NCBI GenBank assembly: GCA_963805625.1 | Contig: CAWDVE010000026.1 | Span: forward strand, 1 to 30,097 | Direction of reading: 5' to 3' | DNA from: an uncultured Candidatus Rokubacteria bacterium | GTDB lineage: Bacteria > Methylomirabilota > Methylomirabilia > Rokubacteriales > DASRDR01 | DNA length: 30,097 bases | In this document: piece after piece, positions 1 through 30,097 of the stretch | Layout of the letters: the number at the start of each line of letters is the position of its first letter | Position numbering within the stretch: position 1 is the stretch's first letter | Notes under the pieces: model-generated | Told to the model about the DNA's origin: nothing | Database searches by the model: none | What the model saw: the letters and a program-made list of their open reading frames with translations, nothing else | Program-made: the position numbers and the translations under genes

Positions 1-2
1 CT

Positions 3-125
3 GGGACCCAGACCCGCATCCAGGCGCTCGGCACGGGATTCGATGCATTCGTGACCAAGCCGGTTGACCCCGGCGAGCTGGCCGCCGTCGTGGCGAACCT
101 CGCGCATCGGAGCCAATCTGGGTGA
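3..125 (+). CDS. C-terminal end of a receiver (REC) domain protein, probably a hybrid kinase or response regulator; truncated by the window edge
   Basis: Frame from 3 reads GTQTRIQALGTGFDAFVTKPVDPGELAAVVANLAHRSQSG*, which carries the REC 'GFDxxxxKPVDP' end motif. Confidence 0.8.
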   Translation, partial: GTQTRIQALGTGFDAFVTKPVDPGELAAVVANLAHRSQSG

Positions 126-482
126 CATGGTCCCGTGCGACAAGTGAACCCGATGGAGCCGCCGGTCGAACCTGACGACGCCGGGGAGCGCCCGCCTTGT
201 TGGCCGTCGATGTCTCGGAGCAGTGCGAGGACCAGCTTCCTCGTCGTCTCGTTCAGGACCGAGCACGGGGTCGCCGTCGGTCCTGATGGTGCTCGCTTGA
301 CATTCACGCCCCGCGCCAGCGCCCCGTCACGGTAGCTTGCAGGCAGGACGAGATGGAGTAGCAGTGGACGGGTGGGACGATCGAAGCCTCAGAGCCCGAA
401 GCTCCGCGCTCGACTCGGGGGCCTCGTGCGTCCTGGCTCTGGTCGTCGGGCGCCGATGTTCTCTCCGATTGGAGGCCCCACA

Positions 483-965
483 ATGCTGAGAAAGCAGATC
501 ATTCCAAGGCATTCCAGCGCATCAGCATCCTTGGAAGGCGAAATCTCGGTTGCTGACGTCGCCACGGTGCAGGTGACAGCCGAACAGGCTGATCATCCCA
601 TCGACAATGCCTTCGATCACAATCGAGGACCTGGAGGCAGTCGCTGGATCGCCGACGGTCCCGGCAAGCAGACGCTGATCCTGCTCTTCGACAGCCCACA
701 GACGATCCGACAGATCGCCGTGGAGGTCGAGGAGCTTGATGTGAGCCGAACGCAAGAGTTGTCCGTGTCCGTCTCCTCGAATGGAGGGCAGACATATCGT
801 GAGCTCCTGCGGCAGGAGTTCACCTTTAGCCCGCCCGGCACGAGCTTTGAGCGGGAGCTCTGGTCCATCTTGGCGGAGGGAGTGACGCATCTGCGGCTGG
901 AGATCAAGCCCGACAAGGGAGGTCGCGTAGGGCGGGCAACCCTGACTTCCTTGGCCCTGGCCTGA
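483..965 (+). CDS. Galactose-binding/discoidin (F5/8 type C, APC10/DOC-like) fold carbohydrate-binding-like protein
   Basis: ATG 483 follows GGAGG; motifs 'HPIDNAFD...SRWIA', 'SVSSNGGQTY', 'THLRLEIKPD'; shorter than track ORF 372..965. Confidence 0.65.
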   Translation: MLRKQIIPRHSSASASLEGEISVADVATVQVTAEQADHPIDNAFDHNRGPGGSRWIADGPGKQTLILLFDSPQTIRQIAVEVEELDVSRTQELSVSVSSNGGQTYRELLRQEFTFSPPGTSFERELWSILAEGVTHLRLEIKPDKGGRVGRATLTSLALA

Positions 966-1015
966 AGCTCCCGTCTGCGTCCCGGGACTGTTATCGCTCC
1001 GGCTCTTCAGCCTTT

Positions 1016-1047
1016 CGTCGCAATGTCGCGCCGGCGACAACCTGACG
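1016..1047. promoter_or_regulatory. Putative sigma54-activator enhancer (UAS), core TGTCG-N6-CGACA at 1024-1039
   Basis: CGTCG caa TGTCG cgccgg CGACA acc TGACG; 82 nt upstream of the -24/-12 motif at 1122. Confidence 0.75.
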
Positions 1048-1121
1048 CGAGAATCTTGCGCTCCGCGCCGAAGAGTGGAACGTTCGGTCGGTCTTTCCGC
1101 CTCTCCGCGAGCGACGCCCGG

Positions 1122-1136
1122 CGGCATGGAACTTGC
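1122..1136 (+). promoter_or_regulatory. Sigma54 (-24/-12) promoter
   Basis: CGGCATGGAACTTGC = GG-N10-GC, matching consensus TGGCACG-N4-TTGC; precedes RBS and ATG 1174. Confidence 0.75.
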
Positions 1137-1173
1137 CCGTCATTCGTCTCAAGCACTGGCAAGGGAGGTTTCA

Positions 1174-1392
1174 ATGACGAAGACTGACATCGGATGGACG
1201 ACCCCACTCGCGGGCCTCGTGCTCGCCTCGACACTCCTCGCGGCGTGCGGCACGGTGGGTGGCGCCGCAGTGGGCGCGGGTTCCGGCGCGGCGATAGGAG
1301 CCGGGACCGGTTATGGCGCCGGCAAGGGCGCGCTCATCGGCACGGGCGTCGGCGCGGCCGCGGGGGCAATCTACGACATCATGAAGAAGTGA
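1174..1392 (+). CDS. Glycine-zipper small lipoprotein
   Basis: RBS AGGGAGG; lipobox LAAC; repeated GxxxG zipper GAAVGAGSGAAIGA...GTGVGAAAGAI. Confidence 0.85.
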   Translation: MTKTDIGWTTPLAGLVLASTLLAACGTVGGAAVGAGSGAAIGAGTGYGAGKGALIGTGVGAAAGAIYDIMKK

Positions 1393-1398
1393 GGGGGC

Positions 1399-1671
1399 GT
1401 GATGAAGATCTGGACACGGTTCAGCATGACCATCGCCGCCCCGATCCTGCTGTGGAGTGGGATGGCCCTCGGGCAGTCTGCGAACCCTCCGGCGCACCAG
1501 GGCGCGACCCCCCGGACGGTGGAGGGTCACATCGTCAAGATCGACCGGACCCAGGGACGGGTGACGATCCGAGCCGCCGACGGCACGATGCATGAGTTCC
1601 AGGCCTCGAAGGAGACCCTCCAGGATCTGAAGGAGGGCGATCCCATCGAGGCCCGGCTCCGCCAGCCGTAG
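1399..1671 (+). CDS. Small secreted OB-fold-like protein (DUF1344/CusF-like)
   Basis: Signal peptide; 'VEGHIVKID...VTI...LKEGDPIEA' pattern; start is GTG 1399 or ATG 1402. Confidence 0.7.
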   Translation: MMKIWTRFSMTIAAPILLWSGMALGQSANPPAHQGATPRTVEGHIVKIDRTQGRVTIRAADGTMHEFQASKETLQDLKEGDPIEARLRQP

Positions 1672-1695
1672 CGGCTGGCTGGACCCAGCCAGCCG
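1672..1695. terminator. GC-rich hairpin directly after the stop codon
   Basis: cggctggctgg-ac-ccagccagccg inverted repeat; no clear U-tract. Confidence 0.5.
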
Positions 1696-1784
1696 GTTGC
1701 CGGTCGACAGGCGCAGGCGATCGGGGGACGGGGCGCGGCCTTCGACACTTGAGAGCCACGCCCCGTCCTCCTGGGAAAATAGCA

Positions 1785-2396
1785 ATGTTCTCACTACTCA
1801 TCGATGGTTGGTTTCGGGAGCATCTCTATGCCGTCGTGTTCCTGGGCGCCATCGTCGGTGCGGTCGGGATCCCCTTTCCCGGTCGGCTCATGCTGATAGC
1901 GGTGGGATCCATCTCCAACCCCGTTTCGGGCACGGGCGCCAGCGCGTGGGTCCTGATCGGGCTTGCGACGCTCGGCACCGTGGCCGGCGACCACGCCTGG
2001 TACTTGGTCGGACGGCTGAAGGGTCGACGGCTGTTCGAGCTCTACTGTCGTGTCTTCCGTCTCACGACCTCGCGGATGGACGCGGCGGACCGCTTCCTGC
2101 GGCGCTTCGGCGGCGTGGCGTTGCTGTTCGCCAGAGTGGCCGTGACGCTTCGAGTGCTGGTGGCGCCGCTCGCACTATCGCGCGGCATGTCGTATGTGCG
2201 CTTCGTAGCGTTCGACCTCCTGGGCGCTCTCCTGTGGGTCACGGGGTTCGTGTGGCTCGGCCGGACTGTTGGGACCCTGACGTCAGGGAGTGAACTCGTC
2301 GGGACCCTCACGATTGTCGGCATTCTGGGGGCCGCCAGCGCCGTCATCAGCGTACTCGCCCGCCGCCGTTTCGCCGGCCGCGTCAGCGTGTCGTGA
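1785..2396 (+). CDS. DedA/VTT family membrane protein
   Basis: 'GIPFPG', 'GTVAGDHAWYLVGR', 'RFGGVALLFAR', 'MSYVRFVAFDLLGALLW'; ATG 1785. Confidence 0.85.
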   Translation: MFSLLIDGWFREHLYAVVFLGAIVGAVGIPFPGRLMLIAVGSISNPVSGTGASAWVLIGLATLGTVAGDHAWYLVGRLKGRRLFELYCRVFRLTTSRMDAADRFLRRFGGVALLFARVAVTLRVLVAPLALSRGMSYVRFVAFDLLGALLWVTGFVWLGRTVGTLTSGSELVGTLTIVGILGAASAVISVLARRRFAGRVSVS

Positions 2397-2668
2397 CCGC
2401 CACGGATCAATACCGAAGACTCGTTCCAATCGGCTGTGCCCCGTGGCCACTCTGAATGGGATTGTGAGCGCCGCCGCCCAGCGGAGGTGCCTCGGACACA
2501 CGAGTGAGGAGAGTGAAGAGAAAGGGACGGGAAGCGGGCCCGACCGCCCGCTCCCCGCAGTGTGGCTAGGAAATCTCCTTCATCGGCTGACCGCAGCAGT
2601 TGCCCGGTCTGTCCGACAGATGTCCGCACTTCTCACAGCGATATTGATGCGCCACGAGTTTCACCTCC

Positions 2669-2986
2669 TCAGTTGACCTGGATCGCGGTCACCATCTTCT
2701 GACCGCCCTTCTCCTCGATGCTCGCCTTCACCGTCGCGCCGGCCTTCAGCGCGGCAGGGTTGACGTTGACGGAACCCGGGATCATCAATCGGGTGCCGTC
2801 CTCGAGGAGAACCGTTGTGCCGGCCGGATCCACGCTCTTGATCTTCCCGCTGACCTCGGTCTTCGCGATCGGCGCGACCTTCGAGGCCGGCACCGGAGCC
2901 TGTCCGGTCTGAGCCCCGACGAGCGAAGCGAACACGAGCACGAACACGAGCCAGATGCCAATCGCCGCGACGAGGCTCTCCTTCAT
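2669..2986 (-). CDS. Secreted DUF1344-like OB-fold protein
   Basis: RBS GGAGGG; signal peptide; 'VSGKIKSVD...VLLEDGT...LKAGATVKASIEEKGGQKMVTAIQV'. Confidence 0.75.
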   Translation of the reverse strand: MKESLVAAIGIWLVFVLVFASLVGAQTGQAPVPASKVAPIAKTEVSGKIKSVDPAGTTVLLEDGTRLMIPGSVNVNPAALKAGATVKASIEEKGGQKMVTAIQVN

Positions 2987-3005
2987 GGCACGCCCTCCGC
3001 CGTCG

Positions 3006-3176
3006 TCAGACTGCGGGCGGCAATCGCCGCGTCCTGGCCATGTGGAGCACGAGCAGCACCACCCCCACCAGGAACAGCACCCACGCGATCTGTGAGGCCA
3101 CGGCCGCGACTCCGTAGAGCCCAAGGAGCCCGGCCACGAGTCCCACGATCAGGAACGTCAGCGCCAACGACATCAT
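3006..3176 (-). CDS. DUF1328 (UPF0391, YtjA-like) small membrane protein; absent from the ORF track
   Basis: MMSLALTFLIVGLVAGLLGLYGVAAVASQIAWVLFLVGVVLLVLHMARTRRLPPAV* (56 aa); RBS GGGAGGG. Confidence 0.85.
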   Translation of the reverse strand: MMSLALTFLIVGLVAGLLGLYGVAAVASQIAWVLFLVGVVLLVLHMARTRRLPPAV

Positions 3177-3221
3177 CGCCATTCCCTCCCTTTACCGGTC
3201 GGCACCAGTCGGTAGTCGCCC

Positions 3222-3250
3222 CGGGCGCCGCCCCGCAGGGCGGGCGTCCG
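3222..3250. terminator. Hairpin between the lipoprotein and DUF1328 genes
   Basis: cgggcgccgccc-cgca-gggcgggcgtccg imperfect inverted repeat. Confidence 0.35.
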
Positions 3251-3261
3251 ATCAGGCTCCG

Positions 3262-3456
3262 CTACTTCTTGAGCTCTTCCACCGCCTTGTCGATCCGTTC
3301 TCCGGCCTTCTCGACGGGCCCCTTGCCGCTCAGCCGGTCCAGGGCCCGGTCGATCTTCGAGCCCGCCTTCTGTGCCGGGCCCTGATCGCACCCCGTGAGC
3401 ACGGTGCCCATGAGCAATGCGATCCCGATCAGGCTTCCCATCTCAATTCGCCGCAT
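3262..3456 (-). CDS. Small lipoprotein with a duplicated GPxxKAGxxID motif
   Basis: RBS GGGGAGGG; lipobox LTGC; GPAQKAGSKIDRA / GPVEKAGERIDKA. Confidence 0.8.
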   Translation of the reverse strand: MRRIEMGSLIGIALLMGTVLTGCDQGPAQKAGSKIDRALDRLSGKGPVEKAGERIDKAVEELKK

Positions 3457-3491
3457 CGGTTCCCTCCCCGAGAACAGCGGTCGCGGCACGC

Positions 3492-3566
3492 CTACATCAC
3501 GCCCATGAGCCACAGGATGACGATCAGACTGAGCGGCACTCCCAGAAGCCATAGGATCAACGGCAT
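3492..3566 (-). CDS. 24-aa hydrophobic micro-protein
   Basis: MPLILWLLGVPLSLIVILWLMGVM*; RBS AGAGGGGGG; first gene after the sigma54 motif; paralog at 15954-16031. Confidence 0.7.
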   Translation of the reverse strand: MPLILWLLGVPLSLIVILWLMGVM

Positions 3567-3641
3567 TGCTGTCGCCCCCCTCTGCTGTTTTTCGTCGGTC
3601 GGCCACGAGCACTGGCGCGGCCCCTCTGTGTACTTGTCAGG

Positions 3642-3656
3642 GCAAGTCGCGTGCCG
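3642..3656 (-). promoter_or_regulatory. Sigma54 promoter
   Basis: Minus strand CGGCACGCGACTTGC. Confidence 0.8.
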
Positions 3657-3733
3657 AGCCAGTTCGCCACCGAGATCGGGCGTCCGGCGGCCGGAAACGG
3701 ACCGGATTCCAACGACCGGAGAGGACCACCCTC

Positions 3734-3765
3734 CGTCACGGTGTCGCCGCGGCGACACCGTGACG
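3734..3765. promoter_or_regulatory. UAS; perfect 32-bp palindrome (core 3742-3757)
   Basis: CGTCA cgg TGTCG ccgcgg CGACA ccg TGACG; 85 nt upstream of the promoter at 3642-3656. Confidence 0.8.
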
Positions 3766-3791
3766 AGTCGAGGGAATACCGTGACGGATGC

Positions 3792-4000
3792 TCAGGCTGC
3801 GGGCCGGACGGCGCGCTCTTCCTGGAGCCGGGTCTCGACGATGGACCAGTCGATGTTCCGGAAGAACGCCTCAATGTACTGGTCGCGCTCGGTCGCCTTG
3901 TAATCCCGCATGAAGGCGTGCTCCCAGACGTCCATGACCAGGAGTGGCTTGAACCCCGCGGGCACGCCGTCCTGGTGGCGCGTGATCCAGTGATTCGAGG
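3792..4000 (-). pseudogene. Fe/Mn superoxide dismutase C-terminal remnant
   Basis: SNHWITRHQDGVPAGFKPLLVMDVWEHAFMRDY...YIEAFFRNIDW carries the DVWEHA signature; no N-terminal half or start codon. Confidence 0.8.
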
Positions 4001-4026
4001 GTGATGACCGATGGAAGGGAACGGGA

Positions 4027-4064
4027 CAGGGCCCGGGACGCCTCGCGGCGTAGCCCGGGCCCTG
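4027..4064. terminator. Hairpin downstream of the PRC-BON gene
   Basis: cagggcccggg...cccgggccctg with an inner acgcc/ggcgt stem. Confidence 0.5.
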
Positions 4065-4099
4065 CCGGGACCGCGGGAGAGGCCTCGTGGCGCCGGGCT

Positions 4100-4804
4100 T
4101 TAGCCGCCCTGCACCTTGAGGTTGTTCACCACGCGGCGCACGCCGTCGACCTGCCGGGCGAGCTCCGTCGCGCGCTGTCGCGTCTTGTCGTTGTCGACGG
4201 TCCCGTTGAGCTGCACGATGCCGTTGGTCGTGTCGACGTCGACCTTCAGCAGCGTGACGGGCGAAGTCCCCGCGAGCTTCGTCTTCACCGCAGCGGTGAT
4301 GGACGCGTCGCTCCAGGCCTTGCGGACGTCGCGACCCCACTCCCGGTCATTGGGATCGGGGTACTTGTCCGCCGTGAAGCTCGGCGACCGCTCGAGGGTC
4401 TCCTTCTTCACGTCGACGTAGACGGTCCGCTTCTCGCGATCGACGATGACCGCGTCCCACGGCACCGCGAAGAGCTTGTCGCCGATGCCCATGAAGCCGC
4501 CGAACGAGACGACGGCGTATCCGACGTGGCCACGGTGGTCGAGGAGCAGATCCTCGATCTTCCCGGCATCCTTGCCAGTTAGGTCCTTGACGCCGCTTCC
4601 GACAACCGAGCTGGCGCGGTACAGCCCCGCGTGCTCGGCAAAGCGCTTCGTGTCATTGATCTGCTCGGCGTTCTTCGCGGGCTGTCCCGTGGCGGCGACC
4701 TTGGGCGCCGACTGCTTGGGCGACGACTGGGCATTGACGTGCGTCGCCCCGAACGTGCCCGCGAGGGCCACGGCACTGATGAAGGCACAGATTCGACTCT
4801 TCAT
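4100..4804 (-). CDS. Secreted PRC-barrel + BON domain protein (OsmY-like)
   Basis: Signal peptide; PRC 'GKIEDLLLD...YAVVSFGGFMGIGDKLFAVPW'; BON 'DASITAAVKTKL...VDVDTTNGIVQLNG...VDGVRRVVNNLKV'; RBS AGGAGG. Confidence 0.9.
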   Translation of the reverse strand: MKSRICAFISAVALAGTFGATHVNAQSSPKQSAPKVAATGQPAKNAEQINDTKRFAEHAGLYRASSVVGSGVKDLTGKDAGKIEDLLLDHRGHVGYAVVSFGGFMGIGDKLFAVPWDAVIVDREKRTVYVDVKKETLERSPSFTADKYPDPNDREWGRDVRKAWSDASITAAVKTKLAGTSPVTLLKVDVDTTNGIVQLNGTVDNDKTRQRATELARQVDGVRRVVNNLKVQGG

Positions 4805-4862
4805 GCTTCACCCTCCTGGGTGCTTCACGGTGTAGTTGCGTAAACTCTGCGAGTCAGAAGGA

Positions 4863-4877
4863 GCAATCAAGATGCCA
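4863..4877 (-). promoter_or_regulatory. Sigma54 promoter for the PRC-BON gene
   Basis: Minus strand TGGCATCTTGATTGC. Confidence 0.8.
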
Positions 4878-4986
4878 GTCGCTCATGTCTCCCGTTCGGC
4901 TGACCGCGTCGGTGCCGCGCCCACCATCACCGAGGGATGTGCGCCAAGCGCTCGGCACATCGCGGTGCGCCCATTCGCCGCCTGCG

Positions 4987-5018
4987 CGCCACGCTGTCGT
5001 GGCGACGACACCATGGCG
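4987..5018. promoter_or_regulatory. UAS shared by divergent sigma54 promoters (core 4995-5010)
   Basis: CGCCA cgc TGTCG tggcga CGACA cca TGGCG. Confidence 0.75.
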
Positions 5019-5117
5019 CCCCCTCGGTTCGGCATTGGCGCGACGCTCTAGAGCGCCGTCGACACAAATGCGGAAGAGTGTTTCGCGTGCCGGTCGTCTG
5101 ACCACGGTCCGGTGGTC

Positions 5118-5132
5118 TGGTACGGAAGTTGC
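5118..5132 (+). promoter_or_regulatory. Sigma54 promoter for the treZ operon
   Basis: TGGTACGGAAGTTGC. Confidence 0.7.
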
Positions 5133-5147
5133 CCTCAAGGACCATCC

Positions 5148-7028
5148 GTGCGAATCCGAAGCAGCTCGCCTCCGACATGGCGGCGTCTGCCGATTGGAGC
5201 AGAGCTCGCCCCTAAGGGAGGCGTGCACTTTCGCGTCTGGGCCCCAGGGGCCGCGCAGGTCGAGGTCGAGCTGGACGACCGGCGGGTTCGTCTCGACGCG
5301 GAGCCCCACGGGTACCACTCCGGCCTCGTTCCCGCAGTCGAAGCCGGCATGAGTTACGCGTACCGGCTAGACGGGGGCTCGGCCTGCCCCGATCCGGCGT
5401 CCCGGTTCCAGCCTGCCGGACCCCACGGGCCGTCCGAGGTCGTCGATGCGGCCGCCTTTTCCTGGACCGATGACCGGTGGCCGGGCGTCACCCGCGAGGG
5501 CCAGGTCCTGTACGAGATGCACATCGGGACATTCACGAGCGCCGGCACGTGGGACGCGGCCAGCCGCGAGCTACCGGAGCTGGCGCGGGCGGGCATCACG
5601 GTGGTGGAGGTACTGCCGGTCGCCGACTTCGTGGGCGACTTCGGTTGGGGCTACGACGGCGTCAACTTCTTCGCCCCGACGCGGCTCTACGGCCGGCCCG
5701 ACGACTTCCGCGCCTTCGTGGATCGGGCCCACGCGGCCGGTCTGGGCGTGATCCTGGATGTCGTGTACAACCACTTCGGCCCGGACGGCAACTACCTCGG
5801 CCAGTTCGCTCCCCACTATCTCAGCCCGCGTCACCGGACGGACTGGGGCACGGCGATCAACTTCGACGGAGGGGGCTCCGAACCGGTCCGCGAGTTCTTC
5901 GTCTCGAACGCCGGCTACTGGATCGACGAGTTTCACCTGGACGGGCTCCGGCTGGATGCCACGCAGGACATCCACGACGATTCCCCGGAGCACGTGTTGA
6001 CGGCGATCGCGCGCCGGGCGCGGGAGAGCGCCGGCCGCCGATCGGTGTTCCTCGTCGCCGAGAACGAGCCGCAGGACGTGAGGCTCGTCCGCGCGGTGGC
6101 GGCCGGTGGCCACGACCTCGACGCCCTGTGGAACGACGACTTCCACCACTCCGCCACCGTCGCCCTCACCGGGCGGGCGGAGGCGTACTTCAGCGACCAC
6201 GCCGGGACGCCTCAGGAGCTGATCTCGGCCGTCAAGCGGGGGTATCTCTACCAGGGCCAGCGATACGCATGGCAGGGGAAGCCGCGTGGCACACCCGCGT
6301 GGGACGTGGGGCCGACGTCCTTCATCAACTTCCTCCAGAACCACGACCAGGTCGCCAACTCGCAGGCAGGGCTCCGCTGCCATCGGCTAACCAGCCCCGG
6401 CCGATACCGCGCCATGACCGCGCTGCTCTTGCTGGGCCCGGCGACCCCGATGCTGTTCCAGGGTCAGGAGTTCGCCGCCTCGAGCCCCTTCCTCTACTTC
6501 GCCGATCTCCCGCCCGAGCTGGCAAAGGTGGCGCGGGTGGGCCGCGCGGAGTTCCTGGCCCAGTTTCCGAGCCTGGCCGGGGCCGAGGCGCAGGCAGCGC
6601 TACCAGACCCGGCCGATCGCCTCACCTTCGAGCGCTCGAAGCTCGACCTCGGCGAGCGCGAGCGGAACGGCGCAGCCTATGCTCTCCACGTCGACCTCCT
6701 CCGATTGCGGCGGGAGGACCCGGTGTTCCGCACACAGGGCAGCGGCGGCGTGGACGGCGCCGTCCTCGGACCCGAGGCGCTCGTCCTCCGGTTCTTCGGT
6801 GTGGGCCTCGATCCCGACGATCGGCTGCTCTGCCTCAACCTGGGTCGCGATCTCGCCCTCCCGGCGGTCGCCGAGCCCCTGCTCGCGCCGCCCGAGGGCA
6901 TGCGCTGGAGCCTCCTCTGGTCCAGCGAGGCCATCCGCTACGGCGGCGCCGGCACGCCCGAGGCCGATCCCGCCGACAGCTGGGTCCTGCCGGGCCACAC
7001 CGCTCTCGTCTTCGGCTCCTCGCGATGA
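5148..7028 (+). CDS. treZ: Malto-oligosyltrehalose trehalohydrolase (GH13)
   Basis: 'FRVWAP', 'DPASRFQPAGPHGPS', 'YEMHIGTFT', 'WGYDGV', 'DVVYNHFGPDGNY', 'DGLRLDA', 'QNHDQVAN', 'PMLFQGQE'; start uncertain, GTG 5148 preferred because 5112 lies upstream of the promoter. Confidence 0.92.
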   Translation: MRIRSSSPPTWRRLPIGAELAPKGGVHFRVWAPGAAQVEVELDDRRVRLDAEPHGYHSGLVPAVEAGMSYAYRLDGGSACPDPASRFQPAGPHGPSEVVDAAAFSWTDDRWPGVTREGQVLYEMHIGTFTSAGTWDAASRELPELARAGITVVEVLPVADFVGDFGWGYDGVNFFAPTRLYGRPDDFRAFVDRAHAAGLGVILDVVYNHFGPDGNYLGQFAPHYLSPRHRTDWGTAINFDGGGSEPVREFFVSNAGYWIDEFHLDGLRLDATQDIHDDSPEHVLTAIARRARESAGRRSVFLVAENEPQDVRLVRAVAAGGHDLDALWNDDFHHSATVALTGRAEAYFSDHAGTPQELISAVKRGYLYQGQRYAWQGKPRGTPAWDVGPTSFINFLQNHDQVANSQAGLRCHRLTSPGRYRAMTALLLLGPATPMLFQGQEFAASSPFLYFADLPPELAKVARVGRAEFLAQFPSLAGAEAQAALPDPADRLTFERSKLDLGERERNGAAYALHVDLLRLRREDPVFRTQGSGGVDGAVLGPEALVLRFFGVGLDPDDRLLCLNLGRDLALPAVAEPLLAPPEGMRWSLLWSSEAIRYGGAGTPEADPADSWVLPGHTALVFGSSR

Positions 7029-9109
7029 GCGATCTGATCCGCCGGATCCCGTGGCCCGGTCGCGACGATCCCGAGCGGGGCCGGTCGGCGACTCGCGAAT
7101 GGTTGGTCACGAATGGGCTCGGCGGCTACGCGTCTGGCACGGTGTCCACACTGATGACGCGGCGCTACCACGGGCTCCTGATCGCCGCCCTTCCGGCGCC
7201 GCTCGGCCGGATGAACATGCTGAGCCACCTGCACGAGCGGCTCGACCTGCCGGACGGCGGCGTCGCCGCCACGACCGTTGGCTGGGAGGCCACCGGGGCC
7301 GGAAAGCCCGCGGAGGTGCTGGATCTTGCCGAGTTCCGTCTCGAGCTGGGCCTGCCCGTGTGGCGGTACGAGCTTGGTCAGCTCGTCCTGGAGAAGCGCC
7401 TACTCGTTCCGTACCGCCAGAACACTGTCCACGTCAGCTATCGACTCGTCTCGGCCCCGGGGCCGGTCAGTCTTCAGGTGCGACCGGCCGTCCACTTCCG
7501 CCCGCACGAACGCCCGGTGAGCGATCCCCTCACCGGTCCCTATGGCCTCACGGTCCTGGGGGACCGTTACGAGCTGTTCGGGAGCCCGGAGTTCCCGCGG
7601 CTGCGCCTCCGGACACACGGCCCGCCGGCCGCCTTCCGCGTCTCGGGTCACACGATCCAGCATGTCCTGTATCCCTCGGAGCGGAGTCGCGGATACGAGG
7701 CGACCGGCGACCTCTGGAGTCCGGGCTACTTCCGCATGACACTCGAGCCGGAGGGCACGGGCACGATCGTTGCCTCGACCGAGCCCTGGGAGGCCATCGA
7801 CGCGCTCGATCCGGAGACCGCGTTGCGGGCCGAACAGGTGCGTCGGCGGCGACTCCTCTCGGCCGCCCATCCCCGGGCCCGCACCGGGCCCGCGGCCGAG
7901 CTCGTGCTGGCTGCCGACCAGTTCGTGGTGACGCCGGCAGGTCGCGTGGCCGACACCGCGCTCATCCGGGCCACGGGGGACGAGGCGCGCACGATCATCG
8001 CCGGCTATCACTGGTTCACCGACTGGGGCCGCGACACCATGATCGATCTCGAAGGGCTGACCCTGCTGACGGGCCGCCACGTGGAGGCCGGCTACATCCT
8101 TCGTACCTTCGCCCACTACGTGCGGGACGGCCTCATTCCCAACATGTTCCCCGAGGGCACCCGCGAGGGCCTCTACCACACGGCCGACGCCAGCCTCTGG
8201 TATTTCCACGCTATCGACCGCTATGTCCGGGCGACGGGGGATCGCGAGACGCTCCGTCTCCTCCTGCCCACGCTTCTCTCGATCGTCGACCACCACGTGC
8301 GGGGCACGCGGTTCGGCATCGGAATCGATCCGACGGACGGCCTCCTGCGCCAGGGCGCGGCCGGGTACCAGCTCACGTGGATGGACGCCAAAGTCGAGGA
8401 CTGGGTGGTGACGCCGCGACGCGGCAAGGCGGTCGAGATCAACGCGCTCTGGTACAACGCCCTCCGGCTCCTCGAGGGGTGGATGCGCGAGGAGCAGGGC
8501 GACGACACGGCGGGGCCGCTGTCGACCCGCGCGGACCAGGTCCGCACGGCGTTCAACGCTCGCTTCTGGTACGCCGACGGCGGCTACCTCTACGACGTGA
8601 TCGATGGCGAGAGCGGTGACGATCCCGCCTGTCGGCCCAACCAGCTTCTCGCCATCTCACTCTCTCATCCCGTCCTGGCCGAGACGCGCTGGGCGTCGGT
8701 CCTGGCGGTGGTCCGGGAGCGCCTGGTCACGCCACTGGGGCTACGCACCCTGGCCCCGGGCCATCCCGACTACAAGGCGACGTACGACGGAGATCTCCGG
8801 GCTCGCGATGCTGCCTACCACCAGGGCACGGTGTGGCCCTGGCTTATCGGCCCCTTCGTCGACGCGTGGCTCCGGGCTCACCCCGAGGACCGCGCGCACA
8901 CCCGCCAGCTCCTGGATCGCCTCTGGTCCCATCTCGACGAGGCGTGCGTCGGGAGCATCAGCGAGATCTTCGATGCAGAACCTCCGTTCACGCCCCGCGG
9001 GTGCATCGCGCAGGGCTGGAGCGTGGCCGAGGTGCTCCGCGCCGTGATCCTGGCTGCGGAGCCAGGGCCGCCGGAATCGACCCCTCCCCGACAGGAAGGA
9101 CGACCATGA
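7025..9109 (+). CDS. Glycogen debranching enzyme / amylo-alpha-1,6-glucosidase (GDE_N + GDE_C)
   Basis: ATGA overlap with the treZ stop; 'REWLVTNGLGGYASGT...TRRYHGLL', 'IIAGYHWFTDWGRDTMI', 'QLTWMDAK', 'AVEINALWYNAL', 'YHQGTVWPW', 'ISEIFD'. Confidence 0.92.
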   Translation: MSDLIRRIPWPGRDDPERGRSATREWLVTNGLGGYASGTVSTLMTRRYHGLLIAALPAPLGRMNMLSHLHERLDLPDGGVAATTVGWEATGAGKPAEVLDLAEFRLELGLPVWRYELGQLVLEKRLLVPYRQNTVHVSYRLVSAPGPVSLQVRPAVHFRPHERPVSDPLTGPYGLTVLGDRYELFGSPEFPRLRLRTHGPPAAFRVSGHTIQHVLYPSERSRGYEATGDLWSPGYFRMTLEPEGTGTIVASTEPWEAIDALDPETALRAEQVRRRRLLSAAHPRARTGPAAELVLAADQFVVTPAGRVADTALIRATGDEARTIIAGYHWFTDWGRDTMIDLEGLTLLTGRHVEAGYILRTFAHYVRDGLIPNMFPEGTREGLYHTADASLWYFHAIDRYVRATGDRETLRLLLPTLLSIVDHHVRGTRFGIGIDPTDGLLRQGAAGYQLTWMDAKVEDWVVTPRRGKAVEINALWYNALRLLEGWMREEQGDDTAGPLSTRADQVRTAFNARFWYADGGYLYDVIDGESGDDPACRPNQLLAISLSHPVLAETRWASVLAVVRERLVTPLGLRTLAPGHPDYKATYDGDLRARDAAYHQGTVWPWLIGPFVDAWLRAHPEDRAHTRQLLDRLWSHLDEACVGSISEIFDAEPPFTPRGCIAQGWSVAEVLRAVILAAEPGPPESTPPRQEGRP

Positions 9110-9483
9110 CTCAGACGACGGCGCGCGCATTCGGCGTCGTGTTCCTGCTGGTCGGGGTCCTCGGCCTCGTCACGACCCCGTTCTCGATGACCAGCGAGCT
9201 CCTCCTCCGCCTCTTCCCCGTCAACGTGCTACACAACCTCGTGCACCTGGCGTTCGGCGGGTGGGGACTGGTCGCGAGCGGCACTCCGAACAGGGCAACC
9301 GCGTACTGCCGGATCGGCGGGATCGCGTACCTCACGCTGGCCGTGGTGGGGGTCCTGACGCCGACGGGGTTCGACCTCGTCCCTCTCGGCGGCCACGACA
9401 TCTGGCTCCACGCGGTCCTCGGCGGCGTCCTGGCGGCCGTCGGCTTCCTGGCCCGGCCCAGTCCGGCCCCGAGTCGGCGCTGA
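9106..9483 (+). CDS. DUF4383-like membrane protein
   Basis: ATGA overlap; four hydrophobic segments; 'FPVNVLHNLVHL' and 'DIWLH' motifs. Confidence 0.75.
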   Translation: MTQTTARAFGVVFLLVGVLGLVTTPFSMTSELLLRLFPVNVLHNLVHLAFGGWGLVASGTPNRATAYCRIGGIAYLTLAVVGVLTPTGFDLVPLGGHDIWLHAVLGGVLAAVGFLARPSPAPSRR

Positions 9484-9640
9484 GCGAAGGGCATCGGGGA
9501 CCCCTCCTCGGCCCCGTGCCGTCTCGGGTCCGGTCCCGGCCCGAGAGCGGACGGCGCGCGCCGGCCCGAGACGTCGCGGCCGGGGCGTCAGACGTTGGCG
9601 CGCGGACGCGGAATTCGCCTGCCGTCGGGACGCGCCCTCC

Positions 9641-9961
9641 GCGGGCGCCGAGGTGCGGACCACCGCCGGGAGGGTCCAGTCCCTCAACCATCTCGCGCAG
9701 TGGACGCCCGACGTGCTAGTGTCCGACACATCGGGATGCCGGTAGAGGACAACCATGCGCTCATCCAGCGCGTTCGGACCCTGCCCCGCGATCGAGGGCG
9801 GCCGTGTGCCCGCGGTGGCGCTGACGGCCGACGTCAAGCCGGAGGATCGGATGCGGGCCCTGGCGGCCGGTTCCTACCACGTCCCGAAACCGGTGGACCC
9901 CGACGCGCTCGCCCTGGTCATCGCGCGCCGGGCGGGCCTGATCCGGCCCCCTGTCTCATGA
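9641..9961 (+). pseudogene. Frameshifted receiver-domain remnant
   Basis: Pieces in three frames: AGAEVRT..HLAQWTPDVLVSD / IGMPVEDNHALIQRVRTLP / EGGRVPAVALTA..EDRMRALAAG..HVPKPVDPD. Confidence 0.75.
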
Positions 9962-11268
9962 CAGGCTCCGGCTCGGTGACGCCCCCCGGTTTCCTCCCGG
10001 TAACCGGCGAGCCCCTGCTGATCATCGACAACGACGAGGGTCTCCTGGAGCTCCTGTCCTTCGTCTTCAGGAGCCGCGGCTTCACGGTCCTCACCGCCCA
10101 GCAGGGCACCGAGGGGATCGCGCTCGCGCAAGCCCACCGCCCCGGGGTCATCATCTGCGACATCATCATGGACGACATACACGGCTTCGAGGTGCTCCGG
10201 AGCCTGCGCGCGGATCCGAAGCTGACCGACACGGTCGTGGTCATGATCTCGGCAAAGTCGTACAAGCCCGACATCGACCGCGCGAGGGAGATGGGCGCCG
10301 ACGACTACGTGGTGAAGCCCTTCCACCCCGATGAGCTCGTGTCCCGCGTGGAGCGCCTGCGGGCCGACCGGGCCACCCCGCGGCTCACCGCGAGGTTCTG
10401 GGGCACCCGCGGATCGATCGCGGCCCCCGGACCCTCTACGACGCTCTACGGCGGCAACACGGCGTGCGTCGAGCTCCGGTCCGGACAGAACATTCTGATC
10501 TTCGACGCCGGGACCGGGATTCGCGAGCTGGGCCTCGCCCTCGCCCAGGAGTTCCGAGGGCGAGCTCTCACGATCCACCTGTTCATCAGCCACACACACT
10601 GGGACCACATCCAGGGCTTCCCGTTCTTTGTGCCTGCCTACTCACCCGGCACGACGCTCCACATCTACGGCTCAACCGGCCGGGGCCAGTCGCTAAAGGG
10701 GGTCCTCAGCGGTCAGATGCAGTCTGACTATTTCCCCGTCTCGCTCGGCGATCTGATCTCGTCGATTCACGTTCACGAGTACCGCGGCGAGCCCTTCCGG
10801 ATCGGTGACACCACCGTCTCGGCAACATACCTGAACCACCCGGGCATGGCCCTCGGCTTCCGCGTGGAGCGCGCCGGCAAGTCCGTCGTGTACGCGACCG
10901 ACCACGAGCCGTACCGGACGACCCTCGAAGTGGGCAGCCGCGAGGCCGAGGCCGGCAAGCAGTTCGGCCGAGTGCTCGACGACGCCTTCGTCGGCTTCGT
11001 GAAGGGCACCGACCTCTACATCGCGGAAGCCCAGTACACCGACCTCGAGTATCCCTCCAAGGTCGGCTGGGGCCACTCGTCCCTCAGCGCCACCGTCGAG
11101 GTCGCCCTCCAGGGGGGCGTCAAGGCCCTCGCCCTCTTCCACCACGATCCCATGCATTCCGACGACGTGGTGACGGGCATGGAAGTCCTGGCAAAGGAAC
11201 TCATCGCCGAGCGTGGCGTCTCCCTCTCGTGCTTCGCTGCTCGCGAGGGGCAGACGGTGGAGGTCTGA
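9958..11268 (+). CDS. Response regulator receiver fused to an MBL-fold metallohydrolase (phosphodiesterase-like)
   Basis: REC 'LIIDND..ICDIIM..MISA..GADDYVVKPF'; MBL 'FWGTRGSI..YGGNTAC..FDAGTG..SHTHWDHIQG..LNHPG..TDHE..WGHS..FHHDP'; start approximate. Confidence 0.88.
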   Translation: MTGSGSVTPPGFLPVTGEPLLIIDNDEGLLELLSFVFRSRGFTVLTAQQGTEGIALAQAHRPGVIICDIIMDDIHGFEVLRSLRADPKLTDTVVVMISAKSYKPDIDRAREMGADDYVVKPFHPDELVSRVERLRADRATPRLTARFWGTRGSIAAPGPSTTLYGGNTACVELRSGQNILIFDAGTGIRELGLALAQEFRGRALTIHLFISHTHWDHIQGFPFFVPAYSPGTTLHIYGSTGRGQSLKGVLSGQMQSDYFPVSLGDLISSIHVHEYRGEPFRIGDTTVSATYLNHPGMALGFRVERAGKSVVYATDHEPYRTTLEVGSREAEAGKQFGRVLDDAFVGFVKGTDLYIAEAQYTDLEYPSKVGWGHSSLSATVEVALQGGVKALALFHHDPMHSDDVVTGMEVLAKELIAERGVSLSCFAAREGQTVEV

Positions 11269-11335
11269 CCGCGACCGGCACAGCGTCGTCGCCGGGCCCA
11301 GGGCCGAGCGACGACGCTCCTGGCGGACTTCCGTC

Positions 11336-11725
11336 TCAGATGTGCAGGCGTGACGTCTCGGGAATCGGCAGCCCGGCGCCGGGCTCCTCCGTGAGGTCCG
11401 CGTCATCCTCCGTCGCGTTCGGCTCCGCGCCGGGATCGATCTCATCTACCTGGCCCGGATCCTCGTCGGTCGCCAGGATCTGGATCGCCACCTCGTTCCC
11501 CGAGATCTGAGCATCGCGAAGCTGGAACCAGGCGAAGCCCATGGCCGAGGCGCCGCGCACGGCCTTGTCGATCGCCGCGGTCACCGCCGTCTTGACGGAT
11601 TCCTCGGAGCGATCCGCCAGCGGCGCTGTCGTCTCGATCAGAGCTCCACCCGCCATTGCCAGGGGTTGACCGGAGCTCACGAGCAGTCCGAGCGCCAGCA
11701 TGGCGCCAACGAGGGTGCGTATCAT
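11336..11725 (-). CDS. Hypothetical secreted protein with an acidic tail
   Basis: Signal peptide; RBS AGGCGG; own promoter-like motif and UAS upstream. Confidence 0.65.
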   Translation of the reverse strand: MIRTLVGAMLALGLLVSSGQPLAMAGGALIETTAPLADRSEESVKTAVTAAIDKAVRGASAMGFAWFQLRDAQISGNEVAIQILATDEDPGQVDEIDPGAEPNATEDDADLTEEPGAGLPIPETSRLHI

Positions 11726-11767
11726 GGTCTGTACCGCCTGTCTCTGGGAGCCGTCTTACCGCGAGTC

Positions 11768-11782
11768 ACACGCTTCATGCCG
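11768..11782 (-). promoter_or_regulatory. Variant sigma54 promoter (GG-N10-GT)
   Basis: Minus strand CGGCATGAAGCGTGT; the -12 element is imperfect but the UAS lies 92 nt upstream. Confidence 0.5.
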
Positions 11783-11874
11783 AGTCTCCCCGCGGCGAAG
11801 GAACGGGAATTCGTCCGGAAACAGGTTCGAATCGGCGGAGCGCCGCACCTCGCGCGCTCAGTGACGACTACGCG

Positions 11875-11898
11875 TGTCGCCACCGCGACAGGGTGTCG
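11875..11898. promoter_or_regulatory. UAS (core 11875-11890)
   Basis: TGTCG ccaccg CGACA ggg TGTCG. Confidence 0.7.
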
Positions 11899-11908
11899 TG
11901 TCTGGCGG

Positions 11909-13591
11909 TCAGCCGGCTGATGCCGAGCTGGAGCTCGCGGACTGGTAGCGGATGAACAGGTCGTAGAGCTGGAGCGGATGATCGATCGAGGCCGGGACGC
12001 GGGCCTCGGAGGGCGCCACGATGAAGGTATGGAGCTCCTCAGGCGACGGTCCTCCGTGGGCGCCGACCTCGTGGATGAAGGACACGTGACCCTCGGGCGC
12101 GTCGATACCGTAGACGACGAGGTCACCGGCGCTCGGCATGGCCATCAGGGTTGTCAGGCCCCGCAGAACGACCGCTCGATCCTCTCGCTCCCCGAACGGG
12201 CCTCCCTCGAAATCCGCGAGGCGATGGCCTTCCCCGCGCCAGAAGCAGACCGGACCGTCCTTGGCGCGTGCCAGGACGAAACCCACGCCGGGGCTCTTCG
12301 AGAGCATGGCCGGTAGACCAGGCCAGCGTGCCTCGATCGCCTCGAGTGGCACGGCCTCCGGGGTGTCCACGAAGTACACGAACGCATTCGGGCCGGCCGA
12401 GACCACGCGGATCTCGTCGCGCTCCCACGCCTCGTGGATGTCGAGGTAGGGCTCGAAGCCGAGCTCGACGTGGCCACCGCCGCGGGACGGCGGCTCTAGC
12501 TTCCCGGCTTCCATGGTGTCCGCGGCATGGGCGGCTGGCGCCGCGACCGAGGGCGCGGGCGAAACCTGACCCTGTCCGGCGACGCACACGTCCGTGAGGA
12601 CTTCGTCGAAGAACGCGCGCTCGAACGGCCGGCCGCCCGTCATCGCCACATAGGGCGTGCAGGACGCCTGGCCGTGATCCGCCAGAACGTAGAGGTCGTA
12701 GCGGTGCTCGGGCACTCGACGGAGCGCACGGCGGATCTGTCTGAGCGATCGGTCGACCGCGCGGAGTCCCGCGAAGGCCTGGCGGCTCCGGGGCCCGAAC
12801 GCGTGGGCCGCCTCGTCGTGATCGAGATAGTTGACATAGATCGCCGGCACGCCGTCGTAGACGTCGCGGGCGACCGCGAACGTGAACCACTGGCGCGTCC
12901 ACACCGACACGCCAACCTTCTTCTTGAACCATCGCCACGCCGATTCGCGCTGGCTCGGGCGCATCGCCCGGCGCCCGAGCGCCCGGACGAGCTCGCTGCC
13001 GGTGAGCGCCGCGCACTTGGCCCCCACCCAGGCCACCAGCACAAACGCCGAGAGGACCCGGAGGAGACCCGGCATCCGCGGGCGTGAGAGCCGGGCGAAG
13101 CTGAAGAGGTCGTGCTCCGCCCCCCCGGTGAACGCGCATCCGTAGACGCTGCCCCCCTGCAGGATGCCCGGGCGGTTCGCGGCCTGGCTCGCCTCGACGA
13201 ACGCCGCGTGGCCGGCGCGCGGAAAGTGAATGTCGGTCCGCCGCCGCTTGTCGTGGTAGTGGAATCCGGGAATGTCCGGCTGGACGCCGTACATCGTCGC
13301 CATGTGGAAGGCCGGCGTGGACGTCGGAATCCCCACGGTCATCGGCGACAGGCGATGCCCGTCCCGGCCGACAAGGCGCCGGAGGACGGGCATGTGCCCC
13401 CCGGCGAGCGCCTGCTCGAGGACGGCGCGTGAGAGTCCGTCGATCTGGACGATCAGGAGGCGCCGCCGACCAGCCACGGGCGGGGCGCCCAGCCGGAGAC
13501 GCCGGATGATCCGGTCGATCGCCGCCTGGGCGCGGAGAAACAAGTCGTCGAAAGTCATCCGCGGCAGCCCGACGCGCCAATCATCGGTCAC
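11909..13591 (-). CDS. Alkaline phosphatase superfamily / type I phosphodiesterase-nucleotide pyrophosphatase
   Basis: 'IVQIDGLS', 'PTSTPA', 'DHDEAAHAFGP', 'LADHGQ', 'AHGG'; start is GTG 13591 or ATG 13558. Confidence 0.8.
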   Translation of the reverse strand: MTDDWRVGLPRMTFDDLFLRAQAAIDRIIRRLRLGAPPVAGRRRLLIVQIDGLSRAVLEQALAGGHMPVLRRLVGRDGHRLSPMTVGIPTSTPAFHMATMYGVQPDIPGFHYHDKRRRTDIHFPRAGHAAFVEASQAANRPGILQGGSVYGCAFTGGAEHDLFSFARLSRPRMPGLLRVLSAFVLVAWVGAKCAALTGSELVRALGRRAMRPSQRESAWRWFKKKVGVSVWTRQWFTFAVARDVYDGVPAIYVNYLDHDEAAHAFGPRSRQAFAGLRAVDRSLRQIRRALRRVPEHRYDLYVLADHGQASCTPYVAMTGGRPFERAFFDEVLTDVCVAGQGQVSPAPSVAAPAAHAADTMEAGKLEPPSRGGGHVELGFEPYLDIHEAWERDEIRVVSAGPNAFVYFVDTPEAVPLEAIEARWPGLPAMLSKSPGVGFVLARAKDGPVCFWRGEGHRLADFEGGPFGEREDRAVVLRGLTTLMAMPSAGDLVVYGIDAPEGHVSFIHEVGAHGGPSPEELHTFIVAPSEARVPASIDHPLQLYDLFIRYQSASSSSASAG

Positions 13592-15941
13592 TCAGACCCG
13601 GCATCGACAGCGACAGATGGCCGGGTGCTCCGGCCTGTGCCACGAGCCCGCAGGGAACGTCGGGCTCGGTCGAAGGCAGGAAGGCCTCTTGGAACGGGCT
13701 GCCGCAGACCTGTCGGAAGACCATGTTGGGCGGCACAGCAAACTCCCCCGGATCCTCGAGCGCAGCGGCCGCTCGCATGAAGTCGGTCCAGATCGGGAGC
13801 GCAGCGCGCGCACCCGATAGCCCGAGCGGTGTGCCGTCGTCGAACCCGATCCAGACGACTGCAACCAACCGCGGCGAGTAGCCGGCAAACCAGGCATCGC
13901 GCGTGTCGTTCGTGGTTCCGGTCTTGCCCGCAGCGGCACCGCCGAGCCCGAGCGCCCGGGCCGCGGCGCCCGTGCCGCGGTCCACCACTCCGCGCAGGAG
14001 GTACGTGATGAGATAGGCCTCCTCGGGGGAGACGGACGACACCCCGCCACGCACCCCACGAGCTCCACGCGTCGGCAAGGCTTCGGCGCGCCTTCCGACC
14101 GTCCGCACGCCGAGCGGCCTCACGGGCCTGCCGCCGTTCGCGAGGGTCGCATACGCCGCCGCGAGCTCGAGCGGCGTCACCTCGAAGCTCCCCAGCGCCA
14201 GGGCGGGAACGGCCGTCATCCGGCTCGTGAACCCGACGTCGCGCGCCGTCCGGACGACATCGCCGAGTCCGGCCGCTCGGGCGATGCGGACGGCCGCCGC
14301 GTTGGACGAGCGCTCGAGGGCCTGCCGGACGGTGATCAGGCCCTCGAATCGATCCTCGTAATTGCGGGGCGCCCATGCCTCATGCCGGGTCTCCACCTCG
14401 ATGGGGAGGTCCTCGACGAGCGAAACGGGCGTCACCACGGGCGGCTGACCAATCGCTCCGCGTCGCAGGGCGGCCAGAAAGACGAACGGCTTGAACGCGG
14501 ATCCCGGCTGCCGGTGGGCATGGGTCACGCGATTGAACGCGGAGGTCTCGTAGTCTCGGCCTCCCACAAGGGCTCGGATCTCTCCCGTGGCCGGGTCAAG
14601 GACAACCAAGGCGGCCTGGATTCTTTCCCCGGACGGTGAGCGCCGGAGATTTCGGTGCGCACTCTCCAGGCGGTCAAGCCCGCGGGCGACGGCGGCCTCT
14701 GCCGCGCGCTGGAGTCCCGGTTCGAGCGTCGTGTAGACTCGAGGATCTTCCCCGCCCGGACGCGCGGGGGTCGCCGCGCGCACGAAGTCGAGGAAGTAGG
14801 GAGCCGAGGACGGAAGGCCCGCTCCGGCGCGCACGCCCGTACGCTCGGCCAGAGCTGCCGCGAGCGCCGGCCGGTCGATCATGCCGAGCTCGTGCATCCG
14901 CCGCAGCACTGCGTCGCGCCGCCGCTGCGCGCGCTCCGGGTGCTCGGCCGGTGAGTAGCGATTGGGTGCCCGGATCATGCCGGCGAGAAGCGCGCTCTCC
15001 GCGAGACTAAGACGCCCCGCATCCTTGCCCCAGTAGCTCTGGGCCGCGGCCCCCACCCCGAGAATCGCGGCCCGACCTCGTTGGCCAAGGTAGACGGTGT
15101 TGAGGTAAGCCTCGAGGATCTTCCCCTTCGGATACCGGCGCTCGAGCGCCAGAGCGAGCGCGCCCTCACGGACCTTCCGGCTCCAGGTCCGCTCCGGTCC
15201 CAGGGCGAGATTTTTCACGAGTTGCTGCGTCAGCGTGCTCGCCCCCTGCGCAATCTCGCCTCGGGACGCGTTCACGACAGTCGCGCGACCCACAGCTAGG
15301 AAATCGAGGCCTCCGTGATCGAAGAACCGATGGTCCTCGGCGGCGAGGACCGCCGCCGGAATGAATCGCGACATGTCGGCCAGCGCCAGTGGGCGCCGGC
15401 GCTCGAGACCGGTCTCCCCGACTCCGGTGAGCAGCTCGGGCTCCAGCTCTGCGCTGATCAGGTCCGGGGCGCCAGACAGGTCCGTTACCTCGACGATCCG
15501 GAGACCCCGTACGTCCAGACGAACGCGCATGGCGGGCCGGGATACGTCCTCCCGAGCTCGGAGATGGATCTCCCACCGGCCGGCGGTGCGGCGGAACTCA
15601 CCGGGTTGCGACGGGGCATTCGAGACTTCCCGGTAGCGGAGGCGGTCGAGGCTCTCCCCGACCGCCTGAATCGCGACGCCCGGTCGGAGCGCGCGGCCGG
15701 TGGCAAACACGAGCGGCGTTTGCTGGACGGCGTCAAGGTCCAGGCGGGCGGCCGTCGTCCCCGCCCAGACGGCAAACCCCGCCACGGTTAAGATCACTCC
15801 GGCCATTGCCAGCCGGGCGCCGACACGGACCCATCGAGGAGCGTGCCGCCAGACGTCTCGCCCCGCGCGCTCCGTTCGGGAGACGCGGCGACGAACCGCC
15901 GCTCCGCCCGCTGGCCTCCGCGGCTGGTCTATCGATCCCAT
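13581..15941 (-). CDS. mrcB: Class A penicillin-binding protein, PBP1B-like (transglycosylase + transpeptidase)
   Basis: N-terminal TM; UB2H-like 'LRYREV...PGEF'; GT motifs EDHRFFDHGG, GASTLTQQLVKN, RKVRE, YLN; TP motifs SAFK, SSN, KTGT. Confidence 0.88.
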   Translation of the reverse strand: MGSIDQPRRPAGGAAVRRRVSRTERAGRDVWRHAPRWVRVGARLAMAGVILTVAGFAVWAGTTAARLDLDAVQQTPLVFATGRALRPGVAIQAVGESLDRLRYREVSNAPSQPGEFRRTAGRWEIHLRAREDVSRPAMRVRLDVRGLRIVEVTDLSGAPDLISAELEPELLTGVGETGLERRRPLALADMSRFIPAAVLAAEDHRFFDHGGLDFLAVGRATVVNASRGEIAQGASTLTQQLVKNLALGPERTWSRKVREGALALALERRYPKGKILEAYLNTVYLGQRGRAAILGVGAAAQSYWGKDAGRLSLAESALLAGMIRAPNRYSPAEHPERAQRRRDAVLRRMHELGMIDRPALAAALAERTGVRAGAGLPSSAPYFLDFVRAATPARPGGEDPRVYTTLEPGLQRAAEAAVARGLDRLESAHRNLRRSPSGERIQAALVVLDPATGEIRALVGGRDYETSAFNRVTHAHRQPGSAFKPFVFLAALRRGAIGQPPVVTPVSLVEDLPIEVETRHEAWAPRNYEDRFEGLITVRQALERSSNAAAVRIARAAGLGDVVRTARDVGFTSRMTAVPALALGSFEVTPLELAAAYATLANGGRPVRPLGVRTVGRRAEALPTRGARGVRGGVSSVSPEEAYLITYLLRGVVDRGTGAAARALGLGGAAAGKTGTTNDTRDAWFAGYSPRLVAVVWIGFDDGTPLGLSGARAALPIWTDFMRAAAALEDPGEFAVPPNMVFRQVCGSPFQEAFLPSTEPDVPCGLVAQAGAPGHLSLSMPGLSDR

Positions 15942-15953
15942 CGTGATCCCGAC

Positions 15954-16031
15954 CTAGACGATCCCGAACAGCCAGAGGATGACGATCAGAAACACGGGAA
16001 CTCCGAGCAAGTAGAGAATCCCTGCACGCAT
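15954..16031 (-). CDS. 25-aa hydrophobic micro-protein
   Basis: MRAGILYLLGVPVFLIVILWLFGIV*; RBS GAGGAGG; paralog of 3492-3566. Confidence 0.72.
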   Translation of the reverse strand: MRAGILYLLGVPVFLIVILWLFGIV

Positions 16032-16072
16032 TCCGAACACCTCCTCTCGCGATGTGGTGCTGATGCACACAG

Positions 16073-16087
16073 GCAATCTCTGTGCCG
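16073..16087 (-). promoter_or_regulatory. Sigma54 promoter for the micro-protein / PBP / phosphatase operon
   Basis: Minus strand CGGCACAGAGATTGC. Confidence 0.8.
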
Positions 16088-16161
16088 ACCCCGAGCGCCG
16101 ACGGGCCTTTCGAATGTCGGCCGTATCGATGTGCACGGGTGACGAACCGACAGGACGGTCA

Positions 16162-16193
16162 CGCCATGGTGTCGCCGCCGCGACACCAGGACG
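16162..16193. promoter_or_regulatory. UAS between divergent promoters (core 16170-16185)
   Basis: CGCCA tgg TGTCG ccgccg CGACA cca GGACG. Confidence 0.75.
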
Positions 16194-16237
16194 CGCGCCC
16201 ACGCGCTCCAAACGCGTTCTGCGCGTTCGGGTGATGA

Positions 16238-16252
16238 CGGCATGGGTTTCGC
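16238..16252 (+). promoter_or_regulatory. Sigma54 promoter for the AI-2E gene
   Basis: CGGCATGGGTTTCGC (GG-N10-GC). Confidence 0.55.
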
Positions 16253-16266
16253 ACCGGGACACTCAG

Positions 16267-18144
16267 GTGAACGAATCTGTGTCCCCTTCAGGTCGCCGCG
16301 CTACCAGTACCCAACGGACAGGCAGTTCCAACACGGGGTCACACATAGGACCTAGCGGCGGGCAAGCTCCCGCCCTCCGCGGCGTCCGGTCGGTCATCTT
16401 GCTGGCCGGCGTGCTCATGACCGTCACCGCCCTATACCTAGGGCGCGAGTTTCTGATCCCCCTGGCAGTCGCGGGCCTCGTCACCTTCGTCCTGAACCCG
16501 ACCGTCCGCGTGTTCGAGCGACGGCTACCCCGCGCCGCGGCGGTCGTCCTCGTCGTGATCCTGACGTTCTCGGTCCTGGGCGCCTTCACCTGGGCGCTCG
16601 CGCTCCAGGCCGCCAGCCTTGGGGAAGAGATCCCGAGCTATCGGGACAACCTCAAGCGCAAGATCGCCGAGATCCGCGGGGCGAGCCGGGGCGGCGTGAT
16701 CGAGAAGGTGCAATCGGCCACGAAGGAAGTCGTCGAAGAACTCCAGAAGGAAGACAAGCCGGTCAAGCCGGCCGAGAAGCCCGTGCCCGTGGTGGTGAAG
16801 TCCCAGGCCTTGGCTTTCTGGCAGCTTCCCGTCGTACTGGGCGCGCTCGGCAATGTTGGGCTGGTGCTCGTGCTGGTGATCTTCATGCTCCTGGAGCGGC
16901 TCCAGCTAAGAGATCGTCTGATCCGCCTGATCGGCTTGGGCCGGATCGCCACGACCACCAAGGCCATGGACGAGGCCGCCCAGCGGATCACCCACTATCT
17001 GACGATGCAGACGCTCATCAACGGCACGTACGGCCTCGGCGTGGCCCTGGGCGCTCTGCTGATCGGTCTACCCTACGCGTTCCTGTGGGGCTCCCTGGCC
17101 GCGGTCCTGCGCTTCATCCCCTACGTCGGTCCCTGGGCGGCCGGCCTCATCGTCTCGCTCGTCGGCCTCGCGGTGTTCGACGGCTGGCTCCAGCCGGTCC
17201 TGATCGCGGCGTTGTTCATCGCACTGGAGCTCTTCACCAACCTCGTCCTGGAGACGTATCTCTACAGCCAGAGCGCCGGCGTGTCCCAGGTGGGGCTTCT
17301 GGTGGCGGTAGCCTTCTGGACCTGGGTCTGGGGTCCGGTCGGGCTCGCGCTGGCAACGCCACTGACCGTCTGCCTCGTGGTCCTCGCGAAGTACGTGCCG
17401 GACCTCGACATAGTGTCCATCCTCATGTCGGACGAGCCGGTCATGGGGCCGGCCCGGAGCTACTACCAGCGCCTGGTGGCTCGAGACGAGAGCGAGGCGG
17501 CGACGCTGGTCCAGGACTACGTCGCGTCGCACCCGGGTCAGGACGTCTACGACGAGGTCTTCGTGCCCGCCCTCAACCACGCGCAACGCGACCACGGGCG
17601 GGGTCGCATCACGGACGCGGACGCGCGCTTCGTCGAGCGGACGACCCGTGAGCTCATCGAGGAGCTCGACCTCTCGGAGCCGCCGACCGAACCGGTGCTC
17701 CGCCCGGTCGCCTCCGTCCTCGGCCTTCCCGCGCATGAGGAGGCGGACGAGGTCGCCCTGCAGATGCTGAGGCAACAGCTCGATCCCAGTCGCTTCACCG
17801 TGGACGTCGCCTCGCCCGATCTCCTGGTCAGCGAGGCCATCGCCGTCGTGGAGGCCCGCGCGCCTGCTGCGGTCCTCATCGGCGCCTTGGCGGGCGGGGG
17901 ACACGCACTGCACCTCCGGTACCTCTGCAAGCGACTACGCGCGCGCTTCCCGGACCTCCCGATCGTGGTGGGGTGGTGGGGCGCGGACGGAGGCGACGAG
18001 GCCGCCCGCGAGGCGATGGTGGCGGCCGGGGCGGACCGGGTGACGGCCAGCCTCGCGGATGCGTGCGCCCAGCTCCAGGAGCTGGCCTCGCTGCAGCGGG
18101 GGCCCAGGTCGACCGCGGCGGCGGCGATCGCTTCCCCCCACTGA
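16267..18144 (+). CDS. AI-2E family (UPF0118/PerM) transporter with a C-terminal cytoplasmic B12-binding/CheY-like domain
   Basis: 'LIPLAVAGLVTFVLNP', 'LRDRLIRL', 'QTLINGTYG', 'LRFIPYVGP', 'FWTWVWGPVGLALATPLTVCL'; start uncertain. Confidence 0.88.
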   Translation: MNESVSPSGRRATSTQRTGSSNTGSHIGPSGGQAPALRGVRSVILLAGVLMTVTALYLGREFLIPLAVAGLVTFVLNPTVRVFERRLPRAAAVVLVVILTFSVLGAFTWALALQAASLGEEIPSYRDNLKRKIAEIRGASRGGVIEKVQSATKEVVEELQKEDKPVKPAEKPVPVVVKSQALAFWQLPVVLGALGNVGLVLVLVIFMLLERLQLRDRLIRLIGLGRIATTTKAMDEAAQRITHYLTMQTLINGTYGLGVALGALLIGLPYAFLWGSLAAVLRFIPYVGPWAAGLIVSLVGLAVFDGWLQPVLIAALFIALELFTNLVLETYLYSQSAGVSQVGLLVAVAFWTWVWGPVGLALATPLTVCLVVLAKYVPDLDIVSILMSDEPVMGPARSYYQRLVARDESEAATLVQDYVASHPGQDVYDEVFVPALNHAQRDHGRGRITDADARFVERTTRELIEELDLSEPPTEPVLRPVASVLGLPAHEEADEVALQMLRQQLDPSRFTVDVASPDLLVSEAIAVVEARAPAAVLIGALAGGGHALHLRYLCKRLRARFPDLPIVVGWWGADGGDEAAREAMVAAGADRVTASLADACAQLQELASLQRGPRSTAAAAIASPH

Positions 18145-18418
18145 CCGCAACGTTCCGCGGCTGCATACAGGACCTCTCCCCGCCGGCACCCGAGGGGCCA
18201 GTCCTTGGAGCATGGGCTCAGCGGCTACCGCAGATACGCGAGGCAGGCGAGCAACACTCCCTGCGAAGCCACGACAGCGACCACACATTCCACGATCGCG
18301 GCTGCGCCGGCATCGGACGCTGTCCGGGGCATCCACTCGGCGTGAGCGCGCCACCCGACCCCGGGCTCGACGGATGTGCATTCCATCGACCGCCTGCTCC
18401 ACGTCGATGCTCTCCTTT

Positions 18419-18460
18419 ACCCATAGGCTCCCGTCGCATACCCATTGGCTCCCGTCGCAG
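18419..18460. repeat. 21-bp tandem duplication (2 copies)
   Basis: acccataggctcccgtcgcat / acccattggctcccgtcgcag. Confidence 0.7.
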
Positions 18461-18526
18461 CCCAGCACCGGACTCTGTTGCCGTGGCGCCAAGTGGACGT
18501 CACCCCACGTCAGAGCGTCTTCACAC

Positions 18527-18558
18527 GGCCACGATGTCGCGCCAGTGACACCCTGGCG
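18527..18558. promoter_or_regulatory. UAS with one core mismatch (core 18535-18550)
   Basis: GGCCA cga TGTCG cgccag TGACA ccc TGGCG. Confidence 0.65.
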
Positions 18559-18672
18559 ATTCCGCATGGGATCGCGAGGAGGCGGATCCAGGATGCTACC
18601 GCGATTGCGTCTCCACCTATGTACCGGCGGAATCGAGCGTTTCGTGTCCGCCCGGCTCGAGCCGGGTCGAAC

Positions 18673-18687
18673 GGGCAGCCAAGTTGC
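18673..18687 (+). promoter_or_regulatory. Sigma54 promoter for csbD / BON / DUF3309
   Basis: GGGCAGCCAAGTTGC. Confidence 0.7.
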
Positions 18688-18765
18688 TATCCCCATTCCC
18701 AGCAGAATCGCGACGCGCGGATCGCCTGCGCGCCGCGGAGACTTCAAGAGAGGGAGGAAACACGA

Positions 18766-19008
18766 GTGAACGCAGACGTCATGGAGGGGAAGTGGAAGCA
18801 GATGCGCGGACAGATGAAGGAATGGTGGGGCAAGCTCACCGACGATGACTTTGACGTGATCGCCGGCAAGAAGGACCAGCTCGTCGGGAAGCTCCAGGAG
18901 AAGTACGGCTGGGCCAGGCGTGACGCGGAGGACGAGGTGGCGCGGCGGTTCCGTGAGATCGACACGGCGACGCGGCCCTCCGAGCCGGCCGGCACGAGCC
19001 GGCAGTAG
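18766..19008 (+). CDS. csbD: CsbD/YjbJ family general stress protein
   Basis: GTG after AGGGAGGA; MNADVMEGKWKQMRGQMKEWWGKLTDDDFDVIAGKKDQLVGKLQEKYG. Confidence 0.92.
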   Translation: MNADVMEGKWKQMRGQMKEWWGKLTDDDFDVIAGKKDQLVGKLQEKYGWARRDAEDEVARRFREIDTATRPSEPAGTSRQ

Positions 19009-19061
19009 GGCGCGCACGCGCGCCTCAACGACCGAGAGACCAAAAGAGGAAGGTGACACAC

Positions 19062-19367
19062 ATGCGACACCTGTTCCGTTCCATGCTCATGCTGGCCATG
19101 CTCGTGGCCGTTACCGCCGGCTGTACGGCAATGACGGGGAAGTCGGCCGGCGAGAACGTCGACGACACCAAGATCACCGCGTCGGTGAAGAGCAAGCTCG
19201 CTGGCGAGAAGCCCGCGACCCTGACGAAGGTCGACGTCGACACGAATAAGGGCACCGTCTACCTCACCGGCAACGTCGAGAACTCGGCCATCAAGGCGCG
19301 GGCAACCGAGCTGGCGCGCGAGGTCTCCGGCGTCCGAGAAGTCGTCAACAACCTGAAGGTCCAGTAG
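19062..19367 (+). CDS. BON domain lipoprotein
   Basis: Lipobox TAGC; 'VDDTKITASVKSKL..VDVDTNKGTVYLTG..VSGVREVVNNLKVQ'. Confidence 0.9.
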   Translation: MRHLFRSMLMLAMLVAVTAGCTAMTGKSAGENVDDTKITASVKSKLAGEKPATLTKVDVDTNKGTVYLTGNVENSAIKARATELAREVSGVREVVNNLKVQ

Positions 19368-19383
19368 GCCCCAGCCGAGGGCA

Positions 19384-19412
19384 GGCCGTCCCGGTCCGCG
19401 GCCGGGACGGCC
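19384..19412. terminator. Hairpin after the BON gene
   Basis: ggccgtcccgg-N7-ccgggacggcc. Confidence 0.5.
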
Positions 19413-19448
19413 CATCAGGCGAACCGTGGCACAGGGGAGGTGAGAGCG

Positions 19449-19601
19449 ATGACGACCCTTCTGGTGATCCTGCTGGTCCTGCTCGTCGTGGGGGCGCTGC
19501 CCACGTGGCCCTACAGCAGCGGCTGGGGCTACTACCCCAGCGGCGGGCTGGGCTTGGTCCTCATCATCCTGTTGATCCTGTTCCTAACAGGACGCATCTG
19601 A
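19449..19601 (+). CDS. DUF3309 family small membrane protein; absent from the ORF track
   Basis: MTTLLVILLVLLVVGALPTWPYSSGWGYYPSGGLGLVLIILLILFLTGRI*; RBS GGGGAGG. Confidence 0.9.
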   Translation: MTTLLVILLVLLVVGALPTWPYSSGWGYYPSGGLGLVLIILLILFLTGRI

Positions 19602-19621
19602 CGCGATCGTCGGGAAGCGAA

Positions 19622-19650
19622 ACGGCCCTGGAGGAGACCTCCAGGGCCGT
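19622..19650. terminator. Hairpin between convergent genes
   Basis: acggccctggagg-aga-cctccagggccgt, a 13-bp perfect stem. Confidence 0.65.
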
Positions 19651-19679
19651 CGCGTTCCGGCCACTGTGCCGATCTGAGA

Positions 19680-20063
19680 TCAGCGCTTGGTCTTCTCAGC
19701 CTCGTATGGCTTCCGATCCTCGTGGCCTTCCTGGGGGCGGCGGCCTAGACCACGGTCGGCATCGGCCCGCCCGGGCTGGCCGGGCGAGAAGGTCTGGCGC
19801 TCGTCGTCATCCTCGAGCTGGAGAGGGCGCCCCGACTCCCCATCACTCCGATCACCGTCGAGGATGTCCTTGCCCCCGCTCCGCGTTCCGGGCTTGGGGG
19901 CCTGCTTGTCGATGGGATGGTCCTCGGCCTGCCCGAATCTCTTGCTGCCCTCGGGAACCTCGGGCATCCGCCGCCCAGACTCCGGCTTGCTGGGATCGTA
20001 CTTGCCCTGTCCCTGCTCCGCCGGCTTCTCGCCCGGTCGGCAATCGGCCTGCTTCTTGTCCAT
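19680..20063 (-). CDS. Hydrophilic, probably disordered protein (hydrophilin-like)
   Basis: RBS AAGGAGG; 127 aa rich in G/P/E/D/K/R with almost no hydrophobic core; own sigma54 motif. Confidence 0.75.
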   Translation of the reverse strand: MDKKQADCRPGEKPAEQGQGKYDPSKPESGRRMPEVPEGSKRFGQAEDHPIDKQAPKPGTRSGGKDILDGDRSDGESGRPLQLEDDDERQTFSPGQPGRADADRGLGRRPQEGHEDRKPYEAEKTKR

Positions 20064-20135
20064 TGTTTTTCCTCCTTGCGGGGATGCTGACGTCAGCGGC
20101 TCCTCCCCGAACGTCGCCGCCGTCGGTCGATGAGT

Positions 20136-20150
20136 GCAAGCCATGTGCCT
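20136..20150 (-). promoter_or_regulatory. Sigma54 promoter
   Basis: Minus strand AGGCACATGGCTTGC. Confidence 0.8.
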
Positions 20151-20225
20151 CGATCCTCCCGTGGTTCACGCGGTGGGTCGGCGGTCGGTAGGATCGGGAG
20201 TGCTCCGATTGCGAGGCGCTTTCGA

Positions 20226-20257
20226 CGTCATGCTGTCGGGCTCACGACATGGTGACA
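20226..20257. promoter_or_regulatory. UAS between divergent promoters (core 20234-20249)
   Basis: CGTCA tgc TGTCG ggctca CGACA tgg TGACA. Confidence 0.78.
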
Positions 20258-20321
20258 CCCGAGGCCTTTCCGTATTCCCACAGTAGGCCGGGATTGCGGG
20301 GTCGGCGATCGTTGTGGGACG

Positions 20322-20336
20322 TGGCACACGGCTTGC
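20322..20336 (+). promoter_or_regulatory. Sigma54 promoter
   Basis: TGGCACACGGCTTGC, near consensus. Confidence 0.85.
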
Positions 20337-20380
20337 GTAACGTCCGTGTCGACGAAGCAATCTCGGACCAGGAGGACACC

Positions 20381-20767
20381 ATGGAAGATCGAGTTCGCAG
20401 AGGGAACGCCGCAGCAGAGGAACCGGTGGGCGAGTGGGCGAGGTCCGAGATGAGCGACCTTGCCGATACCGCTCGACAGCGCATGCAGGCGACCAAGGGC
20501 GGGGCCAAGGAGCACGTCGCGGAGGCGAAGGATTACGTCCAGGGGGCCGTCCAGCAGACGAAGGAGTACGTCGAAGGCGCTCGAGAGTACATCGGCGACA
20601 CCGTCCAGCAGGCGCGCGACAAGGTCACCGAGTACCGGGACGGCGGTGTGGAGAAGTTGCGGCACGACCTCGTGGGTTATACGCGCGAGCAACCGATGAC
20701 CGCGCTGCTCATCGCGGCAGGCGCCGGGCTCGTGCTCGGCTGGCTGAGCGCCGCGGGCCGTCGCTGA
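20381..20767 (+). CDS. DUF883/ElaB/YqjD-like tail-anchored protein with LEA-like helical repeats
   Basis: RBS AGGAGG; C-terminal 'YTREQPMTALLIAAGAGLVLGWL..RR'. Confidence 0.8.
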   Translation: MEDRVRRGNAAAEEPVGEWARSEMSDLADTARQRMQATKGGAKEHVAEAKDYVQGAVQQTKEYVEGAREYIGDTVQQARDKVTEYRDGGVEKLRHDLVGYTREQPMTALLIAAGAGLVLGWLSAAGRR

Positions 20768-20794
20768 ATCGGCCAGAGAGCGACGAGGACGCTC

Positions 20795-21190
20795 GTGACA
20801 ACCCGGCGCGTGGGCGAATCGGTAGGCCTCCTGGAGCTGGCGGCGCGACTCGTCGCCGACCTCCGCCAGCTCATCGATCAGCGCCTCGAGCTCCTCAGGG
20901 CCGAGCTTACGCAGGAGGCGACGCGCGCCGCGAAGAACATCGGCGTGCTGGTTGCGGGGGTCATCGGAGCGGGCGTCGGAGCCGCCTTCCTGCTGCTTGC
21001 CCTGGGGCTGTGGATCGGACATCTCGTCGGCTCGGGGCCAGGAGGTTTGGCCATCGTCGGCGGCGGTCTCGTCATCGCCGGCGTGGGGCTCAGCCTCCTG
21101 GCGACCAAAAGCCTGGAACGCCAGCGGCTCGCCCGAGAGACGGTTCGCGAGCTGCGAAGGGACGTGGAATGGATTCGCAACGGAGTGTAG
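20795..21190 (+). CDS. YqjE-like 'phage holin family' membrane protein
   Basis: 'LIDQRLELLRAEL', two TM helices, 'ETVRELRRDVEWI'. Confidence 0.8.
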   Translation: MTTRRVGESVGLLELAARLVADLRQLIDQRLELLRAELTQEATRAAKNIGVLVAGVIGAGVGAAFLLLALGLWIGHLVGSGPGGLAIVGGGLVIAGVGLSLLATKSLERQRLARETVRELRRDVEWIRNGV

Positions 21191-21708
21191 ACATCGACCG
21201 TCTGCGTCGTGACATCGAGGCGACTCGCGCCTCAATCTCCCGGACCGCGGGCGAGCTGCGCTGGAAAGCGGGTGAGGCCATGCAGTGGCAGACCTACGTC
21301 GAGCGATACCCCGCCACGATCCTGGGGGCGGCCGCCCTGCTAGGGATCGCCGTCGGCCGCCGAATCGCGCGCGGGATCCAGAGTAATGGCCAGCAGCACG
21401 GCAATGGCCTTCAGTGGACATCTGCTGCCGCGGGCATGGATACCGTTGCCCGAATCCCGGCGCGACTGGAGCCACAAGTCAATCACCTCGTGGCGGTCAC
21501 CGCCTCATGGCAGAAGCTCGGCTCCCGCATCGAAGGGCTGGTGAACCGGATGATCGACGACGTCGCCGACGCGGCTGAGCGGGTGATCGTGCCCGCCCTC
21601 GTCGCCGGCGTCGAAGGCTTCCTTGGTAAGGCGGCTCGACCGGTATCCCGACCGGCCCCGCCGAATCGCACGTCCGCCCCCGGGATGGGGGAAGGGAGAT
21701 CGGCATGA
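21169..21708 (+). CDS. DUF3618-like protein
   Basis: ATG 21169 overlaps the previous gene; 'LRRDIEATRASISRTAGEL...WQTYVERYP..LGAAALLG'. Confidence 0.75.
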   Translation: MDSQRSVDIDRLRRDIEATRASISRTAGELRWKAGEAMQWQTYVERYPATILGAAALLGIAVGRRIARGIQSNGQQHGNGLQWTSAAAGMDTVARIPARLEPQVNHLVAVTASWQKLGSRIEGLVNRMIDDVADAAERVIVPALVAGVEGFLGKAARPVSRPAPPNRTSAPGMGEGRSA

Positions 21709-22127
21709 GTCCCATGAAGCTCGATCGGCGCATCATCGCTGAGCTGGAGCGGTTCCTGCGGGACGAGCTGACTCGTCTTCAGGGGTCCTTGCGAGCCGTC
21801 GTTACCGAGGCCCGCACGGCCGAGAGCACGAGTCTGACGGACATGTCCGTTCACGCCGCGGAGACCCTCCATACGGAGATCCAAGTGACGCTGATGGATC
21901 AGCGGACTCAGCAGGTCGTCCAGATCCAGGATGCGCTCGCGCGGCTGTCTGACGGCCGGTACGGCTTTTGTCAGGAGTGCGACGCGTTCATCGGCGTACC
22001 TCGCCTTCGCGCGCTCCCCTTCGCCCTGCGTTGCCGTGACTGCCAGGGTCAGGCGGAGCGGCGAGCCCGTCGGGAGGCGATACTGGTCCGCCAGCTCCCA
22101 CGCGAGATTCCCCTCGAAGCCGCCTGA
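21705..22127 (+). CDS. TraR/DksA C4-type zinc finger protein
   Basis: ATGA overlap; 'IQDALARLSDGRYGFCQEC...IGVPRLRALPFALRCRDCQ'. Confidence 0.88.
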   Translation: MSPMKLDRRIIAELERFLRDELTRLQGSLRAVVTEARTAESTSLTDMSVHAAETLHTEIQVTLMDQRTQQVVQIQDALARLSDGRYGFCQECDAFIGVPRLRALPFALRCRDCQGQAERRARREAILVRQLPREIPLEAA

Positions 22128-22163
22128 GGCCTAGCCGCCGCCGGACGCCGTGGGAGTCTACAC

Positions 22164-22612
22164 ATGGGTGGACGGTGGAGAAGCACGGCCCGCCGGGGTG
22201 GACGTGGACAGCCGGGTTCGGACGGCGGCGGTGGAAGTGGTTCGTCATCCCCGTCGCGGTGATCGCCATCACGCTGGCGGCGCTCGATCGCCTCCTCGAC
22301 GAGCCGCTGCGGCACCAGATGGAGCACCGACTGAACGATCGGCTGCGCGGATACGCCGTTACCCTCCGCGGGCTCGATTTCCACGTCATCGGCGGCTCGG
22401 GAAGCTCTACGAGGGTCTGGTCGGCGGCGTGGCGAAGCTCCTCGAGAAACACGCCCCGCGAGGAGGTCGCCACGAAGACCTCGGTCAGCGGCCGCATCGA
22501 GAACCCGCAGACCAACACCGCAGAGACCATCGTCCGCCTGATTCAGAACGCGTTCTTCCAGGCCATCCTCCGGGGTTTCGATCGAGAGCTCGACCGCATC
22601 CGCCGCGCCTGA
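22164..22612 (+). pseudogene. DUF748-like protein gene with a large internal deletion
   Basis: N-terminal TM + 'DEPLRHQMEHRLNDRLRGY..LDFH' joined to a C-terminal part 'KLYEGLVGGVAKLLE' (other frame) then 'NTPREEVATK..SGRIENPQ..IQNAFFQAIL'. Confidence 0.65.
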
Positions 22613-22626
22613 CCCGATCCTGCCCG

Positions 22627-22658
22627 CGTCAGGCTGTCGAACGGACGACAAGGTGTCG
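22627..22658. promoter_or_regulatory. UAS (core 22635-22650)
   Basis: CGTCA ggc TGTCG aacgga CGACA agg TGTCG. Confidence 0.78.
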
Positions 22659-22736
22659 GCGCCTTCCCGCCCGCATCGGGCCTGAGGCCTCTCATCCCTC
22701 GACCAGAGCCCTCGTCCTCTCGAATTGATCGATGTC

Positions 22737-22751
22737 GGGCACAGAGCTTGC
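22737..22751 (+). promoter_or_regulatory. Sigma54 promoter
   Basis: GGGCACAGAGCTTGC; 86 nt downstream of the UAS. Confidence 0.78.
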
Positions 22752-22808
22752 TGACTCCAGAGTGTCCACGACGAACGTGTTGGTCCCCCAACGAAAGGAG
22801 ACACCACG

Positions 22809-23060
22809 ATGCCACGGTACCCGCGCTTCCGCCGAGGTCGTGACCCCTACGGTCCCGAAGCCCTTCTGGAACGGGCACGTCGCTGGTCGGACGCACACGT
22901 GACATTCGACCGGACCGCCGACGTGAGTGGCCGGTGCCCTCACTGCGACGCGCTCGTCACACGCCGCCTGGGCCCCGGGGTGCTGTGCGGCACGTGCGGC
23001 CGGCTGTGGGTGGTGCGGGAGATGCTCGATCGCGAGACCGGCCTCACGGGAGCCGCCTGA
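22809..23060 (+). CDS. Small zinc-ribbon protein
   Basis: RBS AAAGGAG; CPHC...CGTC. Confidence 0.7.
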   Translation: MPRYPRFRRGRDPYGPEALLERARRWSDAHVTFDRTADVSGRCPHCDALVTRRLGPGVLCGTCGRLWVVREMLDRETGLTGAA

Positions 23061-23089
23061 CGACGCGACCCGTCAGACCATGGAGACCC

Positions 23090-23545
23090 ATGAAGTCGAA
23101 GGTTCTGCACGCTGACGGCGCCCGCACGATCGCCCTCGTGTTCGAGGCCGGCGAGGAGCCCATGCGGGGCCTCCTCGACTTCGCGAAGCGCGAGCGGCTC
23201 ACGTCGGGGCACTTCACGGCGATCGGCGCGTTCGAGGACGTGACGCTGGGCTATTTCGACTGGTCCCAGAAGGACTACGTGCGGGTTGCCATCGGCGAGC
23301 AGGTCGAGGTGCTGTCTCTGGTGGGGGACGTGGCGCTCGAGGGCGCCATGCCCAAGGTCCACGCGCACGTCGTCGTGGGCAAGCGCGACGGGACCGCGCA
23401 CGGTGGACATCTCCTGGAGGCGCGCGTCCGGCCGACCCTGGAGGTCATCCTGATCCAGCCGCCCGGGCACCTGCGGCGGCGCTTCGACCCCCGGTCGAAG
23501 CTGGCTCTCATCGACGTCGAGGAGGTCCGAGATGGCTCGATGTGA
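23090..23545 (+). CDS. PPC/DUF296 domain protein
   Basis: 'HFTAIGAF..VTLGYFD', 'EVLSLVGDV', 'HAHVVVG..DG..HGGHLL..VRPTLEV'. Confidence 0.88.
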   Translation: MKSKVLHADGARTIALVFEAGEEPMRGLLDFAKRERLTSGHFTAIGAFEDVTLGYFDWSQKDYVRVAIGEQVEVLSLVGDVALEGAMPKVHAHVVVGKRDGTAHGGHLLEARVRPTLEVILIQPPGHLRRRFDPRSKLALIDVEEVRDGSM

Positions 23546-23762
23546 CGTCTGCGGAAACGACTATGACAAGACTCTGTCGATAGACGCCTGAGGGCGCCGG
23601 CACACCTTCGACTGCTTCGAGTGTGCCATTCATCTGCTGGCGCCCACCTGCGATCACTGTGGGTGCCGGATTGTCGGACACGGAGTGGAAGACGCGGATG
23701 ACCGGATCTACTGCTGCGCCCACTGTGCGCGCCAGGTCGGGGTGTCACAGCTTCGCGCCTGA
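23532..23762 (+). pseudogene. Cys-rich metallothionein-like / zinc-binding protein interrupted by an in-frame TGA at codon 20
   Basis: MARCDVCGNDYDKTLSIDA*GRRHTFDCFECAIHLLAPTCDHCGCRIVGHGVEDADDRIYCCAHCARQVGVSQLRA*. Confidence 0.75.
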
Positions 23763-23783
23763 GCGAGGACGTAGGACGAATCC

Positions 23784-23897
23784 ATGCCCGGACGACGGCA
23801 TCTCCAAGGGGTGGGAGCAAAGGAGCAGCGGCAGTACAAGCATATCAAGGAACAGGCGCAGGAGAGTCGGGTGTCCCCACCGTGCTCGCCCAGGTGA
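23784..23897 (+). pseudogene. Truncated small basic protein of the 'KxxRQYEHIK' type
   Basis: RBS TAGGA; MPGRRHLQGVGAKEQRQYKHIKEQAQES followed by an unrelated tail and an early stop. Confidence 0.5.
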
Positions 23898-24094
23898 CCT
23901 TCGTCGACGGAGGTCTCTCGAACACGGTGCGCCGTGAAGGACGCCTCACCCGCCGGGGGCTCTTCTTCGATCTGGTCGGAGGTGGCACGCTGGTGTTGAC
24001 ACTCGAGTCCGGCCGGCGACTCAGGGGGGAGTTCGCGGGCGGCCCGGACGTACCGGCCCGGCTCGGATCACTCGAGCTGACGCGAAGGAGCTGA
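23882..24094 (+). CDS. Hypothetical protein or gene fragment
   Basis: Protein-like beta-rich sequence 'GTLVLTLESGRRL'; no RBS; overlaps the convergent gene end. Confidence 0.3.
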   Translation: MLAQVTFVDGGLSNTVRREGRLTRRGLFFDLVGGGTLVLTLESGRRLRGEFAGGPDVPARLGSLELTRRS

Positions 24095-24868
24095 GCCCTG
24101 GGCGGCGGCGGGCTGCCCGTCCGACGCGGACGCGGCCGGCAGCTCGACGATCCGGATGGGTGGCTGCTCCGGATCGAGGTCGCGGAGCACTGGCAGGCAC
24201 ACATTGTACACCGGGACCCCGCCGCGCGTCCGGCCTTCCGCCTGGCCGCGATGCGCGTGGCCATGGAAGACGAGGCTCACCGGATACCGGTTCAGCGGCT
24301 CCTCGAGCCGGCTCGACCCCAGGAACGGGTACAGCTCGGGCGGCTCTCCCTCCACCGTGGCCTGTATCGGCGAGTAGTGCAGGAGCGCCACCCGCTGGGG
24401 CGTGCGGAGGCGGGCGAGGGCGGACTCGAGCTTGAGCGCTTCGTCCACCGCCTCCCGGACAAAGCGCTTCATGATGTCCTCTCCCCACGGCTGAAGCGCC
24501 CGTTCCCCGAAGCCGCCACCGAACCCCTTCACGCCCCCGATCCCGAGGCCCGCGACCTCGCACCCGTCTCCGTCAAGGATGACGATGCCGGCGTCCCGGA
24601 GGATCTGCACGACCTCCTCGTGCTGTCCCGACTCGTAGTCGTGGTTGCCGAGGACTCCGACCGCTGGGATGCGGAGCGCCGTGCCCAGCTCTCGCGCTAG
24701 AACCCGCGCCTCCTCCGGAAGCCCGTAGTCCGTGAGATCCCCGCACAGTAGCAGGACTTCGGCATTCGCACTCGCGGCGGCGAAGAGGGGCTGGAACGCC
24801 CCCTGCGACGTCTTCGTACAGTGCAGATCACCGACGGCGGCGACGCGCACGGGGAGCCGGACGTCCAT
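24068..24868 (-). CDS. Calcineurin-like metallophosphoesterase
   Basis: GDLH, CGDLTD, LGNHD, LLHYSP, HGHAH. Confidence 0.9.
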   Translation of the reverse strand: MDVRLPVRVAAVGDLHCTKTSQGAFQPLFAAASANAEVLLLCGDLTDYGLPEEARVLARELGTALRIPAVGVLGNHDYESGQHEEVVQILRDAGIVILDGDGCEVAGLGIGGVKGFGGGFGERALQPWGEDIMKRFVREAVDEALKLESALARLRTPQRVALLHYSPIQATVEGEPPELYPFLGSSRLEEPLNRYPVSLVFHGHAHRGQAEGRTRGGVPVYNVCLPVLRDLDPEQPPIRIVELPAASASDGQPAAAQGSAPSRQLE

Positions 24869-25766
24869 TCCGACGGATGACGGAGAGACCGGGGGGCGGA
24901 TCCGGCAGTGGAGACGCGGGACTCGTCGGGATCGCCGCCGTCCAGTGTGCCACCTCGGCCGCCGTCATCTCCCCGCGGGGTGTGAGGCGGCCGTCCGAAT
25001 ACCCGCGTCCGGTGACGTCGAACAGGTACTGCTGCCGGGAGAGCAAGGTCCCATCGCACACGCGGGCGTCCTGTGCCCCGACTCGCTCCCGGTCGAGCCG
25101 GTGCAGGAGATGGGCCATCACCGCGTCGGGGATGACGGCTCGCTCGCCCGGATAGATGAAGCCAAAGAGGACGAGGTGGCTCAAGAGCACGCGCCACCGC
25201 CCGCCGAAGCGCCACAGTAGCCGGCGCCAGTCCAGCTCCCCCCCGCAGGCCAGCATCAGGTGGGCGACGTCGGCACCGTCGTAACGTTCGCGCTCCATGA
25301 TGAAAGCCTTGGACCAGATCATCTCCTCGGGCGGGCAGAGCCGGACCGGGACACCGAGCACACGGCCGGGGGCGGCATGCGTGAACCAGAGGTCGTCGAC
25401 CATGGCAACGCCGTTGCCCGCGCCGAAGATGAGATCGATGAAGCGATCCCCGGCATACGCCTTGCCCAGCCAGTGCGGGAACGTGAGCTCGGTCGCGAAG
25501 CCGGCCTCACCAAGCACGGCGAGCGCCGACTCGCAGTCCTCCTTCCGGAGGAAGACGTCCAGGTCCTTCGTGTCCCGGACAATGCCGGTGTACGGGGCGA
25601 GAGCGTGAGCTCCACCGATCAGGAACTCCACGCCGCCCTGGCGGAGCGCTGCCAGCGCCTCGAGATACACACGCCGCGTTTCCTGGTCGAGGGCGGCATC
25701 GGACCCGGCCAAGGCCGCACCCTCCGGGGGGAAGCTCGCCGCGTTCACAGCGAGATTTCGCGGCAC
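24828..25766 (-). CDS. Uncharacterised nucleotidyltransferase-fold protein
   Basis: 'FLIGGAHA...RDTKDLDVF' (GG...DxD), 'HWLGKA', 'IDLIF', 'EEMIWSK..ERERYDGADVAHL'. Confidence 0.8.
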   Translation of the reverse strand: MPRNLAVNAASFPPEGAALAGSDAALDQETRRVYLEALAALRQGGVEFLIGGAHALAPYTGIVRDTKDLDVFLRKEDCESALAVLGEAGFATELTFPHWLGKAYAGDRFIDLIFGAGNGVAMVDDLWFTHAAPGRVLGVPVRLCPPEEMIWSKAFIMERERYDGADVAHLMLACGGELDWRRLLWRFGGRWRVLLSHLVLFGFIYPGERAVIPDAVMAHLLHRLDRERVGAQDARVCDGTLLSRQQYLFDVTGRGYSDGRLTPRGEMTAAEVAHWTAAIPTSPASPLPDPPPGLSVIRRNGRPAPRARRRRR

Positions 25767-25778
25767 GGGGCGTGCCTG

Positions 25779-26192
25779 TCAGCTCGCTCGGGGCTCGTCT
25801 CCTGACCGCGAGACGAGGCCATCGATGGCATCGCGGAGCTGCCCGAGTTTGAAGGGTTTCTCGAGATAGCTGGCCGCGCCGAGCCGCAGCGCGCTCGCCG
25901 CGACCTGACCGCCGCCGAACGCGGTCACGAGCACCACGGGCACCTGCGGAAACTCGCGATGCAGCACCGGCAGGAGGTCGAGACCAGTGAGCCCAGGCAT
26001 CTCCTTGTCCAGGATGATCAGATCGAACGGCGCCCCGCGGAGCGTCTCCACCACGCGCGTGCCACGATCCCGCTCCGTCACCTGGAATCCGTCGGCTTCG
26101 AGCGTTCTGCGCAGGAGAGCCCGCATCTCGTCGTCGTCATCGACGACGAGCACCCGCGCGGTCGGCCCCGGACGGTCGTCGGCCTCACGCAC
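25779..26192 (-). CDS. Single-domain response regulator (REC)
   Basis: VLVVDDD, ILDKEMPG, VTAFG, YLEKPF; GTG 26192 follows GGGAGG (alternative ATG 26228). Confidence 0.9.
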   Translation of the reverse strand: MREADDRPGPTARVLVVDDDDEMRALLRRTLEADGFQVTERDRGTRVVETLRGAPFDLIILDKEMPGLTGLDLLPVLHREFPQVPVVLVTAFGGGQVAASALRLGAASYLEKPFKLGQLRDAIDGLVSRSGDEPRAS

Positions 26193-26241
26193 GACTACCT
26201 CCCTTCTGCCGAACCAGGAGACTCCCATGCCACTGAATGTA

Positions 26242-26256
26242 GCAAAGCGCGTGCCA
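26242..26256 (-). promoter_or_regulatory. Sigma54 promoter (consensus) for REC / NTase / phosphoesterase
   Basis: Minus strand TGGCACGCGCTTTGC, just after the activator stop codon. Confidence 0.8.
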
Positions 26257-26258
26257 GA

Positions 26259-27626
26259 TCATGACGACTGCTGGTCCGTGAACCCTGGGCCCACGCGCAT
26301 CATGTTGGCCTGCATCCGCTGAAGTGTCCGTACGCTGATCCCGAGGATACGGGCCGCGGCCCGCTTGTCGCCTCGGACCTCGTCGAGGACGCGGCGGATG
26401 TACTGGCTCTCCACCTCGGCCAGGGATGGGCGCACCCCCAGCTCGCCGGTCGAGCCGGGGGTGAACTCGATCCGGAGGTCGTCCCGCGTGATGTGCCGGC
26501 CCTTGGCGAGGGTCGCCGCCCGCTCGACGACGTTCTCCAACTCGCGGACGTTCCCCGGCCAGTTGTGCTCGAGGAGCCACTTGAGTGCCTCCTCGTCAAA
26601 GCCTTCGATCTCCTTGCCCATCCCGGCCGCCGCCCGCTTCAGGAAGTGCTCGGCGAGAAGCGGGATGTCCTCCGGCCGTTCCTTGAGGCTGGGGATCCGG
26701 ATGGGGATGACGGCCAGACGGTAGTAGAGGTCCTCCCGGAACTTCCCCTGCCGCACGAAGGCCGGCAGATCCCGGTTGGTCGCGCTGATGAGACGCAGAT
26801 CCACCTTGATCTCCTCGTTGCCGCCCACAGGCCGGACGACGCGGTCCTGGAGGGCACGGAGCAGTTTGACCTGCAGTGACTGGGGCATCTCGGCGATCTC
26901 ATCGAGAAGGAGGGTGCCACCCTGGGCCTCAACGAAGAGGCCCCGCCGCTTCCGGTCAGCGCCGGTGAAGGCTCCCCTCTCGTGGCCAAACAGCTCGGAT
27001 TCCAGCAGGGTCTCAGGAATGGCCGCACAGTTGACGGCGACGAACCGACCCTCGCGCCGGCCGCTGTGCCAGTGGATCGCCCGCGACACGAGCTCCTTGC
27101 CCGAGCCGCTGTCGCCCAGGAGCAGGACCGGAGCATCGGTGTCCGCCACCACCCGGATCTGCTCGAACACGGCCTCCATCGCCTTCGACCGGCCGAGGAT
27201 ATTGTCGAAGCTGTAGCGGCGCTCGACCTCGGCCCGGAGCCGACGGTTTTCCTCCCGGATCTGCTGGTCCTCCACGGCCCGCTTGACGACCAGCGACAGC
27301 TCCGGAAGCTTGAAGGGCTTGGTCAGGTAGTCGTACGCGCCCTGACGCATGGCATCGATCGCGCTCTCGAGGCTCCCGAACGCGGTCATGAGGATCACGC
27401 GCGCCCGTGGCTGGACGCGCTGGGCCTCTCGAAGCACGGCCAGGCCGTCCACCGGCTCCATGACGAGGTCAGTCAGGACGACCGCGTACTCCTCGCGCCC
27501 GAGCGCGGTCTGGGCGTCCTCCCCTCCCGTCACGGCCGTCACCGCCCAGCCTTCCACCTCCAGATGACGCCTGAGAAGCGCCACCATATCGGGATCGTTG
27601 TCCACCACGAGGATTCGGGGCTTCAT
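26259..27626 (-). CDS. Sigma54-dependent response regulator (NtrC/AtoC/ZraR family: REC-AAA+-Fis HTH)
   Basis: GDSGSGKE, ESELFGH, GAFTGA, LLLDEI, FREDLYYRL, WPGNVRELEN, HTH 'AARILGISVRTLQR'. Confidence 0.95.
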   Translation of the reverse strand: MKPRILVVDNDPDMVALLRRHLEVEGWAVTAVTGGEDAQTALGREEYAVVLTDLVMEPVDGLAVLREAQRVQPRARVILMTAFGSLESAIDAMRQGAYDYLTKPFKLPELSLVVKRAVEDQQIREENRRLRAEVERRYSFDNILGRSKAMEAVFEQIRVVADTDAPVLLLGDSGSGKELVSRAIHWHSGRREGRFVAVNCAAIPETLLESELFGHERGAFTGADRKRRGLFVEAQGGTLLLDEIAEMPQSLQVKLLRALQDRVVRPVGGNEEIKVDLRLISATNRDLPAFVRQGKFREDLYYRLAVIPIRIPSLKERPEDIPLLAEHFLKRAAAGMGKEIEGFDEEALKWLLEHNWPGNVRELENVVERAATLAKGRHITRDDLRIEFTPGSTGELGVRPSLAEVESQYIRRVLDEVRGDKRAAARILGISVRTLQRMQANMMRVGPGFTDQQSS

Positions 27627-29101
27627 GACTGCTCCTTCCTGTCTTCAGGCCCGGCCTCTGGAAGCCAGACGGTGAAGGTGGTGCCCTCGCCGGGCGTGCT
27701 CGCCACGTGGATCTCGCTTCCATTTGACCTCACGAGGTCCCGACAGATGGCGAGGCCGAGACCGGCCCCTTCGCGAGCGGGCTTGGTGCTGAAGAAGGGA
27801 TCGAAGATCCGGGGTAGGACGTTCTCCGGGATCCCTGCGCCCGTGTCCCGCACCGTGATGACAACGCCGGGCCGACCTTCGTCGGCCCGGCGGGCACCCT
27901 TGACCTCGACCCGCCCCCCCGCCGGAGTCGCTTCGATGGCGTTCGTCAGGAGGTTGATCAGGACCTGCTGGAGGTGCCCGGGGTCGACGCACACCTGCGG
28001 AAGGGCCGGCGGGATCGAGACCGCGAGGGTCACGCCGCGACCCTTGGCGAAGTGCTGGAGAAGCGGCCGCAGCGCGTCCGTGACCGACGCGGGCGCGACA
28101 GCCGCTCGCTCGGGCTCTCGCTGGCGGAAGGGATCCAGGGCCGCACGGATCATCCGGGAGATCCGGTCGATCTGGGTGATGATGACGTTGAGGTCTTCGC
28201 GGAGCGGCGAGTCCGTTGGCAGCGCGCGGAGTGTCAGCTCGGCGCGCCCGGCGATGATGTTGAGCGGCGTCCCCACCTCGTGGGCCATGCTCGAGCAGAG
28301 CTTGCCGGCGATCGCGAGCGACTCGGTCTGTCGTAGCCGGCGCATGAGCTCGAGCGACCGGTCCGTCTCGGTCTCCGCCCGCCCGCGAGCGTCCTCCAGC
28401 CGTTCTGTCATCCGGTTGAAGGCCGCCGCCACCTTCCCCAGCTCGTCGCGGCTCCGGACCGGGACGGGCGCGCGGGACTCGCCGGCCGCGACACGCTCGA
28501 TGCCCTGCATCAGGTCGGCGACCGGCCGGAACACGAGGCGCTGCAGGGCCACCCAGACAACGAGGCCCAGCAAGAGGACGAGGACACCGCCCCGCAGCGC
28601 GATCTTGTAGCTCTCGCCCAGAAGTTCGGCCTCCAGGCGGCCCGCGATGAAGGCGATCTCGAGCACCCCTTCGTCGTTCCCGGAGGACCGGACCGGGAGC
28701 AGCATCGTGTGGAGCCGGATGCCGCCACTCTGGTGCTCCACGACCGCAGGCTGGCCCGTGTCCCGGACCTGGCGATGTCGATCGAGGGGCACGCCGGGGT
28801 CGCCGGTGAGAAGGTTCGCGTCGACGCGTGGCGAAAGGCTCCGGTCGAGCAATCGGATCCGGACGATCTCGGTTTGCTTTACGACCAGATCACGGGCCAG
28901 ACGCTCCACGTCGACCGGCGTGCCGCTGCGAAGCGCGTTCTCCACCGCGAGTCGGATCGCCGCGCTCGTGACGCTCACGCGCAGGTCGAACTCCGCCCGC
29001 CGCTGGGCGCGCTCATCCTGGACTAGAACGTATGCGAAGAGGGCGACGACCAGCACCATCGGCACGAGGAGGAGTAGGAACAGGCGAAGTCTCAGCCCCA
29101 C
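27623..29101 (-). CDS. Membrane sensor histidine kinase (2 TM, extracytoplasmic sensor, HAMP, HisKA, HATPase)
   Basis: HAMP 'RDELGKVAAAFNRM'; H-box AHEVGTPLN; N-box QVLINLLTNA; DTGAG, FDPFFSTK, GAGLGL; ATGA overlap with the regulator. Confidence 0.95.
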   Translation of the reverse strand: MGLRLRLFLLLLVPMVLVVALFAYVLVQDERAQRRAEFDLRVSVTSAAIRLAVENALRSGTPVDVERLARDLVVKQTEIVRIRLLDRSLSPRVDANLLTGDPGVPLDRHRQVRDTGQPAVVEHQSGGIRLHTMLLPVRSSGNDEGVLEIAFIAGRLEAELLGESYKIALRGGVLVLLLGLVVWVALQRLVFRPVADLMQGIERVAAGESRAPVPVRSRDELGKVAAAFNRMTERLEDARGRAETETDRSLELMRRLRQTESLAIAGKLCSSMAHEVGTPLNIIAGRAELTLRALPTDSPLREDLNVIITQIDRISRMIRAALDPFRQREPERAAVAPASVTDALRPLLQHFAKGRGVTLAVSIPPALPQVCVDPGHLQQVLINLLTNAIEATPAGGRVEVKGARRADEGRPGVVITVRDTGAGIPENVLPRIFDPFFSTKPAREGAGLGLAICRDLVRSNGSEIHVASTPGEGTTFTVWLPEAGPEDRKEQS

Positions 29102-29121
29102 GGGGGCCTCAGTTTAGCACG

Positions 29122-29164
29122 CGTCCGACGCGCGACAGCCCGGCGTGCGGGCGACAGGGTGGCG
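29122..29164. promoter_or_regulatory. Degenerate tandem UAS between the kinase gene and the divergent sigma54 promoter
   Basis: CGTCC gacgcg CGACA gcc CGGCG tgcggg CGACA ggg TGGCG; 82 nt from the promoter at 29239. Confidence 0.55.
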
Positions 29165-29238
29165 TTGAGCCTCGAGGCATTCTCATCGATTTCGCGGGTA
29201 GTTGCCGCACGCGGACACATGCGGGGCGGCGACTCCAC

Positions 29239-29253
29239 TGGCACGTGCCTTGC
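29239..29253 (+). promoter_or_regulatory. Sigma54 promoter (consensus)
   Basis: TGGCACGTGCCTTGC. Confidence 0.85.
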
Positions 29254-29417
29254 TCCGCTCGCCCACTCAGAAGGTGCGGATCGATCCAGTGCCAGGGAGA
29301 ACGAAGCGCATGAACCGCAGCATCGCCTGTAGCGGGGAAGAGGGCGGCGAACGTTGACGACGCAGCCAGCCTCGCTCGTTCGATCGACCGAACGCGCGAG
29401 TACGGACGGAGCAGAAT

Positions 29418-29729
29418 ATGAAGAGTCGGTCCATCCTGGAAGGGCTCCTGATGTCGCTCCTGCTCCTGGGCGGCTGCTACATGCCGCCCAGGACGATGCA
29501 GGCCCCGCCACCGCCGCCCGCGGCTCCCGTGGAAGCGGTGCCGGCGCAGCCCGGCCCGAGCTACGTCTGGGTCCCCGGGTCCTACACGTGGCAGCCGGCC
29601 AGCCGGACGTACGTCTGGGTGCCGGGACATTGGACCATCCCCCCACAGGGCTTCGTCTGGGTGCCGGGCCACTGGGAGACACAGGCGACTGGCTCGGTGT
29701 GGGTCGATGGGCAGTGGCGTCACAACTGA
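29418..29729 (+). CDS. YXWGXW-repeat lipoprotein
   Basis: Lipobox LGGC; Pro linker; YVWVPGSY, YVWVPGHW, FVWVPGHW, VWVDGQW. Confidence 0.88.
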   Translation: MKSRSILEGLLMSLLLLGGCYMPPRTMQAPPPPPAAPVEAVPAQPGPSYVWVPGSYTWQPASRTYVWVPGHWTIPPQGFVWVPGHWETQATGSVWVDGQWRHN

Positions 29730-29808
29730 CGGCAGGGGTGCACGGTCCATGCCGCCGGGTCGCGTGATGCCCTCCGCCGGTGCGGGGACACCCTGTCCAC
29801 CCTGCCCC

Positions 29809-29940
29809 GTGACAACCCCGACGCCTAGCCAGCCGGCGAAGGGCTCCGAGGTCCAAATGGTTCGGTGTAAGGCGCACGGTATCGCGTACGACAGCGAGAG
29901 GGAGGTGTGTCCAGAGTGCGCCAAGGGGCCATCCGCTTGA
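29809..29940 (+). CDS. Small CxxH...CxxC zinc-finger-like protein
   Basis: ...MVRCKAHGIAYDSEREVCPECAKG*; start uncertain. Confidence 0.55.
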   Translation: MTTPTPSQPAKGSEVQMVRCKAHGIAYDSEREVCPECAKGPSA

Positions 29941-30006
29941 ACTCGGTAACCCGCGCGGGATAGTCTCGCCAGCTCGAAATCCGACGACTGTCGCGTCGCC
30001 CGGCGC

Positions 30007-30038
30007 CGTCAGGATGTCGCCCACGCGACATGATGTCG
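30007..30038. promoter_or_regulatory. UAS (core 30015-30030); target promoter predicted beyond the window end
   Basis: CGTCA gga TGTCG cccacg CGACA tga TGTCG. Confidence 0.72.
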
Positions 30039-30097
30039 TCGGATTCAAGCTGCGGACTCTAGCCGGCGTCGATCCGATTCGCGATTGGCGTTGCTGC

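Follow-up and report, generated by a model that had tools for sequence, protein, structure and literature searches.

Stress response systems described in other bacteria

In model bacteria, stress-survival genes are under the control of a dedicated stress sigma factor; SigB governs the general stress regulon of the Bacillota, which has the common target families. The genes csbD, ytjA, osmY, ligD and trehalose/glycogen genes are targets of RpoS or EcfG, and the RpoS system of enterobacteria and the EcfG-NepR-PhyR system of Alphaproteobacteria have the families CsbD/YjbJ, YtjA, OsmY/BON, trehalose/glycogen enzymes and LigD in common with the Rokubacteria locus described here (PMC5437024, PMC2907692, PMC7083833). 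RpoS, EcfG and SigB act through the release or stabilisation of a sigma factor, whereas the Rokubacteria genes have -24/-12 promoters with an enhancer and a predicted phosphorylation of an AAA+ activator.

Among sigma-54 systems, Nla28S-Nla28 of Myxococcus xanthus has 70 candidate promoters and has been proposed to belong to a general stress response that starvation induces. It resembles the Rokubacteria system as an enhancer-binding activator with a large regulon, but its sites are direct repeats, CT(C/G)CG(C/G)AG, that are mostly intragenic and its targets are developmental and metabolic; in the Rokubacteria, intergenic tandem palindromes precede targets of the csbD/ytjA/BON/treYZ type (PMC9765219). 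The DVU3303-3304-3305 system of Desulfovibrio vulgaris, a kinase with an autoregulated REC-AAA-HTH activator, has been labelled 'general stress'. DVU3305 controls few operons (UspA, Kdp, transporter), has a Lon-fused partner and carries GAFSGA where the Rokubacteria regulator has GAFTGA, and its tested oligonucleotide contains GTTGCG-N4-GCAAC, which is unlike the 32-bp Rokubacteria site (PMC3333781, PMC4641369). No Lon-receiver gene was found in the window, and site and gene content set the DVU3305 system apart. NmpRSTU of M. xanthus includes an NtrC-like regulator whose multi-operon sigma-54 regulon was defined from its site, but its oxygen-utilisation targets and haem-kinase phosphorelay differ from the Rokubacteria system (PMC11841059). 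A lead to Ralstonia rpoN2 was dropped, as PMC4371752 has 0 occurrences of 'stress'.

The initial annotation had proposed an architecture different from the textbook systems. A literature search with subscription journals outside its coverage found no description of this Rokubacteria regulon, and the main text of PMC12316311 mentions neither Methylomirabilota, Rokubacteria, CsbD, general stress, trehalose nor glycogen. General-stress roles had been proposed for sigma-54 activators before (Nla28, DVU3305).

Sigma-54 promoter motifs and a common enhancer

The window, the whole stretch of DNA analysed, comprises 30,097 nucleotides from an uncultured Candidatus Rokubacteria bacterium. Its features are as follows, with position weight matrix (PWM) scores and distances to the promoter in brackets for the enhancers.

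1016-1047: enhancer 1 (PWM 32.4; 91.5 bp to the 1122 promoter)
1122-1136, plus strand: sigma-54 motif, predicted start at about 1148; glycine-zipper lipoprotein (1174-1392), secreted protein (1402-1671), VTT/DedA protein (1785-2396)
3642-3656, minus strand: sigma-54 motif; 24-aa membrane peptide (3566-3492), lipoprotein-like ORF (3456-3262), DUF1328/YtjA (3176-3006), DUF1344 (2986-2669)
3734-3765: enhancer 2 (PWM 36.2; 94.5 bp)
4863-4877, minus strand: sigma-54 motif; PRC-barrel/BON protein (4804-4100), then a truncated Fe/Mn SOD remnant
4987-5018: enhancer 3, common to the divergent 4863 and 5118 promoters (126.5 and 116.5 bp)
5118-5132, plus strand: sigma-54 motif; treZ (about 5148-7028; TIGR02402 588 bits, cut-off 538.8), GH133 glycogen debrancher (7025-9109; TIGR01561 above cut-off), DUF4383 (9106-9483)
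11768-11782, minus strand: degenerate sigma-54 motif with a poor -12 box; secreted protein (11725-11336)
11867-11898: enhancer 4 (PWM 22.3; 101.5 bp)
16073-16087, minus strand: sigma-54 motif; 25-aa membrane peptide (16031-15954), then class A PBP (PBP1b-like) and phosphodiesterase
16162-16193: enhancer 5, common to 16073 and 16238 (91.5 and 61.5 bp)
16238-16252, plus strand: sigma-54 motif; AI-2E family transporter, ending at 18144
18527-18558: enhancer 6 (PWM 26.1), kept upstream of csbD in 10 genomes of the genus
18673-18687, plus strand: sigma-54 motif; csbD (18766-19008), BON lipoprotein (19062-19367), DUF3309 (19449-19601)
20136-20150, minus strand: sigma-54 motif; 127-aa hydrophilic ORF (20063-19680)
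20226-20257: enhancer 7, common to 20136 and 20322 (92.5 and 81.5 bp)
20322-20336, plus strand: sigma-54 motif, exact consensus; ElaB/YqjD-like ORF (20450-20767), holin-X/YqjE-type protein (20795-21190), DUF3618-like ORF, DksA/TraR zinc finger protein (21705-22127)
22627-22658: enhancer 8 (PWM 32.0; 95.5 bp)
22737-22751, plus strand: sigma-54 motif; 83-aa ORF (22809-23060), PCC-domain protein (23090-23545), Cys-rich ORF
25779-26192, minus strand: stand-alone receiver (REC) gene, then nucleotidyltransferase and metallophosphoesterase
26242-26256, minus strand: sigma-54 motif, exact consensus, just past the activator stop
26259-27626, minus strand: NtrC-type response regulator (REC-AAA+-HTH_8), predicted enhancer reader
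27623-29101, minus strand: cognate sensor kinase with two TM helices, an extracytoplasmic PAS/Cache-like domain, HAMP, HisKA and HATPase
29133-29164: enhancer 9, ending 31 nt upstream of the kinase start and paired with 29239
29239-29253, plus strand: sigma-54 motif, exact consensus; WXXGXW-repeat lipoprotein (29418-29729)
30007-30038: enhancer 10, its promoter beyond the contig end

All 13 of the -24/-12 motifs reported in the initial annotation were found, every one directed into the gene downstream. The string GGCAY-N5-TTGC occurs 11 times in the window compared to 0.30 expected, a number reached by 0 of 100 shuffles; nine of these matches are listed promoter motifs and two (7760 and 25452) are intragenic. 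The motifs at 20322, 26242 and 29239 have the exact consensus, while those at 5118 (TGGTAC), 18673 (GGCAG), 16238 (..TCGC) and 11768 deviate from GGCAY-N5-TTGC. The 11768 motif has a PWM score of 4.0, and its orthologous promoter in genome G011 scores 12.9. With a loose consensus allowing two mismatches, enrichment was only mild (39 vs. 21.7).

The enhancer, or upstream activator sequence, is a 32-bp element, CGWCA-N3-TGTCG-N6-CGACA-N3-TGWCG, with ten copies in the window; its core, TGTCG-N6-CGACA, was found eight times compared to 0.06 expected. Nine copies, three of them common to divergent promoter pairs, are paired with 12 of the 13 promoters, which agrees with the twelve promoters said to have the palindrome upstream, and lie 61-132 bp away as measured from the enhancer centre to the GG of the -24 box. 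The promoter at 26242 has no enhancer (best PWM score there, -3.3), and the best pairing of the 29239 promoter is with the copy at 29133-29164. Distances are helically phased with a period of 10.75-11 bp (R 0.45, n = 111, pairs not independent), both within this genome alone (R 0.49, n = 22, p about 0.005) and among 51 metagenome pairs (R 0.44). The rpoN gene, whose presence the initial annotation had left to be checked, was found in the genome and, together with the -24/-12 boxes and a phased palindromic enhancer, gives the locus the sequence characteristics of a sigma-54 enhancer-dependent regulon.

Palindromes could also be a small repeat or an RNA hairpin beside incidental sigma-54 motifs, and one Planctomycetota genome indeed contains 17 near-identical, repeat-borne matches. 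This reading is highly improbable and is largely refuted by spacers that hardly pair (0.29-0.51 compared to 0.28-0.43 in shuffled sequence, n = 140) and by conservation that stops at the 32 bp, none being seen beyond; the phasing to the promoter and the co-occurrence with one regulator also argue against it. A third tandem palindrome in the enhancer was unsupported.

The enhancer core fits TGT-N10-ACA, the NifA upstream activator sequence, and promoters of nifB-like and fdxN-like genes match the core plus one outer arm, whereas both outer arms are conserved in the Rokubacteria enhancer. A NifA regulon was rejected: the genome has no nifH, and the regulator scores 361 against a NifA cut-off of 529, with REC instead of GAF and the helix SVRTLQR instead of TPRQxGY.

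Distribution in the genome and among relatives

The enhancer PWM had 55 matches in the whole genome, 51 of them intergenic, compared to three in the reversed genome, and it was specific for its one spacer (20 matches, compared to 0-4 at each of 12 others). A sigma-54 motif scoring at least 12 was present within 260 bp of 17 of the 37 enhancers outside the training set but near only 3% of 2667 random intergenic points. The other 20 lacked such a motif nearby; copies upstream of ligD, of the rsbRST stressosome operon and of the gas-vesicle region are among them. A comparison of the window with its C17 copy gave identities of 96% at enhancer positions and 98% at sigma-54 positions, compared to 85.5% in other intergenic DNA. 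In the C17 copy, enhancer 10 precedes genes for an NTP transferase, glgX and treY.

Conservation of the motif pair before orthologues, another point raised in the initial annotation, was evident at csbD, where both boxes are upstream in 10 of the 11 genus genomes with a CsbD match; the enhancer was upstream of csbD at 0 of 13 loci scored in other genera. Genomes of this genus have 19-43 enhancer sites, compared to 1-7 in most other Rokubacteriales with the module, and the large regulon is genus-specific. The few module targets in other genera are mostly receivers and small proteins, and no common alternative palindrome was found in 20 of their sigma-54 upstream regions. Two records titled 'Binatia' have the orthologue and the site, but a class search around one of them gave Methylomirabilia genomes, so these records were not counted as another phylum.

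The regulator and its sensor kinase

The gene product of 26259-27626 has the Pfam domains REC, Sigma54_activat and HTH_8, which is the architecture of NtrC-type (group I) bacterial enhancer-binding proteins. Its GAFTGA loop and Walker A and B motifs are intact, and GAFTGA, D53 and the helix SVRTLQR are invariant in nine orthologues. The sensor-kinase gene overlaps the regulator gene from upstream, and a kinase is adjacent in relatives as well. The kinase sensor domain had no match in Pfam but a fold match to WalK (4ywz, E 2.5e-6).

Orthologues of the regulator and the enhancer occur together: of 118 genomes of the order, 44 have both, 2 only the orthologue, 13 only the enhancer and 59 neither, that is, the enhancer is present in 44 of 46 genomes with the orthologue and in 13 of 72 without it, although kin are not independent. 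Those 13 genomes have one to five loose matches each. In the other genera, 19 of 20 genomes with listed sites have the enhancer 7 kb or less from the orthologue, and in nine it is about 100 bp or less from the orthologue's end. An enhancer is also found directly past the stop of another activator, which is 45% identical and shares the ISVRTLQR helix. Several other genera have an enhancer at the place equivalent to 26242, and none in this genus do. Genome G013 has a single site and is without the activator, the kinase, csbD and treZ; in G006 and G007 (68-71% complete), sites were present and the regulator orthologue was not found. On the basis of this co-occurrence and proximity, the regulator with its sensor kinase is the likely reader of the enhancer. 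A plasmid search with the regulator HTH gave one weak match.

It is improbable that another of the approximately 38 sigma-54 activators in the genome reads the enhancer and that the island regulator is a mere neighbour or target, even though in other genera a different activator adjoins sigma-54-preceded csbD/DUF1328 genes. Besides the enhancer's place directly after the island regulator's orthologue in nine genomes, a comparison across genomes of one rival, via its closest relative in this genome (C10:737449), argues against this: that relative occurs in seven genomes with 0-2 sites (G013, G023, G025, G028, G030, G035 and G040) and was not detected in G024, G016 or G020, where sites are present along with the island regulator. 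The single activator of the initial annotation can be named for this enhancer by co-occurrence, but it does not extend to all stress genes: of 133 strong sigma-54 sites only 27 have the enhancer, and there are further stress-type genes whose sigma-54 sites lack it.

Predicted target genes and stress sigma factors

Pfam and NCBIfam confirmed the family names of the predicted targets: CsbD, DUF1328/YtjA, two BON proteins, PRC, DUF3309, holin-X (YqjE-type), TreZ, the GH133 debrancher, DksA/TraR, AI-2E and VTT/DedA. The stress families named in the initial annotation were thus recovered, except that the ORF at 20450 had no Pfam match at 1e-5 and its ElaB/YqjD name therefore reflects resemblance only. 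With CsbD, YtjA, OsmY/BON, trehalose/glycogen and NHEJ-type families, the target set is that of a general stress regulon; at ligD, the enhancer is not accompanied by a clear sigma-54 motif.

The absence of rpoS, sigB and ecfG that the initial annotation thought worth checking was found only in part. Neither a group-3 sigma factor (SigB type) nor NepR was detected in the genome, but a group-2 sigma factor is encoded in an intact locus of canonical surE-pcm-acyP-nlpD-rpoS order. RpoS accounted for seven of the best eight PDB matches of its product, which scored 291 with TIGR02394 (cut-off, 379). This RpoS-like gene is at odds with a sole stress system replacing RpoS, SigB and EcfG.

Motifs, pairing, phasing, conservation and co-occurrence with the regulator, as read from sequence and comparison, suggest that the stress-survival and envelope genes of the island are quite probably switched on jointly by its kinase and NtrC-type regulator, via the 32-bp enhancer and sigma-54, as a general-stress regulon. 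Sigma-54 control of the stress genes is here a prediction from genomes. It is rather unlikely, although well short of negligible, that a genuine regulon under this activator serves envelope stress instead of general stress, with RpoS running a wider stationary-phase programme and perhaps driving the same genes from separate promoters. The intact rpoS-like locus, the extracytoplasmic, WalK-like sensor domain and the narrow target set of other genera are consistent with this, as are the many first genes for lipoproteins and membrane peptides and targets such as PBP1b, MlaC, RlpA-like, DedA and cardiolipin-synthase-like proteins. The motif pair, however, is also present at cytoplasmic survival genes: treZ, treS-like, the NTP-transferase/glgX/treY operon, topoisomerase IB, CBS and glyoxalase-family genes. 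Since envelope and secreted proteins make up many of the targets, the trigger of the proposed general-stress regulon may be narrower than general stress.

Proposed mechanism and wider occurrence

By analogy with the established NtrC-family mechanism, the kinase would sense an extracytoplasmic cue and phosphorylate Asp53 of the regulator. Two regulator dimers would then occupy the pair of 13-bp palindromes, CGWCA-N3-TGWCG, that lie 19 bp apart, and oligomerise, and the oligomer would loop to the sigma-54 holoenzyme 60-135 bp away for ATP-driven promoter opening. Enhancer 9, found 28-32 nt ahead of the kinase in 11 of 11 genus genomes examined, likely overlaps the kinase-operon promoter, and this site 31 nt ahead of the kinase could provide autoregulation; stand-alone receivers could provide feedback. 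In this genus, the module likely took over csbD/BON/ytjA/treYZ/treS-type genes beside an RpoS-like factor. The result is a sequence-derived map of stress survival in an uncultured soil lineage, comprising a sensor, an activator and a predicted binding site with about 20-40 sites per genome.

Sigma-54 motifs were also detected upstream of csbD in some Myxococcota and Acidobacteriota. Tentatively, and with some doubt, sigma-54 with an exchangeable activator might be a fourth, unrecognised general-stress architecture common in soil phyla, in which the CsbD/YtjA/BON/trehalose set retains promoters of the -24/-12 type in Rokubacteria, Myxococcota and Acidobacteriota alike with different activators, the whole set having recently been captured in this genus by one kinase-activator pair with a sequence-readable site. 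If the targets are stress-induced via RpoN, the textbook rule of a dedicated sigma-70-family stress factor needs a fourth case.

No large enhancer regulon was found among 301 Planctomycetota genomes; Planctomycetota-type stress clusters had single enhancer-promoter pairs (L075 and L370, the latter with nearest named relatives mostly in the Planctomycetota). A perfect enhancer site in Pandoraea species lacked a sigma-54 motif and was taken as unrelated. Given such stress induction via RpoN, the enhancer motif could mark the stress state in soil metatranscriptomes. In six RNA runs, 5-9% of words matched, and the four examined consisted of contigs that were mostly less than 95% alike and partly from other organisms.

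Sigma-54 motifs and enhancer element

The regulon is well supported as real and undescribed, and its probable activator can be named; we found no account in the literature of the regulon or of a csbD/ytjA/BON/treYZ set run by sigma-54. All 13 of the sigma-54 -24/-12 motifs claimed in the initial annotation were recovered in the correct orientation. The strict pattern GGCAY-N5-TTGC occurred 11 times in the window (0.30 expected), nine times at annotated sites and twice within genes, and four of the 13 sites departed from it. The motif at 11768 was weak; its orthologue in a related genome (G011) was a fair match, 98.5 bp from an enhancer. The upstream palindrome was also present as described, with the core TGTCG-N6-CGACA occurring eight times in the window against 0.06 expected, and alignment of ten window copies gave a 32-bp consensus, CGWCA-N3-TGTCG-N6-CGACA-N3-TGWCG. 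This enhancer can be divided into two palindromes of 13 bp with a spacing of 19 bp. An unbiased search with two G.CA-N3-TG.C units gave 20 matches at the observed spacing and 0-4 at twelve others, so the spacing was specific. Among 140 unique enhancer sites, information dropped to background outside the 32 bp, and no RNA-stem-like pairing of the spacer bases was found.

Enhancer-promoter pairing

The source genome (7.27 Mb, 69% G+C), of which the window is the entire contig C26, contained about 38 activator domains. An enhancer PWM built from the window copies matched this genome 55 times and its reversed sequence three times; 51 of the 55 matches were intergenic by our own gene calling. Beyond the window and its copy on contig C17 there were 37 enhancers, of which 17 had a sigma-54 motif scoring at least 12 within 260 bp, vs. 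3% of random intergenic points; the other 20 had none. Enhancer-promoter distances bunched near 71, 82, 92, 104, and 114 bp, and the period that fitted best was 10.75-11 bp (R 0.45, n = 111, a set that includes non-independent orthologues). With the source genome taken by itself, the phasing gave R 0.49 (n = 22, p~0.005), and a separate metagenome set, which included some nif promoters, gave R 0.44 (n = 51). Among the first 80 genome loci listed for the exact enhancer pattern, a sigma-54 motif (score at least 10) lay within 150 bp in 31 of the 35 titled Rokubacteria or Methylomirabilota vs. nine of the 45 others. The sigma-54 matrix also picked out sites upstream of known types of sigma-54 target, namely genes like glnK, glnA, and pilin genes (named from their sequences).

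An inverted copy of the island at C17:643-674 kb was 99% identical to the window at both ends and 87-97% identical between them, with many broken frames. It likely forms a strain bubble with the window, C26 probably being an allele from a second strain. Between the alleles, informative enhancer positions were 96% identical (n = 80) and promoter positions 98% (n = 64), vs. 85.5% for other intergenic DNA. In these patterns, the 32-bp element and the sigma-54 motif behave as a working enhancer and promoter would. In the C17 copy the Fe/Mn SOD is full-length, and a PLD gene and DUF6496 are present; the window lacks these genes or has them truncated. The copy is without the window's PBP1b block. 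A Cys-rich ORF (23532-23761) has an in-frame TGA, either a mutation or a sequencing error, where the C17 allele has Trp.

Candidate activator and sensor kinase

Two adjacent genes in the window encode the candidate regulatory pair:
26259-27626, REC-AAA+-HTH_8 regulator of the NtrC type
27623-29101, kinase

D53, GAFTGA, and the helix SVRTLQR were unchanged across nine regulator orthologues. Homologues of the regulator at 94-95% identity carry the name Methylomirabilota, in line with the source organism being a Ca. Rokubacteria (Rokubacteriales). Among 118 Rokubacteriales genomes at least 85% complete, 44 had orthologue and site, two the orthologue only, 13 the site only, and 59 neither; kin are not independent in these counts, and G018, with a partial orthologue, was tallied as lacking it. 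Co-occurrence was also seen within genera (G029 vs. G027; G167 among 12 genomes of g16; G125 among four of g26). Among 20 genomes of other genera with listed sites, 19 had one no more than 7 kb from the orthologue, and in nine the gap to the orthologue's end was about 100 bp or less. The enhancer ended 28-32 nt 5' of the kinase start in 11 of 11 genus genomes examined, including G010, which scores zero by the strict pattern yet has this enhancer. The full enhancer also stood directly after the stop codon of a metagenome-derived activator that shared only 45% identity but kept the ISVRTLQR helix. The island regulator is the likely reader of the enhancer, and the predicted mechanism is the same as that of the standard NtrC type.

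One rival activator was tested as reader; its presence did not follow enhancer occurrence. In the genus, a C-terminal extension of about 17 residues in the activator (26259-26315) covers the enhancer position of other genera, and the sigma-54 motif downstream is retained without an enhancer there.

In the kinase, two membrane helices flank one domain, which is predicted to fold like the extracellular PAS/Cache domain of WalK (pLDDT 78).

The core of the 32-bp enhancer is the same as the NifA site; nifH was absent from the source genome. TGTCG-N6-CGACA-N3-TGTCG was matched by nifB-like and fdxN-like promoters and by the ends of nifA-like genes (loci L135, L339, L346, L353, L361, L363, L386), which suggests that some NifA sites bear an extra outer arm.

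Target genes

Targets in the window were DUF1328/YtjA, two BON proteins, a PRC barrel, holin-X, DedA, a class A PBP, lipoproteins, membrane micropeptides, CsbD, DUF3309, TreZ, GH133, DksA/TraR, and AI-2E. Outside it, both boxes preceded genes for a TreS-like amylase, cardiolipin-synthase-like PLD, topoisomerase IB, PRC, CBS, glyoxalase, BrkB/YihY, M48 peptidase, RlpA-MlaC, and several stand-alone receivers, and, with a weak promoter, NTP transferase-glgX-treY (glgX and treY named by resemblance). The enhancer lacked a clear promoter at ligD, a GH15 trehalase-like gene, rsbRST, and the gas-vesicle region. Published work lists yjbJ and ytjA under RpoS control in Salmonella (PMC5437024), places osmY, otsBA, and glycogen genes under RpoS in E. 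coli (PMC2907692), and includes csbD and ku-ligD among EcfG targets (PMC7083833). We infer a stress function from these target families.

In two enhancer-linked transcription units, the gene nearest the promoter encodes a hydrophobic peptide of 24-25 aa (3566-3492 and 16031-15954); the two are paralogous and have no Pfam match. The gas-vesicle cluster in the stress island (C17:624.7-633.5 kb; two GvpA/J-type genes, K, three L/F, G, ArsA-like ATPase) has an embedded PAS kinase and receiver, and lies downstream of an enhancer (634179) and sigma-54 motif (633901) about 280 bp apart. An rsbR-rsbS-rsbT-SpoIIE stressosome operon (C16:357-364.4 kb), leading into two hybrid kinases, has a strong enhancer (29.2) 176 nt upstream and no sigma-54 motif.

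Other sigma systems

The expectation that the genome would have rpoN and lack rpoS, sigB, and ecfG held in part: one rpoN was present and neither a SigB-type sigma factor nor NepR was found in the genome, but an RpoS-like group-2 sigma factor was present after surE-pcm-acyP-nlpD. RpoS made up seven of its eight best PDB matches, its score was below the NCBIfam RpoS cut-off, and neither enhancer nor sigma-54 box was found upstream. Strong sigma-54 motifs were crowded before USP-, CBS-, and Hsp20-like genes at C19:313-409 kb without the 32-bp enhancer, probably a second, hypoxia-type regulon. Because of this cluster, the RpoS-like factor, and the small share of strong sigma-54 sites with an enhancer (27 of 133 that were oriented and intergenic, both alleles counted), the enhancer regulon makes up one large arm of the sigma-54 network and probably works alongside the RpoS-like factor rather than as the sole stress system. 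A second RpoD-like sigma factor (512 aa) is encoded at C13:267131-268669.

Distribution across genomes and phyla

The enhancer pattern occurred 19-43 times in ten of 14 other genus genomes (G007, 11; G006, four; G013, one; G010, zero) and 0-7 times in other genera. CsbD had a match in 11 genus genomes, and ten of these carried both enhancer and promoter before csbD. The enhancer was at none of 13 scored other-genus loci, and at three of these a sigma-54 motif lay no more than 100 nt away (the analysis took in 28 of 30 loci; two below the cut-off were set aside, and one was too short). Stress clusters of G030, G036, G038, and G039 had sigma-54 motifs without the enhancer, with another activator nearby in G030, G036, and G039; the regions covered in G019, G016, G018, and G020 had no sigma-54 motif.

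A motif scoring at least 12 lay within 300 nt before csbD at three of 12 Acidobacteriota and five of 19 Myxococcota loci, vs. one of 31 when the antisense strand was scored instead (p 0.026). The counts cover 12 of 15 Acidobacteriota loci and, with tandem-domain and sub-cut-off loci left out, 19 of 29 Myxococcota loci. There is modest support for sigma-54 before csbD as a wider habit beyond the phylum. No large regulon with the 32-bp enhancer was found in Planctomycetota.

A perfect copy of the 32-bp palindrome is conserved in many Pandoraea species (L034, L035, L042, L046, and others), where no sigma-54 motif lies close to it. In a Planctomycetia genome (L075, 3001-3030) and a likely planctomycete contig (L370, 1493-1524), stress clusters contained a perfect enhancer 84.5 bp from a sigma-54 motif.

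Follow-up and report, generated by a model that had tools for sequence, protein, structure and literature searches.

A lineage-specific paired palindrome in Candidatus Rokubacteria as a predicted sigma-54 enhancer: likely binder and predicted stress regulon

Introduction

What is the role of a palindrome that returns again and again between the genes of a single contig? The window analysed here, 30,097 nucleotides long, is contig C26 of a 7.27-Mb genome (69% GC) of an uncultured Candidatus Rokubacteria bacterium. A first-pass annotation, made from its letters, had picked out a recurrent TGTCG-N6-CGACA core, likened it to the upstream activator sequences of NifA, and proposed that flanking half-sites seat adjacent dimers of an enhancer-binding protein. 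The mechanism of sigma-54 enhancers is textbook knowledge; the locus raises the questions of whether the motif is real, whether it is such an enhancer, which protein would bind it and in which register, and what it would control. The features to which we refer are as follows (+, forward strand; -, reverse strand; enhancer copies, so called by prediction, carry no strand).

1016-1047: enhancer copy of two 13-bp palindromes, serving the sigma-54 motif at 1122 and a glycine-zipper lipoprotein gene
1122-1137 (+): sigma-54 -24/-12 motif
3641-3656 (-): sigma-54 -24/-12 motif, preceding three small genes including DUF1328 and DUF1344
3734-3765: enhancer copy, perfect 32-bp palindrome
4862-4877 (-): sigma-54 motif, preceding a PRC-barrel/BON gene
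4987-5018: enhancer copy common to two divergent sigma-54 motifs
5118-5133 (+): sigma-54 motif, preceding treZ-like, debranching-enzyme and DUF4383 genes
11867-11898: enhancer copy, one outer half-site decayed
16072-16087 (-): sigma-54 motif
16162-16193: enhancer copy between a small membrane-protein gene and an AI-2E transporter gene
18527-18558: enhancer copy with a one-mismatch core, preceding csbD, BON and DUF3309 genes
18673-18688 (+): variant sigma-54 motif, under the matrix cut-off, kept in 5 of 5 aligned genomes
20135-20150 (-): sigma-54 motif
20226-20257: enhancer copy common to two divergent sigma-54 motifs
20322-20337 (+): sigma-54 motif, preceding a gene run including holin-X-like and DksA/TraR genes
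22627-22658: enhancer copy
22737-22752 (+): sigma-54 motif, preceding small genes and a PCC-domain gene
25779-26192 (-): single-domain receiver protein; in other families, its homologues recur most often among the predicted targets
26241-26256 (-): sigma-54 motif, 3 nt past the activator stop, kept in 10 of 10 aligned genomes
26259-27626 (-): likely cognate activator with receiver, AAA+ and Fis-type HTH domains, recognition helix RTLQR
27623-29101 (-): partner sensor kinase (membrane helix, periplasmic domain, membrane helix, HAMP, HisKA, HATPase)
29111-29119 (-): conserved extended -10-like element of the kinase-activator operon, an outer half-site lying at its -35 position
29133-29164: degenerate enhancer copy, flanked by the kinase gene and a divergent sigma-54 motif
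29239-29254 (+): sigma-54 motif, preceding a WXXGXW-repeat lipoprotein gene
30007-30038: enhancer copy; the contig ends before its sigma-54 motif, which the C17 version of the stretch has at a distance of 119 bp

Results

The repeated unit is a pair of palindromes

The eight exact cores reported earlier are all in place (1024, 3742, 4995, 11875, 16170, 20234, 22635 and 30015), the stretch 3734-3765 is indeed a perfect 32-bp palindrome, a one-mismatch core is present at 18535, and the degenerate copy at 29141 has the score of a full site. Another one-mismatch core had escaped the annotation, at 7940; it lies inside the debranching-enzyme gene and has no full-site score. The low chance expectation, formerly a hand estimate, holds as well: in 100 shuffles of the window the core occurred 0.04 times on average, and none reached eight. 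All 10 window copies are intergenic, as had been claimed, by our own gene calls; these rest on a hexamer model of our own, so that gene boundaries are approximate.

Genome-wide, the 16-bp core has 24 copies against about 11 expected, while other spacer lengths yield up to 28 and 20, and 17 of the 24 fall in the window and one stretch of contig C17. The core was thus ruled out as the unit, being no more enriched than other spacers, and the signal resides in the 32-bp form. This form consists of two 13-bp palindromes, CG(A/T/C)CA-N3-TG(T/A/G)CG, placed 19 bp apart, and a matrix trained on 16 island sites gives the consensus CG(A/T/C)CA-N3-TGTCG-N6-CGACA-N3-TG(T/A/G)CG. Over 154 non-redundant sites from the genome and its relatives, information is confined to the four half-sites, the 30 bp of flank on each side carrying none, which argues that the site is two 13-bp palindromes; the G-x-C bases of each half-site are present in 307-308 of 308 oriented copies. 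Dyad symmetry of this kind, with conserved half-sites and free spacers, is that of a sigma-54 upstream activator sequence.

The spacing is equally strict. When exact palindromes are searched for a near-exact partner 8 to 60 bp away, 30 are paired at 19 bp and no more than three at any other distance, and a period of 19 returns 34 intergenic matches where each of 30 other periods returns 0-5. Decoy periods divisible by 3 do yield 16-27 matches scoring above 17, but only 1-5 of them intergenic, because codon periodicity supplies a coding background. At the same threshold (score >17) the matrix finds 50 matches in the genome, 10 in the window and 40 elsewhere; 47 of these 50 are intergenic in a genome that is 17% non-coding, as are 23 of the 24 outside the training island. 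The motif is real.

A strain-variant duplicate of the window

The window is a strain-variant duplicate of C17:643124-674294 of the same genome, 87-99% identical (99% at the ends, 87-92% across much of the middle), and its copies and those of C17 are therefore not independent. Between the two, the seven cleanly aligned enhancer pairs differ at 2 of 140 half-site and 8 of 84 spacer positions, two of the nine pairs (18535 and 20234) having been dropped as out of register. The gene content differs too. Frameshifts split many genes of the C17 island copy, among them the treZ-like, debranching-enzyme and AI-2E genes, and most of the PBP1b-like gene region is absent there, assembly error and decay not being distinguished. 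In the window, an Fe/Mn superoxide-dismutase-like gene is reduced to its C-terminal 57 aa (3792-3965, -), its C17 counterpart (666994-667641) having 215 aa, and 22175-22612 is an apparent deletion remnant of a 539-aa membrane-anchored gene that is intact in C17 (650936-652555) and whose C25 relative carries DUF748. A further window gene, 9976-11268 (+), fuses a receiver domain to a metallo-beta-lactamase-fold domain; it is kept in the relatives' island and has no enhancer copy immediately upstream.

Contigs from four mapped RNA runs cover csbD, BON and their neighbours and leave out the enhancer bins, where the gaps are explained by the divergence of intergenic sequence; they carry no information on start, strand or level, and play no part in the argument. 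All 10 RNA runs contained less than 0.2 of the sequence words.

Linkage to sigma-54 promoters

With a sigma-54 matrix built without use of the enhancer motif, 28 of the 50 matches were found 40-170 bp from a sigma-54 match, against 273 of 12,755 control positions (2.1%); outside the training island, 9 of 24 sites have a promoter match. The other 22 of the 50, among them the copies ahead of the rsbR-S-T-X operon and the gas-vesicle cluster, have none at the cut-off used. Some of the 22 are accounted for by the variant csbD promoter, the contig end beyond 30015 and a gap near 11875, a group to which the rsbR-S-T-X and gas-vesicle copies do not belong. This gap, of about 24 bp at window positions 11750-11800, falls where two relatives have a sigma-54 motif, and the region around enhancer 11867 is possibly a promoter undergoing loss.

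The linkage also appears when starting from the promoters. Among 20 relative loci and the C17 island, 48 of 70 strict sigma-54 motifs have a site (at most three mismatches in 20) within 200 bp, against none in 350 shuffles. As to helical phasing, 33 of the 48 distances fall at 78-84 or 89-95 bp and none at 85-88, in a set where many promoters are orthologues and thus non-independent. In a nine-genome alignment, the four half-sites and the -24/-12 element make up nearly all invariant intergenic columns, and alignments of other copies look much alike. Of the genome's strict intergenic sigma-54 motifs, 21 in 96 have an enhancer site. One copy, at G000:C19:36398 (L185), lies downstream of its promoter, between the sigma-54 motif (36529) and the gene.

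An IHF site between enhancer and promoter is common, and not required, at sigma-54 enhancers. None of the 50 sites has an IHF consensus nearby; the genome has three HU/IHF-family genes. The annotation's reading of the element as an upstream activator sequence of a sigma-54 enhancer-binding protein is borne out by its intergenic position, its enhancer distance, its co-conservation with -24/-12 elements and its linkage to an activator, and we predict with high confidence that it acts as a sigma-54 enhancer.

A candidate activator and its partner kinase

The activator gene 26259-27626 encodes a protein with intact Walker A, GAFTGA and Walker B motifs; together with the sigma-54 encoded in the genome, it provides the GAFTGA- and HTH-bearing candidate that goes with a sigma-54 enhancer. 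It passes no named NCBIfam cut-off (AtoC, 455 of the 714 bits needed; NtrC, 427 of 559; ZraR, 403 of 760; GlrR, 402 of 763) and is the only one among 39 AAA+ matches in the genome with RTLQR in its sequence. Its orthologues carry the recognition helix S(V/I/M)RTLQR. The periplasmic domain of the partner kinase looks sCache-like (Atlas score 0.97, a lead only).

The motif also attends the genes of this pair themselves. In other families it lies within tens of bases of the activator or kinase gene, and where the island is reduced it immediately precedes the kinase gene or follows the activator gene, and a sigma-54 motif comes some 100 bp later (L010, L012, L013, L014); no site showed in two of the seven reduced-island loci (L015, L016), whose sequences both stop at or within the activator gene. 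In the genus studied here, about 30 bp separate a weak copy from the kinase start, and the conserved extended -10-like element comes after that copy; from this layout the copy (29133-29164), placed over a sigma-70-type promoter of the kinase operon, is likely autoregulatory. No enhancer can be recognised upstream of the receiver-gene promoter (26241-26256) in this genus; that gene is served by its own enhancer copy in other families. Taking adjacency and distribution together, we consider it very likely that the window activator is the cognate binder.

Distribution of motif and activator

A search of 185,579 species genomes gave 113 stretches with the exact 32-bp pattern, 57 of them labelled Candidatus Rokubacteria or Methylomirabilota, 26 Pandoraea, 6 'uncultured bacterium' and 24 scattered over others; in the Rokubacteria-labelled records the window activator is found at up to 98% identity. 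Co-occurrence was assessed in 161 genomes of the phylum, with the motif at up to two mismatches and the last 77 residues of the activator as HTH query, at an orthologue cut-off (E <= 1.3e-11) that was chosen after viewing the matches. Within the order, 43 of 47 genomes with an HTH orthologue have the motif, against 8 of 67 without, kin not being independent. In the 11 genera that are mixed for the gene, the figures are 20 of 22 with and 6 of 30 without (p 6.5e-5, within-genus permutation). Four genomes of the order have the HTH and no motif, and eight the motif and no HTH match, the three of these with at least two copies being 74-85% complete. The 47 genomes outside the order were excluded from the count; six of them give weak HTH matches (E about 1e-9) and two have one motif copy. 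The co-occurrence is partly physical linkage, and another protein of the same cassette could still be the binder. Seven of eight sampled genus members have 19-33 copies each, and one fragmented genome has one; in other families there are 1-7 per genome.

Some occurrences fall in other settings. In Rhodoferax and Comamonadaceae (L063, L064, L088) the pattern has a cyclic-nucleotide-binding-like regulator gene on one side and a fatty-acid-ligase/ABC-transporter operon on the other, as named from our reading of the sequences without a family search, and is probably another regulator's site. In a record labelled Candidatus Eisenbacteria (L089:4550-5032; L171), the gene of a large kinase-TPR-GAF-AAA+-HTH activator with the helix RRQIQR is itself preceded by the same palindrome, and a tandem pair lies a further 450 bp away, a possible independent case of the same code.

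Predicted targets

Among the window targets, Pfam identifies CsbD, two BON, PRC-barrel, DUF1328, DUF3309, DUF4383 and glycine-zipper lipoprotein products, and further treZ-like, debranching-enzyme, holin-X-like, DksA/TraR and PCC proteins. Beside the other sites, for which 74 proteins were scanned, are genes for a YegS-like kinase, M48 peptidase, CBS proteins, nucleotidyl transferase, LigD, topoisomerase IB, BrkB/YihY, a cardiolipin-synthase-like PLD-family enzyme, a GH15 trehalase-like and an alpha-amylase-family enzyme, as well as gas-vesicle genes, an RsbR-S-T-X-kinase operon and a gene that we read as ferritin-like, with no Pfam match. The gas-vesicle cluster (G000:C17:624749-633488, L002) comprises two GvpA-like and three GvpL/F proteins, GvpG, GvpK, an ArsA-type ATPase, a kinase and a receiver, and lies downstream of an enhancer copy without a clear sigma-54 motif. 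At G000:C16:357446-364400 (L008), a strong enhancer copy lies upstream of an RsbR-RsbS-RsbT-RsbX-type stressosome operon with two hybrid kinases. Predicted targets in other families, with 18 of 36 predicted genes scanned, include single receiver proteins, treZ-like proteins, trehalose phosphatase, MscS channels and peptide-binding proteins.

General stress regulons under SigB, RpoS or EcfG typically contain CsbD, BON, trehalose and glycogen enzymes, LigD, superoxide dismutases, cardiolipin-synthase-like PLD enzymes and YihY/BrkB. The predicted target set shares such typical members; as the difference, control would here run via sigma-54 and a kinase-activator pair. Neither RpoS (best 298 bits against a cut-off of 379) nor SigB/F/G (best 133 against 234) was found in the genome; there are 10 shorter sigma-70-family matches. 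The predicted output is a general or osmotic stress gene set, judged against this list of typical genes. That the kinase senses envelope or osmotic stress is a guess drawn from the targets.

A RegA-like recognition helix

The RegA-family proteins compared here carry HRRTLQR, and the PrrA of PDB entry 1UMQ carries RRTLQR; of the former, that of L167 passes the ActR/PrrA/RegA cut-off, and that of L166 has this family as its best match, below the cut-off. The activator HTH is 30-38% identical to RegA HTH domains. In the portion of PMC5506826 consulted, the RegR consensus is given as GNGRCRTTNNGNCGC and the sites of the RegA family are stressed to be degenerate. As there given, it fixes the same G-x-C...G-x-C bases as each of our palindromes and is loose at the same middle bases; each palindrome fits GNGRCR-N4-GNCGC at the fixed G/C positions and leaves the TT centre unmatched. 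With RegA, PrrA, RegR and ActR the system would thus share both the helix core RTLQR and the pattern of fixed and loose bases, a likeness of sequence only and, for the box, one to the consensus of that portion. Since the helix matches RegA/PrrA and each palindrome fits the RegR box, two whole dimers likely bind.

Pandoraea, where a RegA-like protein is present, has the palindrome 13 times against 4 for a reversed control, including before the kinase gene that adjoins the RegA-like gene, before cydA, and once in tandem at the 19-bp period followed by TTGACA. The last arrangement, conserved tandem RegA-type boxes at this period and then TTGACA, recurs at L031:4990-5040 and 25 other Pandoraea loci, 26 in all; its target at L031 may be a small protein or an RNA, because there is no long ORF within about 900 bp.

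Discussion

Proposed mechanism and alternatives

What, then, would the element do? Its sequence, spacing and position, its co-conservation with -24/-12 elements, and its co-occurrence and linkage with the activator are observed. We judge it probable that the 32-bp pair of palindromes is an enhancer for two dimers of the activator 26259-27626, upstream of sigma-54 promoters and switched by the kinase. On general knowledge of enhancer-binding proteins, the membrane kinase would phosphorylate the receiver domain of the activator, two DNA-bound dimers would seed the AAA+ ring, the DNA would loop over about 50-140 bp between enhancer and promoter, and the GAFTGA loop would open the sigma-54 promoter complex. 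Through its RegA-type RTLQR helix, each HTH likely recognises a G-x-C half-site, and the weak copy over the sigma-70-type promoter of the kinase operon would likely provide autoregulation.

The register of binding could be a different one, with the same activator placing one dimer on the central core and two more dimers each on one outer half-site, so that three dimers build the ring. Such an arrangement goes with the annotation's two further claims, of a NifA-type shape and of flanking half-sites that seat adjacent dimers. The shape is there: in the parts of PMC7294313 and PMC4999443 consulted, the NifA upstream activator sequence is TGT-N10-ACA, and the central 16 bp fit it. The inner half-sites are also stricter at the middle base (T in 282 of 308, against A/T/C in 153/111/44 for the outer ones), which keeps a central dimer open, and several copies keep the core and lose one outer half-site (11875; C15:27621). 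A Xanthobacter locus (L101:4990-5080) has the 32-bp pattern, with a sigma-54-like motif, between a nifA-like gene and a suf-like operon, and is probably a NifA site that fits by chance. The NifA reading itself is unsupported: no gene in the genome reaches the NifA cut-off (best 403 bits against 529; the activator scores 361), there is no nif or fix target among the 37 window and 74 other proteins scanned, NifA was accordingly rejected as the binder, and the helix is RegA-like where a NifA-like protein in the same alignment lacks RTLQR. Nor do the flanks behave as seats for neighbours. Mismatches per half-site in promoter-anchored copies are, in order, 0.27, 0.46, 0.27 and 0.21, so that the outer half-sites are kept as well as the inner, and a partner half-site beyond the 32 bp is found in 17 of 308 cases against a background of 15-32; two whole dimers are therefore likelier than a central dimer with half-bound neighbours. 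We regard the three-dimer register as unlikely, and predict with good confidence that two complete dimers bind the 32-bp unit; our judgements on enhancer role, binder and register depend in part on one another.

The binder might instead be another protein, be it a different sigma-54 activator, a RegA-type regulator or an island-borne repressor, with the kinase-activator pair merely among its targets. The genome encodes more than 30 sigma-54-type AAA+ proteins, linkage and co-occurrence are no proof of binding, and there are the 22 sites without a clear sigma-54 motif. Against this, the motif tracks the HTH of the window activator within mixed genera and directly adjoins the activator gene where the island is reduced. 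No RegA/PrrA orthologue was found in the genome, where the best score is 86.7 bits and the cut-off 250, and the one small receiver-HTH protein, at C10:1362277, was rejected as the binder, having a different helix and no site within 15 kb; a foreign binder thus appears improbable. That the element is a REP-like repeat, an RNA hairpin or a terminator unrelated to promoters is scarcely credible. The perfect palindrome at 3734-3765 does lie just past a stop codon, and the arm spacers are slightly complementary (1.15 of 3 bases against 1.02 +/- 0.06), but the spacers vary without kept base-pairing (central halves, 1.06 against 0.99 +/- 0.06), and for this lack of covariation the idea is largely refuted. 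There is no Rfam match in the window and no terminator call at the three copies within 1-6000, and the copies are single, upstream of genes, and at kept distances to -24/-12 motifs. The activator-bound enhancer is thus the reading that we carry forward.

Relation to known systems

In the sources as far as consulted, tandem-site enhancers of the NtrC family likewise have a kinase with a receiver-AAA+-Fis-HTH activator, paired palindromic sites and a site at their own operon, and the AnfA promoter has two sites (PMC7294313). NifA sites are alike in the central 16 bp and, by the same excerpts, in lying within about 150 bp of -24/-12 motifs; they differ in that the unit here has 32 bp and four half-sites, and no nif target. 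From RegA, a receiver-HTH protein, the system differs in carrying the RTLQR helix on a receiver-AAA+-HTH sigma-54 activator, in a kinase with a periplasmic sensor and HAMP, and in predicted targets that are stress genes where those of RegA are respiratory. The RegR box, as given in the portion consulted, has an AT-rich centre, whereas the motif here has a GC-rich one and is nearly always tandem.

Within the sources consulted in part, the published system that comes closest, as a large stress regulon controlled by a sigma-54 activator, is that of Nla28 in Myxococcus xanthus, which by the section consulted binds an 8-bp direct repeat CT(C/G)CG(C/G)AG at variable spacing in mostly intragenic promoters (PMC9765219), unlike the rigid intergenic double palindrome found here. 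In the tables consulted of a Desulfovibrio survey, 37 activators mostly control few operons, the largest list having 13 (PMC4641369); the predicted regulon in this genus (19-33 sites) exceeds it, in a comparison that does not extend to motif logos. A literature search outside subscription papers, supplements, figure logos and RegPrecise returned no description of the motif, of a general stress regulon under sigma-54 or of sigma-54 in Rokubacteria. The class of mechanism is known; what appears to be undescribed is the motif, the wiring of the regulon and the RegA-like code. Our verdict is that the element is very probably an enhancer specific to this lineage, that its cognate activator is likely the one in the window and its stress regulon a predicted one, and that the system is neither a NifA site nor a RegA regulon.

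Implications

For the organism, we put forward a wider scenario tentatively, doubt slightly outweighing belief: Rokubacteria may run a general (osmotic or desiccation) stress response via sigma-54, with the kinase-activator pair replacing RpoS/SigB and using the helix-box code of RegA/PrrA, and the regulon would have grown from a small core of receiver protein, trehalose enzymes and MscS to some 20-35 promoters in one genus, partly in a 70-kb island. The analysis yields a concrete, testable assignment of regulator, site and regulon in an uncultured lineage, and the motif tags small genes without known function as likely stress genes. If confirmed, a gene set of the general-stress type would be wired to sigma-54 instead of a stress sigma factor, and one helix-DNA recognition code would be common to RegA-type and NtrC-type regulators. 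RTLQR-type helices would then read CGACA-N3-TGTCG pairs at a 19-bp period on sigma-70 and sigma-54 regulators alike, a rule that, if true, could assign sites to unstudied activators in other phyla.

Follow-up and report, generated by a model that had tools for sequence, protein, structure and literature searches.

The window, by which we mean the whole 30,097-nucleotide stretch of DNA analysed here, comes from an uncultured Candidatus Rokubacteria bacterium. It carries a kinase gene and an activator gene whose surroundings include the following features:

25779-26228, minus strand: single-domain receiver protein (Pfam), with its start at 26228 or 26192
26242-26256, minus strand: another sigma-54 promoter, immediately past the stop codon of the activator and facing the single-domain receiver gene
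26259-27626, minus strand: NtrC-family sigma-54 activator, 455 aa, with Response_reg (REC), Sigma54_activat (AAA+, GAFTGA), AAA lid and HTH_8 (Fis-type)
26316-26336, minus strand: codons of the HTH recognition helix SVRTLQR (aa 431-437)
27623-27626, minus strand: ATGA start/stop overlap in the sequence, a signature of translational coupling
27623-29101, minus strand: sensor histidine kinase, 492 aa, with TM1, a periplasmic single Cache/PDC-PAS domain (about aa 30-165), TM2, HAMP, HisKA and HATPase_c
29111-29119, minus strand: predicted sigma-70 extended -10 (TG-C-TAAACT) of the kinase-activator operon, with a putative promoter role
29133-29164: four-box UAS, 24.5 bits, reading CGCCA-N3-TGTCG-N6-CGCCG-N3-TGTCG on the minus strand and common to the divergent sigma-54 promoter and the kinase promoter region
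29239-29254, plus strand: sigma-54 -24/-12 promoter TGGCACGTGCCTTGCT, 90 bp from the UAS centre and conserved in 11/11 genus members aligned
29418-29729, plus strand: first divergent target, a WXXGXW-repeat predicted lipoprotein (LLGGC; Pfam PF12779)

The activator ATG (27626-27624) and the kinase TGA (27625-27623) overlap as ATGA. Together with the open reading frames and domains, this bears out the earlier note's description of a coupled kinase and REC-AAA+(GAFTGA)-HTH activator among UAS-bearing genes. A residue motif check places the phospho-acceptor D53, plus T81 and K103, in the receiver; the AAA+ domain is intact (Walker A at 171, GAFTGA at 218, Walker B at 240, the R-finger REDLYYRL and sensor II), and the kinase has H274, the N, G1, F and G2 boxes and two transmembrane segments. 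A receiver with Asp, Thr and Lys, an adjoining cognate kinase, complete AAA+ motifs, sigma-54 in the host (one rpoN gene in the source genome) and UAS lying near -24/-12 promoters, roughly at the 80-150 bp usual for the group, identify a group I NtrC-like bEBP. The best NCBIfam matches listed are AtoC, NtrC, ZraR and GlrR for the activator and AtoS and ZraS for the kinase. Among the matches listed, both proteins score below the cut-off of all 25 equivalogs each (e.g. the activator scores 455 for AtoC, cut-off 714, and 403 for ZraR, cut-off 760), and the activator reaches the curated cut-off of neither NtrC, ZraR, AtoC and GlrR nor NtrX.

The structure of the sensor domain, which the earlier note had suggested predicting, was modelled with a pLDDT of 78 as a long N-terminal helix and a PAS-like five-stranded sheet between two transmembrane helices. 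WalK and the WalK extracellular domain were the best matches in a structure search, and the top atlas match was sCache_3_2. The closest sensor fold is the WalK extracellular PAS (4YWZ, 5IS1; E 6e-6, TM 0.68 on target). As modelled, the kinase sensor is a WalK-like single Cache/PAS fold; its identity to the WalK extracellular domain is low (15-20%), and ligand specificity is not transferable. The Pfam scan of the kinase gave no Cache domain match, and a homologue search with the N-terminal 250 aa returned close relatives and no characterised protein.

The UAS had been described in the earlier note as TGTCG-N6-CGACA. This inner core is real and its spacer exact: the window contains eight exact copies and none whose spacer has another length between 0 and 15, and 24 copies occur genome-wide. 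The full predicted UAS is longer, a 32-bp four-box palindrome (CGHCA-N3-TGTCG-N6-CGACA-N3-TGDCG). A matrix of the four boxes finds 50 sites of at least 20 bits in the source genome, 48 of them intergenic in a genome that is about 82% coding, and four-box sites are distributed across seven contigs. The reversed genome gives no matches at a threshold of at least 18 bits, and a matrix with the central spacer altered to 5 or 7 bp gives 13 and 4 matches, compared with 56 for the real one. A sigma-54 box lies 45-160 bp from 22 of 41 non-duplicate intergenic sites, compared with 2.1% of random intergenic points (a 25-fold enrichment). A strict box is missing within 160 bp at 19 of the 41, and in a sigma-54 matrix scan 25 of 42 sites exceed the 95th background percentile. 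Other representations were discarded: (i) the 2-mismatch scan of the 16-bp palindrome was at chance level (31 matches with at most two mismatches versus 25.0 +/- 5.4 expected), and the 32-bp matrix was used instead; (ii) a three-dimer array, with the 16-bp core repeated at a period of 19, was rejected because nothing is conserved beyond the 32 bp; and (iii) the exact 16-bp core was too noisy as a co-occurrence marker outside the genus (54 of 61 genomes contain the N6 form and 59 of 61 the N7 control). Further four-box UAS in the window are as follows:

30007-30038: 33.4 bits
22627-22658: 33.4 bits, with a sigma-54-like promoter at 22737 (plus strand)
20226-20257: 30.5 bits, between divergent sigma-54 promoters at 20322 (plus strand) and 20150 (minus strand)
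18527-18558: 24.1 bits, upstream of CsbD and BON genes
16162-16193: 24.9 bits, with a sigma-54 promoter at 16087 (minus strand)
4987-5018: 29.0 bits, between divergent sigma-54 promoters at 5118 (plus strand, TreZ/GDE operon) and 4877 (minus strand, PRC-BON gene)
3734-3765: 33.2 bits, with a sigma-54 promoter at 3656 (minus strand)
1016-1047: 29.5 bits, with a sigma-54 promoter at 1122 (plus strand, glycine-zipper protein)

Beside the kinase gene, what had been described as a degenerate tandem UAS is a real site at 29133-29164, while the 2-mismatch matches at 29122 and 29141 are by themselves not above chance. The boxes CGCCA and TGTCG on its outer sides are invariant in all 11 aligned genus members, and 10 of 11 genus relatives have a UAS of at least 18 bits between -60 and -68 relative to the start of the kinase. 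Conservation of both UAS and promoter in 11 of 11 genus members gives comparative-genomic support to the proposal that the activator activates the divergent promoter at 29239, and a homologue of the predicted lipoprotein lies behind the same promoter in 8 of 11 genus relatives. No IHF consensus was found between the UAS and the -24 element. The second sigma-54 promoter (26242-26256) is kept in 9/9 genus relatives shown with a complete activator; a search of the activator 3' end for its UAS found none (best score 0.4 bits). The single-domain receiver is the most conserved target of the predicted regulon and the first homologue downstream of a UAS in 10 distant genomes.

Comparative genomics also supports the activator as the reader of the palindrome. 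The source genome has 39 bEBP-like ORFs, and this activator (2 copies) is alone among them in having 5-6 sites no more than 10 kb away; among the remaining ORFs one has a single site and 36 have none. Applied to kinase loci, the matrix trained on the source genome detects a site at 24 of 30 orthologous and 1 of 10 paralogous ones, and it detects none at 41 non-orthologous NtrC-family loci; the site starts 10-54 bp past the activator stop in 7 of 16 non-genus loci and follows the kinase-activator pair through different gene neighbourhoods. The earlier note had called for a co-occurrence analysis and had held that persistence of the motif in relatives lacking the pair would speak against the activator. 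Such persistence was not seen as a rule: among 170 genomes, the motif is present in 44 of 49 that are activator-positive and 7 of 121 that are activator-negative (one match each), and among 117 genomes not seen before in 21 of 24 and 5 of 93, respectively; these counts partly include physical linkage, and related genomes are not independent. Motif and activator agree in 11 of 12 mixed genera and tie in one. Five of the 49 activator-positive genomes are without an exact match, and G007 (71% complete), a member of the first genome set with seven motif matches and no activator found, is an exception. The helix S-x-R-T-L-Q-R is invariant in 26/26 orthologues, compared with an average conservation of 75% for the REC domain, and in a motif-first metagenome scan of 121 loci all 15 Fis-type helices caught by the search pattern are S[VI]RTLQR. 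We consider it very probable that the pair forms a two-component system whose activator likely binds the 32-bp palindrome, with predicted activation of sigma-54 promoters at 20-40 general-stress-type loci.

That the palindrome is a chance or repeat-type sequence of high-GC DNA with no regulatory role would fit the chance-level 2-mismatch matches and the tandem arrays that the same boxes form in unrelated low-GC metagenome contigs (L169, L202, L153), but the specificity of the spacer, the intergenic placement, the sigma-54 box enrichment and the footprint-like conservation amid a diverged spacer make it extremely improbable. Another bEBP of the source genome might read the motif, the local pair merely travelling with the same stress island. 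Many bEBP-like ORFs are available, cross-genome profiling covered one rival bEBP, and the TGT-N10-ACA core is used by NifA; in other organisms the full four-box motif adjoins a NifA-like activator in one case (L193) and a GAF-type bEBP in two (L182, L197), and therefore the motif alone does not identify its reader. We nevertheless regard a different reader as unlikely: look-alikes of C10:748636-750024, which has the most similar helix (SSRTLYRR), occur in 103 of 170 genomes, mostly motif-less ones, and were not found in the motif-rich G004, G057 and G039; a GIDRRTLYR paralogue clade is present in genomes without a three-box match (G028, G052, G056); a NifA-type helix is absent from the 39 C-termini, and no nitrogenase was found in the source genome; and the site tracks the pair across changing neighbourhoods, with sites on several contigs.

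In gene content, the predicted targets resemble a general-stress regulon. Site-bearing targets include CsbD, BON/PRC, TreZ, a GH15 trehalase (trehalase-like), LigD and a gas-vesicle cluster, with topoisomerase IB, hemerythrin and CBS proteins as further cytoplasmic stress markers; lipoproteins, MlaC, cardiolipin synthase and PBP are envelope-type targets, and many targets are exported or lipid-related. BON/PRC and trehalose genes are typical of general stress regulons. PMC7083833 counts csbD, ku-ligD and envelope genes among the direct members of the EcfG general stress regulon. The designation of the pair as a candidate master switch holds for this regulon and not for all stress genes: the site is missing at Ku (2 genes), OtsA (2) and five BON genes. 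No RpoS, SigB or EcfG equivalog scored above the NCBIfam cut-off among 11 of 13 sigma factors scanned; the genome encodes a group-2 sigma factor that scores 291 for RpoS (cut-off 379) and several ECF factors. The target promoters are of sigma-54 type and not those of a dedicated sigma-70-family factor (RpoS, SigB, EcfG). The one RNA run found, with a word share of 0.05, contained only short fragments from relatives and is uninformative.

Possible modulation of its own operon by the pair, also raised in the earlier note, is supported within the source genus. All 11 aligned genus members keep the TG, TA and ACT of the extended -10 unchanged, the predicted -35 position (29134-29139) overlaps the proximal UAS box, and 15-16 nt separate this box from the TA(G/A/C)ACT hexamer in 10 of the 11 (13 nt in G004). 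In XylR, PspF and NtrC, a UAS that overlaps the regulator's own sigma-70 promoter gives autorepression. Autoregulation is plausible in the source genus only, and is probably repressive. The -35-overlapping self-site is seen only in this genus (g1); elsewhere a site of at least 18 bits occurs within 130 bp of the kinase start in only 2 of 19 other orthologous loci.

A possible mechanism is that the periplasmic single-Cache domain reads a small ligand or envelope cue and phosphate passes from H274 to D53. Two activator dimers would then occupy the pair of 13-bp inverted repeats, which are spaced 19 bp apart, and seed assembly of the AAA+ ring, whose GAFTGA loop would open sigma-54 closed complexes, including that at 29239. 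With weaker support, feedback may follow: in the source genus 29133-29164 covers the -35 of the operon's own predicted sigma-70 promoter, and therefore bound activator would damp its own synthesis, while the co-regulated single-domain receiver would act as a phosphate sink.

At its broadest, this reading makes the general stress response of Rokubacteriales one that runs via sigma-54 and a single ATP-driven enhancer-binding protein, a fourth architecture beside RpoS, SigB and EcfG-PhyR, in which a four-box enhancer pre-positions two dimers, a co-induced single-domain receiver is a phosphate sink and the regulon has grown, within one soil genus, from a few loci to some 40. We advance this tentatively, at a little below an even chance. 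The same mechanism is compatible with a narrower envelope or osmotic/desiccation response, true general stress being served by a group-2 or ECF sigma factor, candidates for both of which are encoded. The periplasmic WalK-like sensor, the many exported or lipid-related targets, the absence of sites at Ku and OtsA and the presence of only 1-10 exact matches in distant relatives would suit such a response; the cytoplasmic markers among the targets (CsbD, LigD, topoisomerase IB, TreZ, GH15 trehalase, hemerythrin, CBS, gas vesicles) and the EcfG regulon members noted above argue against it, and we consider it rather doubtful, if of appreciable weight. It is also conceivable that the activator reads the motif but 29133-29164 serves the divergent sigma-54 promoter only, with a constitutive kinase operon. 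In most non-genus orthologues the kinase start shows -35/-10 elements of sigma-70-like type and lacks a UAS, the TA-ACT-GAGG block could partly be a ribosome-binding site and short divergent intergenic regions force such overlaps, while the near-fixed distance at which the proximal box covers the -35 position and the precedents of XylR, PspF and NtrC favour autoregulation; a constitutive operon falls only just short of being probable.

Among known systems, ZraSR/HydHG, AtoSC and GlrKR (QseEF) share with the pair a membrane HAMP/HisKA/HATPase kinase, a REC-AAA+(GAFTGA)-HTH_8 activator and a palindromic UAS about 90-130 bp from the -24/-12 promoter, but the predicted regulon here comprises tens of loci, not one or two as for ZraSR, AtoSC and GlrKR. 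The GlrR site given in PMC3045617, TGTC-N10-GACA, is 2 bp longer than the core TGTCG-N6-CGACA. The central 16 bp match exactly the NifA consensus UAS TGT-N10-ACA (PMC4999443), and at one metagenome locus a NifA-like gene neighbours the four-box motif. By contrast, the activator has a REC instead of a GAF input and the helix SVRTLQR instead of a TPRQ-type one, it scores 361 against the NifA equivalog cut-off of 529, and the site has two extra conserved outer boxes; a search for nitrogenase genes in the source genome found none. [quoted passage not shown] Nla28 binds direct-repeat half-sites CT(C/G)CG(C/G)AG and most of its confirmed targets are regulatory (same source), whereas a fixed-spacing palindrome and stress effector genes are found here. 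The outputs overlap with those of EcfG-NepR-PhyR (Alphaproteobacteria), SigB and RpoS in csbD, ligD and envelope proteins (PMC7083833). These systems use an alternative sigma factor of the sigma-70 family, whereas the sigma-54-type promoters here would need an ATP-driven activator. A single-domain receiver belongs to the network here, as MrrA reportedly does in the EcfG-NepR-PhyR-type general stress network. The closest solved natural HTH is the Aquifex aeolicus NtrC-family DNA-binding domain (4L5E, 4L4U; helix PLRTLYRR versus SVRTLQR), with low sequence identity and a DNA specificity that is not transferable.

Rokubacteria are common in soil and are not known to have cultured representatives. 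A regulator, a precise predicted site and a target list are now in hand, and E. coli can serve to test them, with no need to culture the host. Should the stress reading prove true, a familiar general-stress gene set is wired to a sigma-54 enhancer system, and the motif would be a marker by which many hypothetical proteins could be annotated as stress genes, and would help to read soil metatranscriptomes under drought or starvation. Literature searches, with supplements and subscription papers outside their scope, found nothing published on this motif or pair, or on any Rokubacteria regulon; TGTC/GACA motif text was not found in the accessible part of PMC4641369, and that of PMC12316311 mentions neither the phylum nor general stress. 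Outside the phylum, none of 5 single genomes and none of 151 genomes from a single other phylum has the three-box pattern, a small sample that does not imply absence. A search of representative proteins returned mostly fragments, with one named match, from Methylomirabilota.

The earlier note proposed a translationally coupled kinase–activator pair, and our results confirm it: the two open reading frames overlap by ATGA and contain the domains assigned to them. The features concerned are as follows.

27623–29101, minus strand: membrane sensor histidine kinase with HAMP, HisKA and HATPase_c domains, all catalytic motifs intact
26259–27626, minus strand: NtrC-family REC-AAA+(GAFTGA)-HTH activator, domains as in the earlier note, all catalytic motifs intact
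29133–29164: local four-box palindrome (UAS), 24.5 bits, 90 bp from the 29239 promoter
starts 29239, plus strand: consensus sigma-54 promoter, divergent from the kinase

The pair is a group I sigma-54 enhancer-binding protein (bEBP) system that matches no named equivalog; the nearest activator homologues (89–97% identical) are mostly from Rokubacteria or Methylomirabilota. Structure prediction of the sensor domain, suggested previously, gave a model (pLDDT 78) with a long helix and a five-stranded PAS-like sheet, and its best structural matches are WalK and the WalK extracellular domain, together with sCache-type clusters. A C-terminal extension of the activator, MQA[N/S]M..RVGPG (26259–26310, minus strand), is genus-specific and missing from most distant orthologues. 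Among the relatives, genome G039 has, besides its intact activator, a broken second copy (L083:4289–4426) ∼3.5 kb further downstream, and G019 (locus L079) retains the kinase, with neither an activator nor a three-box match found.

The core TGTCG-N6-CGACA occurs eight times in the 30-kb window and never with any other spacer from 0 to 15. Flanks of the exact core are conserved at fixed offsets, giving CGHCA-N3-TGTCG-N6-CGACA-N3-TGDCG, i.e. two 13-bp inverted repeats with 6 bp between them, and conservation ends at 32 bp. The degenerate tandem UAS previously described near the kinase start is thus redefined: its two 16-mer copies are not significant, but a 32-bp four-box site is present there. 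A site matrix trained on the source genome (G000) found 56 sites at ≥18 bits, whereas the reversed genome gave none and control matrices with altered spacers gave 13 and 4; at ≥20 bits, 48 of 50 sites are intergenic. The window's contig (C26) is a near-duplicate of C17:643–674 kb (C17:643124–674294; identity 99% at the ends, 87–97% in the middle), probably a strain bubble (G000 contamination 6.26%), so duplicate sites were dropped before promoters were counted. A sigma-54 box lies 45–160 bp from 22 of 41 non-duplicate intergenic sites (background 2.1%), or from 25 of 42 with a looser sigma-54 matrix; conversely, a site lies upstream of 24 of 117 strict intergenic sigma-54 boxes, duplicates counted. 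At L105 (G018), the activator stop codon is followed by a site whose central spacer is 7 bp long, and then by a sigma-54 box.

Which bEBP reads the motif had to be tested because G000 holds 39 bEBP-like open reading frames, with one rpoN. Within 10 kb, several sites occur only at the local activator; one other bEBP has a single site and 36 have none. Sites are present at 24 of 30 orthologous kinase loci, versus 1 of 10 paralogous and 0 of 41 other NtrC-family loci, and in distant genera the site begins 10–54 bp past the activator stop codon in 7 of 16 loci (likewise in G017). Co-occurrence, named earlier as a check, agrees: in a 170-genome set the motif is found in 44 of 49 activator-positive versus 7 of 121 activator-negative genomes. 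An exact three-box search pattern matched 25/28 versus 4/32 of the first 60 relatives, and 21/24 versus 5/93 of 117 further genomes, all five being single matches; a reversed control was positive in nine of the same 117. Since related genomes are not independent, and some sites are linked to the activator gene, a comparison within genera is fairer: 11 of 12 genera with both activator-positive and activator-negative members agree, with one tie. In 46 genomes from other orders, no copy of the activator was found. The S-x-R-T-L-Q-R pattern of its recognition helix is unchanged across all 26 of 26 orthologues, and a motif-first metagenome scan yielded at least 121 loci, many of them short, in which all 15 pattern-caught helices among the matches listed are of this type.

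Another bEBP might instead be the reader, though with low probability. The motif core is identical to the NifA consensus, as excerpted from PMC4999443, and at three metagenome loci the motif's neighbour is a NifA-like or GAF-type bEBP, so across bacteria the activator family does not have the motif to itself. No nitrogenase was found in G000. Exact matches are missing from five of the 49 activator-positive genomes, and G007 (71% complete) has seven matches, with the activator not found there. Of the roughly 37 other bEBPs in G000, the one profiled across genomes was that whose helix is most similar; it is common among genomes lacking the motif, and several genomes rich in the motif were searched for it and did not yield it. 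Taken together, the regulator–site pair is real and well supported, and the local activator probably reads the 32-bp palindrome, a binding predicted from sequence. On metagenome contigs of other organisms (L182 and L197), GAF-AAA+-HTH activators with the helix LTRAQLYTR lie directly beside a perfect four-box motif and may be another family that recognises this site.

Compared with known systems, the GlrR site is TGTC-N10-GACA in the portion of PMC3045617 available, versus the core TGTCG-N6-CGACA here. The nearest functional precedent is Nla28, in the available part of PMC9765219 an autoregulated EBP pair tied to general stress, whose site there differs from the four-box palindrome. No description of the motif, pair or regulon was found in the main texts of openly available papers.

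The suggestion that the activator may modulate its own operon is plausible within the genus. An alignment of 11 genus members shows a diverged spacer in which three blocks are conserved in every member: the divergent −24/−12 box, the UAS and, 9–10 nt ahead of the kinase GTG, a TG-n-TAnACT hexamer. We read this hexamer as the predicted sigma-70 extended −10 of the kinase operon; its −35 position (29134–29139) falls on the proximal UAS box, so that bound activator would hinder transcription of its own operon. The third UAS box is imperfect in all aligned genus members, a feature that would fit a site filled only when the activator is abundant. Outside the genus, a strong site lies ≤130 bp from the kinase start in just 2 of 19 loci; we give autorepression about an even chance. 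In many orthologues the predicted −10 lies just 6–12 nt before the kinase start codon (29101 in the window; L066, L072 and L082), which suggests leaderless or near-leaderless mRNAs.

Targets were assigned by proximity; the scan covered 74 of 118 called genes in site regions, plus window genes. Site-adjacent genes encode CsbD, BON and PRC proteins, LigD, topoisomerase IB, TreZ (over the cut-off), a debranching enzyme, a GH15 trehalase, a TreS-like protein (below the cut-off), a PLD-family synthase, YihY, CBS proteins, hemerythrin, glycine-zipper lipoproteins, MlaC and a gas-vesicle cluster, upstream of which lies a 29-bit UAS (C17, 634179). This cluster (C17:624749–633488, L123) comprises GvpA/J, K, L/F, G, an ArsA-type ATPase and its own kinase and receiver. 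The EcfG general stress regulon includes csbD, ku-ligD and envelope genes, and the targets here overlap with it, as far as the excerpted PMC7083833 describes it. The Ku and OtsA genes and five BON genes lack a site in the 3 kb upstream of them, and G000 also encodes a group-2 sigma factor and ECF factors. We lean slightly towards a general-stress role for the regulon.

The most conserved target is a single-domain receiver gene; in 10 distant genomes it is the first gene to follow a site. Its sigma-54 promoter (26242–26256, minus strand) is conserved across the genus, where no UAS occurs within several hundred bp of it; distant relatives carry a UAS exactly at this promoter position. Downstream of the receiver, apparently in the same operon, lie a nucleotidyltransferase-like gene and a calcineurin-like phosphoesterase gene (24068–25766, minus strand).

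The window has whole TreZ, debranching-enzyme and AI-2E genes, each of which is called in pieces in the C17 copy. For the Fe/Mn superoxide dismutase, just a C-terminal fragment is called in the window (3792–3965, minus strand), and the C17 copy has a 215-aa gene. A 77-aa open reading frame (29707–29940, plus strand) overlaps the end of the WXXGXW gene and contains the Cys pairs CPPCP ... CPEC; it is possibly a small metal-binding protein, and its counterparts follow in several genus relatives.
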